Position numbers and translations under genes: made by a program
Source of the DNA: Thermoanaerobaculia bacterium
GTDB taxonomy: Bacteria > Acidobacteriota > Thermoanaerobaculia > UBA5066
Direction of reading: 5' to 3'
Assembly (NCBI GenBank): GCA_963816185.1
Contig: CAWFJJ010000024.1
Coordinates: forward strand, 224,001-288,000
DNA: 64,000 nucleotides
The notes under the pieces: generated by a model
Database searches by the model: none
Told to the model about the DNA's origin: nothing
Seen by the model: only the letters and a program-made list of their open reading frames with translations
Part shown: piece after piece, positions 1-64,000 of the stretch
Numbering within the stretch: the stretch's first letter is position 1
Layout of the letters: every line of letters starts with the position of its first letter

Positions 1-978
1 GACCGCGCCCTCAACGTGATCCTGCACGGCAATTTCACGTCCCCGCTCCTCTGGGACGTCGCGTCCATCAGCACCTATCTGACCGCGAGCACGATCTACC
101 TCTATCTGCCGCTCATCCCGGACATCGCGATCCTCAGGGACAACTTTCAGGGCCGCCACTGGTTCTACCGCGCCCTGGCCCTCGGCTGGACGGGGACTCC
201 CCGACAGCACCGGCTCCTGGAAAGGGCGATCGCGGTGATGGCGGTCGTCGTGATCCCGATCGCAATCAGCGTCCACACGGTCGTCTCGTGGGTCTTCGCG
301 ATGACCGTGCAGCCGATGTGGCACTCGACGATCTTCGGGCCCTACTTCGTCGTGGGCGCGATCTTCTCAGGCATCGCCGCGATCATCGTCGCGATGGCGG
401 CCATCCGCCGGGCATACCACCTCGAGGCGTATTTGAAGCCGATCCACTTCAACAACCTCGGGCTCCTGCTGCTGGTCTTCACGCTCCTCTGGTTCTACTT
501 CACGTTCGCCGAGTTCCTCACGACCTACTACGGCGCCGAGCCGACGCACATGACGGTCTTCCTCTCCAAGACCGAGGGGAAGTTCTCGCCTTACTTCTGG
601 GTCATGGTCGTCACGTGCTTCTTCGTCCCGTTCACGCTGCTCGCGAACAACCGGACGCGGAGAACGGTCTGGGGCTGCGTGGCCGCCTCCCTTTCGGTCG
701 AGGTCGGGATGTGGCTCGAGCGCTTCCTCATCGTCGTTCCGAGCCTCTCGAACCCACGGCTCCCGCTCACCGCGTCCTCCTACACGCCGACCTGGGTGGA
801 GTGGTCTCTCTTCGCCGCCTTCATCTCCTGCTTCATCCTCCTGTACGCCGTCTTCACGAAGCTCTTCCCGATCGTCTCGATCTGGGAGATCCGAGAGGGC
901 CGCGAGCATGCGGTGAGCGAGGTCACCACGCGGATCGAGAGCTACCTGCCCGACGCGCTCGAGGCGACGCATGGCTGA
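1..978 (+). CDS. NrfD/PsrC (ActC-like) polysulfide reductase family membrane subunit, 5'-truncated by window edge
   Basis: Open frame from base 1; many TM helices; family motifs SPLLWD, SVHTVVSW, WHSTIFGPYFVVGAIFSG, GMWLERF. Confidence 0.85.
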   Translation, partial: DRALNVILHGNFTSPLLWDVASISTYLTASTIYLYLPLIPDIAILRDNFQGRHWFYRALALGWTGTPRQHRLLERAIAVMAVVVIPIAISVHTVVSWVFAMTVQPMWHSTIFGPYFVVGAIFSGIAAIIVAMAAIRRAYHLEAYLKPIHFNNLGLLLLVFTLLWFYFTFAEFLTTYYGAEPTHMTVFLSKTEGKFSPYFWVMVVTCFFVPFTLLANNRTRRTVWGCVAASLSVEVGMWLERFLIVVPSLSNPRLPLTASSYTPTWVEWSLFAAFISCFILLYAVFTKLFPIVSIWEIREGREHAVSEVTTRIESYLPDALEATHG

Positions 979-2197
979 AGGCATTCTCGGGCGGCTCGCT
1001 CTCCTCTGCGTCGTGATTCCGGCGATGCTCCGGCCGAGCCCGGCGGAAGCCGGCTTCGGCGATCCTGCGAAAGGGCAATCGCTGTTCGTCTCGAAGGGAT
1101 GCGTCGAGTGTCACGCCGTGAGAGGCGCCGGAGGCCGCATCGGGCCCGATCTGGGCCGCACGGCGGTCAAGGGCTCCTTCTACGAAATCGCCGCGGCGCT
1201 CTGGAACCACTCGCTCACGATGAGCGACAAGATGAAGGAGTTCCGGCTTGTGCGGCCGAGCTTCCGGGACGACGAGCTCGCGGACCTCCTCGCGTTCCTC
1301 TATTTCCTGAACTACTTCGACGAGCCCGGAGATCCCAAGGTCGGCAAGGTCCTCTTCGCGCAGAAGCACTGCATCCAGTGCCACCGGCTCGGAAAGGAGG
1401 GCGGGAGCGCGGGCCCTCGCCTCGACGCACTTCCCCGGGGGACGTCGCCCCTCAGGATCGCGCAGGACCTCTGGAACCATGGGCCCGCGATGGTGCCGGC
1501 GATTCGCCGCCTCGGCCTCGACATCCCGAAGTTCAACGGGAGCGAGATCATCGACCTCTTCGCCTACCTGCGAAGCCAGGGCCAGAGACAGGCCGCGCAC
1601 GAATTCCGATCGGCGGGCGACCCCAAACGCGGCGGGCGGCTCTTCCGGGAGAAGGGGTGCTCGCGCTGTCACGCCGTGCTCGGGGAAGGAGCGGACATCG
1701 GACCGGACCTCGGAAGCGCCGAGCTGCGCGGCAGCGTCACGCAGCTGGCCGGCAGGATGTGGAACCACTGGCCGGCCATGGCCGAAGCGATGGGCACCCT
1801 CGGTATGGCGCCGCCGACCTTCAAGGGAGAGGATGTCGCGGACGTCTTCGCGTTCCTCTTCATCTCACGCTACGAGTCGCGGCCCGGCGATCTCGCGCGC
1901 GGCCGGGCGATCTACCGGCAGAAGGGGTGCGTCGTCTGCCACGGGCCGGACGGCAAGGGCGGCATCGGCACCTCGCTGAGGACCAGCAGCGGGGAGACAA
2001 AGGAGCAGATCACGCAGCGGATGTGGAACCACGTTCCGCAGATGCGCGACAAGATGGGAGATCACCAGATTCCCTGGCCCCGCTTCGACGCGGAGGAGCT
2101 CGCCGCGCTGCAGGCTCTTCTCGCCGACGGGTGGAAGAGCGAGCCCGCGCCGCAGAGAGCCTTGACGAAACAACGAGGAGGAGGAGGTTCACGATGA
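971..2197 (+). CDS. Secreted tetraheme c-type cytochrome built from four repeated cytochrome c domains
   Basis: Signal peptide; CVECH, CIQCH, CSRCH and CVVCH, each followed by a WNH..M segment. Confidence 0.85.
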   Translation: MAEGILGRLALLCVVIPAMLRPSPAEAGFGDPAKGQSLFVSKGCVECHAVRGAGGRIGPDLGRTAVKGSFYEIAAALWNHSLTMSDKMKEFRLVRPSFRDDELADLLAFLYFLNYFDEPGDPKVGKVLFAQKHCIQCHRLGKEGGSAGPRLDALPRGTSPLRIAQDLWNHGPAMVPAIRRLGLDIPKFNGSEIIDLFAYLRSQGQRQAAHEFRSAGDPKRGGRLFREKGCSRCHAVLGEGADIGPDLGSAELRGSVTQLAGRMWNHWPAMAEAMGTLGMAPPTFKGEDVADVFAFLFISRYESRPGDLARGRAIYRQKGCVVCHGPDGKGGIGTSLRTSSGETKEQITQRMWNHVPQMRDKMGDHQIPWPRFDAEELAALQALLADGWKSEPAPQRALTKQRGGGGSR

Positions 2198-2767
2198 AAT
2201 CGATCGCTCAGCGAGTCCGGTTGGGCGCCCTTGCGGCGCTCGCGGCGGCGGCCCTCGGCCAGACGGCCGGCGCCGAGCCCGCCTACGTCGGCGCGAAGAG
2301 ATGCAAAGGATGCCACCTCAAGGAGTTCACGTCCTGGTCGGAAACCAGGATGTCGAAGGCCTTCGAGCTCCTGAAGCCCGGCGTTTCCGCCGAGGCGAAG
2401 ACGAAGGCGAAGCTCGATCCGAAGAAGGACTACTCGACGGATGCGAACTGCCTCCCGTGCCACACGACCGGCTACGGGAAGCCCGGCGGCTTCGCCGACG
2501 TCGCGACCACGCCTGATCTCGTCGGCGTGCAATGCGAGATGTGCCACGGGCCGGGGGGCACGTACTCTCCAGAAGCAGTACATGAGTCTCCAAAACAAAG
2601 AGTACAAGAAAGCCGAGCTCGTGAAGGTGGGTCTGATCGGGCAGATCGGCAAAGACACGTGCGTGAGCTGCCACAACTCCAAGAGCCCGTTCTTCAAGGC
2701 TTTCAACTTCGAGGAGAGGAAGGCGAAGGGAATCCACACGAAGGTTCCGTTGAAGTACGCGCACTGA
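2194..2767 (+). CDS. Cytochrome c554-family tetraheme cytochrome with an apparent +1 frameshift near 2565
   Basis: ATG 2194 after GGAGG; signal peptide; YVGAKRCKGCH, CLPCH and VGVQCEMCHGPG in one frame, CVSCH...LKYAH* in the next frame. Confidence 0.8.
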
Positions 2768-2861
2768 GCGGCGCGCGCTCGAAGGGGGCAGGGGAGCGGG
2801 AGGCTGCGGCGGGAAGGCTCCCGGCGTCGTCTGCGACTATATTGGTGCAGGACCGGGGCCC

Positions 2862-4181
2862 ATGAGGAAAGCGGAGCGCGACCCGCATTGGTCAGGGTGG
2901 CAGTGGGCCACTCTGATGCTGTCGAGCGTCAGCATCGTCGCTGCGGTGTTCGCGACGTGGGAGCTGGTGGAGAACCGCCTCTTCCGGAGCGTCGACTACG
3001 TCACGCTTCACACGCTCTACATCACGCGCGGGATGACGTCCTCTCTGCTCCTGGCCTCGTGGGCGGCGTGGTACGTGCTCCGGCAGCGCCGGCAGAGCGA
3101 GGCCGAGCTCCGCCGGTCGCGCGAGCACTACCGTCATCTCCTCGAGGCTTCGCCCGGCGCCGTTGCGCTCTACGACTCTTCGCTCCGCGTCACTGAGTGG
3201 AACGAGGCCGCCGAGCGCCTTTACGGATTCAGCAAGACCGACGTGATCGGCCGCGAGCTCCCGACCGTTCCCGATGAGAAAAGGGCGGAGCTGCGGGACC
3301 TCCTGCGGAAGGTGGACGCCGGGGATCCGATCGCGGTCGTCGAGACGCTGCGACGCGACGCACGCGGGGAGCTGCTCGAGGTGCAGCTCAGCGTGCTTCC
3401 GTTCCGGGAGCGCGGGAGTCCCAGCAATTTCCTGGAGGTCACCGAGGACATCCGCGAGCGTGTGCGGCTCCGGCAGACGCTCCTGGAGGTCGAGAAGCTC
3501 ACGAGCATCGGGAAGACCGCGGCGGGGACCGCCCATCATCTCAATACTCCTCTCGCCGCCATGCTCCTGCGCGTCCAGATGATGCGGGAGCGGGTGACCG
3601 ACGGGGCGACGGCCTCCGACCTCGAGCGCCTCGAGAGCAGCCTCCAGTTCTGCCAGCAGTTCGTGCGTCGTCTCCTGGAATTCAGCAGCCGACCGGCCGC
3701 GCAGAAGCAGCCCGAAGACGTCGCTCACACGCTCGAATCCGTCGTCAGCTTCCTGGCCCCCTCGCTGAACGCCCGCCACGCACGCGTCTCGATGGACCTC
3801 GGCGCCGTGAACGGCGCAAGAGTCCTCGCCGACCGAAACCTGCTGGAGGCCCTCTTCTCGATCATCCTGAGCAACGCGCTCGACGCCATCTGCGACGGCG
3901 GCAGGATCGCGATCCGGTGCCGCCCCCCCGAGGGCCGATCGCTCGAGGTCGACATTGCCGACGACGGCTGCGGCATCGCGCCGGCTGACCACGCGCACGT
4001 GTTCGAGCCGTTCTTCTCGACGAAGGGACCCGGCAGGGGAACCGGGCTCGGGCTCGCAATCGCACGGCGCATCGTCATCGAGCACGGCGGCTCCATCCGT
4101 CTGCAGGACGCGCCCGGCGGCGGCACGATCGCGTCGATCACGCTCCCCCTCCTGCAGCCGGAAGTCGCGGGGCCGCCATGA
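2862..4181 (+). CDS. PAS-domain sensor histidine kinase
   Basis: Two N-terminal TM segments, PAS (WNEAAERLYG), H-box AHHLNTPL, HATPase NALDA/DDGCGI/FFSTK/GTGLGL. Confidence 0.92.
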   Translation: MRKAERDPHWSGWQWATLMLSSVSIVAAVFATWELVENRLFRSVDYVTLHTLYITRGMTSSLLLASWAAWYVLRQRRQSEAELRRSREHYRHLLEASPGAVALYDSSLRVTEWNEAAERLYGFSKTDVIGRELPTVPDEKRAELRDLLRKVDAGDPIAVVETLRRDARGELLEVQLSVLPFRERGSPSNFLEVTEDIRERVRLRQTLLEVEKLTSIGKTAAGTAHHLNTPLAAMLLRVQMMRERVTDGATASDLERLESSLQFCQQFVRRLLEFSSRPAAQKQPEDVAHTLESVVSFLAPSLNARHARVSMDLGAVNGARVLADRNLLEALFSIILSNALDAICDGGRIAIRCRPPEGRSLEVDIADDGCGIAPADHAHVFEPFFSTKGPGRGTGLGLAIARRIVIEHGGSIRLQDAPGGGTIASITLPLLQPEVAGPP

Positions 4182-5560
4182 CCGAACGTGACGACTCGCC
4201 CCATCCGTGCGGGATCCTGATCGTCGACGACGACGCGAGCCTCGCGACGACCCTCCAGGATTTCCTGCGACAGGAAGGATATTCAGTCGAGATCGCGCTT
4301 TCCGCCACCGAGGCGCTGGCGGTGCAAGAGCGCAACCCGTACCTCGCGGTTGCGCTCATCGACCTCATCATGCCGGGGACAGACGGCCTGGCGCTGATGG
4401 AGGAGCTCCAGCGCCGAAACCCCGACCTCGCCGTCGTGATCATGACGGGCTACGGCACGATCGAGACGGCCGTCGAGGCCGTCAAGCGCGGGGCCGAAGA
4501 CTACGTGACCAAACCATTCGAACATCAGGTCATCCGGAAAAAGATCGGGCGCCTGATGGAGGTCTTCGAGCTTCGGGAGCACGTGACGCAGCTTGAGGCG
4601 AGCCTCGAGCGCTCGCCCTGTTTCGCGTCGATGGTCACGGTCTCGCCCCTCATGCACCGCGTGATCGAGCGGGCGCGCGTGGCGGCTCGGACGGAGGCGC
4701 CGGTTCTGATTCTCGGCGAGACCGGGACGGGCAAGGAGATGCTGGCCCGCGCGATCCACGACGCCAGCCCCCGCGCCCGCGGGCCGTTCGTGCCCGTGAA
4801 TTGCGGCGCCTTGCCGCGCGAGCTCGTCGAGAGCGAGCTCTTCGGATCCCGGCGCGGGGCCTTCACTGGCGCCTATGCCGACGCGCCCGGAGTCTTCGCG
4901 GCCGCGACGCATGGGACGGTTTTCATGGACGAGATCGGCGAGATGCCGAAGGACGCCCAGGTGAAGTTGCTCCGCGTCTTCGAGGAAGGCGAGGTGCGTC
5001 CCGTGGGGAGCCCGACGGCGGTCCGGGTCGACGTGCGGGTCGTCTCGGCCTCGAACAGGCCGCTTGCGGCGCTCCGCACGGAGCGGCTGCGCGAAGACTT
5101 CTATTTTCGGATCGCGACGGTCGTCATCGAGATCCCGCCGCTCCGCTCGCGGCTGGAGGACGTCTTCGTGCTCGCCCAGCACTTCGTGGGCCGGCTGGCG
5201 CGACAGACCGGGCGGGAGATCACGCTCTCGCGCCCCGCGCTCGAGCTTCTCCTGAACCATCCGTACGCCGGGAACGTGCGGGAGCTCGAGAGCGTGCTGC
5301 TCAGCGCCACGGCCGTCTCGCTCGAAAACCCCCAGACGATCAACGACAAGGACCTCAGGCCGCTCCTGAAGGACTCGGGAAGCCCGCCGCTCCAGGCATT
5401 CACCGGGGACCAGCCGCTCTCGATGGAGCGCCTCGAACAGATGGCGATCCAGCAGGCGCTTCGTCTTTCCGAGGGGAACCGTACGAAGGCCGCGTCCCTG
5501 CTCGGCATCTCCCGCGACACTTTGTACCGGAAGCTCAAACAGGCTAAGACTGAAAGCTGA
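4178..5560 (+). CDS. Sigma54-dependent NtrC-family response regulator
   Basis: REC domain, GETGTGKE Walker A, GAFTGA loop, Fis-type HTH (GNRTKAASLLGISRDTLYRKL). Confidence 0.95.
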   Translation: MTERDDSPHPCGILIVDDDASLATTLQDFLRQEGYSVEIALSATEALAVQERNPYLAVALIDLIMPGTDGLALMEELQRRNPDLAVVIMTGYGTIETAVEAVKRGAEDYVTKPFEHQVIRKKIGRLMEVFELREHVTQLEASLERSPCFASMVTVSPLMHRVIERARVAARTEAPVLILGETGTGKEMLARAIHDASPRARGPFVPVNCGALPRELVESELFGSRRGAFTGAYADAPGVFAAATHGTVFMDEIGEMPKDAQVKLLRVFEEGEVRPVGSPTAVRVDVRVVSASNRPLAALRTERLREDFYFRIATVVIEIPPLRSRLEDVFVLAQHFVGRLARQTGREITLSRPALELLLNHPYAGNVRELESVLLSATAVSLENPQTINDKDLRPLLKDSGSPPLQAFTGDQPLSMERLEQMAIQQALRLSEGNRTKAASLLGISRDTLYRKLKQAKTES

Positions 5561-5584
5561 ACGACGCGGTCGTTACCTCCACCC

Positions 5585-7669
5585 TCACCGGGCGTGGACC
5601 TTCTCGACGGCCCAGTCCGCTCCCCTCCCATGGCACGTGCCGCAGGCTTCCGTCGGGCCCGAGGAGCCGGGGAAGTTCACCGTGTTCAGGTACGCGTGGG
5701 CTGCCACGTCGCGGCTGTCGTGACAGCCGACGCACGCTGCCGTGCCGGGCCCCTGCGGCGAGAAGAAATCGCGCTGGGTGACGACGGGCACGGCGTCGGA
5801 CGAGACCGGGAGGGTATAGGCCGCGGCGTTCACGTGGCACTTGAGGCAGTCGCGGCGGTCCCCCGGAAACCGGACCCCGTTGAAGTTGGTCGGGCTTCCA
5901 CCCCAGATCGTGTAGTCCTGCGTCAAGTCCACACCCGTGTGAATGCGGTGGATCAGCCGCTTGAAAGCGCCCGACTCCGGCCTGCCGTCGGGATGCCTGT
6001 CCTTGTGGTTCGGGTTGTGGCAGATCACACACAGTTCGATCGCGATGCGCTGACCGCCGTGGGAGAAGAGGGTCGCGAGCCGCTCGTGGCACTTGTTGCA
6101 CTTGTCGAGCGAGACGAGCGTGCGGCGCGGCTTCGCCGTCCCGCCGGTGATCGCGACGTAAATGATCGGATTGAACGCGCCTTCCTGGTATGTCGCCGGG
6201 CCCGCGTGAGGCGCGGGATTCAGCGTCACCGTGCGTCGCACTTCGATGGAGAACGTCCACGTGCCCGAGGCGTCCGCGGGAATCGCGTTCGTGAAGGTGT
6301 ACGTTCCCAGGGTCCCGTCGAAGGTGGCGCCGTCCGCCCTCTCGCGGAAATCGGGGAAGAGGGTGTAGTCGGTCGTGGGCCCACCCAGATCGATGTTCAG
6401 GTTCGAGCCGAACGTCTTCGGGTCGAGGACCGTGCCGTCGCCGTTCGTCAGCTTGAAGGTGACGACGGGCTTCTTGCCCGGAGCGGCCTGGCTGACCGAG
6501 ATGATCTCGGCATTGAGACCCTTGAGCTGCTTCGATTTGTCGGGAACGGTGTGCGCACCTCTGACCGAGGCGTCCCACTCGGCGTCGCCCTGCGGGAGGT
6601 GGCAGGTAGCGCACGTGCCGTCGGCTTGCGGGCCGGCCGGGTGGCCTGCGCCGGTCGTGAAGTTCACGTCGTCATGGCACGAGCCGCACGCCTTCGAGCT
6701 CGGGTAGGTGTACCAGTTCGCGGCCTGCGCTGGCTTATTCGCCGGGTCCGTTCCCTCGTGGCAGTAGTAGCAATTGCGGATGTCCTGCGGAAACGCGACG
6801 GTGGAGTAGTCGTTCGTGCCGGTCAGGATGAACGGCTTGCCCGCCTTCACGCTGGGCAGGTTCTCCCCCCTGTGGATCCGGTGGATCATGACTTTCAGGT
6901 CGAACGACTCACCCGTCTCGCTGAGCGTGTGCTGTGGCTGGTGGCAAAGGACGCAGAGCCTCACGCTGCGCCGCGCGCCTCCGTGCATGGCCAGCGGGTC
7001 GTGGCAGTTGTTGCAGGCCGTGTCGGTGTTGATCGCGTTCCAGACGGGCGTTGCGGGCCCTCCGTCCGCCCTGAAGTCCTTGAACACGTTGTCCGCGTAG
7101 TACGTCTTGCCGTCGAGCACTTCGGCCGGCATCACTCTGCTTGCTTGAACGCCGAGCGTCAGCATCTTCGTGACGTCGAAGTCGGCCGGCAGAGTGGTCC
7201 CGAAGGTGTACTTGGAGTGCCCGAGGTCGAGATCCATCCACGTGCCGCTCTGGTCGGTCGAGGGATTCGTGGCGCCGCTACGGACCCGCGTGGTGTACGC
7301 GAAGTACTGGCGCTTGTCGGCGTCCCAGCTCGCGAGGACGAAGCCGGGTGTGACGGGTCCAGGCGTCAGCGCACCCAGCCGGTCGAGCGGCTGATTGAGA
7401 CTGTCGCTGATCGAAATTTCGACGACCGGTTTCTTGCCGGGCGCCACGTTTGTGACACCCAGAATGGTGACTTTCAATCCGGGCCGAGCGTAGTCGAGCT
7501 GGTCGGCCGCCAGATAGAACTCCCTTTCGAGAGGCGTGTATTTCACATGGCGCGCTACCGGCGGTCCGCCAGCGACGGGTGTCGAGACGGGAATCGGGCG
7601 GGACGAGGGAACGGAGAGCGCCCCGACCCAGAAGACCACCAGCGCGAAACCGCGAGAGAGAAGGCTCAT
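5585..7669 (-). CDS. Decaheme c-type cytochrome, OmcA/MtrC family
   Basis: Ten CXXCH motifs in a 5+5 layout separated by beta-rich domains; HGGxR and IHRIH motifs; ATG 7669 after GGAGG. Confidence 0.88.
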   Translation of the reverse strand: MSLLSRGFALVVFWVGALSVPSSRPIPVSTPVAGGPPVARHVKYTPLEREFYLAADQLDYARPGLKVTILGVTNVAPGKKPVVEISISDSLNQPLDRLGALTPGPVTPGFVLASWDADKRQYFAYTTRVRSGATNPSTDQSGTWMDLDLGHSKYTFGTTLPADFDVTKMLTLGVQASRVMPAEVLDGKTYYADNVFKDFRADGGPATPVWNAINTDTACNNCHDPLAMHGGARRSVRLCVLCHQPQHTLSETGESFDLKVMIHRIHRGENLPSVKAGKPFILTGTNDYSTVAFPQDIRNCYYCHEGTDPANKPAQAANWYTYPSSKACGSCHDDVNFTTGAGHPAGPQADGTCATCHLPQGDAEWDASVRGAHTVPDKSKQLKGLNAEIISVSQAAPGKKPVVTFKLTNGDGTVLDPKTFGSNLNIDLGGPTTDYTLFPDFRERADGATFDGTLGTYTFTNAIPADASGTWTFSIEVRRTVTLNPAPHAGPATYQEGAFNPIIYVAITGGTAKPRRTLVSLDKCNKCHERLATLFSHGGQRIAIELCVICHNPNHKDRHPDGRPESGAFKRLIHRIHTGVDLTQDYTIWGGSPTNFNGVRFPGDRRDCLKCHVNAAAYTLPVSSDAVPVVTQRDFFSPQGPGTAACVGCHDSRDVAAHAYLNTVNFPGSSGPTEACGTCHGRGADWAVEKVHAR

Positions 7670-7697
7670 GAAATCCTCCGGCTTGTTCGTCTGGACC

Positions 7698-7715
7698 TTG
7701 CAGTCGGGCTGCCAG
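7698..7715 (-). promoter_or_regulatory. Sigma54 (-24/-12) promoter of the decaheme cytochrome gene
   Basis: Minus strand CTGGCAGCCCGACTGCAA = TGGCA...TGCA with exact GG-N10-GC spacing, about 30 nt upstream of the ATG. Confidence 0.7.
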
Positions 7716-7822
7716 GGGGCGGCGGGCGGCGGCACGCCGTCGAAGAGCCCCCACGAAAAGACAGGTCAATCAGATCCGAGTCGTTCCGCGAGGCCGGGTC
7801 CACCTGGCGCAAGGGGCGCAGG

Positions 7823-7857
7823 TGTCAGAAAATAAGTCAGCGTCAGAAAACCTTACG
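7823..7857. promoter_or_regulatory. Candidate tandem enhancer (UAS) sites for a sigma54 activator
   Basis: GTCAGAAAA directly repeated at 7824 and 7842 in an AT-rich patch 110-140 bp upstream of the sigma54 promoter. Confidence 0.5.
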
Positions 7858-7917
7858 CCGCAGAGCCAGGAGACCACCACGACAAAGGAGCCGGTCTGAT
7901 CCGCTGCTCGGTGACTC

Positions 7918-8346
7918 TTAGTTCTTCTCGACCCGGAAGGTGAGCGTCTTCTTGAGCACTCCGTCCATGTACAGGCTGACGGAGTAGCTGCCGACCGGCC
8001 AGCCCTGCGGCGGTTTCGAGCAGTTGAAGGAGCCGATGAACTCGCCTTTCGACGAGAATGTCGTTTCGTTCTCCGCTAATTTGGTCTTCGCTTCGAGCCC
8101 CGCCACCTTCTCGGCGAACCACGAGGCTTTAACTTTCGTCCCCTGCCCGGCGACGACCCGGTACACGGCGAAGACCTTCGGGGTATCCGGGGCGAAAACG
8201 TCCCTCTCGTCCTGCGAGTACTTGTCGCTGGTGGTGATGGCGAGCTTGAAATGCGGCCCGGCCGATTGCGGTTTCGTTTGCTCGGCTGCGAAAACTCCGG
8301 AGCCCAGAAGCGTCGCCGCCAGCGCGACGAGAGCGATTCTTCTCAT
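7918..8346 (-). CDS. Secreted hypothetical protein (Ig-like beta sandwich)
   Basis: Signal peptide MRRIALVALAATLLGSGVFAAE; GWPVGSYSVSLYMDG; AAGGAGG RBS. Confidence 0.75.
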   Translation of the reverse strand: MRRIALVALAATLLGSGVFAAEQTKPQSAGPHFKLAITTSDKYSQDERDVFAPDTPKVFAVYRVVAGQGTKVKASWFAEKVAGLEAKTKLAENETTFSSKGEFIGSFNCSKPPQGWPVGSYSVSLYMDGVLKKTLTFRVEKN

Positions 8347-8574
8347 AGTTCCTCCTTCCCGCTCAGGGAAGTCCTTCCGAGGCTCTCCGGGGACAGAGCG
8401 GTGCGTCCGGGGCAGCCCTACCTAATCGTGGTCTCCTCGAAAGCAGGCGTCTCTGATGAACCTGCATGAGGAGGACACGCAGGAGGAACCGGACCTTGCG
8501 ATAGAGTTTAAACGGCGCCGAGCAGGATTGTAACTACGAGTAACCCCAGCTCTTTAGGTAGGCGCGGGCTCTGC

Positions 8575-8814
8575 TCAGATCACGTCCGGGTCCTGGACGT
8601 CGAAGGGAAGAGGGCCGAGCGGGCAGGACTCGACGGGCATGGTGAGCAGGCCGTCGGCGAGTAGCTCCGAGGTTTCGGAATGCACACAGATGCGGCCCTC
8701 GGCGGTGCGGCGCTCGACACCCGGCCGTCCGCACCGGGGGCAGAGCTCGACCACGGCCTCCAGACCGGGGAAGGAGCCGGGCGCCTGATCCGTGTAGGTC
8801 TCGAGAAGGATCAT
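8575..8814 (-). CDS. Small Cys-containing hypothetical protein (79 aa)
   Basis: ATG 8814 preceded by AGGAGGGAG; CPRCG, CVH and C motifs. Confidence 0.6.
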   Translation of the reverse strand: MILLETYTDQAPGSFPGLEAVVELCPRCGRPGVERRTAEGRICVHSETSELLADGLLTMPVESCPLGPLPFDVQDPDVI

Positions 8815-9015
8815 GTCTCCCTCCTGGCGTGGCTTCGATACGGCCACATGCATACGTGTTTCACGTTGCGTGCCGGAAATTTCTTCAGGGCCTTCTTCCG
8901 CGTTCCACCGGGAAATGCGCATCTCGTAACATGCAGAAATGGACGATCTTCCGCGACCTTCGGCACATGCGTGCGGAGCGTGGATACTCGTATGGGTCCG
9001 GGGGGGGCCTTGAGC

Positions 9016-9939
9016 GTGGCCCACCTTCTAGATCTTCTCGAAAAGACGAGTCGCACGTTCGCGCTCTCGATTCCGCCCCTGCCCGAGCCGACGCGCCGGG
9101 AAGTCACGGTGGCGTATCTCCTGTTCCGGATCGCGGATACGTTCGAGGACGCGGTACACATACGACCCGAGATTCGGATCCGGGCCTTGCACGACCTTAA
9201 CGTTCTCGTCGCTTCCCCTCGGAAGGACGAAGCAGTCCGGCTCTCGCGCGAGTGGACTTCGGCCGGCATCGCGACGCTTGCGGGATACCAAGAGCTTCTC
9301 GTGGAGATCCCGTTCGTCCTGGACGCGTTTTTCGCTCTCTCGCCTCATGCCGCCGATGCGATCCGGCGGCACGTGATCCGTTCGGCGGCGGGTATGGCGG
9401 ACTTCGTGGCGCGTACGCGCAACGGGCTTTTGGAGCTCGAGGACCTCGACGATCTCAAGGCCTATTGCCACGTGGTCGCCGGCCTCGTCGGGGAGATGCT
9501 GACGGAGCTTTTCCTCCTGGATCGGCCGGATCTCGCGGCAGAGGCGGGAGCGCTCATGTCACGGGCCGGCGCATTCGGGGAAGCGCTGCAACTCGTGAAT
9601 ATTCTGAAGGATGCCTCCAGCGACGCGGCTGAAGGGCGAAGCTATATGCCCGCTGCCGTGCCCCGGCACGAGGTGTTCGCCCTTGCGAGGCGGGATCTCG
9701 TGGCCGCCGGGGAGTACATCGGCGCGCTCGAACGCGCCCACGCCCCGCGCGGAATTCTGGAGTTCACGGCGTTGCCTGTCGAGCTTGCCTGGGCTTCGCT
9801 CGAGGCGATCGAGAAAGGCGGCTCGGGATCGAAAGTGACGAGACCCGAAGTCTATCTGCTGGTCCGGCGAGTCCGGCGCGCCCTGGACACGGGCGAAAGC
9901 CTTGCGCAACGTCTGTCAAACACAAGGGATCGCGCTTGA
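9016..9939 (+). CDS. Squalene/phytoene synthase family protein
   Basis: LEKTSRTFALSI, AYLLFRIADTFED, YCHVVAGLVG, LQLVNILKD...D..EGRSY motifs; start uncertain (GTG 9016). Confidence 0.85.
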   Translation: MAHLLDLLEKTSRTFALSIPPLPEPTRREVTVAYLLFRIADTFEDAVHIRPEIRIRALHDLNVLVASPRKDEAVRLSREWTSAGIATLAGYQELLVEIPFVLDAFFALSPHAADAIRRHVIRSAAGMADFVARTRNGLLELEDLDDLKAYCHVVAGLVGEMLTELFLLDRPDLAAEAGALMSRAGAFGEALQLVNILKDASSDAAEGRSYMPAAVPRHEVFALARRDLVAAGEYIGALERAHAPRGILEFTALPVELAWASLEAIEKGGSGSKVTRPEVYLLVRRVRRALDTGESLAQRLSNTRDRA

Positions 9940-9964
9940 CAGCCCCCCACGGGGTCTATATTCT
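9936..9964 (+). promoter_or_regulatory. Sigma70 promoter of the str operon
   Basis: TTGACA (9936-9941), 17-nt spacer, TATTCT (9959-9964). Confidence 0.75.
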
Positions 9965-10109
9965 TCACCGGTTTCCCCGGGGACCGGCTCGGCGCCAACG
10001 TCGTGTCGCGCCCGGGGAACAGCCGTCCAACGGCTGATCTCGCCCCGTACGCTCGGTTCAACAAGTCGTCCCATCGTCTTTTCACGTCCGAAGGAGTCTC
10101 GAAACTTTC

Positions 10110-10964
<855 letters not shown>

Positions 10965-11186
10965 GACTGCACACTTCTCCGGGCGAGCGGAAACCGGTCG
11001 GGCGGCGCGGAAACGCGCGAAACCGGACAGGTCCTCTCGAAGAGCCCGGACACGCCTCACAGCGTGCGGAATCCTCGGGTATAGAGCCGGAGCCAACGCT
11101 ACGGCCCGTTTCGCGAGCGACAGCGAGCGAAATGCAGAAACCCTGGATTCGACGGCGCAGACACCCCGGGACGGGACACACTCGTT

Positions 11187-13262
11187 ATGCCGAGAACTCA
11201 TCCTCTCGATAAGTGCCGAAACATCGGCATCATGGCTCACATCGACGCGGGTAAGACCACGACGACGGAGCGTGTGCTTTATTACACCGGCGTCAGCTAC
11301 AAGCTCGGCGAGGTCCACGAAGGCACCGCGGTGATGGACTGGATGGTTCAGGAGCAGGAGCGCGGGATCACGATCACGTCGGCCGCCACCACGTGCTTCT
11401 GGAAGGACACGCGGATCAACATCATCGACACGCCCGGGCACGTGGACTTCACGGCAGAGGTCGAGCGCTCGCTGCGCGTCCTCGACGGCGCGGTGGCCGT
11501 GTTCGACGCCGTCTCCGGAGTCGAGCCCCAGTCCGAGACGGTGTGGCGCCAGGCGGACCGCTACGGCGTACCGCGCATCGCGTTCATCAACAAGATGGAC
11601 CGGGTCGGCGCGGATTTCGACCGCTGCATCGAGATGATGATCACGAAGCTCGGGGCGAAGCCCACGGCGGTCCAGATTCCGTTTGGCTCGGCCGAGACGT
11701 TCGAGGGCGTCATCGATCTCATCGAGGGCAAGGCCTACGACTTCAAGGACGACGCGCTCGGCGCGGAATTCGAGACGATCGACGTCCCGGCCGACCACAA
11801 GGCCATGTACGACAAGTACCGCGAGCGGCTCATCGAGCTTCTCGCGGAGACCGACGACGCGCTCATGCAGAAGTTCATGGACGGCCACGCGCCGACGCCG
11901 GACGAGATGCGCGCCGCCCTTCGCAAGGCGACGATCTCGGGCAAGCTCCATCCGGTCGTGTGCGGCTCGGCGTTCAAGAACAAGGGTGTCCAGCAGCTTC
12001 TCGACGCCGTCGTCGAGTACCTCCCGTCGCCGCTCGACATCCCCGCCATCACGGGCGTGGACGAGGACGGGAAGGAGGTCGCGCTCGACACGGACGACGA
12101 GGCGCCGTTCGCGGGTCTCGTCTTCAAGATCATGACCGACCCGTTCGTCGGCCAGCTCGCGTTCTTCCGCGTCTACGCGGGCCACCTCGACGCAGGCTCG
12201 GGCGTCTACAACTCGACGAAGCAGACGAACGAGCGCATCGGCCGGCTCCTGAAGATGCACGCGAACAAGCGCGAGGAGATCAAGGAAGTCTGGGCGGGCG
12301 ACATCGCCGCCGCGGTGGGCCTGAAGAACGTCACGACGGGGGACACGATCTGCGAGCGCGACCACATCGTCGTCCTCGAATCCATGAAGTTCCCCGAGCC
12401 CGTCATCACACTCTCCATCGAGCCGAAGACGAAAGTCGACCAGGAAAAGATGGGACTCGCGCTCGCGAAGCTCATGCAGGAAGACCCGACGTTTCGCGTC
12501 CACACGGACAAAGAGACGAACCAGACGATCATCGCCGGGATGGGCGAGCTCCATCTCGAGATCATCGTCGACCGCATGGTGCGCGAGTTCAACGTCAGCG
12601 CGAACGTGGGCAAGCCGCAGGTCGCGTACCGCGAGACGATCCGCAAGGACGTCGCGGGCGAGGGCAAGTTCATCCGACAGTCGGGCGGCAAGGGCCAGTA
12701 CGGGCACGCCAAGATCCGCCTGCGCCCGCACCCGGAGGGCAAGGACTACGAGTTCGTCAACGCCATCACCGGCGGCACGATTCCCAAGGAGTTCATCAAG
12801 CCGATCGATCAGGGGATTCGCGAGGCGACCCTCACTGGCGTTCTCGCCGGATATCCGACCGTCAACATCCAGGTCGAGCTCTACGACGGCTCGTATCACG
12901 ACGTCGACTCCTCGGAGATGGCCTTCAAGATCGCGGGCTCGATGGCGTTCCAGGACGCCGCGAGAAAAGCGCATCCCGTCATCCTCGAGCCCATGATGGC
13001 CGTCGAGGTCGTCACGCCCGACGAGTTCCTCGGGCCCGTGAACGGGGACTTGAACTCCCGGCGGGGCCGGATCAACCACATGGAGCCCCGCGTGAACTTC
13101 CAGGTCATCACCGCGAGCGTCCCGCTTGCGGAGATGTTCGGCTACGCCACGACGCTGCGGTCCCTCACGCAGGGCCGGGCCAACTACACGATGCAGTTCG
13201 AACGTTACGACGAGGTCCCGAAGGCGATCGCCGAAGGAATTATCGCGAAGGTTTCGGTCTAG
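11187..13262 (+). CDS. fusA: Elongation factor G
   Basis: [33 protein letters not shown]; 691 aa. Confidence 0.99.
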
Positions 13263-13287
13263 AGAATCCCGAGCAACGGAGGAATCG

Positions 13288-14490
<1,203 letters not shown>

Positions 14491-14494
14491 GAAG

Positions 14495-14586
14495 TATTTC
14501 GGATTTTCTTTGGAGATTGAAAGAGAGAACGCGCTGACTTGAAACGCACCGCCCGGGCCGCCGCCCTCTTCACCTTCTAAGAGAAA
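14495..14586. repeat. Inverted pair of the dispersed TTC-N3-GAA motif (tuf-rpsJ intergenic)
   Basis: GGATTTTCTTTGGAG (core 14506) and GCCCTCTTCACCTTCTAAGAGAA (core 14575); the right arm is nearly identical to 31443-31465. Confidence 0.65.
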
Positions 14587-14636
14587 GCGGCATTGCCCGG
14601 ACCGAGGCGCGACAGGCAACGCGAGGGAAGCAGAGA

Positions 14637-14954
14637 ATGGCTAACGACAGAATCCGCATCCGACTCAAGGGATACGACTACCGCATCCTCGACCAGTCGA
14701 CGACCGAGATCGTCGACACGGCGCGGCGCTCGGGCGCGAAGGTCGCGGGACCGATCCCGCTGCCGACGGCCATCGCGCGCTGGACGGTGAACCGCTCGCC
14801 GCACGTCGACAAGAAGTCGCGGGAGCAGTTCGAGATGCGGACGCACAAGCGCCTCCTCGACATCTTCGAGTGGACGCCGCAGACGGTCGACGCCCTCACG
14901 AAGCTCGAGCTTCCCGCGGGTGTCGAAGTCGAAATCCGGACGATGGGCAAGTAG
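14637..14954 (+). CDS. rpsJ: 30S ribosomal protein S10
   Basis: [31 protein letters not shown]. Confidence 0.99.
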
Positions 14955-14993
14955 ACCGTCCCGTCACACGAAGGCGGGACGAGGAAGCACACG

Positions 14994-15650
14994 ATGATCA
15001 ACGGAATTCTGGGACGCAAGATCGGGATGACCCAGGTCTTCGAGGCGGACGGCACGGTCGTGCCCGTCACCGTCGTCGAGGCGGGGCCCTGCCTGGTCGT
15101 CCAGCGCAAGACGAAGGACAACGATGGGTACGACGCGCTTCAGCTCGGCCTGGTCGGGCGCGTCTCGCCGCGGCGGCTCACGGCCCCCGCCAAGGGCCAC
15201 TTCGAGAAGGCGGGCGTGCCGCCGACGAAGACCCTCGGCGAGGTGCGTTGCGACGCGGACGAGAAGGCGGCGCCGGGCGACAAAGTGCTCTGCGACATCT
15301 TCGCCGAGAAAGAGCACGTCGACGTGGTCGGCGTCTCGAAAGGGAAGGGGTTCCAGGGCGTCATGAAGCGTCACGGCTTCGCCGGTGGCGCCGCCACGCA
15401 CGGCTCGATGTTCCACCGGGCCCCTGGCTCGATCGGACCCTCGGCCTTTCCGTCGCGGGTGTATGCCGGCACGCGGTCATCGGGTCGCATGGGCGGCAAG
15501 CAAACGACGATGAAGAACCTGGTCGTCGTGCGCGTCGACGCGGAGAACCACCTGCTCTACCTCCGGGGCGCGGTTCCGGGAGCGCGAAACACGGTCGTCA
15601 AGATCGTGAAGAAGCTCTCCGGGAGAAACGGCCGCGGGGCGGCTGCGTGA
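14994..15650 (+). CDS. rplC: 50S ribosomal protein L3
   Basis: [33 protein letters not shown]. Confidence 0.98.
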
Positions 15651-15661
15651 AGGGGACGACG

Positions 15662-16387
15662 ATGGCGACGACAAGAAAGACCCCTGCGGCGAAGGCCTCG
15701 GCGAAGAAGGCCGCGAAGAGTCCTGACGCGCCGTCGAGAGCGGTGAAGGCGGGCGAGGCCGCGTCTCTCACGCTCCCGATTCGGAACCTCGCGGCCGAGA
15801 GGGTGGGAGAGCTCACGCTCCCGGAGGAGATCTTCGGCGTTCCGTTCCGCCGCCACCTCGTCTGGGAGGTCGTGAAGCAGATCCGCGCGCGCGAGCACCG
15901 AGGCACGCACAAGACGAAGGTCCGTTCCGAAGTCTCCGGCAGCGGGAAGAAGCCGTTCAAGCAGAAGCACACGGGCCGCGCGCGGCAGGGCGGCGGGCGC
16001 CCGCCGATCCACCGGCACGGCGGCACGGCCTTCGGCCCGGTTCCGCACTCCTACGACCTGAAAGTCAATGCGAAGGCGAAGAAGGCGGCCCTGCGCTGCG
16101 TCCTCTCCGAGAAGGCGCGCGGCAACCAGGTGATCCTGCTCGACACCCTCGAGCTCGGCAGCCACAAGACGAAGGATTTCGCGGGCGTCCTCGCGAAGCT
16201 CGGCGTCGAAGGCAAGGCGCTCGTCCTCGACCGGAAGCAGAACGTCAACCTCTCGCGCGCGACCGCCAACAACCCGAAGGTTCAAGCGATGGACGTCCTC
16301 GGCATCAACGTCTACGACGCGCTGAACGCGGGCACGCTCGTCTTCTCCGAGGACGCGCTCCGCACGGCCATCGAGGTGCTGGCGTGA
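15662..16387 (+). CDS. rplD: 50S ribosomal protein L4 with Ala/Lys-rich N-terminal extension
   Basis: GTHKTKVRSEVSGSGKKP..QK.TGRARQG, GGTAFGP; position after rplC. Confidence 0.96.
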   Translation: MATTRKTPAAKASAKKAAKSPDAPSRAVKAGEAASLTLPIRNLAAERVGELTLPEEIFGVPFRRHLVWEVVKQIRAREHRGTHKTKVRSEVSGSGKKPFKQKHTGRARQGGGRPPIHRHGGTAFGPVPHSYDLKVNAKAKKAALRCVLSEKARGNQVILLDTLELGSHKTKDFAGVLAKLGVEGKALVLDRKQNVNLSRATANNPKVQAMDVLGINVYDALNAGTLVFSEDALRTAIEVLA

Positions 16388-16683
16388 GCGAAAGAACCAT
16401 GCAATCCGTGCTCGTGCGCCCCGTCCTCACCGAGCGCTCCACGGCCATGAGCCAGGCGCAGAACGTCCTCACGTTCGACGTCGCGCGCGACGCGAACAAG
16501 ATCCAGATCCGCAAAGCTGTCGAGGCCCTCTTCCAGGTCAAGGTGGACGCCGTCCGCGTCGTCGCCGTGTCCGGGAAGATCAAGAAGGTCGGCAAGTCGA
16601 TCGGCCGGGGCCAGGATCGCAAGAAGGCCTACGTGAAGCTGGCGAAGGGCCAGAAGCTTCCGGCCCTCTTCGAAGGGGTGTAA
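16384..16683 (+). CDS. rplW: 50S ribosomal protein L23
   Basis: PVLTERS, ANKIQIRKAVEALFQVKV, KKAYVKL. Confidence 0.96.
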   Translation: MSERTMQSVLVRPVLTERSTAMSQAQNVLTFDVARDANKIQIRKAVEALFQVKVDAVRVVAVSGKIKKVGKSIGRGQDRKKAYVKLAKGQKLPALFEGV

Positions 16684-16689
16684 CGCGCC

Positions 16690-17511
16690 ATGCCCGTCAA
16701 GTCGTACAAACCCACGTCTCCCGGGATGCGTCAGCGGACCACGTCCGACTTCTCGGAGATCACGAAGACCGGACCCGAGAAGTCGCTCACGAAGGGCAAG
16801 CTCAAGACCGGCGGCCGCGACAGCCGCGGCCATCTCACGTCGTGGTGGCGGGGCGGCGGACACAAGAAGCGCTACCGCGACATCGACTTCAAGCGCGACA
16901 AGCACGACATCCCGGCGAAGGTCGCCTCCATCGAGTACGACCCGAACCGGTCGGCGCGTATCGCTCTTCTCGCTTACGCAGACGGGGAGAAGCGCTACAT
17001 CGTGGCCCCCGCCGGCCTCAGCGTCGGGCAGACGGTCGTCTCCGGCGCCGCGGTCGACATCGTGGTCGGAAATGCCCTTCCGCTCAAGGCGATCCCGCTC
17101 GGCACGGTCGTGCACAACGTGGAGTTCAAGCCGGGCGGCGGCGGCCAGATGGCGCGGTCGGCCGGAGCGGGAGCGCAGCTCATGGCGAAGGAAGGGGCCT
17201 TCGCGCTCCTCCGCGTGCCGTCGGGCGAGCTCCGGCGCGTGGGCGTCGACTGCTACGCCACGATCGGCCAGGTCGGCAACCTCGAGCACGAGAACATCTC
17301 CATCGGCAAGGCCGGCCGCAACCGCTGGCTCGGCTGGAAGTCGCACAACCGCGGCGTCGCCATGAACCCCGTCGACCACCCGATGGGCGGCGGCGAGGGC
17401 AAGACTTCGGGAGGGCGCCATCCGACCTCGCCGTGGGGCTGGAAGACGAAAGGCATGAAGACGCGCAACAACAAGCGGACCGACGCCATGATCGTCAAGC
17501 GCCGCAAGTAG
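16690..17511 (+). CDS. rplB: 50S ribosomal protein L2
   Basis: [30 protein letters not shown]. Confidence 0.99.
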
Positions 17512-17527
17512 GGATTCGAGGAAACAC

Positions 17528-17885
17528 ATGTCTCGTTCCACGAAAAAGGGGCCGTTCGTCGACGCACCGCTCCTCGAGAAAATCACCGCGATGAACGCGG
17601 CCGGCGAGAAGCGTGTCTTGAAGACGTGGTCGCGCCGCTCGACGATCCTGCCCGACATGGTCGGCCACACGCTCGCCGTCCACAATGGCAAGAAGTTCAT
17701 TCCCGTCTACGTCTCCGAGAACATGGTCGGGCACAAGCTCGGCGAGTTCTCGCCCACCCGCATCTTCAAGGGCCACTCGGGCAAGAAGATCGAGAAGGGC
17801 GCGACGCCGGGCGCACCCGGCGCACCCGGGCGCTCCGGGCGCACCGGGCGCTCCCGCCCCGGCCGCGCCGGCGGCGAAGGCCTGA
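17528..17885 (+). CDS. rpsS: 30S ribosomal protein S19 with (GAP)n tail; apparent +1 frameshift near 17828
   Basis: [30 protein letters not shown]; removing one base gives [24 protein letters not shown] ending at TGA 17885, just before the rplV RBS. Confidence 0.93.
17810..17855 (+). repeat. 9-bp tandem repeat (GGCGCWCCS x5) encoding Gly-Ala-Pro
   Basis: ggcgcaccc ggcgcaccc g ggcgctccg ggcgcaccg ggcgctccc. Confidence 0.8.
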
Positions 17886-17896
17886 GGAGGAGCGCG

Positions 17897-18559
17897 ATGG
17901 AAGCAGTCGCCCGTCTCCGCCACTACCGGGGCTCCGCCCAGAAGGTGCGGCTCGTCGCCGACCTCATCCGGATGAAGCCGGTCGGAAAGGCTCTCGCGAC
18001 TCTGCGCACGACGCGCAAGAGCTGCTCGCCGGACCTCCTGAAGCTCGTGGAGTCCGCGATCGCGAACGCTCGGCAGAACGAGTCGGGCGTGGACGCGGAC
18101 GCGCTCGTCGTCTCGAAGATCCACGTCGACGAGGCCGGCAGGAAGCCCTTGCAGCGCAACTCCATGATCCGCGCGATCTCGAACTACAAAAAGCGCTTCG
18201 CCCGCCCACGCTTCATGAGCGGGCCGCAGGGCCGCATGTGGCTCATCCCGCGTCCTTTCTGCCACGTGACGGTCACTCTGTCGGACGACGCCGCCGCGCG
18301 GAAGGGTGCGGGCCTCAAGGCCGAAGCCCCGAAGCCTCTCGTGAAGAAGCGTCAGGGCCGTGTCGCGGCCGCCGTCTCCGCGGCGGCGCATCGCCCCGGC
18401 CGCGAGAATCGGGCGGTCGAGCGGGCGCACAAGAAGGTCGAGGCTGACGAGAAACGGGCCGACCGGATCGAAGCTGCGGAAGCCAAGCCCGCGGGGCCGA
18501 AGAGCGAAAAGCGCGAGAAGAAGTCGAAAAAGCCTACGAAGCCGGAATCGGCCGGGTAA
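17897..18559 (+). CDS. rplV: 50S ribosomal protein L22 with hairpin insertion and C-terminal tail
   Basis: AGGAGG RBS plus ATG; [29 protein letters not shown]. Confidence 0.93.
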
Positions 18560-18573
18560 CGGGAGTACACACG

Positions 18574-19221
18574 ATGGGCCAGAAAGTTCACCCCTACGGT
18601 TTTCGGATCGGCTACAACCGGACCTGGCACTCGCGCTGGTACGCCGAGAAGGACTACCTCAAGTACCTGCACGACGACCTGAAGCTCCGCGACGAGCTCA
18701 AGCGCGACCTCGTCAACGCGGCGGTCTCCGAGGTGGAGATCGAGCGCGGCAACAAGCTGAAGATCAACATCATGACCGCCCGGCCCGGCGTCATCATCGG
18801 GAAGAAGGGCGCGTCCGTGGACCAGCTCCGCGACCGGCTGCAGCAGCGGCTCGGGAAGGACATCCACGTGAACATCGTCGAGATCCAGCGCCCCGAGACC
18901 GACGCACAGCTCGTCGCCGAGTCCATCGCGATGCAGCTCGAGCGCCGCGTCGCCTTCCGCCGGGCGATGAAGAAGGGGATGGAGTCTGCCTTCCGCTTCG
19001 GCGCGCAGGGCATCAAGATCCGCTGCGGCGGACGCCTCAACGGCGCCGAGATCGCGCGCTCGGAGTGGTATCAGGAAGGCCGCCTCCCGCTTCATACGCT
19101 CAAGGCCGACATCGACTACGGCTTCGCCGAGGCGCGCACGACATACGGAAAGATCGGCGTCAAGTGCTGGATCTACAAGGGCGACCTGCATCGGGCCAAG
19201 TCCCGGAGAAAGGTCGCGTAG
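18574..19221 (+). CDS. rpsC: 30S ribosomal protein S3
   Basis: [31 protein letters not shown]. Confidence 0.99.
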
Positions 19222-19230
19222 GGGTTCTCG

Positions 19231-19656
19231 ATGTTGATGCCGTCGAAGGTCAAGTACAGGAAGCAGCAGCGCGGCCGCATGTGCGGCACCGCGCGCAAGG
19301 GTTCGGAGCTCTCTTTCGGGGAGTACGGGCTGCAGGCCGTCGAGCCGGGCTGGCTCACCGCCCGCCAGATCGAGGCCGGCCGCGTCGCGGTCCAGCGCCA
19401 CGTGAAGCGCGGGGGAAAGCTCTGGATCCGCGTGTTTCCCGACAAGCCGATCACGAAGAAGCCCGCCGAGACGCGCATGGGCAAGGGCAAGGGCGCGCCC
19501 GAAGGCTGGGTCTGCGTCATCAAGCCCGCCCGAATCCTGTTCGAGATGGAGGGCGTCGACGAGAAGACGGCGCGCCAGGCCTTCGGCCTCGCGTCGGACA
19601 AGATCGGGATCAAGACCCGCTTCGTGTCGCGCTCCTTCCTCGCGGCGGTGAGGTGA
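19231..19656 (+). CDS. rplP: 50S ribosomal protein L16
   Basis: [28 protein letters not shown]. Confidence 0.99.
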
Positions 19657-19660
19657 CGAG

Positions 19661-20179
19661 ATGACGATGAAGATCCAGGCCATGCTCGACTGGTCCCCCG
19701 AGGAGAAGGCCGCCAAGGCGAAGGAGTGGGCGCAGTCCCTCTTCACGCTCCGCCTCCAGAAGGCAACGGGCCAGCTCGAGAACCCGATGAAGATCAAGGA
19801 GCTCCGCAAGGACATCGCCCGCCTGAAGACCGCGCAGCACATGAGCGCGGCCGAGGCGGCGGCCGCGGCCGCGGCCGCCGAGGCCCACGAAGCGGCGACG
19901 ATTTCGGAGGGGACCGAAGAGAAGATTTCTGCGAATGAAAAGAGCGCGGCGGGGACGGCGAAACCGAAACCCCACGCCGCCGCATCGGGCAAAGGCGCCA
20001 AGAAGCGCGCCGCGGCCCACAAGAAGAAGGCTGCTGCGACGACGGGCAAGAGGGCCGCCGGCGCCTCCGCAAAGGCACATGCACCTTCTAAGAAATCTTC
20101 TACTTCCGGCGCTCCCGGCAAGACGGCCGGCGCCCCGAAGGCCAAGTCCGCCGCCTCGAAGAAGAGCAAGAAGAAGTAG
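19661..20179 (+). CDS. rpmC: 50S ribosomal protein L29 with about 110-aa Ala/Lys-rich tail
   Basis: [31 protein letters not shown]; position between rplP and rpsQ. Confidence 0.93.
19921..20100. repeat. Inverted pair of the TTC-N3-GAA motif inside the rpmC tail
   Basis: GAAGATTTCTGCGAATGAAAAGAG (core 19927) and CACCTTCTAAGAAATCTTC (core 20086). Confidence 0.75.
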
Positions 20180-20207
20180 TTCGTAACAGGAAGCAGTGAG
20201 CACGCCC

Positions 20208-20627
20208 ATGAGCAGCACCCCGAAATCCCAGCCGGAGACAGGCGCGGCATCCACGGCCGAACAGCCTCGTCGTAGCCGCAAGGTCGGGACCGTCGTCTCG
20301 AACAAGATGGAAAAGACCGTGGTCGTCGAGGTCTCGCGCCTCGTCAAGCACACTCGCTACGGCCGCTATCAGCGGAAGTCGGCGCGATTCCTGGCGGACG
20401 ACCGTGTCCTCAAGGCGCAGCCCGGCGACACCGTGCAGATCGAGGAGACCCGGCCCTTGTCGGCCCGTAAGCACTGGCGCGTGACGGCCATCGTGACGAA
20501 GGGCCGCGCCCTGGTCTCCGACACGGCCGAGGTGCCGGGCAGCGAGGCGAAGAGCCCGGCGAAGAGCGTTCCCGAGAGGAAGCTGCACGCGAAGGGCGCG
20601 TCCGAGCCGGCGGGGAGGGCGTCGTGA
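20208..20627 (+). CDS. rpsQ: 30S ribosomal protein S17 with terminal extensions
   Basis: [31 protein letters not shown]; alternative start GTG 20196. Confidence 0.95.
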
Positions 20628-20998
20628 TCCAGATGGGGACGATCCTCGAAGTCGCCGACAACTCCGGCGCCCGCCGGCTGGCGTGCATCAAGGTCCAGGG
20701 CGGCTCGACGGGCGATTTCGGCCGGATCGGCGACGTCATCACCTGCTCGGTGAAGGAGTCGAACCCGGACGCGCCCGACCCGGTCAAGAAGGGCAAGGTC
20801 GTCAGGGCCGTCATCGTGCGCACGGTGCGCGAGCAGCGGCGGCGCGACGGCAGCTACATCCGGTTCGACACGAACGCGGCGGTCCTCGTCAACAATGAAA
20901 GGGAGCCGATCGGGACCCGCGTGTTCGGGCCGGTCGCGCGCGAGCTGCGCGAGAAGAAGTTCATGAAGATCATCTCGCTCGCTCCGGAAGTCATCTGA
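20624..20998 (+). CDS. rplN: 50S ribosomal protein L14
   Basis: [33 protein letters not shown]. Confidence 0.99.
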
Positions 20999-21000
20999 CC

Positions 21001-21366
21001 ATGAAGAAAAAGCAGCCGACGTACACCGGGAAGCGCCGGATCCGCAAGGACGACGTCGTCGTCGTCCTCACGGGGAAGGACCGTGGGGCGCGCGGGAAGG
21101 TCCTCAAGGTGCTGCCCGAGAAGGGCCGCGCCGTCGTGGAGGGCGTGAACAAGATCAAGCGGGCCACGCGCGCGAATCCCCAGAAGAACATCAAGGGCGG
21201 CATCCTCGAGCGCGAGGCGCCGATCGCCCTGTCGAACCTCATGCTCGTCGACCCCGAGGGCGGCAAGCCGACGCGGGTGGGAATTCGACCCGAGGGCGGC
21301 GAGTGGGTGCGCTACGCCAAGAAGAGCGGCGCGACGATCGGCACGATCCGGCCGGCGGGCGAGTGA
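21001..21366 (+). CDS. rplX: 50S ribosomal protein L24
   Basis: KOW motif [25 protein letters not shown]. Confidence 0.97.
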
Positions 21367-21373
21367 GGACGAA

Positions 21374-21919
21374 ATGAGCAGCCCACGTCTCCAGGACAAG
21401 TACAAGAAGGACGTCATCCCGGTCCTCAAGAAGGAGTTCGGGATCGAGAACCTGATGGCCGTCCCGAAGCTGGAAAAGATCGTGCTCAACATGGGGATCG
21501 GCGAGGCCATCACGAACGCGAAGCTCGTCGACGCGGCCGCCGAGGAGCTCACGAAGATCGCCGGCCAGCGTGCCGTCGTCACGCGGGCGAAGAAGTCCAT
21601 CGCCACGTTCAAGCTGCGCGCGGGGATGCCGATCGGCTGCCGCGTGACGTTGCGCGGCGAGCGGATGTACGAGTTTCTCGACCGCCTCATGAACGTCGCG
21701 CTTCCGCGCGTGCGCGACTTCCGCGGCGTTCCGACGCGCTCGTTCGACGGACGCGGCAATTTCACGCTCGGCGTCAAGGACCATCTCATCTTTCCCGAAA
21801 TCGACCCCACGAAGATCGACAAGTCCAAGGGTCTCAACGTCACCATCGTCACAACGGCAGGCTCGGACGACCGGGCCCGGGTTCTCTTGAAAGAGCTCGG
21901 CATGCCGTTCGGCCGATAG
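21374..21919 (+). CDS. rplE: 50S ribosomal protein L5
   Basis: [28 protein letters not shown]. Confidence 0.99.
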
Positions 21920-21936
21920 CAGGGCAAGGAGCAGGC

Positions 21937-22122
21937 ATGGCTCGTCGCGCCGCCATCATCAAGGCGAACTCGAAACTGAAATACGCCATCCGCAAGCGAA
22001 ACCGCTGCATGCGCTGCGGCCGTCCGCGGGCGTTCATGCGGAAGTTCGGCTTGTGCCGCATCTGCTTCCGGAACCTCGCGCTCGCGGGCTACGTGCCCGG
22101 GGTGACGAAGGCGTCGTGGTGA
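21937..22122 (+). CDS. rpsN: 30S ribosomal protein S14, zinc-binding type
   Basis: [20 protein letters not shown]...PGVTKASW; 61 aa. Confidence 0.98.
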
Positions 22123-22132
22123 GGAGGGGGCG

Positions 22133-22531
22133 ATGAACATCAGCGATCCCGTCTCCGATCTCCTCGCACGCCTCAGGAACGCGTTGTCGGCCCGGCACGA
22201 GAAGGCCGACATTCCGTCGTCGCGCTTCAAGGTCGAGCTCGCCCGGATCCTCAAGGACGAGGGCTACATCAAGAATTTCAAGGTGATGGACGACCGGGGC
22301 GGCAGCCTGCTCCGCCTGTACCTCAAGTACGACGACACGGGGAATCCCGTCATTCACGGCCTCGCGCGCTCGAGCAAGCCGGGCCGGCGCCTCTACGCCG
22401 GCAAGAACGCGCTTCCCGAGGTTCTCGGCGGCCTCGGCGTCGCCATCGTGTCCACCTCGCAGGGCCTCCTCACCGGTCACGACGCGAAAAAGCGCGGCGT
22501 GGGCGGCGAGGTTGTCTGCACGGTGTGGTGA
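22133..22531 (+). CDS. rpsH: 30S ribosomal protein S8
   Basis: [29 protein letters not shown]. Confidence 0.98.
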
Positions 22532-22539
22532 GGAGCGAC

Positions 22540-23097
22540 ATGTCTCGAGTCGGTCAAAAGCCCATCTCCATTCCCAAGGGCGTCGACGTCCAGGTCGCGG
22601 ATCTTTCCGTCACGGTGAAGGGTCCGAAGGGCGCCGTCACAACGCCGATCCTCGCGGGCATCACGGTCGAGAAGAAAGACGGCATCGTCCGCCTCGCGCG
22701 CGCAGGCGAGGAGAAGAAGGACAAGGCGCTCCACGGCCTGAACCGCGCTCTTCTCCAGAACGCGGTCCTCGGCGTCACCCAGGGGTTCAAGCGCGAGATC
22801 GACCTCGTGGGCATCGGCTTCAAGGCCGAGGTCAAGGGACAGGCCGTCGTGTTCAGCGTCGGTTTCTCGCACGTCGTGAGGTTCCCGATGCCCGAGGGCA
22901 TCAAGGTCGAGGTCGCGCCGGACGCGAAGGCCAAGGACATCACGCACATCATCGTCACGGGCGTCGACAAGCAGAAAGTCGGCCAGACGGCGACCGAGAT
23001 CCGCGGGATTCGTCCGCCCGACCCGTACAAGCTGAAGGGATTCCGCTTCGTCGGCGAGGTCCTCAAGAAGAAGGCCGGCAAGGCCACGGGCAAGTAA
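22540..23097 (+). CDS. rplF: 50S ribosomal protein L6
   Basis: [25 protein letters not shown]. Confidence 0.98.
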
Positions 23098-23111
23098 GGA
23101 AGCAGGCAACC

Positions 23112-23480
23112 ATGGAAAAGGCACAAGCCCGGGTCGAAGCGAGGACGCGCATCCACACGCGCATCCGCACGAAGGTGAAGGGAACGGCCGCGCGGCCGCG
23201 CCTCGCCGTCTCCAAGACCCTCCGCTGGATCTCCGTGCAGCTCATCGACGATTCCGCAGGCACGACGCTCGCGCACGCGACGTCCCGCGAGACTCTCGTG
23301 CGCGGCGAGGCGAAGAGCGCGGCCAACAAGACGGCCGCCGTCAAGGTCGGTGCGCTCATCGCCGAGCGTGCCCAGGCAAAGGGCATCTCGGCCGTCGTGT
23401 TCGACCGCGGAGGCCATCTCTACCACGGCAACGTGAAAGCGCTCGCGGAAGCCGCTCGCGAGAAGGGGTTGAAGTTTTGA
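23112..23480 (+). CDS. rplR: 50S ribosomal protein L18
   Basis: [32 protein letters not shown]. Confidence 0.97.
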
Positions 23481-24136
23481 GCAGCAACGCGCCGACCAAT
23501 CGTCCCCCGCGCCCGAACCGTCCGGGCGGCAACCGTCCCGGCGGCCCGCCGCCTCGTCCGGCCGGCGCCCTCGGTGAGGGCCGCGCCGGAGCCGACCTCA
23601 TCGACCACGTCGTGCACATCAACCGCGTGACGAAGGTCGTCAAGGGCGGCAAGAACTTCTCGTTCTCGGCCCTCGTCGTCGTGGGCGACGGGCACGGCCG
23701 CGTCGGCTACGGCGCCGGCAAGGCGAAGGAAGTCCCGATGGCCATCAAGAAGGGGATCGAGATGGCCAAGAAGAAGATGATCAGCGTCCCGCTGAAGGGC
23801 AAGACGATCCCGCACCCCATCGTCGGCCACTACGGCGCGGGCCGCGTCATGCTCAAGCCGGCGTCCGAGGGCACGGGCGTCATCGCGGGCGGAGCCGTCC
23901 GCGCCGTGCTCGAGTCGGCGGGCGTCCAGAACATCCTCACGAAGTCGCTCGGCACGACGAACCCGCACAACGTCGTCAAGGCCACGTTCGACGCGCTCCA
24001 GCACCTGCAGCTCGAGGCGACGATCGCGAAGGCCCGCGGCGTGGGCAACGGCGAAGCGAAGGCGGAGGCGGTCCCGGCAGCACCGGTCGCGCCTGCGCCG
24101 GTTGCGGTTCCGGAGACCACGGAGAAGATCGGATGA
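23477..24136 (+). CDS. rpsE: 30S ribosomal protein S5 (TTG start, Pro/Gly-rich N-terminal extension)
   Basis: [23 protein letters not shown]; exact start uncertain. Confidence 0.96.
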
Positions 24137-24531
24137 GCGAGACGGACAAGACCGAGAAGATCGAGACCGAGAAGAAGAGGATTTCTTCGAAGGTGAATGC
24201 CCCGGCGCAGGCCGCTGCGGCGGAGCCGCGCGGCGCAGCCGAAGCGGGCGAGCAGGCAGCGCGCGCGCTTTCTAAGAATTCTTCCCCGGCCGCGTCAGCG
24301 GCCGTGCCGAAACCCCCGGCCGCCGCGAAGGCGGCGGCTCCGAAGCAGATCCGTATTCGCCAGATCAAGTCGGGCATCTGCGCGCCCGTCGATCAGAAGC
24401 AGACGCTCCTCGGGCTCGGCCTCCAGCGCATCCGGCACGAGGTCCTTCGCCCCGACACCCCGACGGTCCGGGGCCAGGTCCACAAAGTCCGCCACCTCGT
24501 CGAAATCGTCGAGGGTGGCGCGGCGAGGTAA
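24133..24531 (+). CDS. rpmD: 50S ribosomal protein L30 with about 70-aa N-terminal extension
   Basis: [10 protein letters not shown]...[10 protein letters not shown]...[16 protein letters not shown]; between rpsE and rplO. Confidence 0.92.
24177..24286. repeat. Inverted pair of the TTC-N3-GAA motif inside the rpmD extension
   Basis: GAGGATTTCTTCGAAGGTGAATG (core 24183) and CTTTCTAAGAATTCTTC (core 24270). Confidence 0.8.
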
Positions 24532-24534
24532 CGC

Positions 24535-24988
24535 ATGTCGCACGGACTCCACAACCTCGGGCCCCGCAAGGGCGCGACGTCCTCGAAGAAGCGCATCGGC
24601 CGCGGCCCCGGGCTCCGGCCTCGGCAAGACGTCGGGCAAGGGCCATAAGGGCCAGAACTCCCGCAGCGGGTATTCGCACCTGCGCGGCCACGAAGGCGGC
24701 CAGATGCCGCTTCACCGCCGCATGCCGAAGCGCGGATTCACGAACATCTTCCGCAAGGAGTGGTCGACGGTCAGCGTCGAGGCCCTGGAGCGCATGTTCA
24801 AGGCCGGCGACGCCGTGACGCTCGAAGCTCTCAAGAACGCCGGCGTCAAGAAGACGAGCCAGGGCGTGAAGGTCCTCGGTTCGGGCGAGCTCAAGAAGGC
24901 GCTCGTCGTCTCCGCGCACCATTTCACGGAGGGGGCGAAGAAGAAGATCGAAGCCGCAGGCGGCCGTTGCGAGGTCGTGGCCCGGTAA
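24535..24988 (+). CDS. rplO: 50S ribosomal protein L15; apparent +1 frameshift near 24608
   Basis: ATG 24535 [25 protein letters not shown] in one frame, [15 protein letters not shown]...EGGQMPL in the next. Confidence 0.93.
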
Positions 24989-26394
24989 TGCAGATCTTCG
25001 AGTCGTTCCGCAACATCTTCGCGATCCCGGACCTGAGGAAGCGCTTGCTTTTCACGTTCGGGCTGCTCGGGGTCTACCGGATCGGTTCGCACATCCCGAC
25101 GCCCGGCCTGGATGCGTCCGCCCTTGAGGAGTTCTTCAAGGCGAGCGCCGGAGGCCTGCTCGGGTTCCTCGACGTCTTCTCGGGCGGCGCGCTGAGGCGC
25201 CTCTCGGTCTTCGCGCTCGGCATCACGCCCTACATCACGGCGTCGATCATCCTGCAGCTCCTGACCGTCGTCTGGCCCTACCTCGAGAAGCTCTCGAAGG
25301 AAGGGGAGATGGGCCGCCGGAAGATCACGCAGTTCACGCGCTACGGCACGGTCGTCCTGTCGATCGTCCAGGGCGCCGGAATCGCGCTTTGGCTCTGGAG
25401 CCAGACGACGCCGAGCGGCCGCAACCTCGCGCTGAGGGATCCGGGGTCCGACGCCGGCAAGCTCTCGTTCGTCCTCCTCGCGGTCCTGACCCTCACGACC
25501 GGCACGGCGTTCGTCATGTGGCTCGGCGAGCAGATCACGGATCGAGGAGTCGGCAACGGGATCTCGCTCATCATTTTCGCAGGCATCGTCGCGGGCTTCC
25601 CGACGGCCGTCATCAACTCGATCCAGCAGGTTCAGCGCGGCGGCATGTCGCTGTTCACCGGGATCATCCTCCTCGCGTTCATGATCGGCGTCGTCGCGGC
25701 GATCGTCTTCGTGGAGCGGGCCCAGCGACGGATTCCAGTGCAGTACGCGAAGCGCGTGGTCGGCCGGAAAGTCTACGGCGGGCAGAACACGTACCTGCCG
25801 CTGCGCGTGAACACCGGCGGCGTCATCCCGATCATCTTCGCGATCTCGATCATCCAGTTCCCGCAGTACATCGCCTCCGCGATCAAGAGCGATTTCATGA
25901 AGAGGATCGCCGAGCAGCTCTCCATCGGCCAGCCGCTCTACAACCTCATCTACGGGCTCGGGATCATCTTCTTCTGCTACTTCTACATCTCGATCATCTT
26001 CAACCCGAACGACACCGCCGAGAACATGCGCAAGTACGGCGGCTTCATTCCGGGCATCCGCCCGGGAAAGGCCACGTCGGATTACATCGACAACGTGCTG
26101 ACCCGCATCACGCTCATCGGCGCCGTCTACCTCGTCGTCGTCGCGCTGATTCCCGAGTTCCTCCTGATGGGCTTCAAGGTGCAGGGGCTCCCGGCCATCG
26201 GGCCCTGGCTGGACGCGCACCTCCCGGTCTTCGTGACGCAGGGCCTCGGCATCACGTTCTACTTCGGCGGCACGTCGCTCCTCATCGTCGTGGGCGTCGC
26301 GATGGACACGGTCCAGCAGGTGGAGTCGCAGCTCGTCATGCGCAACTACGACGGTTTCCTGAAGAAGGGCCGTGTTCGCGGCCGTAGGGGGTGA
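24988..26394 (+). CDS. secY: Preprotein translocase subunit SecY
   Basis: SVFALGITPYITASII, WLGEQIT.RGVGNG, FIPGIRPG, GGTSLLIVVGV. Confidence 0.99.
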   Translation: MQIFESFRNIFAIPDLRKRLLFTFGLLGVYRIGSHIPTPGLDASALEEFFKASAGGLLGFLDVFSGGALRRLSVFALGITPYITASIILQLLTVVWPYLEKLSKEGEMGRRKITQFTRYGTVVLSIVQGAGIALWLWSQTTPSGRNLALRDPGSDAGKLSFVLLAVLTLTTGTAFVMWLGEQITDRGVGNGISLIIFAGIVAGFPTAVINSIQQVQRGGMSLFTGIILLAFMIGVVAAIVFVERAQRRIPVQYAKRVVGRKVYGGQNTYLPLRVNTGGVIPIIFAISIIQFPQYIASAIKSDFMKRIAEQLSIGQPLYNLIYGLGIIFFCYFYISIIFNPNDTAENMRKYGGFIPGIRPGKATSDYIDNVLTRITLIGAVYLVVVALIPEFLLMGFKVQGLPAIGPWLDAHLPVFVTQGLGITFYFGGTSLLIVVGVAMDTVQQVESQLVMRNYDGFLKKGRVRGRRG

Positions 26395-26397
26395 GTC

Positions 26398-26985
26398 ATG
26401 CCTTCCGCCATCGTCTTCTTCGGCCCTCCCGGCTCGGGAAAGGGAACTCAGGCGTCGCGGCTCGCGGCCTCTGCCGGCATCCCACAGATCTCGACAGGCG
26501 ACCTCCTTCGCAGCCACGTGGCCCGGGGAACGGCGCTCGGCGCGATCGCGAAGCCCATCATGGAGTCGGGCGCGCTCGTGCCGGACGATCTCGTGACGCG
26601 CATGCTGAAGGAACGCCTCGCCGGGCCCGACGCGAAGGAGGGAGCGATCTTCGACGGATACCCGCGCACGGTCGCTCAGGCGCGTTCCCTGGAGACGCTC
26701 CTGAAGGAGACCGGGGGCCGCGTCGACGCGGTGCTCTTCATCGACGTGCCGGACGAGATCCTCGTCGACCGCCTGCTCAAACGCGCGACGCTCGAAGGCC
26801 GCGCGGACGACACGAAAGAGACGATCACCGAGCGTCTCCGCGTCTACCGCGAGAAGACCGCGCCCCTCGCCGACCTCTACGCGAAGGCCGGTGTTCTCGT
26901 TGCGATCGACGGGGACCGCCCCATCGAGGCCGTCGCCACGGACGTGGTGTCGGCCGTGGCGCGCCGCCAGAAGGTGAAACTCTGA
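26398..26985 (+). CDS. adk: Adenylate kinase (short LID)
   Basis: GPPGSGKGTQ, ISTGDLLR, DGYPRT, GRADD. Confidence 0.97.
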   Translation: MPSAIVFFGPPGSGKGTQASRLAASAGIPQISTGDLLRSHVARGTALGAIAKPIMESGALVPDDLVTRMLKERLAGPDAKEGAIFDGYPRTVAQARSLETLLKETGGRVDAVLFIDVPDEILVDRLLKRATLEGRADDTKETITERLRVYREKTAPLADLYAKAGVLVAIDGDRPIEAVATDVVSAVARRQKVKL

Positions 26986-27800
26986 TCACCTGCAAGGGCA
27001 AGTCCGAGATCCTCAAGATGGAGCGCGCCGCGCGCATCGTGCACGAGACGCTGTCCGAGTGCGTCGCCGCGTGCCGGCCGGGCGTCGCGACCGAGGAGAT
27101 CGACCGTGTCGCGGCGGCCGGAATCGCGTCACGGGGCGGCAAGGCCGCATTCCCCGGCTACCGCGGCTACCCGAAGACGATCTGCATCTCGCTGAACGAC
27201 GAGGTCGTCCACGGGATTCCGTCGCCCAAGAGAATCCTCAAAGCGGGCGACGTCGTGGGCCTCGACCTGGGCGCCGTCGTCGAAGGCTATTTCGCGGACG
27301 CGGCGCGGACGGTCGCGCTCGCGCCCGTGGCGGAGCCGGTCCGCGAGCTGGTCGAGACGACGCACGCGGCGCTTCTCGCCGGCATCGGGGCCGTGGTGGT
27401 CGGCGGGCGCATCGGAGACGTGGGAGCGGCGGTCGAGGCCGTCGCGAAAACCCGCAAGTACGGGGTCGTGCGCGAGTTCGTGGGGCACGGCGTCGGGACC
27501 GCGCTCCACGAAGAGCCGCAGGTGCCGAATTACGGCCCGCCGGGAAAGCGCGAGATCATCCGGGAGGGCATGACGCTCGCGATCGAGCCCATGTTCAATC
27601 TCGGAGCCGCCGCCGTCACGACCGACCCCGACGGCTGGACGGTGCGCACGAAGGACGGCCGCGTGTCGGCGCACTTCGAGCACACGGTCGTCGCGACGGC
27701 TCAGGGGCCCGTCGTCCTCGGATTCGGGCGTTTCACGGCCGGCTCGGCGCAGACGGGCGCTCCCGGCTTCCACGAGTATCCGCTTCCCGTCGCGGTCTGA
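26982..27800 (+). CDS. map: Methionine aminopeptidase type I (probable CTG start)
   Basis: CISLNDEVVHGIP, GHGVG..LHEEP, IEPM, SAHFEHT; N-terminus (M)ITCKGKSEILKM overlaps the adk stop as CTGA. Confidence 0.95.
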   Translation: MITCKGKSEILKMERAARIVHETLSECVAACRPGVATEEIDRVAAAGIASRGGKAAFPGYRGYPKTICISLNDEVVHGIPSPKRILKAGDVVGLDLGAVVEGYFADAARTVALAPVAEPVRELVETTHAALLAGIGAVVVGGRIGDVGAAVEAVAKTRKYGVVREFVGHGVGTALHEEPQVPNYGPPGKREIIREGMTLAIEPMFNLGAAAVTTDPDGWTVRTKDGRVSAHFEHTVVATAQGPVVLGFGRFTAGSAQTGAPGFHEYPLPVAV

Positions 27801-27821
27801 CGGAGGCGAAGACAGAGGTTT

Positions 27822-28040
27822 ATGTCGAAGGAAGACGCCATCGAAGTGACCGCGACGGTCATCGAGCCGCTGCCGAACGCGATGTTCAAGGTCGAGCTGG
27901 AAAACAAGCATCAGGTGCTCGCGCACATCTCCGGGAAGATGCGGAAGCATTTCATCCGCATCCTGCCGGGGGACAAGGTCCTCGTCGAGCTTTCGCCGTA
28001 CGACCTGACGCGCGGCCGCATCATCTACCGGTACAAGTGA
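27822..28040 (+). CDS. infA: Translation initiation factor IF-1
   Basis: [30 protein letters not shown]. Confidence 0.99.
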
Positions 28041-28053
28041 ATCGAGGTCCCGC

Positions 28054-28167
28054 ATGAAAGTCCGCACGTCCGTCAAGAAGATCTGCAGCAAGTGCAAGGT
28101 GATCCGCCGCGCCGGCGTGGTGCGGGTCATCTGCGAGAACGTCAAGCACAAACAGCGTCAGGGCTGA
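28054..28167 (+). CDS. rpmJ: 50S ribosomal protein L36 (not in ORF track, 37 aa)
   Basis: Manual translation [37 protein letters not shown]. Confidence 0.98.
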
Positions 28168-28180
28168 GAGGAAATCCAGA

Positions 28181-28564
28181 ATGGCACGTATCGCAGGCGT
28201 CGACCTTCCCCCGAACAAGCGCGTCGAGATCGGTCTGACCTACATCTTCGGGATCGGGCGTCCCAGCTCCGGCAAGATCCTGGAGACGGCGAAGATCGAC
28301 CGGAACACGCGCGTCAAGGACCTCTCCGAAGACGAAGTGTCCCGGATCCGCAAGACGATCCAGGACCAGTACGAGGTCGAGGGCGATCTTCGCAAGGAGA
28401 CCTCCCAGAACATCAAACGCCTCATGGAGATCGGCTGCTATCGCGGCGTGCGACACCGCCGGAACCTGCCGGTCCGGGGCCAGCGCACCCACACGAACGC
28501 CCGCACGCGGAAGGGTCCCCGCAAGGGCGCCGTGGCCGGGAAGAAGAAGGCGACGAAGAAGTAG
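28181..28564 (+). CDS. rpsM: 30S ribosomal protein S13
   Basis: [36 protein letters not shown]. Confidence 0.99.
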
Positions 28565-28587
28565 GGGCACCAAGAAGGAAATAAGAC

Positions 28588-29031
28588 ATGGCGACACCCA
28601 CAGAAAAGGCGGCCGCACCCACGACGACGGGCAAACCCGTCGCCGCAAAGGGCAAGAAAAAAGGCCCCAAGAAGGAAAAGAAGAACATCCCGCACGCGCT
28701 CGCGACGGTGCAGGCGTCCTTCAACAATACGATCGTCTCGATCACGGACCAGCAGGGGAACGTGCTCGCGTGGTCGTCGGCCGGGCGCATCGGCTTCAAG
28801 GGCTCGCGAAAGGGCACGCCCTTCGCCGCGCAGCTCGCCGCCGGCAATGCCGCGCAGATCGCGCAGGAGCACGGCGTGCGCTCGCTCGACGTCCGCGTGA
28901 ACGGCCCGGGAGCCGGCCGCGAGAGCGCGATTCGCGCCCTCGCGGCCGCGGGCATCGACATCCGTTCCATCCGGGATGCGACGCCCATCCCCCACAACGG
29001 CTGCCGGCCGCGTAAGCGCAGGAGGGTCTGA
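28588..29031 (+). CDS. rpsK: 30S ribosomal protein S11
   Basis: [35 protein letters not shown]. Confidence 0.99.
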
Positions 29032-29033
29032 CC

Positions 29034-29660
29034 GTGGCTCGATATCGCGAATCCGTCTGCCGGCTGTGCCGGCGCGAAGGCATGAAGCTGTTCCTGAAGG
29101 GGGACCGCTGCTTCACGAACAAATGCGCCATCGAGCGCCGCAATTTTCCGCCCGGCCAGCACGGCAAACGCCGGTCCAAGATCCTCGGCTACGGCATCCA
29201 GCTCCGCGAGAAGCAGAAGCTGAAGAGGTTCTACGGAGTCCTCGAGGGCCAGTTCCGGCTGACGTTCGAGGCCGCCGAGCGCATGCGCGGCGTCACCGGC
29301 GAGAATCTCCTCTCGCTCCTCGAGCGCCGCCTCGACAACGTCGTCCACCGCCTCGGCTTCTCCGGCTCCCGCGCGCAGGCGCGCCAGCTCGTGCGCCACG
29401 GGCACGTCCGCGTGAACGGGAAGAAAGTGAACGTCCCGAGCTACGTCGTCGGAACCGGCGCCGTCGTGTCCGTCAAGGAGAAGAGCAAGACGAACCCGCT
29501 GATCGCGGGAGCGGTCGAAACGGCGAAGGGCCGCGGGATCCCCGCGTGGCTCGAGCTGAACGCGTCCGAGTTCCAGGGCAAGGTCGTCACGCTTCCGAAG
29601 CGCGAGGACGTCGCCCTGCAGGTCAACGAGAAGCTCATCGTCGAGCTTTACAGCAAGTAA
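29034..29660 (+). CDS. rpsD: 30S ribosomal protein S4 (Zn-binding type)
   Basis: [43 protein letters not shown]. Confidence 0.99.
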
Positions 29661-29723
29661 CCGTTCGCAAAAGGAGCCCGCGCGCGCCGCTCAGCGGATA
29701 AGTCGCAGGGCCAGGAGTGACAC

Positions 29724-30695
29724 ATGTTGTGGAAGGGCTTTCAGCGTCCGAATCGCCTCGAGGTCGAGGAAGAGAAGGGAAACTACGGCCGGTTCACGGC
29801 GCAGCCGCTCGAGCGCGGCTGGGGCACGACGGTCGGGAACGCGCTTCGGCGCGTGCTCCTCTCGTCGATCGAAGGCGCCGCGGTGACCGGCGTGAAGATC
29901 GAGGGTGTCGAGCACGAGTTCACGGCCGTGCCGGGCGTCGTCGAAGACGTCACGGACATCATCCTCAATCTCAAGGGTCTCGCGATCCGTCTCCATGACG
30001 ACGGCCCGCGGGCGCTCACGCTCGACGTGAAGACGAAGGGCGCCGTGACCGCGGACGCCTTCGAGGATGACGCGCAGCTCGAGATTCTCAACCCCGACGC
30101 GCCGGTCGCGACGCTCGCCGACGGCGGCCGCCTGAGGCTCGAAGCCACGGTCAGCAAGGGCCGCGGCTACGTGCCTGCCGACCGCAACTTCGATCCCGAG
30201 GCCCCGATCGGCACGATCCCCCTCGACTCGGCCCACTCGCCGGTCCGCCGCGTGAACTACCACGTCGAGGCGGCTCGCGTCGGCCAGGCGACGGACTACG
30301 ACAAGCTCGTGATCGAAGTCTGGACGAACGGCACGATCTCGCCGCGCGACGCCGTGGGCGTGGCGGCGGTCCTCCTGCGCGAGCACCTCGCGATCTTCGT
30401 GAACGTAGAGACCGACGAGGCGGCCGCGACCGCCGGCGCCGAGATGCCGCAGAGCGAGCTCGACGCGCTTCTCGACACGAACGTCGAGGAGCTCGAGCTG
30501 TCCGTGCGCAGCGCGAACTGCCTGAAGAACGCCGGCATCCGCACGCTTCGCGAGCTCGTCCAGAAAACGGAGAAGGACATGCTCGAGACCAAGAACTTCG
30601 GGCGCAAGAGCCTGAACGAGATCAAGGACATCCTGCGCGACAAGGGCCTCGCCTTCGGCATGAAGCTCGAGTCCCCGGCCGGCGCGGGCCGCTGA
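29724..30695 (+). CDS. rpoA: RNA polymerase subunit alpha
   Basis: [42 protein letters not shown]. Confidence 0.99.
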
Positions 30696-30702
30696 GGGTT
30701 CC

Positions 30703-31354
30703 ATGCAGCACAATCGAGCGGGCCGGAAGCTCGGCCGGACGACGGCGCACCGAAAGTCGCTGTTCCGGAACCAGCTTTCGTCCCTCATCACCCACGAGCG
30801 CATCCAGACGACGCTGCCGAAGGCGAAGGACCTTCGGCCGCTCATCGAGAAGATGGTCACCCTCGGGAAGCGTGGAGGCCTCCACGCGCGCCGTCTCGTT
30901 CTCAAGACGATCCCCGAGGCGCCGACCGTCAAGAAGCTCTTCGACGACATCGCGCCGCGCTTCAAGGAACGGGCCGGCGGGTACACGCGGATTCTGAAGC
31001 TGGGACGGCGCCCCGGCGACGGCGCCGAGATGGCGATCCTCGAGTTCATCGACTTCGACTGGGCTCACCGGCAGGCCGAGAAGAAGGTCGCGGCGAAGGC
31101 AGCCGAGGAGAAGAAGCAGTCGCTCCTCGAGAAGGCGAAGAAGCTCGTCTCGGGCAAGGGTGGCGAGGAAAAGGGCGAAAAAGCCGAAAAGGCCGAGAAG
31201 AAGGCCGAAGGCGCCGAACCCGAGGCCGAGAAGAAGCCCATCCCGCCCACCGAGAAGAAGAAGGGTTACACCGCGCCGAAAGGACCGAAAGGCTCCGGCC
31301 CGAAAGGCGGCGGCACGCACGGCGGTACACCCGAGGAAGGTCGGCGGGGGCTGA
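30703..31354 (+). CDS. rplQ: 50S ribosomal protein L17 with charged tail; probable +1 frameshift near 31331
   Basis: [29 protein letters not shown]; removing one C gives ...GGTPRKVGGG* at 31354, upstream of the terminator. As given, the ORF runs to 31632 through the terminator and into the opposite gene. Confidence 0.92.
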
Positions 31355-31363
31355 GACACCAGA

Positions 31364-31468
31364 GATTTCGGATTTCTTCGAATGGTTCAGAGGGCTCCGG
31401 CGCGCCGGAGCCCTTTTCTTTTCGCGGCACCTGTCCCGGCGCGCCCTATTCACCTTCTAAGAGAATCC
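31364..31468. repeat. Inverted pair of the TTC-N3-GAA motif flanking the terminator
   Basis: GGATTTCTTCGAATGG (core 31374) and GCCCTATTCACCTTCTAAGAGAATC (core 31455). Confidence 0.8.
31391..31422 (+). terminator. Intrinsic terminator of the ribosomal protein cluster
   Basis: Palindrome AGGGCTCCGG-CGCG-CCGGAGCCCT followed by TTTCTTTT. Confidence 0.85.
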
Positions 31469-31488
31469 CCGATTCCCGGTCTCCGGTC

Positions 31489-31881
31489 CTAGCTCAGCGC
31501 CTTCTCGATCTCCTGGATGAGGACCTTCGTCGAGAAGGGCTTCGTGATGTAGCTCGCCGCCCCGAGGCGCAGGCCGAGGTCGCGCTCGGACGGAAGGGTG
31601 CGAGCCGTGAGCATCACGATCGGCAGGCGTGACGTCGCCGGATTCTCCTTGAGGATCCGGCAGACGTCGAAGCCCGTGAGGCCGGGTGTGAGAGAGACGT
31701 CGAGGAGGACGAGGTCCGGGGACTCCTCGCGCACGAGGCGTAAGGCCTCCTCGCCGCCCGTCGCTTCGATGGGCTGAAGTCCCGTGAGGCGCAGCTTGAA
31801 CGAGAGGATCTTCAGGATCGTGGGCTCATCGTCCACGACGAGAATCTTACGGCCCGCGAGGCCGGGCGGAAGGCTGCTCAC
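31489..31881 (-). CDS. Single-domain response regulator (REC)
   Basis: [29 protein letters not shown]. Confidence 0.92.
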
Positions 31882-31893
31882 CGCGGCGTCATT

Positions 31894-32322
31894 CTAGAGC
31901 GGCGCGCCCGTGAGCACGACGACGGCGGCGGCGAGCTCCCGCGTGTGCGTGATCGTCACATGCGCTCCCGCCACGCCGAGCCGCGCACCGCAGGCGACCG
32001 CCCGTCCGAAGAGGGCGAGGCGGGGCGGCCCTCCCGGCGCGCGAACGATCGCGAGCTCCCGAAAGAAGACGCCGTACATTCCGGTGCCGAGCGCCTTCAT
32101 GGCCGCTTCCTTCGCGGCGAACAGGCCGGCGACGTGCTCCGCGTAGGCGGGGGATTCCGGCGACCGGCGCACTTCACCGGGCCGGAACAGTTTCTCGACG
32201 AAACGCGCGCCATGGCGGTCGATGGCACGCGCCACGCGCGGGACCTCGCACAAGTCCACGCCGACTCCGACGACGACGGAGCCGGCCGGCAGGCCGTCCT
32301 CGGCCGTGACGCGTGGGCTCAC
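31894..32322 (-). CDS. acpS: Holo-[acyl-carrier-protein] synthase
   Basis: GVGVDLCEV, AGLFAAKEAAMKALGTG, HVTITH; GTG 32322 overlaps the upstream stop (GTGA). Confidence 0.92.
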   Translation of the reverse strand: MSPRVTAEDGLPAGSVVVGVGVDLCEVPRVARAIDRHGARFVEKLFRPGEVRRSPESPAYAEHVAGLFAAKEAAMKALGTGMYGVFFRELAIVRAPGGPPRLALFGRAVACGARLGVAGAHVTITHTRELAAAVVVLTGAPL

Positions 32323-32606
32323 GCGGTTTCCCGCGGGGTTGCGGGGGGCGCGTCGTCCCGCGGTTCCCGCCTCCACGCCTCGATCTCCGATGCCGCGGCC
32401 CACAGGTGCAGCAGCCCGAGGCCGAGCAGGAAGCTCCGGAAATAGGGCGACGCGAGGAAAGGACGCGTGATCTCCGGAGACCGCTCCACGACACGGACGG
32501 TCCAATACCGGCCCCACGGCGCGAGCGTGAGGAACGCTCCAGCCTCGAGGGCGTAGATGACGAAGAGAGCCCTCAGGAATCGATTGCCTCGGCGAAGATA
32601 CGCCAC
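32319..32606 (-). CDS. Small membrane protein, hypothetical
   Basis: Two hydrophobic helices; TACAAT 7 nt upstream of GTG; stop coupled to acpS. Confidence 0.7.
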   Translation of the reverse strand: MAYLRRGNRFLRALFVIYALEAGAFLTLAPWGRYWTVRVVERSPEITRPFLASPYFRSFLLGLGLLHLWAAASEIEAWRREPRDDAPPATPRETA

Positions 32607-32640
32607 GCCTTTGATTGTAGAGGGAGCGCTCGGGCGGCGT

Positions 32641-34512
32641 TTAGTGCCGCGCTGGCGGCGGGGCGGGCGCCTGCTGGGGTGCGGCCGCGGGAGGCGATTG
32701 GGGCGCGACCGAAGGGGGCGGTTGAGGTGCGGGCGCTGGGACGAAGTCGGGCGCGGACCTCGGGGACTCGTGAACCGGCGCCACCCGAGACGGCGGTGAG
32801 TCGTGCGTGCGTTCCCGCTCGATCACGCGGGGCTGTGGCGCGCGCCATCCCGAGTCGCCCTGGCGCCCGGGCCGGTCGGGGCGCCGCTGGATGGGCGCGG
32901 GAGGCGGCGAGGAGGGAGAGCGCCAGCCCTCGTCACCGCGGCGGTACGAAGCGCCTCGCCCCGGGCTTACGGAGGCGGACGTGGTCCGCGAAGGAATCCG
33001 CTCGACGCCCCGCCAGGAGTCCGCGGGTGCGCCTTTGTCGGCGCTGCGGAGAGGCGCCTGACGGTAGGCGGGATCCTGGCCGGCGCGCACGACCGAGCGG
33101 CGAAGCTCGTCCAGGGCGGCGGGCGTTAGCGTGCGGTCGCGGCGCAGGACGGCGGTGAGGCCTTCGTTCACCGCCGTCGGCGCGGTGCCGCTCCCTGTGA
33201 CCGGGATGCGGCGAATTGCTTCCTGGATCGACGCTGCGGGACTGCTGCCGCGCTCGAAACGCAGAGGAGCCGTCGCAATCACGCCGATCTCGCCCGGCCG
33301 GAACGGCACGCGGTCCCCGCGGACGATGTCGCGTGCCGGATCGAGCCGGACTCCGAGCCGCCTGGCCGCCACGTAGTGCCATCCCTTCGGGTCGATCTGC
33401 CCGATCGCGACATGTCCGCGAAGGTGGGGGTAGATGAGGGGGCTCGGGCCGCCGACGACCGTATGCGCGTGGCGACGGGCGTACGTGGCGTAATACCCGA
33501 TCGGACACCAGCCCACCCAGTCGGGCGTGTAGCTCCAGTACACCCAGGCCGGGGAGTACTCCGCGCCGGGCACCCACAGCCATCCCAGGAAAGCGTCATA
33601 GACCCACGTTCCATAGTGATACGGAAGCCAGCCCCACGGCTCGTCCGACACCCACGTCATGCCCGCGGGCGTCCATCGCCAGGACCCGAGCGCGTACGGC
33701 GTCCAGCCAAGGGGCACTCGCGGTCTCCAGCAATACGTGCCGTACTTTGCGACGTAGATCCAGCTGCCGTAATCGTCGAAGGCTGCCGTGTCGTAGTCGT
33801 ATGCAAAGTCCGACGAGACGTAACGGGTCGTCTCGCGGCGGTCGGTCCGGTCGCGGCGCTCTTCGACGAATCGCGTGAACGGGTCGCGAGGCGGCGTAGA
33901 CACGTCGACCTCGATTTCGCTGTCTCCGCTCACGAAAGCGTATTCGCCCGCGTGCACGACGGCGCGGCCGCCGCGCCCCTGGACCAGCACCTTGCCCGAG
34001 AGGACGTAGACCTCGGTTCCGCGCCGCCCGGCGTCCACGCGAAAGAGGCCGCGGGACGCGGCGACGATCGTGGCGTCGTCCGTGTCCAGCCTGGGCGCGC
34101 GATCGCGCGCTGCGGTGACCTGAAGGTCAAGGTGCTCGAGAACACGCACCTCGATCGCCGCCGTCCCGTGCTCGAGGAAGAGGAGATCGCGGTCGTCCTC
34201 GGCCTCGTAGGTGTGGGCCATCCGCTCGAAGCGCAGCTCGGTGTAGCCGTCCACGCGGACGACGTTGCCGTCAGCGAGCACGGCTTCCGCGCGCGCCCCG
34301 ACTCCGGTGGAGAGGCTGTCACCGGAGAGAATCGGCGTGTTGACCTGGGCCGCGACGTCGTCCTCCGAGCTCGAGACGAGGAGAACGTCGGGTTGCGCGT
34401 ACGACACATACGTGTACCCCTCCCGCTGGGCGTTCGCACGATTCGGCGCACCCGCCGCAGCGAGGAGAAGAGCGGCGGCGAAAGCGGACGTGGGCAGCCT
34501 GCCGGGGTTCAT
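32641..34512 (-). CDS. Secreted FecR-like plus DUF6600-like protein with Pro-rich tail
   Basis: Signal peptide; N-terminal beta domain; YGSW...W.PY..G.W.W...W.WVSDEPWGW.PYHYG.W....GW.WVPG..YSPAWVYW motif. Confidence 0.78.
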   Translation of the reverse strand: MNPGRLPTSAFAAALLLAAAGAPNRANAQREGYTYVSYAQPDVLLVSSSEDDVAAQVNTPILSGDSLSTGVGARAEAVLADGNVVRVDGYTELRFERMAHTYEAEDDRDLLFLEHGTAAIEVRVLEHLDLQVTAARDRAPRLDTDDATIVAASRGLFRVDAGRRGTEVYVLSGKVLVQGRGGRAVVHAGEYAFVSGDSEIEVDVSTPPRDPFTRFVEERRDRTDRRETTRYVSSDFAYDYDTAAFDDYGSWIYVAKYGTYCWRPRVPLGWTPYALGSWRWTPAGMTWVSDEPWGWLPYHYGTWVYDAFLGWLWVPGAEYSPAWVYWSYTPDWVGWCPIGYYATYARRHAHTVVGGPSPLIYPHLRGHVAIGQIDPKGWHYVAARRLGVRLDPARDIVRGDRVPFRPGEIGVIATAPLRFERGSSPAASIQEAIRRIPVTGSGTAPTAVNEGLTAVLRRDRTLTPAALDELRRSVVRAGQDPAYRQAPLRSADKGAPADSWRGVERIPSRTTSASVSPGRGASYRRGDEGWRSPSSPPPAPIQRRPDRPGRQGDSGWRAPQPRVIERERTHDSPPSRVAPVHESPRSAPDFVPAPAPQPPPSVAPQSPPAAAPQQAPAPPPARH

Positions 34513-34674
34513 TTCGGTCCTCCGTCAATCCTATGCGACCTCCGTACCACGAGCCGCGGCGGCTCTCGTCCCCCCACGGGGACGCTTGACCAGGCCCGGC
34601 AAGCCCTGCAATCTCCGCGCGCCGCCGTGCCCTCCTGAAAAGTGGAGCGCGTCGACCTGTTCGCCGGAGCTCGA

Positions 34675-35190
34675 GTGGCCATACGCGAAATCGTCAAGTA
34701 CGGGGATCCGCGGCTCGTCGCGAAGAACGAAACCATCGGGGTTTTCGACGATCCGAGTCTCGCCGCTCTGCTCCAGGACATGAAGGAGACCTGCTGGGCG
34801 GCTCCGGGTGTCGGGCTCGCGGCGCCGCAGATCGGCGTCAACCTGCGCGTCGCGATCGTGGACCTGTCCGTCGGCAAGGACCCGTCGCAGCTGATCGTTC
34901 TCGTCAACCCGGTCGTCGTGGACACGCAGGGGAGGGTCCGCGACGAGGAGGGCTGCCTCTCCCTGCCCGACCTCGTCGAAACGGTCGACCGGCCCGAGAG
35001 GGTGACCGTGGAGGCATTCGACGAGCACGGAAGGAAGAGAACGCTCGACGGGCTCGATCTTCTCGCCCGGGCTTTCTGCCACGAGATCGACCACCTCGAC
35101 CGGAGGCTCTACGTCGACCGGCTCTCGCCGCTGAAGAAGAGTCTTCTCCTGCGCCAAGTCGTCAAGCGCCAGAAGAAGGGGACTTGGTGA
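34675..35190 (+). CDS. def: Peptide deformylase
   Basis: GVGLAAPQIG, EGCLS, HEIDHL; GGAG RBS before GTG 34675. Confidence 0.96.
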   Translation: MAIREIVKYGDPRLVAKNETIGVFDDPSLAALLQDMKETCWAAPGVGLAAPQIGVNLRVAIVDLSVGKDPSQLIVLVNPVVVDTQGRVRDEEGCLSLPDLVETVDRPERVTVEAFDEHGRKRTLDGLDLLARAFCHEIDHLDRRLYVDRLSPLKKSLLLRQVVKRQKKGTW

Positions 35191-35218
35191 GACGGGGAGC
35201 GCGCGCCGCTCGCGGAGA

Positions 35219-36130
35219 CTAGGCTCCCGCTTTCGCGCGGAGCTCGTCGACGAGCTGGAGGCGATGGAGAGTGCGGCCGAGGTGGGCCGCGAAGGCGATG
35301 AGGTGCTCGAGCTCGGGCGATTCGCCCGGCGGGGAGAGCGGCCCGCGACGATAAAGGCGGAGCGTACCGAGGAGGTCGCGGCCCGAAAAAACGGGAGCGG
35401 CCGTGATCGTCCATTCCGTGGCGCCGTCGCGCGACTCGCCGGGGAGACGCGGGGCGCGACCCGTGCGCGGATCCTCCTCGAGGCCGAGAGTCGCGACGAA
35501 CTCCGGGGGCGTCCCGCCCGGCCAGGTGGTCGACGCCGCCGCGTTCAGCTCGACGAGCCCCGTCCGGCGCACGTGAAGAGTCGCACCGTCGGCGCCGAAG
35601 ACGGACGAGATCCGGTCGAGGACGGGGACGAGGAGCCGCGTCCGGAAGTCGTCGGTCGTCACGTCGTCCTCTTCGGTCTTCGCCGAGATGTCCTGCTGCA
35701 GCTCGAGGATCTGCGTGCGTGCCGTGAGCGTGTCGAGGAGCTCCTTGATGCGCAGCGCGTTCTTCACGCGCGCTTTCAGCTCGCGGGCCGAGAAGGGTTT
35801 CGTGACGTAGTCGTTCGCAAGGGCCTCGAAGCCCTGGAGCAGGTCTTCCTCCTCGGTGCGTGCCGTCACGAAGATCACCTGCGTGCCCGCGGTCGCGCCC
35901 ACGGTCTTGATACGCCGGCACACCTCGTAACCGGACAGGTCGGGCATCCGCACGTCGAGAAGGACGACGTCCGGCCGCCGCGCGTCCACCTTCTCGAGAG
36001 CCTCGGTGCCCGAGAGCGCACTCTCGAAATCGCAGCCCAGCTCGTAGGCGATGTACGACGCGACCTCGGCCTGGTACGGGTCGTCGTCCACGAGGAGGAG
36101 CAAGGGGGGCGCGGCCGGCGATCGAAACAT
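35219..36130 (-). CDS. Response regulator with C-terminal GAF-like domain
   Basis: REC (LLVDDD, DVVLLDVRMPD, DYVTKPF) plus GAF-like region (APVFSGRDLLGTLRL). Confidence 0.85.
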   Translation of the reverse strand: MFRSPAAPPLLLLVDDDPYQAEVASYIAYELGCDFESALSGTEALEKVDARRPDVVLLDVRMPDLSGYEVCRRIKTVGATAGTQVIFVTARTEEEDLLQGFEALANDYVTKPFSARELKARVKNALRIKELLDTLTARTQILELQQDISAKTEEDDVTTDDFRTRLLVPVLDRISSVFGADGATLHVRRTGLVELNAAASTTWPGGTPPEFVATLGLEEDPRTGRAPRLPGESRDGATEWTITAAPVFSGRDLLGTLRLYRRGPLSPPGESPELEHLIAFAAHLGRTLHRLQLVDELRAKAGA

Positions 36131-36224
36131 GGCGTGCGAGGATATCGCACACGCGTCGACGGTCCGTGTGGGGCTCCGGCGGTCCGCTGGCGAAATAACG
36201 AGCAGTCGTCGAGAATCGCTCCCC

Positions 36225-37811
<1,587 letters not shown>

Positions 37812-37846
37812 CACAGCTGCGATGTTTCAGGTCTACTCTCCCGGTC

Positions 37847-37888
37847 ATGAGCTCGACCTCGCGCCACTGGCACGTGCATCACAGCTAA
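37847..37888 (+). CDS. Putative attenuator leader peptide MSSTSRHWHVHHS (4 His, 1 Trp)
   Basis: atg agc tcg acc tcg cgc cac tgg cac gtg cat cac agc taa, directly upstream of the aro-his-trp operon; TACTCT -10 box 7 nt upstream; no SD. Confidence 0.8.
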   Translation: MSSTSRHWHVHHS

Positions 37889-37901
37889 GCCGGCCGCGCT
37901 T

Positions 37902-37943
37902 CGCGCCGCCGGCCCATCGTGGTCCGGAGGCGCGCGGGTTTTT
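37902..37943 (+). terminator. Attenuator terminator hairpin
   Basis: CGCGCC-G-CCGG-C-CCA-TCG-TGG-T-CCGG-A-GGCGCG followed by CGGGTTTTT. Confidence 0.65.
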
Positions 37944-37958
37944 CAGTAGCACTCACCC

Positions 37959-37983
37959 AACCCCCTCCGGACAGGAGGGGGTT
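37959..37983 (+). promoter_or_regulatory. Hairpin sequestering the aroDE Shine-Dalgarno
   Basis: Perfect 10-bp stem AACCCCCTCC-GGACA-GGAGGGGGTT just upstream of TTG 37990. Confidence 0.7.
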
Positions 37984-37989
37984 CTCGTT

Positions 37990-39537
37990 TTGGCCCTGAC
38001 CGCTCAGAACACGCTTCTCGTCGCCTCGGTGGCGCCGGCGTCGAACGCCGATGCCGTCCTCTCGCGCGAGGCCCTCGCCGATCTGCCTCCTTCGGCGGCG
38101 GTGGAATTACGCCTCGACGCGATGACCGAGGAGCCCGCATTCGGCGCGCTGCGCGCGCGCTTCGAAGGAAGAACACTCATCGCGACTGTCCGTTCCAAAG
38201 CCGAGGGCGGCGTGCTGCCGCGGACTGAAGAGGAAGAGAGGAGATTCTTAGAAGGTGCCCTCGCTGCGGGATTCGATCTCGCCGATGTCGAATTTCGCCG
38301 CGACGTGGGGGACCGCCTCGCCCGCATTCCTTCTTCTAAGAAAATCTCTTCCCTTCATGACCTTGAAGGCATCCCGGCCGACTTGAACACGGTCGTCACC
38401 CGGATGCTCTCGACCGGCGCGCGATACGTGAAGGTCGTCGCGACGGCGAACGATTCCGGCGACGCCCGCCGCCTCCTCGAGCTCCAGGCCGCGCACAGGG
38501 ACGGGCGCCTCACGGTGTTCGGAATGGGAGAGGCCGGCATCGCCACGCGGGCGCTCGCACCGTATCTCGGCGCGCCGCTCGCGTATGGCGCGCTTCTTCT
38601 CGGGCGGGCAACGGCGCCGGGCCAGCTCCTCGCCCGCGACCTCGTGGAGATCTACGGCGTGGCCCGGGCGCGAAAGGTGTCGAGTCTCTTCGGACTCCTT
38701 GGAGGCATGGTTTCGCACTCTCTCTCTCCGGTCATCCACAACGCCAACTTCGAGGCGCTCGGCCTCGACGCGATCTACGTACCATTTGCAATGCTCGTGC
38801 TTGGGAGAGAGCTCGAACCCCTCGTCAACTCGCTCGACACCCTCGGCGTTCGCCTCGCGGGCGCCTCCGTGACGATCCCCTTCAAGGAGGAGGCCGCGGC
38901 GCTTTCGGACGCGGGAGACGACGGCGAGAAAGCGGTCAACACGTTGCTGAGGTCGAGCGCTCCGGGCCAGCCGCTCAGGCTGCGAGCGGAAAACACCGAT
39001 CGCGCGGCGTTCGCGGCCGTGATCGAAGGGACGGGGGTCGCGCTCGTTCTCGGGGCGGGCGGCACCGCAAGGGTCGCCGTCGAAGTTCTGAGAAAGAGGA
39101 AATACGAGGTCTTTCTCATGAACCGAGGCGACGAGCGCGGCGAAGCGCTCGCGAAAGCCACGGGCGCCCATTACGTTTCTCAGAAATCCTCGATGGCCTT
39201 TCCCAGGCCGGACGTCCTCGTCAATGCCACGCCGCTCGGCCTGAAAGACGGCGATCCTCTTCCCTGCGAGCTGGGTCTTCTGCGCCGCGGGATGCTCGTC
39301 GTCGACGCGCCGTACCGCGCGACCGGCACGGAGCTCGTCAGGGCGGCACGCGCCGCGGGCGCGCGCGTCGTGGACGGCCAGACGCTGCTCCTTCTCCAGG
39401 CCGCGGGCCAGGCGACGCTTTTCACGGGCAAGAAGACGGCTCCGCGAGATCTTCTCGAGCGCCTGCCGTCGCATGCACGGCTGGCCTTCTCCTTTTTCGA
39501 AGAGCACCGCCCTGCGCTTCCGGGGATTTCGACATGA
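37990..39537 (+). CDS. aroE: Bifunctional type I 3-dehydroquinate dehydratase / shikimate dehydrogenase (AroD-AroE)
   Basis: AVELRLD, ATVRSKAEGG, SLHD, GMGEAG, APGQL; then SHSLSPVIHN, SVTIPFKE, AVNT, NTD, LGAGG, VNATPLG. Confidence 0.9.
   Translation: MALTAQNTLLVASVAPASNADAVLSREALADLPPSAAVELRLDAMTEEPAFGALRARFEGRTLIATVRSKAEGGVLPRTEEEERRFLEGALAAGFDLADVEFRRDVGDRLARIPSSKKISSLHDLEGIPADLNTVVTRMLSTGARYVKVVATANDSGDARRLLELQAAHRDGRLTVFGMGEAGIATRALAPYLGAPLAYGALLLGRATAPGQLLARDLVEIYGVARARKVSSLFGLLGGMVSHSLSPVIHNANFEALGLDAIYVPFAMLVLGRELEPLVNSLDTLGVRLAGASVTIPFKEEAAALSDAGDDGEKAVNTLLRSSAPGQPLRLRAENTDRAAFAAVIEGTGVALVLGAGGTARVAVEVLRKRKYEVFLMNRGDERGEALAKATGAHYVSQKSSMAFPRPDVLVNATPLGLKDGDPLPCELGLLRRGMLVVDAPYRATGTELVRAARAAGARVVDGQTLLLLQAAGQATLFTGKKTAPRDLLERLPSHARLAFSFFEEHRPALPGIST
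38240..38350. repeat. Inverted pair of the TTC-N3-GAA motif in the AroD domain
   Basis: GAGATTCTTAGAAGGTG (core 38245) and CCTTCTTCTAAGAAAATCTC (core 38334). Confidence 0.75.
39082..39191. repeat. Inverted pair of the TTC-N3-GAA motif in the AroE domain
   Basis: AAGTTCTGAGAAAGAG (core 39086) and TTACGTTTCTCAGAAATCCTC (core 39177). Confidence 0.65.
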
Positions 39538-41174
39538 ACACAGACCGACCCGACCCAAACCTGCCGCGCGGAGTTCAGGCGTTTCTTTTCGATGCGGCCG
39601 AGCGCCGCCGCAAGGCCGAGGACTCGGTCGTCCGGAGGCTCCATGAGGCCGGCCTGCGCGAGGTCATCCTTCCCGTTCTCGATTTCGCGGACCCGTATGC
39701 GGGCGTGACGGCCGAGGGCGACGAGCGCATCTATCGTTTTCTCGATCGGCAGGGAAACACGCTCTCGCTCAGGGCGGACTTCACGCCGATGGCCGCGCGC
39801 GTCGTCGCGCCGCGCCTCGGCACGATCTCGGGTCCTGTGTCCCTGTTCTATCGGGGCGATGTCGTGCGCGACGAAGAAATCGGAGTGGGGCGCCGCCGTG
39901 AGTTCGCTCAGGTGGGAGCCGAGCGTTACGGGGACGGGCGGCCGGAAGCGGACGGTGAGATGCTCGCCCTCGCCCTCTCGTGCCTCGGCGACGTCCCGGC
40001 CCCGCGCCTGAGGCTGACGCTGGGCTGGGCGGGCCTGCTCGAACGGCTGCTCGCCGCGGTCGCGCCGGCGCTCGCGCGCAGGGAGGGCTCCGGTTTGGCC
40101 GACGCGGCTTCGGCCGCCCGCTCGCGACACGTAACGCAGCTCGAGGCGCTGCTCCGGCGCTCGGGCGCAGTCGAAGCGGCCGCGACCGAGGTTGCGAGAG
40201 CGCTCCTCGTAGGCTTCGATCCCGGCTCGATTCTCTTCCGGCCGCCTCTCCTCGCGGGCGCCGCCGCCGAGCTCGCGCGGGCCGTGGCCGTGGCGCAAGC
40301 CGCACGGCCGGGCCTGTCGGTCGTCGTCGACCTGGCAGACGCGCCCGAGGCCCCCTACTACACGGGGCTCACGTTCAGCGTGGACGCGGCGGGCGGCGGC
40401 GGCACGATCGCCGGAGGCGGCCGGTACGACGGGCTCCTCGCGCGCTTCGGCACAGCCGCTCCGGCCCTCGGGTTCTGCATCGGACTCGAGGCGTTCGGCG
40501 CCGCCACGGATGCCGGCGAAGAGGACGAAACCCCGCGGCCGCTCCGGATCGCGGTCGGTAAGGGCCGGCTCCTCCCGCAGGCTCTCGCGGCGCTGCGCGC
40601 GGGAGGGGCCACATTCGACGAGCCGGACGGAAGGCGTCTCCTCGTGGCCGCGACGGACGGCGCGTTCGAGCTGCTCTTGCTTAAGGACGACGACGTGCCG
40701 ACGTACGTGGCGCACGGAGGAGCCGATCTCGGCATCGTGGGCAGCGACCGCGTCGCCGAGAGCGGAGAGGATGTCACGTCGCCCGTCGAGCTGCCTTTCG
40801 GCACTTGCCGGCTGTCGCTCATCGGGAGGGCCGGCGAAGCCTTCCGACCGAACGGGCAGCCCGTGCGCGTCGGCACGAAGTATCGTCGCCTCGCAGCGCG
40901 GTACTTCGACGAGAGGAAGATCGCCCACGAGATCGTCCCGCTGGCGGGCTCCGTGGAGCTCGCCGCGGCCCTGAAGCTCACGGACGTCGTCGTGGACCTG
41001 ATCGAGTCGGGGTCCACGATCGCCGCGAACGGCCTCGCCGAGATCGAGACGATTCTTCCAAGCTGCGCCACCCTCATCCTCGGCCGCGCGTCGCTCGTGG
41101 CGCGCCGGGCCGAGATCGCGGAGTTCGTCGAGCGGCTGCGCGCGAGCGTGCGCGCGGGAACCGGAAAACCATGA
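39534..41174 (+). CDS. hisG: Fused ATP phosphoribosyltransferase regulatory subunit (HisZ) and short-form HisG
   Basis: N-part LPRGV, LRADFT, REFAQVGAE, YYTGL.F, GGGRYDGL; C-part RIAVGKGRL, DVPTYV..G.ADLGIVG.D, GSVELA, DLIESGST...NGL. Confidence 0.9.
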   Translation: MNTDRPDPNLPRGVQAFLFDAAERRRKAEDSVVRRLHEAGLREVILPVLDFADPYAGVTAEGDERIYRFLDRQGNTLSLRADFTPMAARVVAPRLGTISGPVSLFYRGDVVRDEEIGVGRRREFAQVGAERYGDGRPEADGEMLALALSCLGDVPAPRLRLTLGWAGLLERLLAAVAPALARREGSGLADAASAARSRHVTQLEALLRRSGAVEAAATEVARALLVGFDPGSILFRPPLLAGAAAELARAVAVAQAARPGLSVVVDLADAPEAPYYTGLTFSVDAAGGGGTIAGGGRYDGLLARFGTAAPALGFCIGLEAFGAATDAGEEDETPRPLRIAVGKGRLLPQALAALRAGGATFDEPDGRRLLVAATDGAFELLLLKDDDVPTYVAHGGADLGIVGSDRVAESGEDVTSPVELPFGTCRLSLIGRAGEAFRPNGQPVRVGTKYRRLAARYFDERKIAHEIVPLAGSVELAAALKLTDVVVDLIESGSTIAANGLAEIETILPSCATLILGRASLVARRAEIAEFVERLRASVRAGTGKP

Positions 41175-42594
41175 TGAAGATCGTCGATGCGCGCACGCGC
41201 GAGGGGCGACGCGAGCTGGAAGCTTTGCTGAAGAGCCGGCGGGGAGCGTCTCCCGACTTCGCCACGTTGAAGCTGGTGCTGCCGGTGGTGGAGGACGTTC
41301 TGCGAAGAGGGGAGCCCGCGCTGAGCAAATATGTAGAACGCTTCGACGGGCCGGGTGCACGCGGGCAAGGTTCGAAGAGAGCCGTTTCTTCGAATGGTAA
41401 AGAGGGGAAACGGCCCGGCGGAACGACGGCAGCGGCGCCCGTTGGCGATCAGCCCTATTACCGTTCTAAGAAAATCCTTATTGATCCCCGTCGCGAAAAG
41501 TTACCTCGTGTGGATCGTTCGTTCGCTGCCGCGTTCCGCCTCGCGCGGCAGCGCATCGAGGCCTATCACCGCAAACAGCTCTCGTACGAATCCGTGGGCT
41601 TCTCTTTCAAAGACTCTCTCGGCGTGTCGTTCGTCGAGAAACCCGTGCCGCTCGACTCCGTCGGCGTCTACGTGCCGGGAGGCCGGGCGTTCTATCCGTC
41701 GTCTGCTCCTGATGGGCGTCGTGCCGGCGCGGGTCGCCGGGGTGCCGCGCGTCGTCGTCGCGACGCCGCCCAACGCGTGGGCGTCGAGCCCGGAGCTGCG
41801 CTGGGCGGCGCGCGAGCTCAGCGTCGACGAAGTGCTCCTCGCGGGCGGGGCTCACGGCATCGCGGGGCTCGTCTCCGTCGCGGGAGTCGCGAAGATCGTG
41901 GGCCCGGGCAACCGCTTCGTCGCGGCGGCGAAACACATCGTGTCGGGCCTCGTGGCCGTGGACATGCCGGCCGGGCCTTCGGAAGTTCTCATCGTCGCGT
42001 CTCGCGACGCGGACCCGTCGCTCGTCGCCGCGGATCTCCTCGCGCAGGCCGAGCACGACCCGGACGCAAGCTGCCTGCTGTTCACGGATTCGAGAGAGCC
42101 TCGCTGCCGACGTGCGGGTCGAAGCGTGTCGCTGCAAATTGGGAGCCTCGAATTCGGACCTTTCTTCGAAAGTGAATGCAGCCACGGCGCGCGCCGCGCT
42201 GCTTCGGCGATGGCCGAATCTTCATTTTCAAAGAAATCTCTCGCGCCCTCGCTTTCGGCCGGCTCAAAGGTCGCCGCCGAGCACGTGCAGTTGATGGGCC
42301 GGAGTCCGCGGAGGGTCTCGCCCTGCGCTGCTCCCGACCGCCGGCGCGCTTTTCATCGGCTCGTCGACGCCGACCGCTCTCGGCGACTACCTCGCCGGCC
42401 CGAACCATGTGCTCCCGACGGGGGGCGCGGCGCGCAGCTTCTCGGGCCTCTCCGTGCGCGACTTCCTGCGCTGGGGCCGCTCCATGAAAGTGCCCGCGAG
42501 CGCAGCGCGCCGGCTCGCGCCTCCGGCCGCAGTTCTCGCGCGGTTCGAAGGCCTCGCGGCGCACGCGCGCTCTCTCGATCGGAGGGCGTCATGA
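41171..42594 (+). CDS. hisD: Histidinol dehydrogenase with apparent frameshifts (near 41703 and within 42090-42350)
   Basis: VGVYVPGGRA.YPSS / LLMGVVPARVAGV, KIVGPGN.FV, DMPAGPSE, AQAEHD, AEHVQL, GDYLAGPNHVLPT spread over three frames. Confidence 0.88.
41382..41478. repeat. Inverted pair of the TTC-N3-GAA motif spanning an in-frame insertion in hisD
   Basis: GTTTCTTCGAATGGTAAAGAGGGG (core 41386) and GCCCTATTACCGTTCTAAGAAAATCC (core 41464). Confidence 0.8.
42158..42241. repeat. Second inverted pair of the motif in hisD
   Basis: TTTCTTCGAAAGTGAATG (core 42162) and TCTTCATTTTCAAAGAAATCTC (core 42227). Confidence 0.7.
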
Positions 42595-43658
42595 CGGGCC
42601 GGACGGTGCCGGTCCGTGAGGAGATCCGGGCGCTCGGCGCGTATCGGCTCGTTCCCGAGGACGCGCCGCCTCTCCGCGCAAAGCTGGATTTCAACGAGTC
42701 GCCTTTCGAGGTCCCGGAGGAGATCCGCGCCGAGGTTCTCACGCGCCTTTCCGAGAAGAGGTGGGGCCGCTATCCGGAGTTCGGAGCGCCGCGCCTGAAA
42801 AGAGCGGTCGCGGACGCGATCGGCCGCCGGCCCGAGGAGATCGTCGTCGGAAACGGCTCGGGAGAGGTGATCCTGGCCGCCGTCTCCGTGTTCGCGGGCG
42901 GAGGGTCGCTCGTGCTTCCGACGCCCACGTTCTCGCTCTACGGGCAGATCGCCGCGATCGCGGCCGCGCGCGTCACGGACATCCCGCGAACGGGCCCGGA
43001 TTTCGCGCTGGCCGAAGGTGCGTTCCTCACGGCTTCGGAGCAGCCGGGAGCCGTTCCGCTCGTGTGCTCGCCGAACAATCCGACCGGCGGCGTCGTCGGG
43101 AGGGATTTCCTCGAGCTCTTGCTCGACGCCGCTCCCGTCGTCCTCGTCGATCAGGCGTACGTGGATTTCGCCGAGGCCGGGGACGATGCGCTGCCGCTCG
43201 TCGGCCCGCGTGCGAATCTCGTCGTCTTCCGCACGTTGTCGAAGGCCTACGCGGCGGCGGGGTTTCGAATCGGATACGCGGTCGCGGTGCCCGATCTCGT
43301 CCTCGAGATCGAGAAGGCGATCCTGCCCTTCAGCGTCGACCTCGCGGCCGAGGAGCTGGCCATCGCCGTTCTCTCCCATCCCGAGATCTCGCGCGAGCAC
43401 GTGAGGCGGATCGTGGCCGAACGCGAGCGAGTCGCCGAGGCGCTTCGCGCCGCGGGTGCCGTCGTCGCGCCCTCGCGCTCGAACTTCCTGTTCGTGCGCC
43501 CCCCGGGAGACGATGCCGCGCTCGTGCGCCGCGGCTTGCTCGATCGGGGCATCCTGGTACGCGACATGACCTCGGCCGCGCCGGGGCGGCTGAGGGTGTC
43601 GATCGGGTCGCGGGCGGAGAACGACGTCTTCCTCGAGGCGTTCCAGGAGGTGATATGA
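42591..43658 (+). CDS. hisC: Histidinol-phosphate aminotransferase
   Basis: KLDFNESP, VGNGSGE, CSPNNPTG, VDQAY, RTLSKAY.AAG.RIGY. Confidence 0.93.
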   Translation: MTGRTVPVREEIRALGAYRLVPEDAPPLRAKLDFNESPFEVPEEIRAEVLTRLSEKRWGRYPEFGAPRLKRAVADAIGRRPEEIVVGNGSGEVILAAVSVFAGGGSLVLPTPTFSLYGQIAAIAAARVTDIPRTGPDFALAEGAFLTASEQPGAVPLVCSPNNPTGGVVGRDFLELLLDAAPVVLVDQAYVDFAEAGDDALPLVGPRANLVVFRTLSKAYAAAGFRIGYAVAVPDLVLEIEKAILPFSVDLAAEELAIAVLSHPEISREHVRRIVAERERVAEALRAAGAVVAPSRSNFLFVRPPGDDAALVRRGLLDRGILVRDMTSAAPGRLRVSIGSRAENDVFLEAFQEVI

Positions 43659-44251
43659 GCCGGAGCGGGTCCGTCGAGCGGACGACGAAGGAGACCTCCA
43701 TTTCGCTCGCCATGGCTCTCGACGGCACGGGGCGGGCGGACGTCCAGACGCCCGTGGGATTTCTCTCGCACATGCTCGAGACGATCGCGAAGCACGCGCG
43801 CGTCGACCTCACCGTGCGGGCCGCCGGGGACGTGCACATCGACGCGCATCACACCGTCGAGGACGTCGGTCTCGCGTTCGGCGAGGCGCTGGATCAGGCC
43901 CTCGGATCGCGGGCTGGGATCGAACGGTTCGGCACGAGTCTCGTCCCTCTCGACGAAGCGCTCGCGCGTTCCGTCGTGGACCTTTCGGGCCGGCCTTACA
44001 TCGTCTTCGAGTCGCCTGTCGACAAGGAGCTGCTCCTCGTCACGAAGGACTTTCCGTTCGCCCTCGTCGAGGAGTTCTGGAAGTCCGCGGCGTTTCGCGG
44101 CAAGTTCAACCTCCACGTGGACGTCGTCCGGGCGAAGAACGGCCACCACGCGGCCGAGGCGGTCTTCAAGTCGGCGGCGCGCGCGCTGCGCCAGGCCATG
44201 GCGGTCACGGGGACGGAAATCCCCTCGACGAAGGGAACGCTGACGGCATGA
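43655..44251 (+). CDS. hisB: Imidazoleglycerol-phosphate dehydratase
   Basis: RTTKET, DAHHTVED, PLDEAL, NGHHAAEAVFK, PSTKG. Confidence 0.96.
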   Translation: MSRSGSVERTTKETSISLAMALDGTGRADVQTPVGFLSHMLETIAKHARVDLTVRAAGDVHIDAHHTVEDVGLAFGEALDQALGSRAGIERFGTSLVPLDEALARSVVDLSGRPYIVFESPVDKELLLVTKDFPFALVEEFWKSAAFRGKFNLHVDVVRAKNGHHAAEAVFKSAARALRQAMAVTGTEIPSTKGTLTA

Positions 44252-44877
44252 GCACCCCGCCCCGCGCGCCCGTCACGCTCGTCGACTACGGGGTCGGCAA
44301 CACGACCTCGGTGATCCGGGCATTCCGGCGCCTCGGCGCCGAGGTGGAATTCACGGCCGACCTCGACCGCGTGGCGTCCGCCCGGCGGCTGGTTCTCCCC
44401 GGAGTCGCCGCCTTTCAACCGGCCATGAGCCGCCTCCTCGAGACGGGCCTCGAGGCCGGCGTGCGCGCCGCGGTCAAGCGCGGAGGGCGCCTTCTCGGTC
44501 TGTGCCTCGGCTTCCAGCTCCTCTTCGAGGAAAGCGAGGAGCATGGCGTGCACAAGGGCCTGGGACTCGTGCCGGGCCGCGTGTGCCCGTTTCCCGCCCG
44601 CGTGCGCACACCCCACGTGGGATGGAATCAGCTCCTGACGCGCCGCCCGGACGGATTCGTCCAGGGGCTGCCGGACGAGAGCTGGGTCTACTTCGTCCAT
44701 TCCTTCAGGCCGGAAGGCGTCGACGCCGCGGACATCGCGGCCGCCTGCGACCACGGTGGGGAGTTCGCGGCCATCGTTCAGCGCGGGAACGTCTGGGGGT
44801 GCCAGTTCCATCCGGAGAAGTCGTCGGAGAACGGCCGCCTTCTCCTGACGAATTTTCTGAAGGAGGACGCGGCGTGA
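44248..44877 (+). CDS. hisH: Imidazole glycerol phosphate synthase, glutaminase subunit
   Basis: DYGVGN, LPGV, GLCLGFQ, PHVGWN, YFVHS, QFHPEKS. Confidence 0.96.
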
Positions 44878-45665
44878 GCGGCGAACGCCTGGCCCTGTGG
44901 CCCGCGATCGACCTCATGGGCGGGCACGTCGTGCGGCTGCTGAAGGGCAAACGCGAGGACGTGACGTTCTACGACGAGCCTCCCGCTCGGGCCGCGAGGA
45001 GGTTCGCCGACGAGGGCGCCGACGGCGTCCACGTCGTGGACCTCGATGCGGCGTTCGGGACCGGCAGCAACAAGAAAGAGATCGAAGAGATTCTCTCTGT
45101 TTCGGAGGCTGCGGGAGTCGCGGTGCAGGTCGGGGGAGGGATGCGCACACCCGCCGCTGTCGAGGATTTCTTAGAAAGGGTGAGTGGGGCCCGCGTAGTC
45201 GTAGGCAGCTTGCCGTTCCTCGACCGTCCCGCCTTCACGCACCTTCTAAGAAAATCTTCCTCTTCGTCTTCCTCTTCGACTTTATCTTGCCGCATCGTCG
45301 TCGCGCTCGACTGCAAGGACGGCCGGCCGACGGTGCGCGGGTGGACCGAGGACTCCGGGATGGGAGACGCCGTTTCCGTGGCCCGGTCGCTCGCGGACAT
45401 CGGCGTGTCCGCCCTTCTCGTGACGGACATCGCCCGCGACGGGGCGATGACGGGTCCCAATGTCGAGCTTCTGGCCGACGTGCGTGCCGTGTTTCCGGGC
45501 GAGATCCTCGCGTCGGGCGGCATGCGAGGCGAAGAGGACCTCGCTCCTGTCGGAGGCGCGCTCGCGGGCGGTGCCCGCGGTGCCATCTTCGGCCGATCTC
45601 TTCACGCCGGCGTCACGACCGTACCCCGGCTCCGGGCGGCGCGCGACCTCGGGAGGCCGTCATGA
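44874..45665 (+). CDS. hisA: ProFAR isomerase
   Basis: [43 protein letters not shown]. Confidence 0.94.
45162..45265. repeat. Inverted pair of the TTC-N3-GAA motif in hisA
   Basis: GAGGATTTCTTAGAAAGGGTGAG (core 45168) and CACCTTCTAAGAAAATCTTCCTC (core 45244). Confidence 0.82.
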
Positions 45666-47095
45666 CGGTCGCGGTGCGTGTGATCCCCTGCCTCGACGTG
45701 GCGGGCGGCCGCGTCGTCAAGGGCGTCTCTTTCGAAAGCCTCCGCGACGCGGGCGATCCGGTCGAGGCCGCCGTGCGGTACGAGGCCGAAGGCGCCGACG
45801 AGCTGGCGTTCCTCGACATCGCGGCCGCGCACGAGAAGCGCGGGACGCTCGTGGACCTCGTGGCACACGTGGCCGAAGTGCTTTCGATTCCGTTCACGGT
45901 CGGAGGAGGCGTGCGGTCGGTGGAGGACGCGGACGCGCTCCTCCGCGCGGGAGCCGACCGCGTGACCGTGAACACCGCCGCGGTCGAGGACCCTTCCTTG
46001 ATCACGAGGCTGGCCGAACAGTTCGGGGCGCAATGCGTCGTCGTCGCGATCGATGGCAAGCGCATCCGCGACGCGAGCGTCCCCGCCGTGATGCGCGTGA
46101 TGACGCACGGCGGACGCAATCCGACCGACCGGACGGTGACCGGGTGGGCCGCCGCGGCCGCTGCGGCGGGCGCGGGCGAGATCCTCCTGACGTCCGTCGA
46201 CGCCGACGGCACGCAGGCCGGCTTTGATCTCGAGATGCTTCGCGCCGTGCGGGCCGCCGTGGACGTTCCGATCGTGGCCTCGGGCGGCGCGGGCCACCTC
46301 GAGGATTTCGCGAAGGCCGTCGTGATCGGCGGCGCTGACGCCGTGCTCGCGGCCTCCGTCTTCCACGACCGCATCTACACGATCGGCGCGGTCAAGGCGG
46401 CGATGCGGCGGGCCGGACTCGCGGTTCGCCCCGCGCCCGCGCGCGTGCGCACGCTTCTGCCTCGCTTCGATGCGGCCGGCCTGGTCCCTGTGATCATGCG
46501 CGACGTGGTGACGGGTAACGTCCTCACCCTCGCCTGGGCGAATGCGGAGGCGCTTGCGAAGACGCGCGAGACCGGCCTCGCGCACTTCTACAGCCGCTCG
46601 CGGAAGGAGCTCTGGAAGAAGGGCGAGACGTCCGGAAACGTCCAGCATGTCGTCGGGATCTCCCTCGATTGTGACGACGACGCCGTCCTGTACGACGTGC
46701 GCCCGTCGGGTCCGGCCTGTCACACCGGCGCGGACTCGTGCTTCTCGCGCGTCGAGACGCTTGGAACGCCCGGCTCCGAGGTCGTGCCCGCGGACGAGCT
46801 CGACCTCACGGCTCTCTTCGCGATCGTCAAGGCACGGAAGGAGTCACCGGTTCCCGGGTCGTACACGAACGAGCTCCTCGAGGGCGGCGTCCCGCGCATC
46901 GCCCAGAAGGTGGGCGAGGAAGCCGTCGAGACGGCCATTGCGTCGGTCACCGGCGACGCGGGTGCGCTCGCCGGCGAAGCCGCGGACCTTCTCTACCATC
47001 TCGCAGTCCTGCTGACGGCTCGCGGTGTCGGGCCGGGCGACGTCGCCGCCAAGCTCGCCGAGCGCCGCGGCGCGCCGCGACGAGAGAAGCCGTGA
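45662..47095 (+). CDS. hisF: Fused HisF cyclase and HisIE (PR-AMP cyclohydrolase / PR-ATP pyrophosphatase)
   Basis: [29 protein letters not shown]; then FYSRSR.ELW.KGETSGN, DCDDD, ACHTG..SCF; [20 protein letters not shown], all in one frame. Confidence 0.92.
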
Positions 47096-48474
47096 AAGCG
47101 CCCGATCGCCTCGTCGTCGTCGAGCAGCCGGCCGATCTCACGACTCCGGTGGCGCTGATGCGGGGCCTTCTCGCGGCGGGCGGGCCTGCCTTCCTCCTCG
47201 AATCGGTGGAGGGCGGGGATCGCGTGGCGCGGTGGTCGTTTCTCGGCGCGTCGCCGTCGGGCGAGATCTCCGGCCGGGAGACGGACCCATTTGACGCCCT
47301 CCGGGCGCTCCCTCGCGACGACGCGGTGCCGGACGGCGACGACCTGCCGCCCTTCACGGGCGGGGCCGTCGGCTATGTGGGCTACGACGCCGTGCGGCGA
47401 CTCGAGCGGCTGCCCGACTCGAACCCCGATCCGATCGGACTGCCGGACGCCTGGTTCGGGATCTTCGACGCGGTCATCGCCTTCGATCACGCGCGGCATC
47501 GGCTCCTCTTCGTGACGCACGCGGGAGAGGGGACCGAAGAGGAGAGAAGAGCCTTCGAAAGGCTGCGGGAGCTCGAAGCGCGTGCCAAGGCCGCGCCCGC
47601 ATCGGCTGCTTCGGCGTCGCCCGCCTGTCCCTCTTTCGAAGAATCTCTTCCTCTTCCGTCCTTCCTGTCCGCGGTCGAGCGCGCGAAAGAGCACATACGC
47701 GCGGGCGACGTCTTCCAGGTCGTCCTGTCGCGGCGGTGGTCCGCGCCGTTCTCGGGCGATCCCTTCGCCGTGTATCGCGCCCTGCGCTCGCTCAGCCCGT
47801 CGCCGTACCAGTACTACCTGCGGACGCCTCACGGCGCGATTTTCGGTGCGTCACCCGAGCGCCTCGTCCACGTCGCCGCGGGCCACGAAGAGGCGACTGC
47901 CGAGACGATCCCGCTCGCCGGGACGCGACCGCGGGGCGCGACGCGCGAGGAAGACCTCGCCTTCGAGAGGGAGCTGCTCGCCGACCCGAAGGAGCGCGCC
48001 GAGCACGTCATGCTCGTGGACCTCGGGAGGAACGACCTCGGCCGGGTCGCGAAACCGGGCAGCGTCCGCGTGAAGGATTTCTTCCATGTCGAGCGCTATT
48101 CGCACGTCATGCACATCGCCTCGCGCGTGACGGGAGCCCTCGCGCCCGGCAAGGACGCCGTCGACGCGCTCGTGGCGACGTTTCCCGCGGGCACGCTGAC
48201 CGGGGCGCCGAAAATACGCGCGATGGAGATCATCGAGGATCTCGAGCCCGTGAGACGAGGCGCATACGGCGGCGCCGTAGGCTACCTCGATTTCGCCGGC
48301 AACCTCGACGTCGCAATTGCGATCCGCACGGCCATCGTAGCAAACGGCACGTTGCACGTGCAGGCCGGAGCTGGCATCGTGGCGGATTCGGATCCCGAGT
48401 CCGAGGCCACCGAGTGCGAGAACAAGGCGCGTGCCCTCATGCGCGCCGTGGAGAGAGCGGGGACGTACCGATGA
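47092..48474 (+). CDS. trpE: Anthranilate synthase component I
   Basis: [61 protein letters not shown]. Confidence 0.94.
47545..47650. repeat. Degenerate inverted pair of the motif in trpE
   Basis: GAGCCTTCGAAAGG (core 47551) and CCCTCTTTCGAAGAATCTCTTC (core 47635). Confidence 0.55.
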
Positions 48475-49040
48475 TCCTCGTGATCGACAACTACGACTCG
48501 TTCACGTACAACCTCGTCCAGATCCTCTCGACGCTCGACGAGGACGTGCGCGTCGTCCGAAACGACGCACTTTCCGTGGACGAGGTTCTCGCCGCGAAGC
48601 CCGACCGGCTCGTCGTATCCCCCGGTCCAGGCCGGCCGGAGGACGCGGGGATCTCGTGCGAGCTGTTCCGCCGGAACGAAACGATCCCGCTGCTGGGCGT
48701 CTGCCTCGGTCATCAGGCTCTCGGCGCCGTCTTCGGCGGAACGATCTCCCGGGCGCCCGTGCTGATGCACGGCAAGACCTCGGAGATCGCGCACGACGGG
48801 AAAGGACTCTTCGAGGGTCTCGAGAACCCGTTCACGGCAACGCGCTACCACTCGCTCGTGGTCGAGAAGGATTCGGTTCCGGCCGCGCTGCGCATCACGG
48901 CGACCAGCCCCGACGGGCTCGTGATGGGCCTCGCGCACCGGACACGGCCTCTCGTGGGCGTTCAGTTCCACCCCGAGTCGATCTTGACGTTGCAGGGGGA
49001 GCGCCTCTTGAAGAATTTCGTCGCCGGGCGGCTCGCGTGA
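48471..49040 (+). CDS. trpG: Anthranilate synthase component II
   Basis: IDNYDSFTYN, SPGPG.P, GVCLGHQ, RYHSL, QFHPES. Confidence 0.95.
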   Translation: MILVIDNYDSFTYNLVQILSTLDEDVRVVRNDALSVDEVLAAKPDRLVVSPGPGRPEDAGISCELFRRNETIPLLGVCLGHQALGAVFGGTISRAPVLMHGKTSEIAHDGKGLFEGLENPFTATRYHSLVVEKDSVPAALRITATSPDGLVMGLAHRTRPLVGVQFHPESILTLQGERLLKNFVAGRLA

Positions 49041-50071
49041 CGACGGCGGCGCACCGCGCGCTGCGCGCCGTGGCGCGCGGGGGACGCCTGACGCGAGAGG
49101 ACGCGCGTGGCGCGGTATCGGCCCTCCTCGATGAGAACGTTCCGGCTGCGATCGCGGGGGGGCTTCTTTCGGCGCTGGCTGCCATGGGCGAGACGGTCGA
49201 GGCCGTGGCCGGCGCCGTGGATGCTCTCCGGGCGCGCGCGACGCGGCCTCCGGTCGACCCCGCGCTCGCCGCCCGCGCGATCGACGTGTGCGGGACCGGA
49301 GGCGACGGGCTCGGCACGTTCAACGTCTCGACCGCGGCCGCTTTCGTCGCGGCGGGCGCGGGCGCGCCGGTCGCGAAGCACGGGAACCGCGCGGTTTCGT
49401 CCGCGTGCGGTTCGGCGGACGTACTTGCGGCGCTCGGGGTCGACATCGAGATGTCTCCCGCGCTTGCCGCCGAGGCGCTCGCCCGCGCGAACGTCACGTT
49501 CTTCTTCGCGCCGCTCTATCACCCGGTCATGAAGAAGGTCGGCCCGCTCCGGCGCGAGCTCGGCCTGCGCACGGTCTTCAATCTCGCCGGGCCGCTCTCG
49601 AATCCAGCCGGCGTCACCCGGCAGATCGTCGGCGTCGATCACCCCGAGCGCGTCCCCGTGATCGCGGGCGCCCTCGCGGCACTCGGTGCCGAGCACGCCC
49701 TCGTGTTTTCGCACGAGACGGGGGGTGACGAGATCCTGCCGTTCGGGCGAACGTTCGCCGCGGAGGTGCGCCACGGGGAGGTCGAGCTCCTCCAGCTCGG
49801 CGCCGTCGACTTCGGCTTCGCCGAAGGGAGATCCGATGCGCTCCGGGGCGGAGATGCCGAGACGAACGCCGAGATCCTGCGCGCCCTTTTCGGAGGATTC
49901 CGGCGCGACGCACGGAGCGTGATTCTCATGAACGCCTCCGCCGCGCTCGTCGTCGCGGGCATCGCGGCTGACTTTCGCGAGGGCGTGGCCCGCGCCGAGG
50001 CTGCGCTCGACGAGGGAAAGGCGGCGGCGGCCCTCGAGGCGCTCGTCCGGATCTCACGGGGAGACCGATGA
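49037..50071 (+). CDS. trpD: Anthranilate phosphoribosyltransferase
   Basis: DVCGTGGDG..TFNVST, KHGNR.VSS.CGSAD, RTVFNL.GPL.NP. Confidence 0.96.
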   Translation: MTTAAHRALRAVARGGRLTREDARGAVSALLDENVPAAIAGGLLSALAAMGETVEAVAGAVDALRARATRPPVDPALAARAIDVCGTGGDGLGTFNVSTAAAFVAAGAGAPVAKHGNRAVSSACGSADVLAALGVDIEMSPALAAEALARANVTFFFAPLYHPVMKKVGPLRRELGLRTVFNLAGPLSNPAGVTRQIVGVDHPERVPVIAGALAALGAEHALVFSHETGGDEILPFGRTFAAEVRHGEVELLQLGAVDFGFAEGRSDALRGGDAETNAEILRALFGGFRRDARSVILMNASAALVVAGIAADFREGVARAEAALDEGKAAAALEALVRISRGDR

Positions 50072-50330
50072 GGATTTCTTCGAAAGGGAAAAGGGAACGA
50101 GAGAGAAGATTGAAGATTTCTTAGAAGGGGTAAGAGGGGATGGGCGGTTCGGTTCTGGGCGAGATTCTCGCGGCAAGGAGGCGCCGTATCGCGGCGGGGG
50201 AGTTCACGGCGCACACGGCCGCCGCCGCGCGCGCTGCCGCGGGATTTTCGCCAGCGCCCGACGCGATGCCCGACGGAGCGCGCTTCACCGCCGCTCTTTC
50301 TTCTTCCTCTTCTAAGCGAAATCTTCCTCT
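50070..50330. repeat. Motif copies in the trpD-trpC spacer and trpC 5' end (two left arms, one right arm)
   Basis: GAGGATTTCTTCGAAAGGG (core 50076), GAAGATTTCTTAGAAGGGGTAAGAGGG (50118), CTCTTCTAAGCGAAATCTTC (50310). Confidence 0.78.
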
Positions 50331-51732
50331 TTCTCTTTCTTTCTTTCTTGCGGAAATCAAGCACCGCTCGCCGAGCGCGGGTCTGATCCTGCCCGACGTC
50401 CCGGCGCGCATCGAGGAGGTGGCGCGCGCTTATCGGCGCGGCGGGGCCTCGGCTCTGTCCGTCGTCATCGAGCAGGACTACTTCGGGGGCGATCCGTCCT
50501 GGCTGCCGCGCGCCAGGGCGGCGTCGGGGCTCCCGGTCCTGATGAAGGACTTCGTGGTGGACGAGACCCAGCTCGATTTCGCCGCCGCTCTGGGCGCCGA
50601 CGCCGTGCTCCTGATCGCCGCGGCTCTCGACGGCGCGGCCCTCGCGCGGCTCTACGCGGCGGCCCTCGAACGCGGTCTCGCGGCTCTCGTGGAGGCGCAC
50701 GACGAGGCCGAGGTTGAACGGGCGCTCGACGCGGGCGCGGAGATGATCGGCGTGAACTCACGCGACCTGAGAACGTTCGAGGTCGACCTGCCGGGCATGG
50801 CGCGCCTCGGCGCGCTCCTGCCGGCGTCCGTAGTGCGCGTGGCCGAAAGCGGCATCAAATCGCGGGGCGACGTCGAGGCGCTCGCCGCCGCCGGCTACGG
50901 CGCCTTCCTGGTGGGAGAGGCGCTTCTCAAGGCGCCCGACCCCGCAGCGATGCTGCGAGGGCTCCGCGGCGAGAACCCCACGGAGGTCAAGATCTGCGGG
51001 ATCACGCGGGAGGAGGACGTCGACATCTGCCTGGAACTGGGCGTCGACTGGATCGGCCTCGTCTTCGCGCCGAGGTCTCCTCGCTGCCTGACGCCGGAAG
51101 AGGGGAGACTTCTACGAATGAAAGCGAAAGGCGAAGGGCACCGGGGATTTCTTCGAATGAAGGACGAACGGAACGGAGCCGGGGTCCGCAAACACGGCGC
51201 AGCGGCGGCGGGAGGCGTCGGCGCCGGCGCGGTGAAGGGTGTCGTCGCGGTGTTCGACGGGAACAACGAGGAGGAGATTCGACGAGTGATCGAACTCGTG
51301 CGCCCCGACGTCGTTCAAATGCCCCTCTCGCCTCGTTCACTTTCCCAGGAGTCCTTTTCTTCGGCCCCCTCCTTTCTTCCCCCTTCTAAGAAATCCTTCT
51401 CTTCGGACATCACGGTGTGGAACACGATCCGCGTCGGCCGCGACGACCTCTCCTCCGCGAGGGAAGCCGAAGGCGACGCGCTCCACTTCGATACGTCCGT
51501 CGCAGGAGCGAGCGGCGGCACCGGCAGAGTCTTCAACTGGAGCCTGCTGGAAGGAATCGATCGCTCCCGCCCCGTGGTGCTCGCGGGCGGGCTGAAGCCC
51601 GAGAACGTCGCGGAAGCAGTGAGAAGGGTGAGGCCCGACGTCGTAGACGTGGCCTCGGGAGTGGAGAAGGCGCCGGGAATCAAGGACCCGGCGAAAATCG
51701 CCGCGTTCGTGAGGGAGGTGCGACGTGCCTGA
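50140..51732 (+). CDS. trpC: Fused indole-3-glycerol phosphate synthase / phosphoribosylanthranilate isomerase (TrpCF)
   Basis: [37 protein letters not shown]; then [33 protein letters not shown]. Confidence 0.93.
51105..51400. repeat. Motif copies within insertions in the TrpF domain
   Basis: GACTTCTACGAATGAA (core 51110), GGATTTCTTCGAATGAAGG (51149), TTCCCCCTTCTAAGAAATCCTTC (51384). Confidence 0.75.
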
Positions 51733-52945
51733 GGCAACTGGAGCCGATTTCCGTCCGCCCGAGGCCGACGCGCAGGGCCGCTTCGGCGCGTTCGGCGGGC
51801 GGTTCGTGCCGGAGACGCTCATGGCGCCGCTCGAGGAGCTCTCCCGCGCGTACAGGGACGCCCGGCGCGATCCCGCGTTCCGGCGCGAGCTGGACGGCCT
51901 CCTGAGGACGTATGCCGGCCGGCCGACGCCCCTCACGTATGCGAAACGGCTCTCGGAGGACCTCGGCGGCGCGCGCATCTTCCTCAAACGCGAGGATCTC
52001 CTCCACACGGGCGCTCACAAGATCAACAACGCCCTCGGCCAGGCCCTCCTCACGGTCCGGATGGGGAAGTCGCGGGTCATCGCGGAAACCGGCGCCGGCC
52101 AGCACGGCGTCGCGACGGCGACCGCGTGCGCGCTCCTCGGGCTCTCGTGCGTCGTTTACATGGGGGCGGTCGACGTCGAGCGCCAGGCCCTGAACGTGTA
52201 CCGGATGAAGCTCCTCGGCGCGACGGTCGTGCCCGTCATGGGCGGCACGCGGACGCTGAAGGACGCGATCAACGAGGCCATGCGCGACTGGGTCGCCTCG
52301 ACGGCGTCGACGCACTACATTCTCGGATCGGTCCTCGGGCCGCATCCGTTTCCGACGATGGTCCGCGACTTTCACGCGGTCATCGGGCGCGAGGCCCTCG
52401 CCCAGAGCCGCAAGGCACTCGGAAAGCTGCCGGACGTCCTCGTCGCGTGCGTGGGCGGCGGCTCGAACGCGATCGGCCTCTTCCGGGAATTCCTTACGTT
52501 TCGCGAGGTCGAGATGGTGGGGGTCGAAGCCGGAGGCCGGAGCCTTGCGCCCGGCGAGCACGCCACGCGCTTCGGCCCGGGCTCGATCGGCGTCCTCCAT
52601 GGCACGCGTACGCTCATCCTTCAAGACGCGGACGGGCAGGTTCTCCCCACGCATTCCGTTTCCGCCGGCCTCGACTATCCGGCCGTCGGACCCGAGCACG
52701 CGCGCCTCGCCGAGCTCGGGCGGACGCGGTACGTCTCCGTCGGTGACGAGGCCGCCCTCGCGGCCTTTCACCGGCTCGCCGAGACCGAAGGCATCATCCC
52801 GGCCCTCGAGACCGCGCATGCTGTCGCCTGGGCGATCGCGGAGGCTCCTCGCCGGCCGAAGAGTGCCGCTCTCCTCGTGAATCTCTCCGGCCGCGGTGAC
52901 AAGGACGTCGTCTCGGTGGCGCGGCGCGAGGGGGTGACGCTGTGA
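51725..52945 (+). CDS. trpB: Tryptophan synthase beta chain
   Basis: [50 protein letters not shown]. Confidence 0.98.
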
Positions 52946-53751
52946 CTCGCATCGGGCGGGCCTTCGCGAAAGCGAAGGCGTCGGGGCGCGCGGCGCTCGT
53001 CATCTTCGTGGAGGCCGGTGATCCGAACCTCGCGACGACCCGGCGGCTCCTGCCAGCGCTCGCCGCGTCCGGGGCCGACGTGCTCGAGCTCGGAATTCCT
53101 TTCAGCGATCCTCTCGCCGACGGTCCCGTCATCCAGCGCGCGAGCGAGCGCGCTCTCGCGTCTGGGACGACTCTTCAGGCGGCCCTCGCCCTGCTCGCCG
53201 AGCTGCGCGCGGCGCGCTTCAGCGCGCCGGTCGTGGTCTTCAGCTACGCGAACCCGATCCTCGCGATGGGCGAGGCGGAGTTCGCCCACCGCGCGGCCGA
53301 GGCCGGCGCGGACGGCGTGCTCGTCACGGACCTCCCGCCGGAGGAAGGGCGAGGGTTCGCGTCGATCCTGAAGAGCGCGAAGCTCGATCCCGTCTACCTC
53401 GTCGCGCCCACGTCGCCCGACGAGCGCATCCGCCGGGCGGGTTCGCTGTCACGTGGATTCCTGTATGTCGTGTCGCGCGCGGGCATCACGGGGACCCGCA
53501 CGGAGCTTCCCGAAGGGCTCGCGGCGCTCGTCGGACGCGTTCGAAAGCACGCGCCGCGCCTTCCGGTCGCCGTCGGCTTCGGCCTCTCGACGCCCGGGCA
53601 GGTGCGGACGGTCGCGGCACTCGCGGATGGAGTCGTCGTGGGAAGCGCGATCGTGACCGCGATGGAGGAGGCGATCCAGGAGGGCCGGGATCCCGTCGAA
53701 GCGGGCGCCGGGCTCGTACGAGTTCTCTCGGCCGCGACGAAGAAAGGTTGA
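52942..53751 (+). CDS. trpA: Tryptophan synthase alpha chain
   Basis: [42 protein letters not shown]. Confidence 0.98.
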
Positions 53752-53752
53752 C

Positions 53753-54517
53753 GTGTCCGGGGGCGGAACGGACCTGCCCGCCCGGATCTCGAAGGCGGAC
53801 CGCTCGACGCTCGTGTCGCTCATCGCCGACAACCTCTCCCGTCTGACGGAGCGCGATGCGCTGCAGGCCCTCCGGCATCCGCACGCCTCGGAGGCGATGA
53901 TCGAGGAGATCGTCTCCTCGAAGACGCTCCTCGCGTTCCGAGGCGTCAGGCGCCTCGTCGCCGCTCATCCCCTGACGCCGCGGCACGCGGCGCTTCGATG
54001 CCTCGAGGATCTGCTTTGGCGCGATCTTCTCGACATCGGCCGCGAGCCGCGCACGCCGCCGCCCGTGCGCGTTGCGGCGAACCGGAAGCTCGAGGATGCG
54101 CTCCGGTTTCTCGCGGTGGGTGAGAGGGTGGCCGTGGCGCGGTTCGCGACTTCCGTGCTCTTTCCGGCGCTCCTCGACGATACGGACCAGCGCGTGCTCG
54201 AGGCGGTTCTCGCGAACTCGCGGCTCACGCCCGAGGATCTGCTCCGCTGGCTCGCGACCGGGCATCCCCGGCCCGAAGACCTGGCGTTCCTCGCGCGCGA
54301 CGCGCGTTGGACGAGCCGACCCTCTGTCCGGATCGCCCTTCTGACGCATCGCCTGACGCCCCGCGCCGCGTCGCTTTCGCTTCTGACGTCGGCATCGCGG
54401 GGGGAATGGAAGAGGCTCGCCGAGGATCCCTCGGCGGACGCGCTCCTGGCGGCCTGTGCTCGCGAGCTGCTCGAAAAAGGCCCGAATTCCGTTGACAGGG
54501 GCGGTAAGTCACCATAG
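53753..54517 (+). CDS. Hypothetical alpha-helical repeat protein
   Basis: Clean ORF with typical codon usage; LVAAHPLTPR and VRIALLTHRLTP helical repeat motifs. Confidence 0.7.
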   Translation: MSGGGTDLPARISKADRSTLVSLIADNLSRLTERDALQALRHPHASEAMIEEIVSSKTLLAFRGVRRLVAAHPLTPRHAALRCLEDLLWRDLLDIGREPRTPPPVRVAANRKLEDALRFLAVGERVAVARFATSVLFPALLDDTDQRVLEAVLANSRLTPEDLLRWLATGHPRPEDLAFLARDARWTSRPSVRIALLTHRLTPRAASLSLLTSASRGEWKRLAEDPSADALLAACARELLEKGPNSVDRGGKSP

Positions 54518-54520
54518 CCT
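54492..54520 (+). promoter_or_regulatory. Sigma70 promoter
   Basis: TTGACA (54492), 17-nt spacer, TAGCCT (54515), upstream of the RodZ-like gene. Confidence 0.65.
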
Positions 54521-54540
54521 AAAGCGTTACGGGGAACCGG

Positions 54541-55359
54541 GTGACTGCCGAGACGGCCCAGGAGTTCGGCGAAGAGCTTCGCCGGGAACGCGAATTACGC
54601 GACGTGAGCCGGGAACAGCTCGCGTCGGCGACAAAGGTCTCGATGCGGCACATCGCCGCGCTCGAAGCGGGCCGCTATGAGCAGCTTCCCGCCGGCGTTT
54701 TCTCGAAGGGCTTCGTCCGCGTGATCGCTCTGCATCTCGGCCTCGATGCGGAGCGCTCGGTCACGGCGTTCCGGCACGTTCACGCGAGCTGGGAGGCTGA
54801 ATGTGCGCGGCGTCAGCACCAGGCGACGACGAGCACGGCCGGACTTCGCCTCTCTCAGCCGCGTCGTTCGGTATCGTCCTCGACGACCTTGAGGGGCATC
54901 GCGATCGCGCTCGCGCTCGCGGTCGTGACCGGCGCCGCGGCCTTCCTGCGGTCCCGCGGAACCGATCGCCGGACGTCGGAGACGTCGACGGCCCCGGCGG
55001 CCCGCGCGGAGAGCGGTCCCGCGTCCCTCGCGCTTCCCCCCGCGGTCGCGGCCGCCACGGTGGCCCTGCCGGCCGGCGCCACGCTGCCGGGCGCCGTTTC
55101 TCCTGCGGCCGCCTCGAGAGGTCGGACGCTCACGCTCAGCTTCCGCGACGACTGCTGGGCCGAAGTTCTCGTCGACGGGAGGCTCGTCGTGCGCGGGCTC
55201 TTCCCAAAAGGGTCGCGGCGTGAGTTCTCGAATGGCGGGACGTTCACGCTCACGCTCGGAAACGCGGGGGCCGTCGACGTCGTCGTGGACGGGAGGCCCC
55301 TCGGCACGCTGGGCGCCGAGCACGAAATCGTGAAGAATTACGTGATCGACGCGACCTGA
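54541..55359 (+). CDS. RodZ-like protein (HTH, TM segment, DUF4115-like domain)
   Basis: FGEELRRERE..., ALEAG....LP.GVF.KGF; TM segment; CW.EV..DG...LGNAGAV...VDG. Confidence 0.85.
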   Translation: MTAETAQEFGEELRRERELRDVSREQLASATKVSMRHIAALEAGRYEQLPAGVFSKGFVRVIALHLGLDAERSVTAFRHVHASWEAECARRQHQATTSTAGLRLSQPRRSVSSSTTLRGIAIALALAVVTGAAAFLRSRGTDRRTSETSTAPAARAESGPASLALPPAVAAATVALPAGATLPGAVSPAAASRGRTLTLSFRDDCWAEVLVDGRLVVRGLFPKGSRREFSNGGTFTLTLGNAGAVDVVVDGRPLGTLGAEHEIVKNYVIDAT

Positions 55360-55406
55360 AGCTCTGAACCGGGAAAGTCCGCTGGCGCTCGGTTAAGCTC
55401 GGGCTC

Positions 55407-56429
55407 GTGGCCGACGTCGCGCCGGAAGGCGATCTCCTCACCCAGATCGAGCGAGGCGATGCCTCGCGCCAGATCCTCGAATTCGCCGCCCGGGGAATGG
55501 TCCCTCTGCCGCCCGACGAGCTCGTCCGGGCCGTTGCGAGCATCCTGGCGTCCGGGGATAAGGTCCTCGCGCCGATCGCCGAGGAGTCCTTCAAGGCGTT
55601 CGACACAGGTTCCCTGAAGGAGGCCGTGCTGAGCGCGGGGGTGAGGCCCGAGCAGCTCGCCGTCGTGGCGAGACGGACGCACGAAGCGTTGGTGCTCGAG
55701 CCCCTCATCCGGCACAAGGCGGTCCCGGACGAGACCCTCGCGTGGCTCGCCGAGCGCGTCGAAGCACCGCTCCAGGACATCCTCGTCACCAACCAGACGC
55801 GGCTCATTGCGGCCCCGGTCATCGTCGAGCGTCTCTTCGAGAACCCGAAACTCTCGCCCGAGATCCGGCGCCGGGCGGACGAATTCCTCGAGGAGTTCTT
55901 CCTCAAGAAAGAGCGCGAGAGGGACGAAGGCAAGGATCTCGAAGAGGCGATCGAGGAGGCGCCCTCCGCCGTGGCTCCGGACGTGGCCGTGGATGAGGCG
56001 GGGCTCAGCGAGGACCAGAAAAGGAGCCTCTTCGCCCGGGTCTCGACGATGTCCGTGGTCGACAGAATCCGCCTCGCTTACCGCGGCAACAAGGAGGAGC
56101 GGATGTTCCTCGTGCAGGACCGCAACCGTCTCGTCTCCTCCGCGGTGCTGAAGTCGCCGAAAACGCGGGATGCGGATGCCGAGACGATCGCCAACATGAA
56201 GAGCGTCTCGGAGGACGTCCTTCGGACGATCACGTTCCGGCGGGACTGGATGCGCCACTACGGAATCATGAGGGCCATCGTGAGGAATCCACGCTCGCCG
56301 ATCGACATCACCCTTTCGCTCGTCATGCGCCTCAGCGCCAAGGATCAGAAGACCCTCGCCGGCGACCGGAACGTGCCCGATGCGGTCCGGTCCACCGCGC
56401 GGCGAGAGGTTGCCCGCAAGGAGTCGTGA
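55407..56429 (+). CDS. Conserved hypothetical alpha-helical repeat protein
   Basis: RIRLAYRGNKEERMFLVQDRNRLVSSAVLKSPK, AIVRNPRSP; strong coding bias. Confidence 0.8.
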   Translation: MADVAPEGDLLTQIERGDASRQILEFAARGMVPLPPDELVRAVASILASGDKVLAPIAEESFKAFDTGSLKEAVLSAGVRPEQLAVVARRTHEALVLEPLIRHKAVPDETLAWLAERVEAPLQDILVTNQTRLIAAPVIVERLFENPKLSPEIRRRADEFLEEFFLKKERERDEGKDLEEAIEEAPSAVAPDVAVDEAGLSEDQKRSLFARVSTMSVVDRIRLAYRGNKEERMFLVQDRNRLVSSAVLKSPKTRDADAETIANMKSVSEDVLRTITFRRDWMRHYGIMRAIVRNPRSPIDITLSLVMRLSAKDQKTLAGDRNVPDAVRSTARREVARKES

Positions 56430-56528
56430 GCCCGCGCACGGTCGGTTGGAATTTCGGCCCCCCGGTGTGAGAATCTGACCCGTGCCGACAACCCGGGTCG
56501 TGCGGGCAGGGCGCCCTGCGAGGTCCTT

Positions 56529-57185
56529 TTGACGAATTATTACGACGTGCTCGGAGTTCATCGCGACGCTTCCGAATCGGAAGTCCGCGAGAAGTTCCGC
56601 CTCCTCGCCCGCGAGTACCATCCCGACCGGTTTCGCGACGCCGGCGAGAAGAAGTCGGCGGAAGAGCGCTTCCAGGTCCTGACAGAGGCGATGAACGTTC
56701 TCACGAACCCAATGCGGCGTAAGGCCCACGACCTCGAGCTCGAGAAGAACCGGCCCATCTCCCAGGACCCTGCTGCGCAGGCGCGCGTCTACCTTGCCAA
56801 GGGCGTCAAGGCATACCGGGAGGGAAACTTCCCCGAGGCCATCACTCAGTTCGACCTGTCCGTGAAGCACTACGACAAGGACGCCAAGGCTCAGCATTAC
56901 CTCGCGCTCGCTTGCATGAAGGTGATCGGCCAGGTGCGCAGGGGCGTGGACGCCATCGAGGCCGCGATCCGGCTCGACGCCAACAATGCCCTGTTCCACC
57001 GCGATGCCGGAAAACTGTACATGCAGGCTGGCCTGAACTCGAAAGCCGAGCGCCACCTCGAGGAGGCTCTCGCGTGGATTCCCGAGGACGCCGAGACCCT
57101 GAAGCTGCTTCAGGAGGTGCGCCCGAAGAAGGGGCTCAGCGGAGAACGCAAGACCCCGAGCGGTATCTTCGGGCGGAAGGGATAA
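56529..57185 (+). CDS. J-domain (DnaJ) protein with TPR repeats
   Basis: YYDVLGV, YHPDRF, then TPR-like helices; AGGT before TTG. Confidence 0.88.
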   Translation: MTNYYDVLGVHRDASESEVREKFRLLAREYHPDRFRDAGEKKSAEERFQVLTEAMNVLTNPMRRKAHDLELEKNRPISQDPAAQARVYLAKGVKAYREGNFPEAITQFDLSVKHYDKDAKAQHYLALACMKVIGQVRRGVDAIEAAIRLDANNALFHRDAGKLYMQAGLNSKAERHLEEALAWIPEDAETLKLLQEVRPKKGLSGERKTPSGIFGRKG

Positions 57186-57192
57186 TCGCGGC

Positions 57193-58092
57193 GTGAGCGT
57201 CTCAGCATACGGACTCACCGATGTCGGACGGAAGAGACGTCACAACGAGGATGCCTACCTCCTCGACGCCGAACGCGGCCTTTTCGTGGTCGCGGACGGC
57301 ATGGGCGGACACGCCGCGGGTGAAGTTGCCTCGCGGATCACCGTCGAATCGATTCAGGAGTACATCGCCGCCACCGAGGAGGAGCACGAGAGCTCGTGGC
57401 CCTTCGGCTTCAACAGCCGGGTCTCGCTCGAAGGAAACCGTCTCACGACGGCCGTCGAGAAGGCGAACGAGAAGGTCATGCGGGCGGTGCAGAACAGGCC
57501 CGAGCTGAAAGGCATGGGCACGACCGTCGTCGCGGCTCTCTTCGACGCCGACCGCGCGACGCTCGTGCACGTGGGCGACAGCCGCGCCTACCTCTTTCGC
57601 GATGGAGAGCTTCGGCGTCTCACGGACGACCACTCGTGGGTTCAGGAACAGGTCAACGCCGGCATCCTCAGCGAGGACGAAGCCAAGAGCCACCCCCTCA
57701 AGAACGTCGTGACGCGCGCGCTCGGCGGCGCGACGCACGTTTCCGTCGACCTCATCGAGGTTCCGGTGCGTTCGGGCGACCGCTTCCTCCTGTGCTCCGA
57801 CGGCCTGACAGGCATGGTCCCCGACGAGGATCTCTTCGCCCGCTTCAAGTCCGAAGACGGACTCGAAAAGACCGTACGACAGCTCATCGACGTTGCGAAT
57901 GACCGCGGCGGCGTGGACAACATAACGGCAATCCTCGTCGAGGTCGCGGGAGATCCGGCGGCCAAGGACGGAGGCCGCGCCGGCAGCGAGGCGATCCGGC
58001 GACAGATCGTGACCTCGGGCGAGAGCACGGCGGTCAACGCCGAGGCTCCGGGAACCCCCTCACCCGACTCCGACTCCAAACCCCAGAGCTGA
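57193..58092 (+). CDS. PP2C-family Ser/Thr protein phosphatase (Stp1-like)
   Basis: TDVGRKR.HNED, VADGMGGH, GMGTT, HVGDSRAY, LCSDGL, GGVDNIT. Confidence 0.95.
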   Translation: MSVSAYGLTDVGRKRRHNEDAYLLDAERGLFVVADGMGGHAAGEVASRITVESIQEYIAATEEEHESSWPFGFNSRVSLEGNRLTTAVEKANEKVMRAVQNRPELKGMGTTVVAALFDADRATLVHVGDSRAYLFRDGELRRLTDDHSWVQEQVNAGILSEDEAKSHPLKNVVTRALGGATHVSVDLIEVPVRSGDRFLLCSDGLTGMVPDEDLFARFKSEDGLEKTVRQLIDVANDRGGVDNITAILVEVAGDPAAKDGGRAGSEAIRRQIVTSGESTAVNAEAPGTPSPDSDSKPQS

Positions 58093-59546
58093 TGCGGGGA
58101 GCGGCACGTCTCGGTGCGGTCCTTTTCCTGTCTTCTGTCACGCTGCTTCCCTGCGTTCCGGCGACCTCGAGCGTCCTGGAGGAGGCGTCGGACGCCGCGG
58201 CTGCGCGGCGGCGCACGGAGATCCTCCGCTCGCCTTACACCCGCCCCGTCGAGCGCCGCGTGCTGCGGGGCGGAGAGCTGCTCGTGAGCTTCGACGCAGG
58301 GGTCCCTGCTGTGCTTCGCGACGAGCTGTCCCTCGATCTCAACGCGTTCGTCTCGACTCTCGTGGATCGGGACGGCTGGCCGCGCCCGCTCTCCGCCCGA
58401 TCGCCCCTGCTCGTCCTGTTCACGGCGGGACCGGGCGTCACGGCCGCGGGCTGGGACGGCCGGGATCGCAACGGTACGCTGCGCTCGCCGGTCATCCTCG
58501 TCGCCTCCGCGACACGCGCGAATGGCGCCGCGCTCGCCGACGCGGCCGCCCAGGTTGCCCTCCTGTCGCTGCGGCAGGCGGCTCCCGTCGAGCCGTCATG
58601 GGCCGTGGAGGGCGTCGCCGCCTGGCTTTGGCGCCGCGACCTCGGGCCCGACCTTTCTCGTGTCCCGACTTCCGATCCGCTCCTCGAGGAAGCCGGCGAC
58701 TTGACGACGCCGGACGTCCTCGCGGCCTTCCTCGTGGCTCTCGAGAGCCGCCTCCCGAAGGGTTCCCAGGACGTGCGTGAGGCCTGGGAGCAGGCGGGGG
58801 AGCGCGGAGACGACGCGGACGCTTTTCTTCGCGACCTGGCCAAGAGGAGCGGCTCCGCGAGCCTCGGCGCTCGCGTGGCCGAGATCGTCGCCTCGCATCT
58901 CGGTGCGTCCAGCAGGCGTCGAAGCGATTCGCCGGCGGTCGCCCGGAGAATCTGGCTCTCCGGAGACGTCGTTCCGGCGGCGCCCGCGCCGCTCGGCTGG
59001 AGGCGGGTCTCCCTGCGTACCGAGGACGAGCGGGCCGGGCTGGAAATCGCGCTCCCCGATGCGGGAATGCACGCAGCGAGGCTTCTTCTCTTCTACCGCG
59101 GGGACGCCGGCTTCGACTCCCTGCCGGTCCTTCCGGGTACCGCGCGCGTCGTCCCGGCCGCGGGGACCTCGAGCGTCGAGGTCGTGCTCGCCGACGGTGA
59201 CGGAGCTCCCGAGGCGCGCTTCCACGTGAGTCGCGTGCCGGACTATCCGGCGGCGCTTGCGAGCTCGCGGGCCGGCTGGACGAGCGGCGGCGTCGAGATC
59301 GCCTGGGAGACGTCCCGGCACGAGGATCTTCTCGGCTGGGTCGTGGAACGTCGCGACGAAACGGACGGCGACGCGGCCCTCGAACGCAGCACCCTTCCCG
59401 CAACGAAGTCCTCCGAGGGCGCGACGGGCTACGTCTGGCTCGACCGAGACGCGGCTCCGGGCCGTCGCTACCGCTACCGCGTCCTCGCGCTCACCGAAGA
59501 CGGCCTCCTCGGCGAGGCGTTCGAATCGTCGGTGGAGACGAGATAG
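58092..59546 (+). CDS. Secreted hypothetical protein with FN3-like C-terminus
   Basis: Signal peptide; C-terminal VEIAWET...GWVVER...Y.WLD....PGRRYRYRV. Confidence 0.7.
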   Translation: MRGAARLGAVLFLSSVTLLPCVPATSSVLEEASDAAAARRRTEILRSPYTRPVERRVLRGGELLVSFDAGVPAVLRDELSLDLNAFVSTLVDRDGWPRPLSARSPLLVLFTAGPGVTAAGWDGRDRNGTLRSPVILVASATRANGAALADAAAQVALLSLRQAAPVEPSWAVEGVAAWLWRRDLGPDLSRVPTSDPLLEEAGDLTTPDVLAAFLVALESRLPKGSQDVREAWEQAGERGDDADAFLRDLAKRSGSASLGARVAEIVASHLGASSRRRSDSPAVARRIWLSGDVVPAAPAPLGWRRVSLRTEDERAGLEIALPDAGMHAARLLLFYRGDAGFDSLPVLPGTARVVPAAGTSSVEVVLADGDGAPEARFHVSRVPDYPAALASSRAGWTSGGVEIAWETSRHEDLLGWVVERRDETDGDAALERSTLPATKSSEGATGYVWLDRDAAPGRRYRYRVLALTEDGLLGEAFESSVETR

Positions 59547-62013
59547 CGTCTTCTCGACTGCCGGAAACGGGCAGCTCTCCCCCTCTTACCCTTTCGAAGA
59601 AATCCTTGGTTCTTCCTCCCACGTCCAGACACGCGAGCTCGCCGGGCTCGTCGAGGTACCAGTCGGAGGGCAGGTAGCGGCTGTACGGGGCCTGCAGGAA
59701 GCGCCGGCAGGCGAGGACGACGACGCCCGTGTCGGTGCCCGAGCGAATGAGGCGCCCCGCGCTCTGCACGACGCGCGTCATGCCGGGGATGACGTACGCG
59801 TACTCGAAACCGCGCTCGAACCGCTCCTCGAAGTAGCGGCGCATGCGCTCCTGCTCGAAGCGGACCATGGGCAGACCGGGCGAGACGACGACGACGGCCT
59901 GAAGCATCTCGCCCGGGTAGTCGACGCCCTCGGCGAACGCGCCTCCCGATACGGCGAAGACGACGACGGGCGCTCCGCCGTCCTTCATCGCCGCGAGGAC
60001 GGAGTTCCGCTCCAGCTCGGTCGATCGATCGGACGGCCTGAGAACGCGGCGCCCGGCCAGCGCGGGCAGGTGGGCGCGCACCTCGTCGAGAAAGCGGTAC
60101 GACGGGAAGAGCGCCAGCATGTTGCCCGGGCACGCGCGCGCCACGTCCGCGACGAGGGCCGCGAGGCGCGGGGCGCCGCGCCCGCGCGCCGCGTACGTGG
60201 TATCCACGTCCGGCGCGACGAGGACGGAGCGGTTCTCGCGCGGAAAGGGCGAGGGAAGGCGGAGGACCGACGTGCGGTCGGGGTCGAGGCCGAGGAGATC
60301 GCGGTAGAACTCGGGCGGAGAGAGCGTGGCGGACATCGAGACCGTGGCGGCCGCCGCGTTCAGGGTCTCGCCGAGGAGCTTCGAGGGATCCTTGCAGAGG
60401 ATCGCGAGCCGCGCGCCGCCCCTGCCGCGCGCCGCGAGGACGTCGAAGGGCCCCTCGGACATGGCACGGCCTGGCGGGGGCACGAATTTTGACACGTCGT
60501 GAAACCGCGCAAACGAGAAGTAGAGGTCGAGAACGGGATCGTCGGGCACACGCTCGCCGCCGGCGCGCAGGTCCGCGAGGTGGCGCACGAGAAGGGACTC
60601 GAAGTCGAGGCGCAAGTCGTCGAGACGCGCATCGTCCAGGGCCACGAGATCGACGGGCTCGCTCTCGTCCTGGGGAAGGACGGCGGCCGCGTCCGCGACG
60701 AGCTTGCGCAGACGCCGCGCGGCCTCGCCCGCGTCCCAGGCCGTCTTCGCGTTCGAGACGCCGATGCGCTCCTCGAGCGATGCCAGGGAAGAGTCGGAGA
60801 GCTCGGGCGAGTAGTAGCCGCGTCCGCGGTCCACGAGGTTGTGAGCCTCGTCGACGAGGAGGATCGATTCGGAGAGCACGGAGGGGTCGCGCGCGCCTGC
60901 AAGCGCGACCACCGGGTCGAAGACGTAGTTGTAGTCGCCGAGAACGACGTCGGCCTGCTCGGCGAGCTCGAGGGAAACTTCGAAGGGGCAGACGGTCTCG
61001 TTGCGGGCGGCCTCGAAGACGGTGTCCGGGTCGAGGTGGCGGTGTCTCTCGAGGAGCCGGTCGAGGAGGCCCGAAGCCTCCATCTTGGCGCCGTAGTCCT
61101 TCGCGTACGGGCAGTGGTTCTCGTGGCACAGCACGACGTCGTTTGCGCACATGCGCTCTTTCGCGCGGAGCCTGACGGACCGAAAGGACTCGCCGTCGAT
61201 CGCGGCCAGGGTCTTTTCGTAGATCTCCTGCTGCGTCGTCTTCGCCGTGAGGACGAAGAGGCGGCGGTGCGACTCGAGAGCGCCGACGAGAAGGGGATGG
61301 AGTGCGGCGGCCGTCTTCCCGATGCCGGTCGGGGCCTCGACCAGGAGATGCTCGCCGTGTGCGACCGCACGCGCGACGGCGGAAGCCATCTCTCGCTGGC
61401 CGGTCCGGAAGCGCGCGTGCGGGAAGGCGAGCGTCGCGGCCTCGGCGGCTTTCGCCTCGGCAAGGGCCCGTTCCTCGAGGAACGCGTCCAGAAGCATCCG
61501 CGTACGGTCCACGAGGTCCTCGAGGGTCTTCTCAGGCTCATGCGACACGTCGAGGACCTTCGTCGCGCCCGTCTCGATGTCCGCGAGAATGAGGCGCCCG
61601 TGAACGGCGCGCCCTTCGGCAGCGGCGACGGCCTGCATGTACCAGCGAAGCTGGAGCCGAAAGCGCTCGAGGCGCGGGGATCCGGGAAGCTTCGCGAGAT
61701 CCTCGGCGAAATGGAGCGACTTGACCTCGTCCACGACGACCCGACCGCCCTCCTCGAAGCGGCCGTCGAGCCGCCCTTCGAGCACTGCGGTGAAGTCGTC
61801 CACCGCGTAGGAGAGCCGAATCGCTTTCTCGACCTCGTAGCCGGGCACGCTCGCGAGGCTCTCACCGAGCACGCGCCGGTGCACCGCCTGGCCGATCCAG
61901 AGTCGCTCGAAGCCCTCGCCCCGGTCGAAGCCGGCCCGTCGCGCGACGCCGCCGAGAAGGGTCCCGGGGGAAACCGCGATCGTCTTCGCCGCGAGGTCGA
62001 CCGTGAGCGCCAC
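59491..62013 (-). CDS. Fe-S DinG/XPD(Rad3)-family helicase with N-terminal PD-(D/E)XK nuclease-like domain
   Basis: LEGRLDG...VDEVKS; FRTGQ, EAPTGIGKT, Cys cluster CAND..C....CPY...CPFE, DYNYVFDP, VDEAHN, MSATL, QSAGRLIRS. Confidence 0.9.
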   Translation of the reverse strand: MALTVDLAAKTIAVSPGTLLGGVARRAGFDRGEGFERLWIGQAVHRRVLGESLASVPGYEVEKAIRLSYAVDDFTAVLEGRLDGRFEEGGRVVVDEVKSLHFAEDLAKLPGSPRLERFRLQLRWYMQAVAAAEGRAVHGRLILADIETGATKVLDVSHEPEKTLEDLVDRTRMLLDAFLEERALAEAKAAEAATLAFPHARFRTGQREMASAVARAVAHGEHLLVEAPTGIGKTAAALHPLLVGALESHRRLFVLTAKTTQQEIYEKTLAAIDGESFRSVRLRAKERMCANDVVLCHENHCPYAKDYGAKMEASGLLDRLLERHRHLDPDTVFEAARNETVCPFEVSLELAEQADVVLGDYNYVFDPVVALAGARDPSVLSESILLVDEAHNLVDRGRGYYSPELSDSSLASLEERIGVSNAKTAWDAGEAARRLRKLVADAAAVLPQDESEPVDLVALDDARLDDLRLDFESLLVRHLADLRAGGERVPDDPVLDLYFSFARFHDVSKFVPPPGRAMSEGPFDVLAARGRGGARLAILCKDPSKLLGETLNAAAATVSMSATLSPPEFYRDLLGLDPDRTSVLRLPSPFPRENRSVLVAPDVDTTYAARGRGAPRLAALVADVARACPGNMLALFPSYRFLDEVRAHLPALAGRRVLRPSDRSTELERNSVLAAMKDGGAPVVVFAVSGGAFAEGVDYPGEMLQAVVVVSPGLPMVRFEQERMRRYFEERFERGFEYAYVIPGMTRVVQSAGRLIRSGTDTGVVVLACRRFLQAPYSRYLPSDWYLDEPGELACLDVGGRTKDFFERVRGGELPVSGSREDAISSPPTIRTPRRGGRLR
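59580..59606. repeat. Single strong copy of the motif at the helicase 3' end
   Basis: CCCTCTTACCCTTTCGAAGAAATCC (core 59593), near-identical to the reverse complement of 50114-50138. Confidence 0.75.
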
Positions 62014-62074
62014 GGCCGATTGTAGGGCGGCTTCCCACTATCCCGGCGGGCGTTGTTCAGGTAAAATGTATTCG

Positions 62075-63559
62075 ATGTCTCGGGCTTCTCGGTATCTTGG
62101 CGGCGCGGTCGTCGCCGTTCTTCTCGCATGGGCTCCGGGCGCGCAGGCGGCGAAGAGGCCTGCGAAACCGGCGACGCTCGAGCAGCGCCTGAACGCGCTG
62201 CTCCGGAGGGGCCCGGCACGGCGCAGCGAGATCGGTGTCGTCGTCACGCGGCTCGGCGATCCGGCGCCCCTCGTCTCTCTCAACCCCGAGAAGCCGTTCG
62301 TCCTCGCATCCACGACGAAGCTCTTCACGACGGCCGCGGCGCTCGACCGCTTGGGTTCCGACTACAAGTTCCGGACGCGGCTGTACCGCGATGCCCAGGT
62401 CGGCGCGGACGGCGTCCTCCCGGGGCACCTCGTCGTGGTGGGCGGAGGCGACCCGGGGCTCTCCGGCCGCTGGTACGACGACGATCCGCTCGCGGTCTTC
62501 CGGCCCTGGGCGGCGTCGCTCGTGAACAAGGGGATCCGCTCCGTAAGGGACGGCCTTCTTCTCGACGTATCGTTCTTCGACGACGTGCAGTCGCATCCCG
62601 ACTGGCCGAGCGAGCAGGAGCAGCGGTGGTATCAGGCGCCGGTGTCGGCCCTCTCGTACAACGACAACGTCGTCTTCGTGCGGGCCTCGGGGGGCCTTCG
62701 GCCCGGCAGCCCGGCGCTGATGGGCTTCGACCCGCTGGGACCGCCGCTCCTGAACCTCATCTCGAGGGTCGTCACCGCCGCGCGCCGCACGTGGGTCGGG
62801 GTAAGCCGCGAAGCCGGCAGCCACACGGTCAGGGCTGCGGGGGCCGTCGGGAGGAACCGGACGTGGCTCGGCGACGTCACCGTGCCCGACCCGCCGCTCT
62901 ATTTTTCAGCTGCACTCTCGCAGGTCCTCCGCGAGAGCGGGATCCGCGTCGACGCTCCGCCCACCGTGCAGACCGAGCCCTCCGCCGTGCCGCCTCCCCT
63001 CGCGGGCCGCGTCCTCCTCCACACGCACGAGACGCCCCTCGTGTCCGCCATCGCCGTCTGCAACAAGCGCTCGCAGTCGTTCTTTGCCGAGCAGATCCTG
63101 AAGACGCTCGGTGCCGAGAAGCGCGGCCGCGGCACGTGGGAGACCGGAGAGGCCGAGGTGACCGCGTTCCTCGGGTCTCTCGGGCTCGACGCCTCGCGCT
63201 ATCGGCTCGTGGACGGATCAGGGCGTGCGCGCTCGAACCGCGCCTCCGCGGCGGCTTACGTCGACTTCCTTACGGCTCTCGCGACGCGCTGGCAGCACTT
63301 CGAGACCTGGAAGCCCACGCTCGCCGTCGCCGGTGATCCGGACGGTACGCTTCGCCATCGTCTGCTGGGCCCGGCCACGGCCGGGAAAGTGTGGGCGAAG
63401 ACGGGCTACGTCGACGGCGTCGTGACCCTGTGCGGGTACGTGCAGGCCCGGAGCGGTCAGACCTACGTCTTCAGCATCCTTCTGAACGGGGGGTGCGGCG
63501 ATGCGCGCGGGCACGCGTATCAGGATCGCTTCCTGAACGAGCTCGCGACGTTTGGTTAG
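62075..63559 (+). CDS. dacB: D-alanyl-D-alanine carboxypeptidase/endopeptidase (PBP4, peptidase S13)
   Basis: Signal peptide; ASTTK (SxxK), GGGDP, DGSG, AKTG. Confidence 0.9.
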   Translation: MSRASRYLGGAVVAVLLAWAPGAQAAKRPAKPATLEQRLNALLRRGPARRSEIGVVVTRLGDPAPLVSLNPEKPFVLASTTKLFTTAAALDRLGSDYKFRTRLYRDAQVGADGVLPGHLVVVGGGDPGLSGRWYDDDPLAVFRPWAASLVNKGIRSVRDGLLLDVSFFDDVQSHPDWPSEQEQRWYQAPVSALSYNDNVVFVRASGGLRPGSPALMGFDPLGPPLLNLISRVVTAARRTWVGVSREAGSHTVRAAGAVGRNRTWLGDVTVPDPPLYFSAALSQVLRESGIRVDAPPTVQTEPSAVPPPLAGRVLLHTHETPLVSAIAVCNKRSQSFFAEQILKTLGAEKRGRGTWETGEAEVTAFLGSLGLDASRYRLVDGSGRARSNRASAAAYVDFLTALATRWQHFETWKPTLAVAGDPDGTLRHRLLGPATAGKVWAKTGYVDGVVTLCGYVQARSGQTYVFSILLNGGCGDARGHAYQDRFLNELATFG

Positions 63560-64000
63560 GTGGACTATCGCCTGCTCCTGAAGAACGTCGAGAGGACGCT
63601 CGAGGCCATTGAAGGCGGCGAGGACGTCCTCGCGACGATCGTCCAGGTAGGCGAGGCGATCGTCCGGAATTTCCGGGACGAGCTGGGCATCCTGGGCGGA
63701 CGCCTCTACGTGCGCCACGAGAACCAGTACGTCCTCGAGCGGGGATTCGGCCGTTCGCGGCGCGTTCCCACCGGCATCACAGTTTCCGCCGACTACGGGC
63801 CGATCCGCCGGGCGGAGGAGGACGGCCTGGCGCTTGCCGACCTCGACGACCCGTCGGTGGACCGCGAGCTCGAAGCGCGCCTCGGCGTGTCGCGCTTCGC
63901 GGCGGTCTCCTTCGGCGGGGAGCGCTACCTCCTCTCGTTCGACGTCCATCCGAGGGCGCGCGCGGAGGATCTCCTCCTCGCCCTCGGGATCATCCGGACC
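63560..64000 (+). CDS. 3'-truncated protein with GAF-like N-terminus (possible signalling protein)
   Basis: GTG 63560 MDYRLLLKNVERTLEAIEGGEDVLATIVQVGEAIVRNFRDELGILGGRLY..., open to the window end. Confidence 0.7.
   Translation, partial: MDYRLLLKNVERTLEAIEGGEDVLATIVQVGEAIVRNFRDELGILGGRLYVRHENQYVLERGFGRSRRVPTGITVSADYGPIRRAEEDGLALADLDDPSVDRELEARLGVSRFAAVSFGGERYLLSFDVHPRARAEDLLLALGIIRT

Follow-up and report, generated by a model that had tools for sequence, protein, structure and literature searches.

Arms and arm pairs in the window

The window, which is the whole stretch of 64,000 nucleotides that was analysed, contains genes whose products L29, L30, L17, CysS, AroD-AroE, HisD/HisC, HisA, TrpD and TrpC-TrpF were confirmed by Pfam. 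Dispersed within and between genes is a polar site of approximately 27 bp that has an invariant core, TTCTT-N-GAA-N-G, and purine-rich flanks on both sides, the outer flanks being variable purine-rich runs. A search with GAGGATTTCTTNGAANGG allowing up to 3 mismatches gave 15 matches in the window, where 0.53 were expected and the maximum in 100 shuffles was 4. Using a 27-bp PWM, with a score of 14 as the cut-off for calling arms in the host genome (G000), we found 29 sites in the 64-kb window, 27 of which fell within 14,495-59,606, the region in which a first-pass annotation had reported the motif. Sites on the plus strand are termed left arms and those on the minus strand right arms; they are listed below with their PWM scores and, for pairs, the distance between centres.

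14495-14590, tuf-rpsJ spacer: left arm at about 14495-14520, degenerate (PWM <14); right arm 14564-14590 (-), 16.0
19920-20101, pair in the L29 C-terminal tail (rpmC): left arm 19920-19946 (+), 29.9; right arm 20075-20101 (-), 34.0; centres 157 bp apart
24176-24285, pair in the L30 N-terminal tail (rpmD): left arm 24176-24202 (+), 30.6; right arm 24259-24285 (-), 19.3; 85 bp apart
31367-31470, pair downstream of the L17 domain (31379/31458): left arm 31367-31393 (+), 24.8; right arm 31444-31470 (-), 21.8; 79 bp apart
37252-37637, cysS linker regions: tandem left arms 37252-37278 (33.2) and 37288-37314 (28.8), 36 bp apart; right arm 37611-37637 (31.8)
38323-38349 (-), single right arm in aroD: 19.8
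39079-39192, pair in aroE: left arm 39079-39105, weak (14.4); right arm 39166-39192 (24.8); 89 bp apart
41379-41479, N-terminal pair in hisD: left arm 41379-41405 (20.2); right arm 41453-41479 (23.7); 76 bp apart
42155-42242, internal pair in hisD: left arm 42155-42181 (24.1); right arm 42216-42242 (29.5); 63 bp apart
45161-45259, pair in hisA: left arm 45161-45187 (32.4), coding for EDFLE; right arm 45233-45259 (20.7), coding for LLRKS; 74 bp apart
50069-50325, trpD/trpC junction: tandem left arms 50069-50095 and 50111-50137 (both 36.5), 42 bp apart; right arm 50299-50325, weak (14.5)
51103-51399, nested arms in trpF: left arms 51103-51129 (19.1) and 51142-51168 (27.5), 39 bp apart; right arms 51331-51357 (15.5) and 51373-51399 (32.8)
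59582-59608 (-), single right arm at 59596: 33.3

The distances for the rpmC, rpmD, 31379/31458, aroE, hisD and hisA pairs agreed within about 2 bp with those first reported, as did the tandem spacings in cysS, trpD/C and trpF with theirs. Three further pairs fared less well. At 14506/14575 the right arm was recovered and the left arm was degenerate; of the two pairs reported in aroDE, the one in aroE has a weak left arm and the other is represented in G000 by its right arm only (38337); and of the supposed trpE pair only one arm, at 59596, reached 14. The ORF at 58092-59543, in the supposed trpE region, had no Pfam match at 1e-5.

The Pfam domain occupies amino acids 12-60 of 172 in L29 and 73-123 of 132 in L30. 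In aroE and hisA the DNA between the arms is native enzyme sequence, in line with the earlier claim of native interiors, and the hisA right arm is followed by a variable poly-Ser run. The trpF interior, by eye, likewise consists of native PRAI coding sequence, together with a variable Gly/Ala/Arg-rich insert. Also by eye, the interior at the L17 locus contains a GC hairpin followed by a T-run.

Abundance and coding context

The host genome (5.09 Mb, 67% GC) carries about 930 copies of the motif, or approximately one per 5.4 kb on average, at a density that is very uneven along the genome (0-34 sites per 50 kb). Genome-wide there were 951 matches at PWM >=14, as compared with 31-45 in three local shuffles. 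Within called CDS, 550, 377 and 245 matches were found at scores of >=14, >=18 and >=22, respectively, against 169-187, 54-62 and 14-21 in three synonymous-codon shuffles. The excess over codon-preserving sequence is therefore 3- to 13-fold, reaching 13-fold at >=22.

Using our own crude gene caller, which limits the assignment of sites to CDS or intergenic DNA, 571 of 932 sites (61%) were placed inside genes and 361 (39%) between them, and the coding sites used all six frames. The centre base of the arm was A in 198 of 299 intergenic arms and C in 47 of 64 and 61 of 73 arms in the two frames where an A would produce TAG or TAA. This frame-dependent avoidance of stop codons indicates that the genic sites are translated. 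Arms are thus written into spacers and genes alike without breaking the proteins, and the constraint acts on the DNA, under a coding constraint. The intergenic fraction, the use of all frames and the codon-shuffle excess uphold the original proposal that the nucleic acid rather than the protein is constrained.

Pair geometry and orientation

Orientation and spacing of the sites proved strongly non-random genome-wide, in keeping with the first description: 251 of 303 adjacent +/- neighbours lay within 250 bp, versus 9 of 292 -/+ neighbours. Among 444 strong arms, an inverted partner 40-260 bp away was present on the inner side in 78-81% and on the outer side in 2-4%. The two arms of a pair point towards each other with their GAAGAGGG ends and are separated by 65-250 bp, with a mode of 73-76 bp; the unit is the pair. 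Arms occur equally on both strands, and no polarity relative to the G-rich strand or to the gene strand was found, an absence that is consistent with a symmetric complex. Helical phasing of the pair distances was weak (period 9-9.5 bp, with 4% of jittered nulls reaching the same value, uncorrected), and we found no AT-rich bend site at the pair midpoint. The interiors of equal-length pairs showed no similarity to one another, with the exception of kinase paralogues, one family of which accounts for 17 pairs. The protein sequence of this family was already motif-like; its native peptides EEFFE and SFEE resemble the arms, in the sister genus as well.

Range, conservation and turnover

Exact copies of the motif numbered 59-273 per genome in 18 of 18 and 10 of 10 genomes of the genus and 0-4 in 140 genomes from the rest of the class, all genomes compared being metagenome assemblies. 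The motif is confined to this one Thermoanaerobaculia genus, and a search of 400 kb from the sister genus turned up no other enriched word in its place. The 4.6-fold variation in exact-copy number between species gives a more changeable picture than one would expect of a fixed architectural set. Members of the genus are uncultured soil bacteria, and none has been brought into culture.

Genomes of the genus share the sites at orthologous positions; of 126 aligned site-by-genome cells, 109 kept a score of at least 12 at 77-88% nucleotide identity. In a profile built on sites chosen in one genome, core identity was 0.91-0.99 versus about 0.77 in the flanks, and the core was conserved at synonymous sites. 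The hisA left arm scored at least 24 in 25 of 25 genus genomes, with the codons GAT TTC TTA GAA kept and the interior codons varying synonymously. The right arm in the L29 tail and the internal hisD pair were each kept in six of six genus genomes. Among six genus genomes compared at aroD, G039 and G014 have a left partner scoring at least 12 at the orthologous position. In the tuf-rpsJ spacer, where G003 and G011 could not be placed, a scored left arm was seen in G008 and G038 and a scored right arm in G038, G014 and G039, so that both occurred only in G038. This conservation of the arms could reflect continuing drive or gene conversion and not selection for binding.

At the hisA arms the sister genus has GAG GAT TTC CTG GAG and CTT CTG AGG, and the corresponding codons are unrelated in more distant genera of the family. 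In aroE, by comparison with five outgroup genomes, the pair overprints native AroE; the left arm is free of indels, and there is one additional amino acid near the right arm. Such alignments show that the arms arose largely by substitution, synonymous or conservative, on native codons that were already motif-like. Gain and loss of arm units of 36-42 bp was also seen in purine-rich linkers, and in cysS species differ by an indel that comprises one arm unit. At rpmD the whole pair is missing in G008 and G011 has two left arms; in hisA the arm-interior-arm unit is tandemly duplicated in two genomes; and at 59596 G003 and G011 carry non-motif sequence of the same length, with G039 carrying a full pair and about 110 extra bases.

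Rickettsia palindromic elements and Correia-type MITEs are palindromic repeats, which protein-coding genes can carry in frame. They are inserted cassettes with a conserved interior and an added peptide, whereas the interiors described here are locus-specific, are unrelated outside the kinase paralogues, and encode the host's own enzymes. A simple inserted or decayed cassette of this type is disfavoured by the origin by substitution on native codons and by the purifying constraint.

Alternative explanations

One alternative is a drive like that of uptake signals, in which the motif is favoured by uptake or recombination machinery and spreads where proteins tolerate it, without serving the chromosome. 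Spread by substitution into ORFs, in all frames and equally on both strands, and restriction to one genus all fit such a drive. The pattern matches the account of USS/DUS in the portions of PMC2817400 cited here, which describe copy numbers from hundreds to thousands, with many of the copies in ORFs (956 of 1,471 in that paper's first genome), in tolerated frames, at poorly conserved residues and specific to a lineage. Genes for ComEC and DprA are present, which says little because 10-11 of 14 control genomes have them too. The USS of Pasteurellaceae and the DUS of Neisseriaceae are single sites of 9-12 bp, whereas about 80% of the strong arms have a facing partner, counted on one side. We know of no counterpart among uptake signals to this near-obligate convergent pairing at 65-250 bp. 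The density of the motif also speaks against a drive of this kind, which we consider unlikely.

A REPIN- or MITE-like element, mobile or domesticated, is likewise improbable; the arms would be ends recognised by a transposase, in an old population that is now mostly immobile. As described in the sections of PMC3337134 drawn on here, REPINs consist of two inverted REPs, most commonly spaced 71 and 110 bp, with no two spacers alike. The likeness extends to a short motif of about 25 bp in hundreds of copies, mostly as inverted doublets spaced 70-110 bp, with locus-specific spacers, restriction to a lineage and vertical persistence within it (PMC3337134). The preferred spacing of our inverted doublets, the indels at rpmD and 59596 and the hisA duplicates agree with this view. 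However, REPs are predominantly extragenic (PMC3337134, same sections), and 61% of our sites lie in CDS. The REPs of Pseudomonas and the BIMEs of E. coli have their own imperfect palindrome, a hairpin spacer and a cognate REP-flanked Y1 transposase, whereas the interiors here are unstructured host coding sequence, with neither a near-perfect hairpin nor extra complementarity at the ends, and no coding element was found between distant arm pairs. In G000 the Y1/RAYT transposase (PF01797) is absent. Only 3 of 20 genus genomes have it, whereas it was present in 21 of 21 genomes from elsewhere in the family. None of the three copies is flanked by the motif; two have none nearby, and the third has its nearest at about 500 bp, on one side only.

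A signal at the RNA level is another alternative: the two arms might base-pair as a long stem in the mRNA, and RNase III, for example, might cleave or bind that stem and so tune mRNA stability. Whole pairs do fold more stably than shuffled sequence (z about -2.6 to -2.9), and many pairs lie directly after stop codons or within operons. Yet at no position do partner arms agree more closely than arms paired by permutation, and changes in one hisA arm are uncompensated in the other across 24 genomes. Taken relative to the direction of transcription, wobble-compatible and incompatible discordances were equal (358 vs 355 in genes, 97 vs 114 between genes), and the pair interior folds with z of about 0. 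Moreover, a constraint on pairing only would not hold one sequence at every locus. The covariation check that had been proposed to tell an RNA hairpin from a protein site thus shows no arm-arm covariation, and an mRNA structural signal seems very unlikely.

A protein-level or compositional by-product (a favoured peptide, a rare-codon cluster or chance AT-rich islands), to which the kinase peptides and the 169-187 matches remaining in codon shuffles at >=14 lend some colour, has a negligible probability in view of the intergenic sites, the six frames and both orientations, and is refuted for the bulk of sites by the frame-dependent centre base, the strict pairing geometry and the 13-fold codon-shuffle excess at >=22.

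A proposed paired site for a DNA-binding protein

The best reading of these data is a genus-specific DNA-level signal composed of paired sites. It appears to be undescribed, as first suggested: our literature search found no described repeat and no paper reporting the motif, and Rfam covariance models gave no matches at the gathering score in the whole window and none at E<=1 over 36,000-52,000. Among the options originally listed, a protein site and an uptake signal survive, and mRNA structure and a decayed palindromic element are disfavoured.

Known examples of sequence-specific sites within coding DNA that relatives retain are those of parS/ParB, Noc, SlmA and matS/MatP. Each of these is a single palindrome with copies numbering in the tens, whereas the present motif comprises about 930 polar sites in pairs. 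A genus-specific ParB_N reader was not found; most genomes of the family have two ParB_N matches, whether they belong to the genus or not. The cyanobacterial HIP1 (GCGATCGC) resembles the motif as a hyper-abundant word conserved within and between ORFs; in the excerpts of PMC5861425 used here it is selected in both settings, no peptide, RNA or gene-regulation role was found for it, and a nucleoid role is proposed. HIP1 measures 8 bp, is perfectly palindromic and has no pairing geometry, in contrast to the polar sites of about 27 bp in convergent pairs described here.

That every locus carries the same sequence implies that its reader acts in trans. We put at roughly 0.45 the probability that the arms are genus-specific paired sites on double-stranded DNA for a sequence-specific protein that forms micro-loops with a role in the nucleoid or in topology, a protein and a function that we infer from the pattern of the sites. 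Each arm would be read by this protein of the genus, a two-fold symmetric (bidentate) complex would hold both arms and clamp a micro-loop of about 75-90 bp, and some 330 such loci per genome would serve nucleoid or topology organisation and not the control of single genes. It is tempting, if rather speculative, to see in this a chromosome "punctuation", in which a genus-specific bidentate DNA-binding protein would hold several hundred such micro-loops, at sites recruited from ordinary codons by synonymous change and now co-evolving with the proteome. If paired binding of this kind does occur, there would be micro-loops inside essential genes, including hisA, trpF, hisD, cysS and the ribosomal protein genes.

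Abundance and enrichment of the motif

The window corresponds to G000:C24:224001-288000, and the assembly to which it belongs (G000) comprises 5,088,052 bp in 30 contigs with 67% GC. The first-pass annotation had described a dispersed motif in inverted pairs, and its left-arm pattern matched 15 times in the window with up to three mismatches, against 0.53 expected. The exact core GATTTCTTNGAA is present in 195 copies in the genome. When aligned, these copies showed a purine-rich run upstream, the core, and then G-[G/T]-[G/A]-A-A-[G/A]-[A/G]-G-G downstream, with background composition again past about +23. A 27-bp position weight matrix (PWM) was built from the exact-core seed copies and compared with three local shuffles preserving composition in 30-bp blocks; this combination replaced an iterated matrix, which had wandered towards A-rich, low-complexity sequence. 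Since the motif is almost mirror-symmetric, the reversed genome makes a poor null.

At a score of at least 14 the genome contained 951 matches (31-45 in the shuffles), and at a score of at least 20 it contained 557 (0-3 in the shuffles). The merged set consisted of 932 sites, hereafter arms, with 460 on one strand and 472 on the other. Gene calls were our own, from a codon-usage caller (4,361 genes, 86% of the genome). Inside called genes there were 550, 377 and 245 matches at scores of at least 14, 18 and 22, compared with 169-187, 54-62 and 14-21 when synonymous codons were shuffled three times gene by gene, so that the motif withstood the codon-preserving comparison on which its refutation had been made to depend. 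A by-product of protein sequence or of base composition is extremely improbable.

Of the 29 sites in the window, 27 fall inside the range first annotated (14495-59606), and the places and distances originally reported agreed with the PWM sites within about 2 bp. The gene names were supported by Pfam in every case except 'trpE', whose open reading frame (58092-59543) had no Pfam match at E<=1e-5. That frame encodes 484 amino acids, and a higher-scoring frame of 840 amino acids lies on the opposite strand at 59491-62013. Site density across the genome was very uneven, ranging from 0 to 34 per 50 kb. Relative to C24 and C28, contigs C29, C25, C8 and C5 had a two- to four-fold lower number of sites per base, and may mark accessory or mis-binned DNA; the contamination estimate for the assembly is 3.4%.

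Arms are arranged in convergent pairs

Orientation and spacing were far from random genome-wide.

Neighbouring sites by orientation
Plus then minus: 303 neighbours, 251 within 250 bp
Minus then plus: 292 neighbours, 9 within 250 bp

Neighbouring sites on the same strand clustered at 30-50 and 70-90 bp. Among 444 strong arms (score of at least 22), an inverted partner (threshold score 8-10, at 40-260 bp) was found on the inner (GAAGAGGG) side for 78-81% and on the outer side for only 2-4%. The convergent pair is therefore the unit.

Pair distances peaked at 73-76 bp. A further spike at 91 bp was due to 17 paralogous Ser/Thr kinase genes, in which the arms are carried in conserved peptides. These kinase pairs, at exactly 91 nt, encode EEFFEGEE and YSFEEIP and lie at G000:C24:602903-620300 and 12 other places; six of the 17 paralogues fall in one 18-kb cluster, and in the sister genus the same peptides appear in weaker form. 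Outside the kinase set, the interiors of pairs of equal length were unrelated to one another. Helical phasing of the distances was marginal (9-9.5 bp, a signal reached by 4% of jittered nulls), and neither an AT-rich centre nor an IHF-like site was found at pair midpoints. We found no bias of arms to the G-rich strand (448 vs 427), and unpaired arms showed none to the gene strand (72 vs 78).

Overprinting of coding sequence

Of the 932 sites, 571 were genic and 361 intergenic, a roughly 3-fold intergenic excess that still leaves the majority in open reading frames. Both arms fell inside a single gene in 134 of the 251 pairs and between genes in 84, and 33 pairs straddled a gene boundary; intergenic pairs typically start 20-60 bp past a stop codon. 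The interiors of genic pairs keep the coding signal of their host, whose frame scored best in 86% of interiors and 98% of flanks.

All six reading frames were used (n = 73, 31, 69, 39, 64 and 84). In intergenic arms the central base was A in 198, C in 77, T in 18 and G in 6. In the two frames where a central A would make TAG or TAA, the base was C in 47/64 and 61/73 arms. This switch indicates that the arms are translated and that the base preference originates at the DNA level.

Three ribosomal proteins have long, low-complexity tails, within which their motif pairs sit:

19661-20179: L29, Pfam domain at amino acids 12-60 of 172
24133-24531: L30, Pfam domain at amino acids 73-123 of 132
30703-31632: L17, Pfam domain at amino acids 20-116 of a 309-amino acid open frame

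At 41355-43655, histidinol dehydrogenase and a class I/II aminotransferase (hisC-like) share one open frame with no stop between them; the HisD profile match covers only positions 125-322 of 411.

Taxonomic range and conservation

When one genome was searched for each species, at least 114 stretches carried the extended motif; among the matches listed, nearly all came from records titled Thermoanaerobaculia or Acidobacteriota MAGs. Exact 14-mers numbered 59-273 per genome in 18/18 genomes of the same genus; 12 genomes from two further families of the order held 0-4. Sampling across the class gave 59-207 in 10/10 genomes of the genus and 0-4 in the remaining 140, six of which represent other genera within the family. 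The control with the reversed pattern never exceeded 1. Two unpublished genomes, G019 (1+1) and G024 (3+1), contributed to these counts, and the conclusion stands without them.

A 46-kb region is syntenic across six genus genomes (G003, G008, G011, G014, G038 and G039) at 77-88% nucleotide identity. For the 27 window sites in these genomes (162 cells, 36 of them unaligned), a score of at least 12 was kept in 109/126 aligned cells; all six genomes retain eight of the sites, and four or more of the six retain 16. Over 23 sites in the six genomes, identity at TTCT and GAA was 0.91-0.99 compared with about 0.77 in the flanks.

The hisA gene was present in 29/29 genus genomes, and 25 full-length copies were compared (L021, L022, L024, L027 and L030 were left out as partial or duplicate). 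The left arm scored at least 24 in 25/25 copies and the right arm at least 12 in 22/25. The arm codons GAT TTC TTA GAA and CTT CTA AGA AAA TCT persist, while interior codons vary synonymously.

Origin of the arms

In a sister-genus genome (G082), hisA encodes nearly the same peptides (EDFLER and LLRR) with GC-rich codons (CTG GAG; CTG AGG), and at these positions three genera further removed within the family use unrelated codons. Genera of the same family were used here since HisA gave no match at E<=1e-15 in five genomes from other families of the order. In aroE, compared with five outgroup genomes, the arms replace native residues, the left with no indel and the right with one additional amino acid. 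The interior of the trpF pair reads as native isomerase sequence, and at position 59596 two close relatives have non-motif sequence of the same length. Taken together, these cases make substitution on pre-existing, similar sequence a main route.

Gains and losses of DNA were also seen. The whole rpmD pair is absent from G008 through an indel, and 36-42-bp arm units have been gained or lost in purine-rich linkers of cysS, trpD/C and trpF. In L023 and L025 a 102-bp arm-interior-arm unit of hisA is duplicated in tandem and in frame. A poly-Ser run beside the hisA right arm (45260-45300) varies from 0 to about 25 residues across genus genomes.

G082 had 14 matches at a score of at least 14, compared with 132 in a like-sized piece of G000. 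At two other orthologous positions alignable without gaps it had no arms (scores 3.6 and 1.7), and a 400-kb sample held no enriched 10-mer, AT-rich or other, that might represent an alternative dialect of the motif.

DNA or RNA

Whole pairs can fold (z -2.6 to -2.9), with interiors at z about 0; the only reason for this folding is that both arms match the consensus. On covariation within pairs, none of 61 positions showed better agreement between partner arms than between permuted ones. Differences compatible and incompatible with G·U pairing, by direction of transcription, were equally common (358 vs 355 in genes, 97 vs 114 between genes). In hisA, compared in 24 genomes (L026 additionally left out), arm changes occur without compensation in the partner arm, and no Rfam family was matched. 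These four tests weigh against a selected hairpin, and we regard an RNA stem as improbable. The retention of a single sequence across hundreds of loci calls for a reader shared by them all, and an inverted pair presents the same sequence twice only on double-stranded DNA.

Contigs from four soil metatranscriptomes matched 14,401-24,400 in pieces mostly 90-95% alike; they therefore come from relatives, and can show neither transcript ends or levels nor transcription in this organism. Some join 24155 to 24313 across 19 purine-rich bases, so that these relatives lack the rpmD pair.

A possible reader, and comparison with known systems

The site is polar, convergently paired, set at the DNA level under coding constraint, genus-specific, and derived by both substitution and indels. 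Our preferred reading, to which we give a probability of about 0.45, is that each arm would serve as the binding site of a sequence-specific protein, with the two arms of a pair bridged by a symmetric complex so that the DNA between them forms a micro-loop of about 75-90 bp. A search for a lineage-specific or extra ParB/Noc paralogue (ParB_N) as the reader found none. Judged by eye, the spacing is not that of a -35/-10 promoter pair; the 16S 3' end is canonical, with no special complementarity that would suggest an anti-Shine-Dalgarno role.

Two alternatives to a bridging protein are unlikely, to a similar degree. One is a drive of the uptake type: spread into open reading frames is shared with the USS/DUS described in the abstract of PMC2817400, whereas pairing is found in the motif only. 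The other is an old REPIN- or MITE-like population moved by some enzyme. The doublet geometry of the REPIN passages in PMC3337134 is common to the motif pairs, but the extragenic location, hairpin spacer and RAYT (a Y1 transposase, PF01797) of those passages are not. No RAYT was found in G000 and the Y1 genes of three genus genomes have no flanking motif; we therefore reject a RAYT link. Y1_Tnp was found in 21/21 genomes of the family's other genera and only 3/20 of this genus, the inverse of the motif's distribution. Between distant arm pairs no autonomous element was seen, and the open reading frames there resemble housekeeping genes by eye.

The Y1 genes of G082 sit in IS-like units with a 24-nt inverted repeat unrelated to the motif. 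At L209 (G082:C2:67000-80000), two units of about 1 kb, 99% identical and each bounded by that repeat, carry Y1_Tnp matches and look like active IS; AT-rich direct repeats of 42-63 nt lie nearby.

RPE and Correia elements are inserted with a conserved interior, which the motif pairs lack. To our knowledge, few DNA words persist through selection or drive within the genes of an entire bacterial lineage, the main ones being USS/DUS, HIP1 and Chi, and we know of none of these with an obligatory paired geometry. Our literature search, with supplements outside its scope, found nothing on this motif or on repeats in Thermoanaerobaculia, nor on a DNA uptake sequence in Acidobacteria; no described repeat that would account for the motif was found there or in Rfam. 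HIP1, as described in the abstract of PMC5861425, resembles the motif in selection inside open reading frames and in having no gene-level role, but HIP1 is an 8-bp palindrome.

Significance

This is a real, abundant, genus-wide and conserved paired DNA signal that overprints coding sequence, and it is new among genomic words maintained by selection or drive. Rare-codon islands, low-complexity tails and linkers of variable length arise from its arms, and in metagenome assemblies of Acidobacteriota these can lead gene callers and alignments astray. The dual code is readable, as the central base follows the reading frame. The signal's presence in one genus and not in sister genera constitutes a natural experiment, and the sister genus still displays what single sites looked like 'before'. 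The signal predicts a reader specific to the lineage which, if found, would show the birth of a genome-wide site system together with its cost to proteins.

Follow-up and report, generated by a model that had tools for sequence, protein, structure and literature searches.

A predicted leader-peptide attenuator with mixed His and Trp sensor codons ahead of an aroDE-his-trp operon in Thermoanaerobaculia

Introduction

Leader-peptide attenuation ranks among the founding examples of gene control, and its documented cases come mainly from Proteobacteria and Actinobacteria. In the enterobacterial hisL attenuator, a short ORF with a run of seven His codons is combined with alternative hairpins and an intrinsic terminator, and the signal is ribosome stalling; in E. 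coli trpL, a ribosome at the stop codon favours the terminator and one held at the sensor codons favours read-through. The enterobacterial thr (Thr and Ile), ilvGMEDA (Ile/Leu/Val), and ilvBN leaders mix codons, such that shortage of any of the amino acids relieves termination. In the Bacillus subtilis aromatic supraoperon, aro, trp, and one his-pathway gene are cotranscribed, with an attenuator placed before the trp genes.

Among Actinobacteria, leaderless polycysteine sORFs of mycobacteria are described as controlling downstream operon genes (bioRxiv 10.1101/834739), and a three-hairpin attenuator is described for Corynebacterium glutamicum ilvBNC (PMC11857589). For Acidobacteria, the predicted attenuators reported in PMC2965389 are described there as having almost no assigned functions.

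The leader considered here lies in a 64-kb window (the whole stretch of DNA that was analysed; coordinates refer to it, and all features lie on its + strand). Like hisL, it has a short ORF with His codons before his genes, alternative hairpins, an intrinsic terminator, and a proposed stalling signal. It differs from hisL in that two to four His codons mixed with one to three Trp codons take the place of the seven-His run, no Shine-Dalgarno sequence is present and the promoter lies 9 nt from the ATG, a four-helix chain (2:3, 3:4, 4:5, 5:6) replaces the classic three helices, the first gene has its ribosome-binding site and start codon inside the terminator, and the operon also makes tryptophan and includes a shikimate-pathway gene. 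With trpL it shares an sORF of ~13-14 codons in which Trp comes late and the stop codon closely precedes the first switching segment, and its 1:2 pairing is the analogue of the trpL no-translation default; unlike trpL, it has one Trp codon, interleaved His codons, an extra relay step, and an inferred leaderless start.

The thr, ilvGMEDA, and ilvBN leaders likewise mix codons for more than one amino acid in one peptide, although each serves one branched pathway, whereas His and Trp are products of separate pathways that share only PRPP and are merged here by gene order. As in the actinobacterial leaderless attenuators, a regulatory sORF would come first on the transcript (judging here by promoter geometry) and stalling would occur at cognate codons, but phylum and amino acids are different and there is no sequence relation. 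The B. subtilis supraoperon differs both in its sensor, the RNA-binding protein TRAP responding to free Trp, and in its lack of a complete his pathway.

Results

A His/Trp-codon sORF precedes a merged biosynthetic operon

The leader sORF (MSSTSRHWHVHHS, 37847-37888) comprises 13 codons, from an ATG at 37847 to a TAA stop codon at 37886-37888. Its codons 7-12 (37865-37882) read H-W-H-V-H-H, such that the sensor codons His7, Trp8, His9, His11, and His12 (interrupted by Val10) fall within six positions and the sORF holds four His codons and one Trp codon in total. An earlier note on this DNA had singled out this density, and it is borne out: of all 127,966 six-codon windows that the 64-kb window offers in its six frames, only this one contains at least five His/Trp codons (binomial expectation 0.028). 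The same note reported that no Shine-Dalgarno sequence stands ahead of the sORF, and we too found no purine-rich ribosome-binding site before its ATG. With a single Trp codon in the window's leader, Trp may be sensed weakly here.

Pfam scans downstream of the leader delineate an operon of 15 genes (37990-53751), consisting of aroDE (37990-39537, TTG start), a hisZ-hisG fusion (39534-41174), hisD, hisC, hisB, hisH, hisA, hisF, and hisIE (ending at 47095), trpE (GTG at 47092), and trpG, trpD, trpCF, trpB, and trpA (the last at 52942-53751). The trp genes have neither a leader of their own nor intergenic space, since trpE overlaps the hisIE stop codon in a GTGA. Within the operon, 3′ of the leader terminator, no promoter-like sites were found, and terminator-like sites are limited to weak ones of 5-6 pairs, about as many as in shuffled sequence. 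The hisD gene is split over three frames in the assembly of the window. aroDE is present in 62 of the 63 genomes of the family; an internal TGA seen in the aroDE matches of several genomes proved to be just the aroDE stop codon.

Alternative hairpins in the leader RNA

The RNA spanning 37840-38000 folds to -73.8 kcal/mol (z = -2.24 versus 200 shuffles), and six segments within the leader can pair in a chain. Segment 1 (37861-37871) lies inside the sORF and can pair with segment 2 (-13.9 kcal/mol), as it does in the MFE fold of that RNA. Segment 2 (37889-37899) begins 1 nt past the stop codon and forms the 5′ arm of hairpin 2:3 (37889-37913, -20.1 kcal/mol), pairing with 37903-37913 of segment 3. 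Segment 3 (37902-37916) is also the 5′ arm of the first hairpin, 3:4, in which 13 pairs join it to segment 4 (37920-37934) at -23.5 kcal/mol. The core of segment 4 (GTCCGGAGG, 37922-37930) is complementary to 37964-37972 and can alternatively pair with segment 5 (37959-37968), giving helix 4:5 (-21.5 kcal/mol inclusive of a GGGTT/AACCC extension). Segment 5 is in turn the 5′ arm of the second hairpin, 5:6 (10 pairs, -20.8 kcal/mol), whose 3′ arm, segment 6 (37974-37983), holds the aroDE Shine-Dalgarno sequence GGAGG (37974-37978). This hairpin runs into a U-rich tract (TTCTCGTTTT, 37982-37992) ending in the aroDE TTG start codon (37990-37992), which aligns with an ATG in genus g17. In the window, the OFF set of helices (3:4 with 5:6) amounts to -44.3 kcal/mol versus -41.6 kcal/mol for the ON set (2:3 with 4:5).

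We predict a double role for the second hairpin, as conserved intrinsic terminator and as mask of the aroDE ribosome-binding site; together with its U tract it is the best terminator-like site that a pattern scan returned in 37800-55000. The earlier note had proposed a GC hairpin with a U-tract at 37902-37943 and a hairpin at 37959-37983 that hides the aroDE Shine-Dalgarno sequence. The first of these exists, but does not hold as a conserved terminator, its U tract being limited to a subclade; the second does contain GGAGG, yet hiding it would be only part of its role, given the predicted termination.

It is unlikely that the roles are reversed, with the hairpin at 37902-37934 and the T5 run at 37939-37943 forming the working terminator and the second hairpin acting on translation only, by hiding the ribosome-binding site. 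Such an arrangement would make sense of a stable 13-pair hairpin followed by five T in the window, of the 3-5 T kept there by the 16 leaders that were aligned from the window's subclade, and of the direct competition between hairpin 2:3 and the first hairpin. The T run, however, begins 4 nt past the stem, gives way to GGGTCATTC in the second clade of g1, the window's genus, and is missing from nine other genera in which hairpin 3:4 itself stays, whereas the second hairpin and its U tract are kept across the whole family and its sister families. The pattern scanner, moreover, called the second hairpin a terminator and not the first, and the complementarity and joint change of segments 4 and 5 would be left without a role. 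The first hairpin would be better read as a relay element, or anti-antiterminator, than as a conserved terminator, and the T5 run may provide a weak extra terminator in the window's subclade.

Compensatory changes in both helix sets

Covariation was counted over 59 family leaders aligned to a covariance model; a MAFFT alignment of the 59 leaders was set aside, as it had the hairpins of different genera in different registers. In the OFF set, 92.2% of cells are paired and 13 of 23 pairs have changed on both sides, with none of 500 shuffles reaching the observed covariation score and slid controls 31-58% paired. Helix 5:6 taken by itself is 96.8% paired, with both sides changed in seven of its ten pairs. 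For the ON set, the corresponding values are 86.2% and nine of 19 pairs in an alignment fitted to the OFF set (0/500 shuffles; slid controls 33-52% paired). The 4:5 duplex is better than 95% of shuffles in only 6 of 12 genus/clade representatives, and is weak in four of the twelve (g10, g13, g14, and g16). The predicted ON and OFF sets are mutually exclusive, and both carry compensatory changes above shuffled and slid controls.

Folding under ribosome masks, which the earlier note had suggested for the His/Trp codons, had a divided outcome. Full-length constrained MFE folds always returned 3:4 with 5:6, with no switch whatever was masked, whereas the window transcript cut at 37975 does switch: with a ribosome stalled at Trp8 the MFE structure is 2:3 with 4:5, whereas a ribosome at the stop codon gives 3:4 and leaves segment 5 free. 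Since the full-length optimum is always 3:4 with 5:6, the switch must be kinetic. Cut-transcript folds of the family leaders were scored by the pairing partner of the segment-4 core (scoring by any pairing of segment 5 to upstream bases did not discriminate, as this C-rich arm also finds partners in other G-rich stretches, and was dropped). All 59 leaders gave the ON pairing when the ribosome was stalled at their first sensor codon, and 51 of 59 did so when it was stalled at the last; with the ribosome at the stop codon, these equilibrium folds gave the OFF pairing in only 29 of 59.

A proposed OR gate for His or Trp shortage

The leader is probably a ribosome-mediated (leader-peptide) transcription attenuator with mixed His/Trp sensor codons, serving the 15-gene aroDE-his-trp operon. 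This reading is built on how the leader is laid out and conserved, on the agreement of sensor codons with operon content, on the compensatory changes in both helix sets, and on the near-equal energies of those sets; from these we infer where transcription starts, that the sORF is translated, that transcripts terminate, and how the leader responds to starvation. A search of public RNA runs returned none that carries this DNA; three runs matched 5% of the sampled words, as contigs only.

Transcription would proceed from a TTGACA/TCTACT promoter overlapping the end of cysS and would start at the sORF start codon or within ~3 nt of it, with the sORF translated without a Shine-Dalgarno sequence. 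When charged tRNA-His and tRNA-Trp are ample, the ribosome would reach the stop codon and cover segment 2, such that segment 3 pairs with 4 and segment 5 is left free for 6; the resulting 5:6 hairpin and its U tract would stop transcription at the aroDE start codon, and any transcripts that escaped would have the aroDE ribosome-binding site buried in this hairpin. When the ribosome stalls at any His or Trp codon, hairpin 2:3 would form behind it and segment 4 would be free to pair with 5. Pairing of 4 with 5, we propose, precludes the terminator and keeps segment 6 accessible with its ribosome-binding site, and the whole operon would be expressed. As a stall at either codon type would have the same effect, the leader is proposed to be an OR gate for His or Trp shortage.

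Sensor codons and operon content across relatives

An sORF with Trp and His codons, sought upstream of orthologous operons as the earlier note advised, was found at the same spot in all 60 family genomes, from 10 genera, for which upstream DNA is available, a count that overstates independent support because these genomes are relatives. The sORF has 13 codons in 52 of the 60 (range 11-14). Four His codons are present in 33 leaders, three in 26, and two in one; Trp codons number one in 38 leaders, two in 21, and three in one.

More distant loci allow comparison with operons of other content. None of the 13 loci of the sister families f2 and f3 contains his genes; their cargo is aroDE-trpEGDCFB in 12 and aroDE alone in one short contig, and their leaders carry WWW or WW (six loci), a single W (two), or WYWY(W), WYWYW among them (five). 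His codons stand beside Trp codons in 0 of these 13 loci versus 8 of 8 distant loci with his genes after aroDE, all eight of which have the full aro-his-trp order. An sORF of this type was sought ahead of six loci with a solitary aroDE, and was found in none. The match of codons to cargo is imperfect, owing to two exceptions: in G102, an aroDE-trp locus without his genes has a leader ending in WWWHLTH (two His codons), and in G142 the his genes are reduced to hisD alone and the leader reads RHRECWRW.

We weighed whether only one amino acid is sensed, the other codon type being a passenger, either Trp as a relic of an ancestral Trp leader or His as filler. The imbalance of one Trp to four His codons in the window's leader would fit, as would the 38 of 60 family leaders with a single Trp, the Trp-based leaders of the sister families (from which Trp could be a remnant), and the two His codons of G102 ahead of an operon that lacks his genes. 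We nevertheless regard this as quite improbable. TGG is retained in all 60 family leaders, 22 of which have two or three copies of it interspersed with His (WHWHH, WHWHWHH); His joins Trp in every distant his-containing locus and in no f2 or f3 locus, as described above; and the trp genes, with trpE overlapping the hisIE stop codon, have no other leader. Sensing of both amino acids by one leader for the merged aro-his-trp operon, the central proposal of the earlier note, is supported by the conservation of the sORF, the codon/cargo match, and the compensatory changes.

A broader version of the dual-sensing attenuator, to which we give about equal weight for and against, is that the same chassis (leaderless sORF, four-helix relay, and combined terminator and ribosome-binding-site mask) is used in at least 11 families of one acidobacterial class, with the sensor codons alone rewritten to suit the cargo. 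The sensor codons would be Trp or Trp with Tyr for aroDE-trp, Phe/Tyr/Trp in one lineage, and interleaved Trp/His (HWHxHH, WHWHH, WHWHWHH, WWWHGVHH) wherever nine his genes sit between aroDE and trpE, and the interleaving would make a true two-input OR gate acting at both transcription and translation initiation.

Promoter geometry and coding signature of the sORF

A -35 box TTGACA (37808-37813) overlaps the TGA stop codon of cysS (37809-37811). It was found in 23 of 23 same-genus loci, in an alignment made without conditioning on TTGACA, and lies 30-34 nt from the sORF start codon in 59 of 60 family loci (in the remaining one the box falls outside the contig). TTGACA is also kept in sister-family loci where the upstream gene is not cysS. 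The -10 box that the earlier note had placed at TACTCT (37834-37839) sits 20 nt from TTGACA and its last T is not kept (TACTCC, TACTTC, and others); we place the likely -10 box 2 nt further upstream, at TCTACT (37832-37837), which leaves a spacer of 18 nt behind the -35 box and 9 nt ahead of the ATG. Among 56 distinct family promoters this register is conserved as TCTACT, TCCAAT, TTCAAT, or CAGAAT, with T at -10 in 86% and A at -12 in 77%. The interval from the end of the -10 box to the start codon is C-rich and 9 nt long (7 nt in five family promoters); by count from the sequences it is 7-9 nt in family f3. This geometry predicts a transcript start at ~37843-37847 and a 5′ UTR of 0-4 nt, and with a start at or near the sORF start codon, translation of the sORF would need no Shine-Dalgarno sequence.

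The family sORFs vary as coding sequence does, with whole-codon length changes, alternation of CAC and CAT, variable N-terminal codons, and all three kinds of stop codon. That the sORF is untranslated or misread is very improbable, whether the region is taken as an RNA structure to which a protein or metabolite binds, as a cysS terminator region, or as a 26-codon frame that opens at TTG 37808, runs across the cysS stop codon, and is translated through coupling on transcripts reading through from cysS. In most family members the ATG does share its frame with the TTG of TTGACA, and a pattern scan found no terminator between cysS and the leader. Yet the codon-rule variation just described (whole-codon lengths, three stop kinds, His third-position changes) and four Rfam hits that all fall below gathering scores (best E-value 3.7) stand against such readings. 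The 26-codon ORF in particular was judged unlikely, as the interval between TTG and ATG changes at the protein level while keeping promoter-like positions and is out of frame in G058 and, by count, in family f2, where TTGACA is kept without cysS upstream.

Discussion

The mechanism proposed for this leader is a known one; the pairing of Trp with His, the predicted leaderless start, and the four-helix relay are absent from Rfam and from the literature searched. An Rfam cmscan of 37000-39000 (E up to 10) returned four unrelated hits with E-values of 3.7-7.9, far below gathering scores, and gave no match to His_leader (RF00514), to Trp_leader (RF00513), or to any T-box or metabolite riboswitch model. 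The leader would work like the RF00514 and RF00513 families, but is a member of neither. Full-text searches of literature outside subscription journals yielded no description of a His and Trp leader or of the control of an aroDE-his-trp operon. Since Rfam has no family that covers these sORFs or the 180-nt leader, genome pipelines will leave both unmarked.

A single leader would here report on two amino acids whose separate pathways are joined by gene order alone. The loci compared above amount to a natural experiment in which the sensor codons follow operon content and the RNA switch stays constant, which is strong comparative evidence on how specificity evolves. The predicted design is also compact, in that the 5′ UTR would be missing, the relay comprises four helices, and the next gene has its ribosome-binding site and start codon within the terminator; it could be reused as a two-input sensor.

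A degenerate pattern scan of genome contigs for the sensor motif gave mostly chance matches, with the real leader confined to Thermoanaerobaculia records. The RHWHLHHH-like frames that it picked up in Bacteroidota are not leaders; at the one locus checked, the frame runs antisense inside a 530-aa gene that, from its translation, we take to encode an ammonia-lyase-like enzyme.

Leader reading frame and the operon behind it

The intergenic stretch between cysS (Pfam tRNA-synt_1e, DALR_2 and CysS_C; stop TGA at 37809–37811) and a fused aroD-aroE gene (aroDE; Pfam DHquinase_I and Shikimate_dh_N; TTG start at 37990) spans 37812–37989 and contains a short reading frame (sORF), MSSTSRHWHVHHS, running from an ATG at 37847 to a TAA at 37888, as the earlier note had described. 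Its cluster of His and Trp codons is real and well outside chance: of the 127,966 six-codon windows read in six frames over all 64 kb, no other holds five or more such codons, against a binomial expectation of 0.028 from the window's own codon frequencies. 3′ of the leader, Pfam matches place aroDE, a HisZ-HisG fusion, hisD, hisC, hisB, hisH, hisA, hisF and hisIE, followed by trpE, trpG, trpD, trpCF, trpB and trpA (operon end at 53751); the GTG start of trpE overlaps the hisIE stop (GTGA at 47092–47095), which points to translational coupling of the his and trp blocks. A consensus scan of 37800–55000 returned no promoter-like site and a single strong terminator-like site, the leader hairpin at 37959–37983, together with nine weak terminator-like matches of 5–6 pairs (total 10, compared with 9.9 in shuffles). 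With no promoter-like and only weak terminator-like sites inside the operon, the his and trp genes thus lack any apparent control region separate from the leader.

We consider it likely, from comparative sequence analysis, that the leader is an attenuator working as a relay of RNA segments: a ribosome reaching the stop codon would permit helix 3:4 and then a terminator, 5:6 (the OFF set), and one stalled at a His or Trp codon would favor 2:3 and then 4:5 (the ON set), giving read-through. Three lines of comparison support the earlier note's main interpretation, a His- and Trp-sensing leader attenuator: conservation, the match between sensor codons and operon cargo, and compensatory change in each of the two alternative structures. 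The note's terminator hairpin and −10 box had to be reassigned.

Conservation of the leader and its match to operon content

aroDE is present in 62 of the 63 genomes of the window's family, and upstream DNA was fetched for all 62, two of which end at a contig edge before the leader (n = 60, 10 genera). A Trp+His sORF lies at the same place in all 60; it has 11–14 codons (13 in 52 genomes), with 1–3 Trp and 2–4 His codons within the last six to eight. The sensor pattern is RHWH[VSA]HH in the window's genus, LWHWHH, RWHWHH or SWHWHH in five other genera, SWHWHWHH in one, and RPWHGHH and PWHPHH in two. Variation around these codons resembles that of a protein-coding frame: the N-terminal part is free to vary, the spacer codon between His codons switches among V, S, A and G, His is written both CAC (174) and CAT (34), stops are mixed (24 TGA, 23 TAG, 12 TAA), and length changes are whole codons, one genome having lost a single His codon in frame. 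Four related public Thermoanaerobaculia bacterium MAG records carry the same leader.

Sensor codons largely follow operon cargo beyond the family. In two sister families (same order), his genes are found in none of 13 loci, aroDE being followed directly by trpEGDCFB in 12 (the 13th, a contig of 2.2 kb, holds aroDE alone); their leaders read WWW or WW in six loci, a single W in two and WYWY(W) in five, and none has a His codon adjoining the Trp codons. Twelve other families of the class were sampled at 20 further loci, eight of which have hisZ-hisG-hisD-hisC after aroDE. All eight have the complete aroDE-his-trp order in long fetches, and all eight have a Trp+His sORF (WW..HHH, YWHW, WWHVH, WWAHGH, W..HHH, WHWHAH, WWWHGVHH). 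Loci of this sample with aroDE-trp and no his genes have leaders WWW, WCWW or FFGYWWWHLTH, with no leader seen in one genome (G086), and such an sORF is absent from all six loci with a solitary aroDE. Since the genomes are kin, these counts are not independent events. Genomes G025, G030, G188, G223 and G226 were counted in aroDE presence tallies only, the leader and operon claims resting on others.

The match is imperfect. In genome G102 the Trp run is followed by two His codons, yet its operon lacks his genes; at this locus (L207, family f5) the leader MTCTRVSFFGYWWWHLTH, ~196 nt upstream of aroDE in an aroDE-trpE-trpG operon, combines Phe and Tyr codons with Trp and two His codons. It either breaks the rule or reflects a broader aromatic sensing. 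Genome G142 (locus L216, family f11) keeps only a full-length hisD (2144–3433) between aroDE and trpE, and its leader, RHRECWRW, could represent a step between the Trp+His and the Trp-only forms. The degenerate sensor motif also matches several Bacteroidota records (frames like GRHWHLHHHV); the one locus checked (L062 341–1933, a Chitinophagaceae MAG) was rejected as a leader, the match being antisense inside a 530-aa gene that, from its translation, we take to be ammonia-lyase-like.

Probable promoter and transcript start

A −35 box, TTGACA, lies at 37808–37813, overlapping the cysS stop, and occurs in all 23 same-genus sequences of an alignment that did not require the box. Sister-family loci with a neighbor other than cysS retain it as well, so it belongs to the leader rather than to cysS. 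Alignment of 56 distinct family promoters on the start codon reveals a conserved −10-like hexamer at −15 to −10 (TCTACT, TCCAAT, TTCAAT, CAGAAT or CACTAT; T at −10 in 86%, A at −12 in 77%); the TACTCT proposed earlier sits 2 nt downstream of it, and its final T varies in relatives. The gap to the start codon is 9 nt (7 nt in five family sequences; 7–9 nt in sister family f3, counted from printed sequences) and is C-rich, with no Shine-Dalgarno-like run between −10 and start codon in the 56 promoters. Usual promoter geometry would place the transcript start 0–4 nt before the ATG. Both this geometry and the gap agree with the leaderless translation suggested before, the start site itself being inferred.

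Predicted alternative structures of the leader RNA

Six segments can be delimited: 1 (37861–37871) inside the sORF, 2 (37889–37899) beginning one base after the stop codon, 3 (37902–37916), 4 (37920–37934), 5 (37959–37968, extending to 37972) and 6 (37974–37983). The last carries the aroDE GGAGG, so that hairpin 5:6 (−20.8 kcal/mol) holds this site in its 3′ arm, as expected of the second hairpin claimed earlier to cover the aroDE Shine-Dalgarno; TTCTCGTTTT follows 3′, its U tract ending in the aroDE TTG start. Helices 1:2, 2:3 and 3:4 have energies of −13.9, −20.1 and −23.5 kcal/mol, and 4:5 (GTCCGGAGG with CCTCCGGAC, plus GGGTT with AACCC) has −21.5 kcal/mol, giving −44.3 kcal/mol for the OFF combination and −41.6 kcal/mol for the ON combination.

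Sixteen close leaders and the OFF structure were used to build a covariance model. Of the 60 family leaders, 59 could be aligned with it and the remaining one fell below the score cut. In these 59, 92.2% of OFF cells are paired (slid controls 31–58%), 13 of 23 pairs have changed on both sides and 104 cells carry double changes; the ON set, for which the figures are conservative because they are counted on an alignment fitted to OFF, has 86.2% of cells paired (controls 33–52%), 9 of 19 pairs changed on both sides and 32 cells with double changes. Neither observed covariation score was reached in any of 500 shuffles. Between the window and genus g18, three segments change together in a clear example: 4 from GTCCGGAGG to GTCCGAGGG, 5 from CCTCCGGAC to CCCTCGGAC and 6 from GGAGGGGG to CCGAGGGGG. 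Among 12 representatives of genera or clades, however, just six have a 4:5 duplex that beats 95% of shuffled controls, and in four the duplex is weak. By eye, sister families appear to share this four-step succession of helices, their stop codon lying within the first hairpin.

The earlier note had placed the terminator at 37902–37943, that is, at hairpin 3:4 and the T run behind it. The whole family retains the hairpin. A T run follows it in the 16 leaders aligned from the window's subclade, this position being occupied by GGGTCATTC in the other clade of the genus and by purine-rich sequence in the other genera. In the window the T run starts four bases after the stem, and a pattern scanner made no terminator call there. 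We read 3:4 as the putative anti-antiterminator of the relay; that the window's subclade has added to it a second, weak site of termination seems to us rather unlikely.

Ribosome position and the proposed switch

Full-length equilibrium folds of the window leader have 3:4 + 5:6 as their optimum under every ribosome mask. The decision would therefore have to fall during transcription, as in the classical trp attenuator. In a transcript cut at 37975 (segment 5 made, segment 6 still to come), a stall at Trp8 or His12 gives an optimum with 4:5 (and the full 2:3 hairpin too for Trp8), and a ribosome on the stop codon, covering segment 2, gives 3:4 with segment 5 free; these modeled folds agree with the needs of the relay. 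Across the 59 leaders, 4:5 forms in 59 with a stall at the first sensor codon and in 51 at the last, and 3:4 in only 29 with the ribosome on the stop codon. The remaining leaders would need kinetics, 3:4 forming ~30 nt of synthesis ahead of segment 5.

Relation to known leaders

The proposed mechanism is of the trpL and hisL type, although the element matches neither of their Rfam models, nor any other in Rfam. Leaders of thr and ilv operons mix codons for several amino acids. Attenuation of this kind is known; what appears new is its combination with two sensor amino acids from separate pathways, a putative four-helix relay, a probable leaderless start and a predicted terminator containing the ribosome-binding site and start codon of the next gene. 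Leaderless regulatory sORFs are described in mycobacteria and corynebacteria. Neither a His+Trp leader nor control of an aroDE-his-trp operon was found in the full-text literature searched (including PMC4833913, PMC2965389 and PMC1183508; subscription journals lie outside it). According to PMC2965389, predicted attenuators of Acidobacteria were almost all without assigned function.

Further features of the locus

In the window assembly hisD (40946–42588) is broken across three frames (40946–41704, 41706–42320 and 42328–42588) and is one continuous ORF in three same-genus relatives, reflecting either two assembly indels or a genuinely broken hisD inside a leader-controlled operon. At 39534–41174 a single 546-aa ORF encodes two fused domains, one HisZ-like (Pfam tRNA-synt_His) and one HisG of the short form; all related loci checked have hisZ then hisG matches in this order, ~190 nt apart, so such a fusion could hold for the class as a whole. 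Within the otherwise GC-rich cysS, the C-terminal linker between the DALR and anticodon-binding domains (37600–37660) holds an AT-rich, partly palindromic stretch around TTCTAAGAATTCTT with a minus-strand promoter-like call, in contrast to the ~68% G+C of the leader region, and similar stretches seem to lie upstream of the leader in some relatives.
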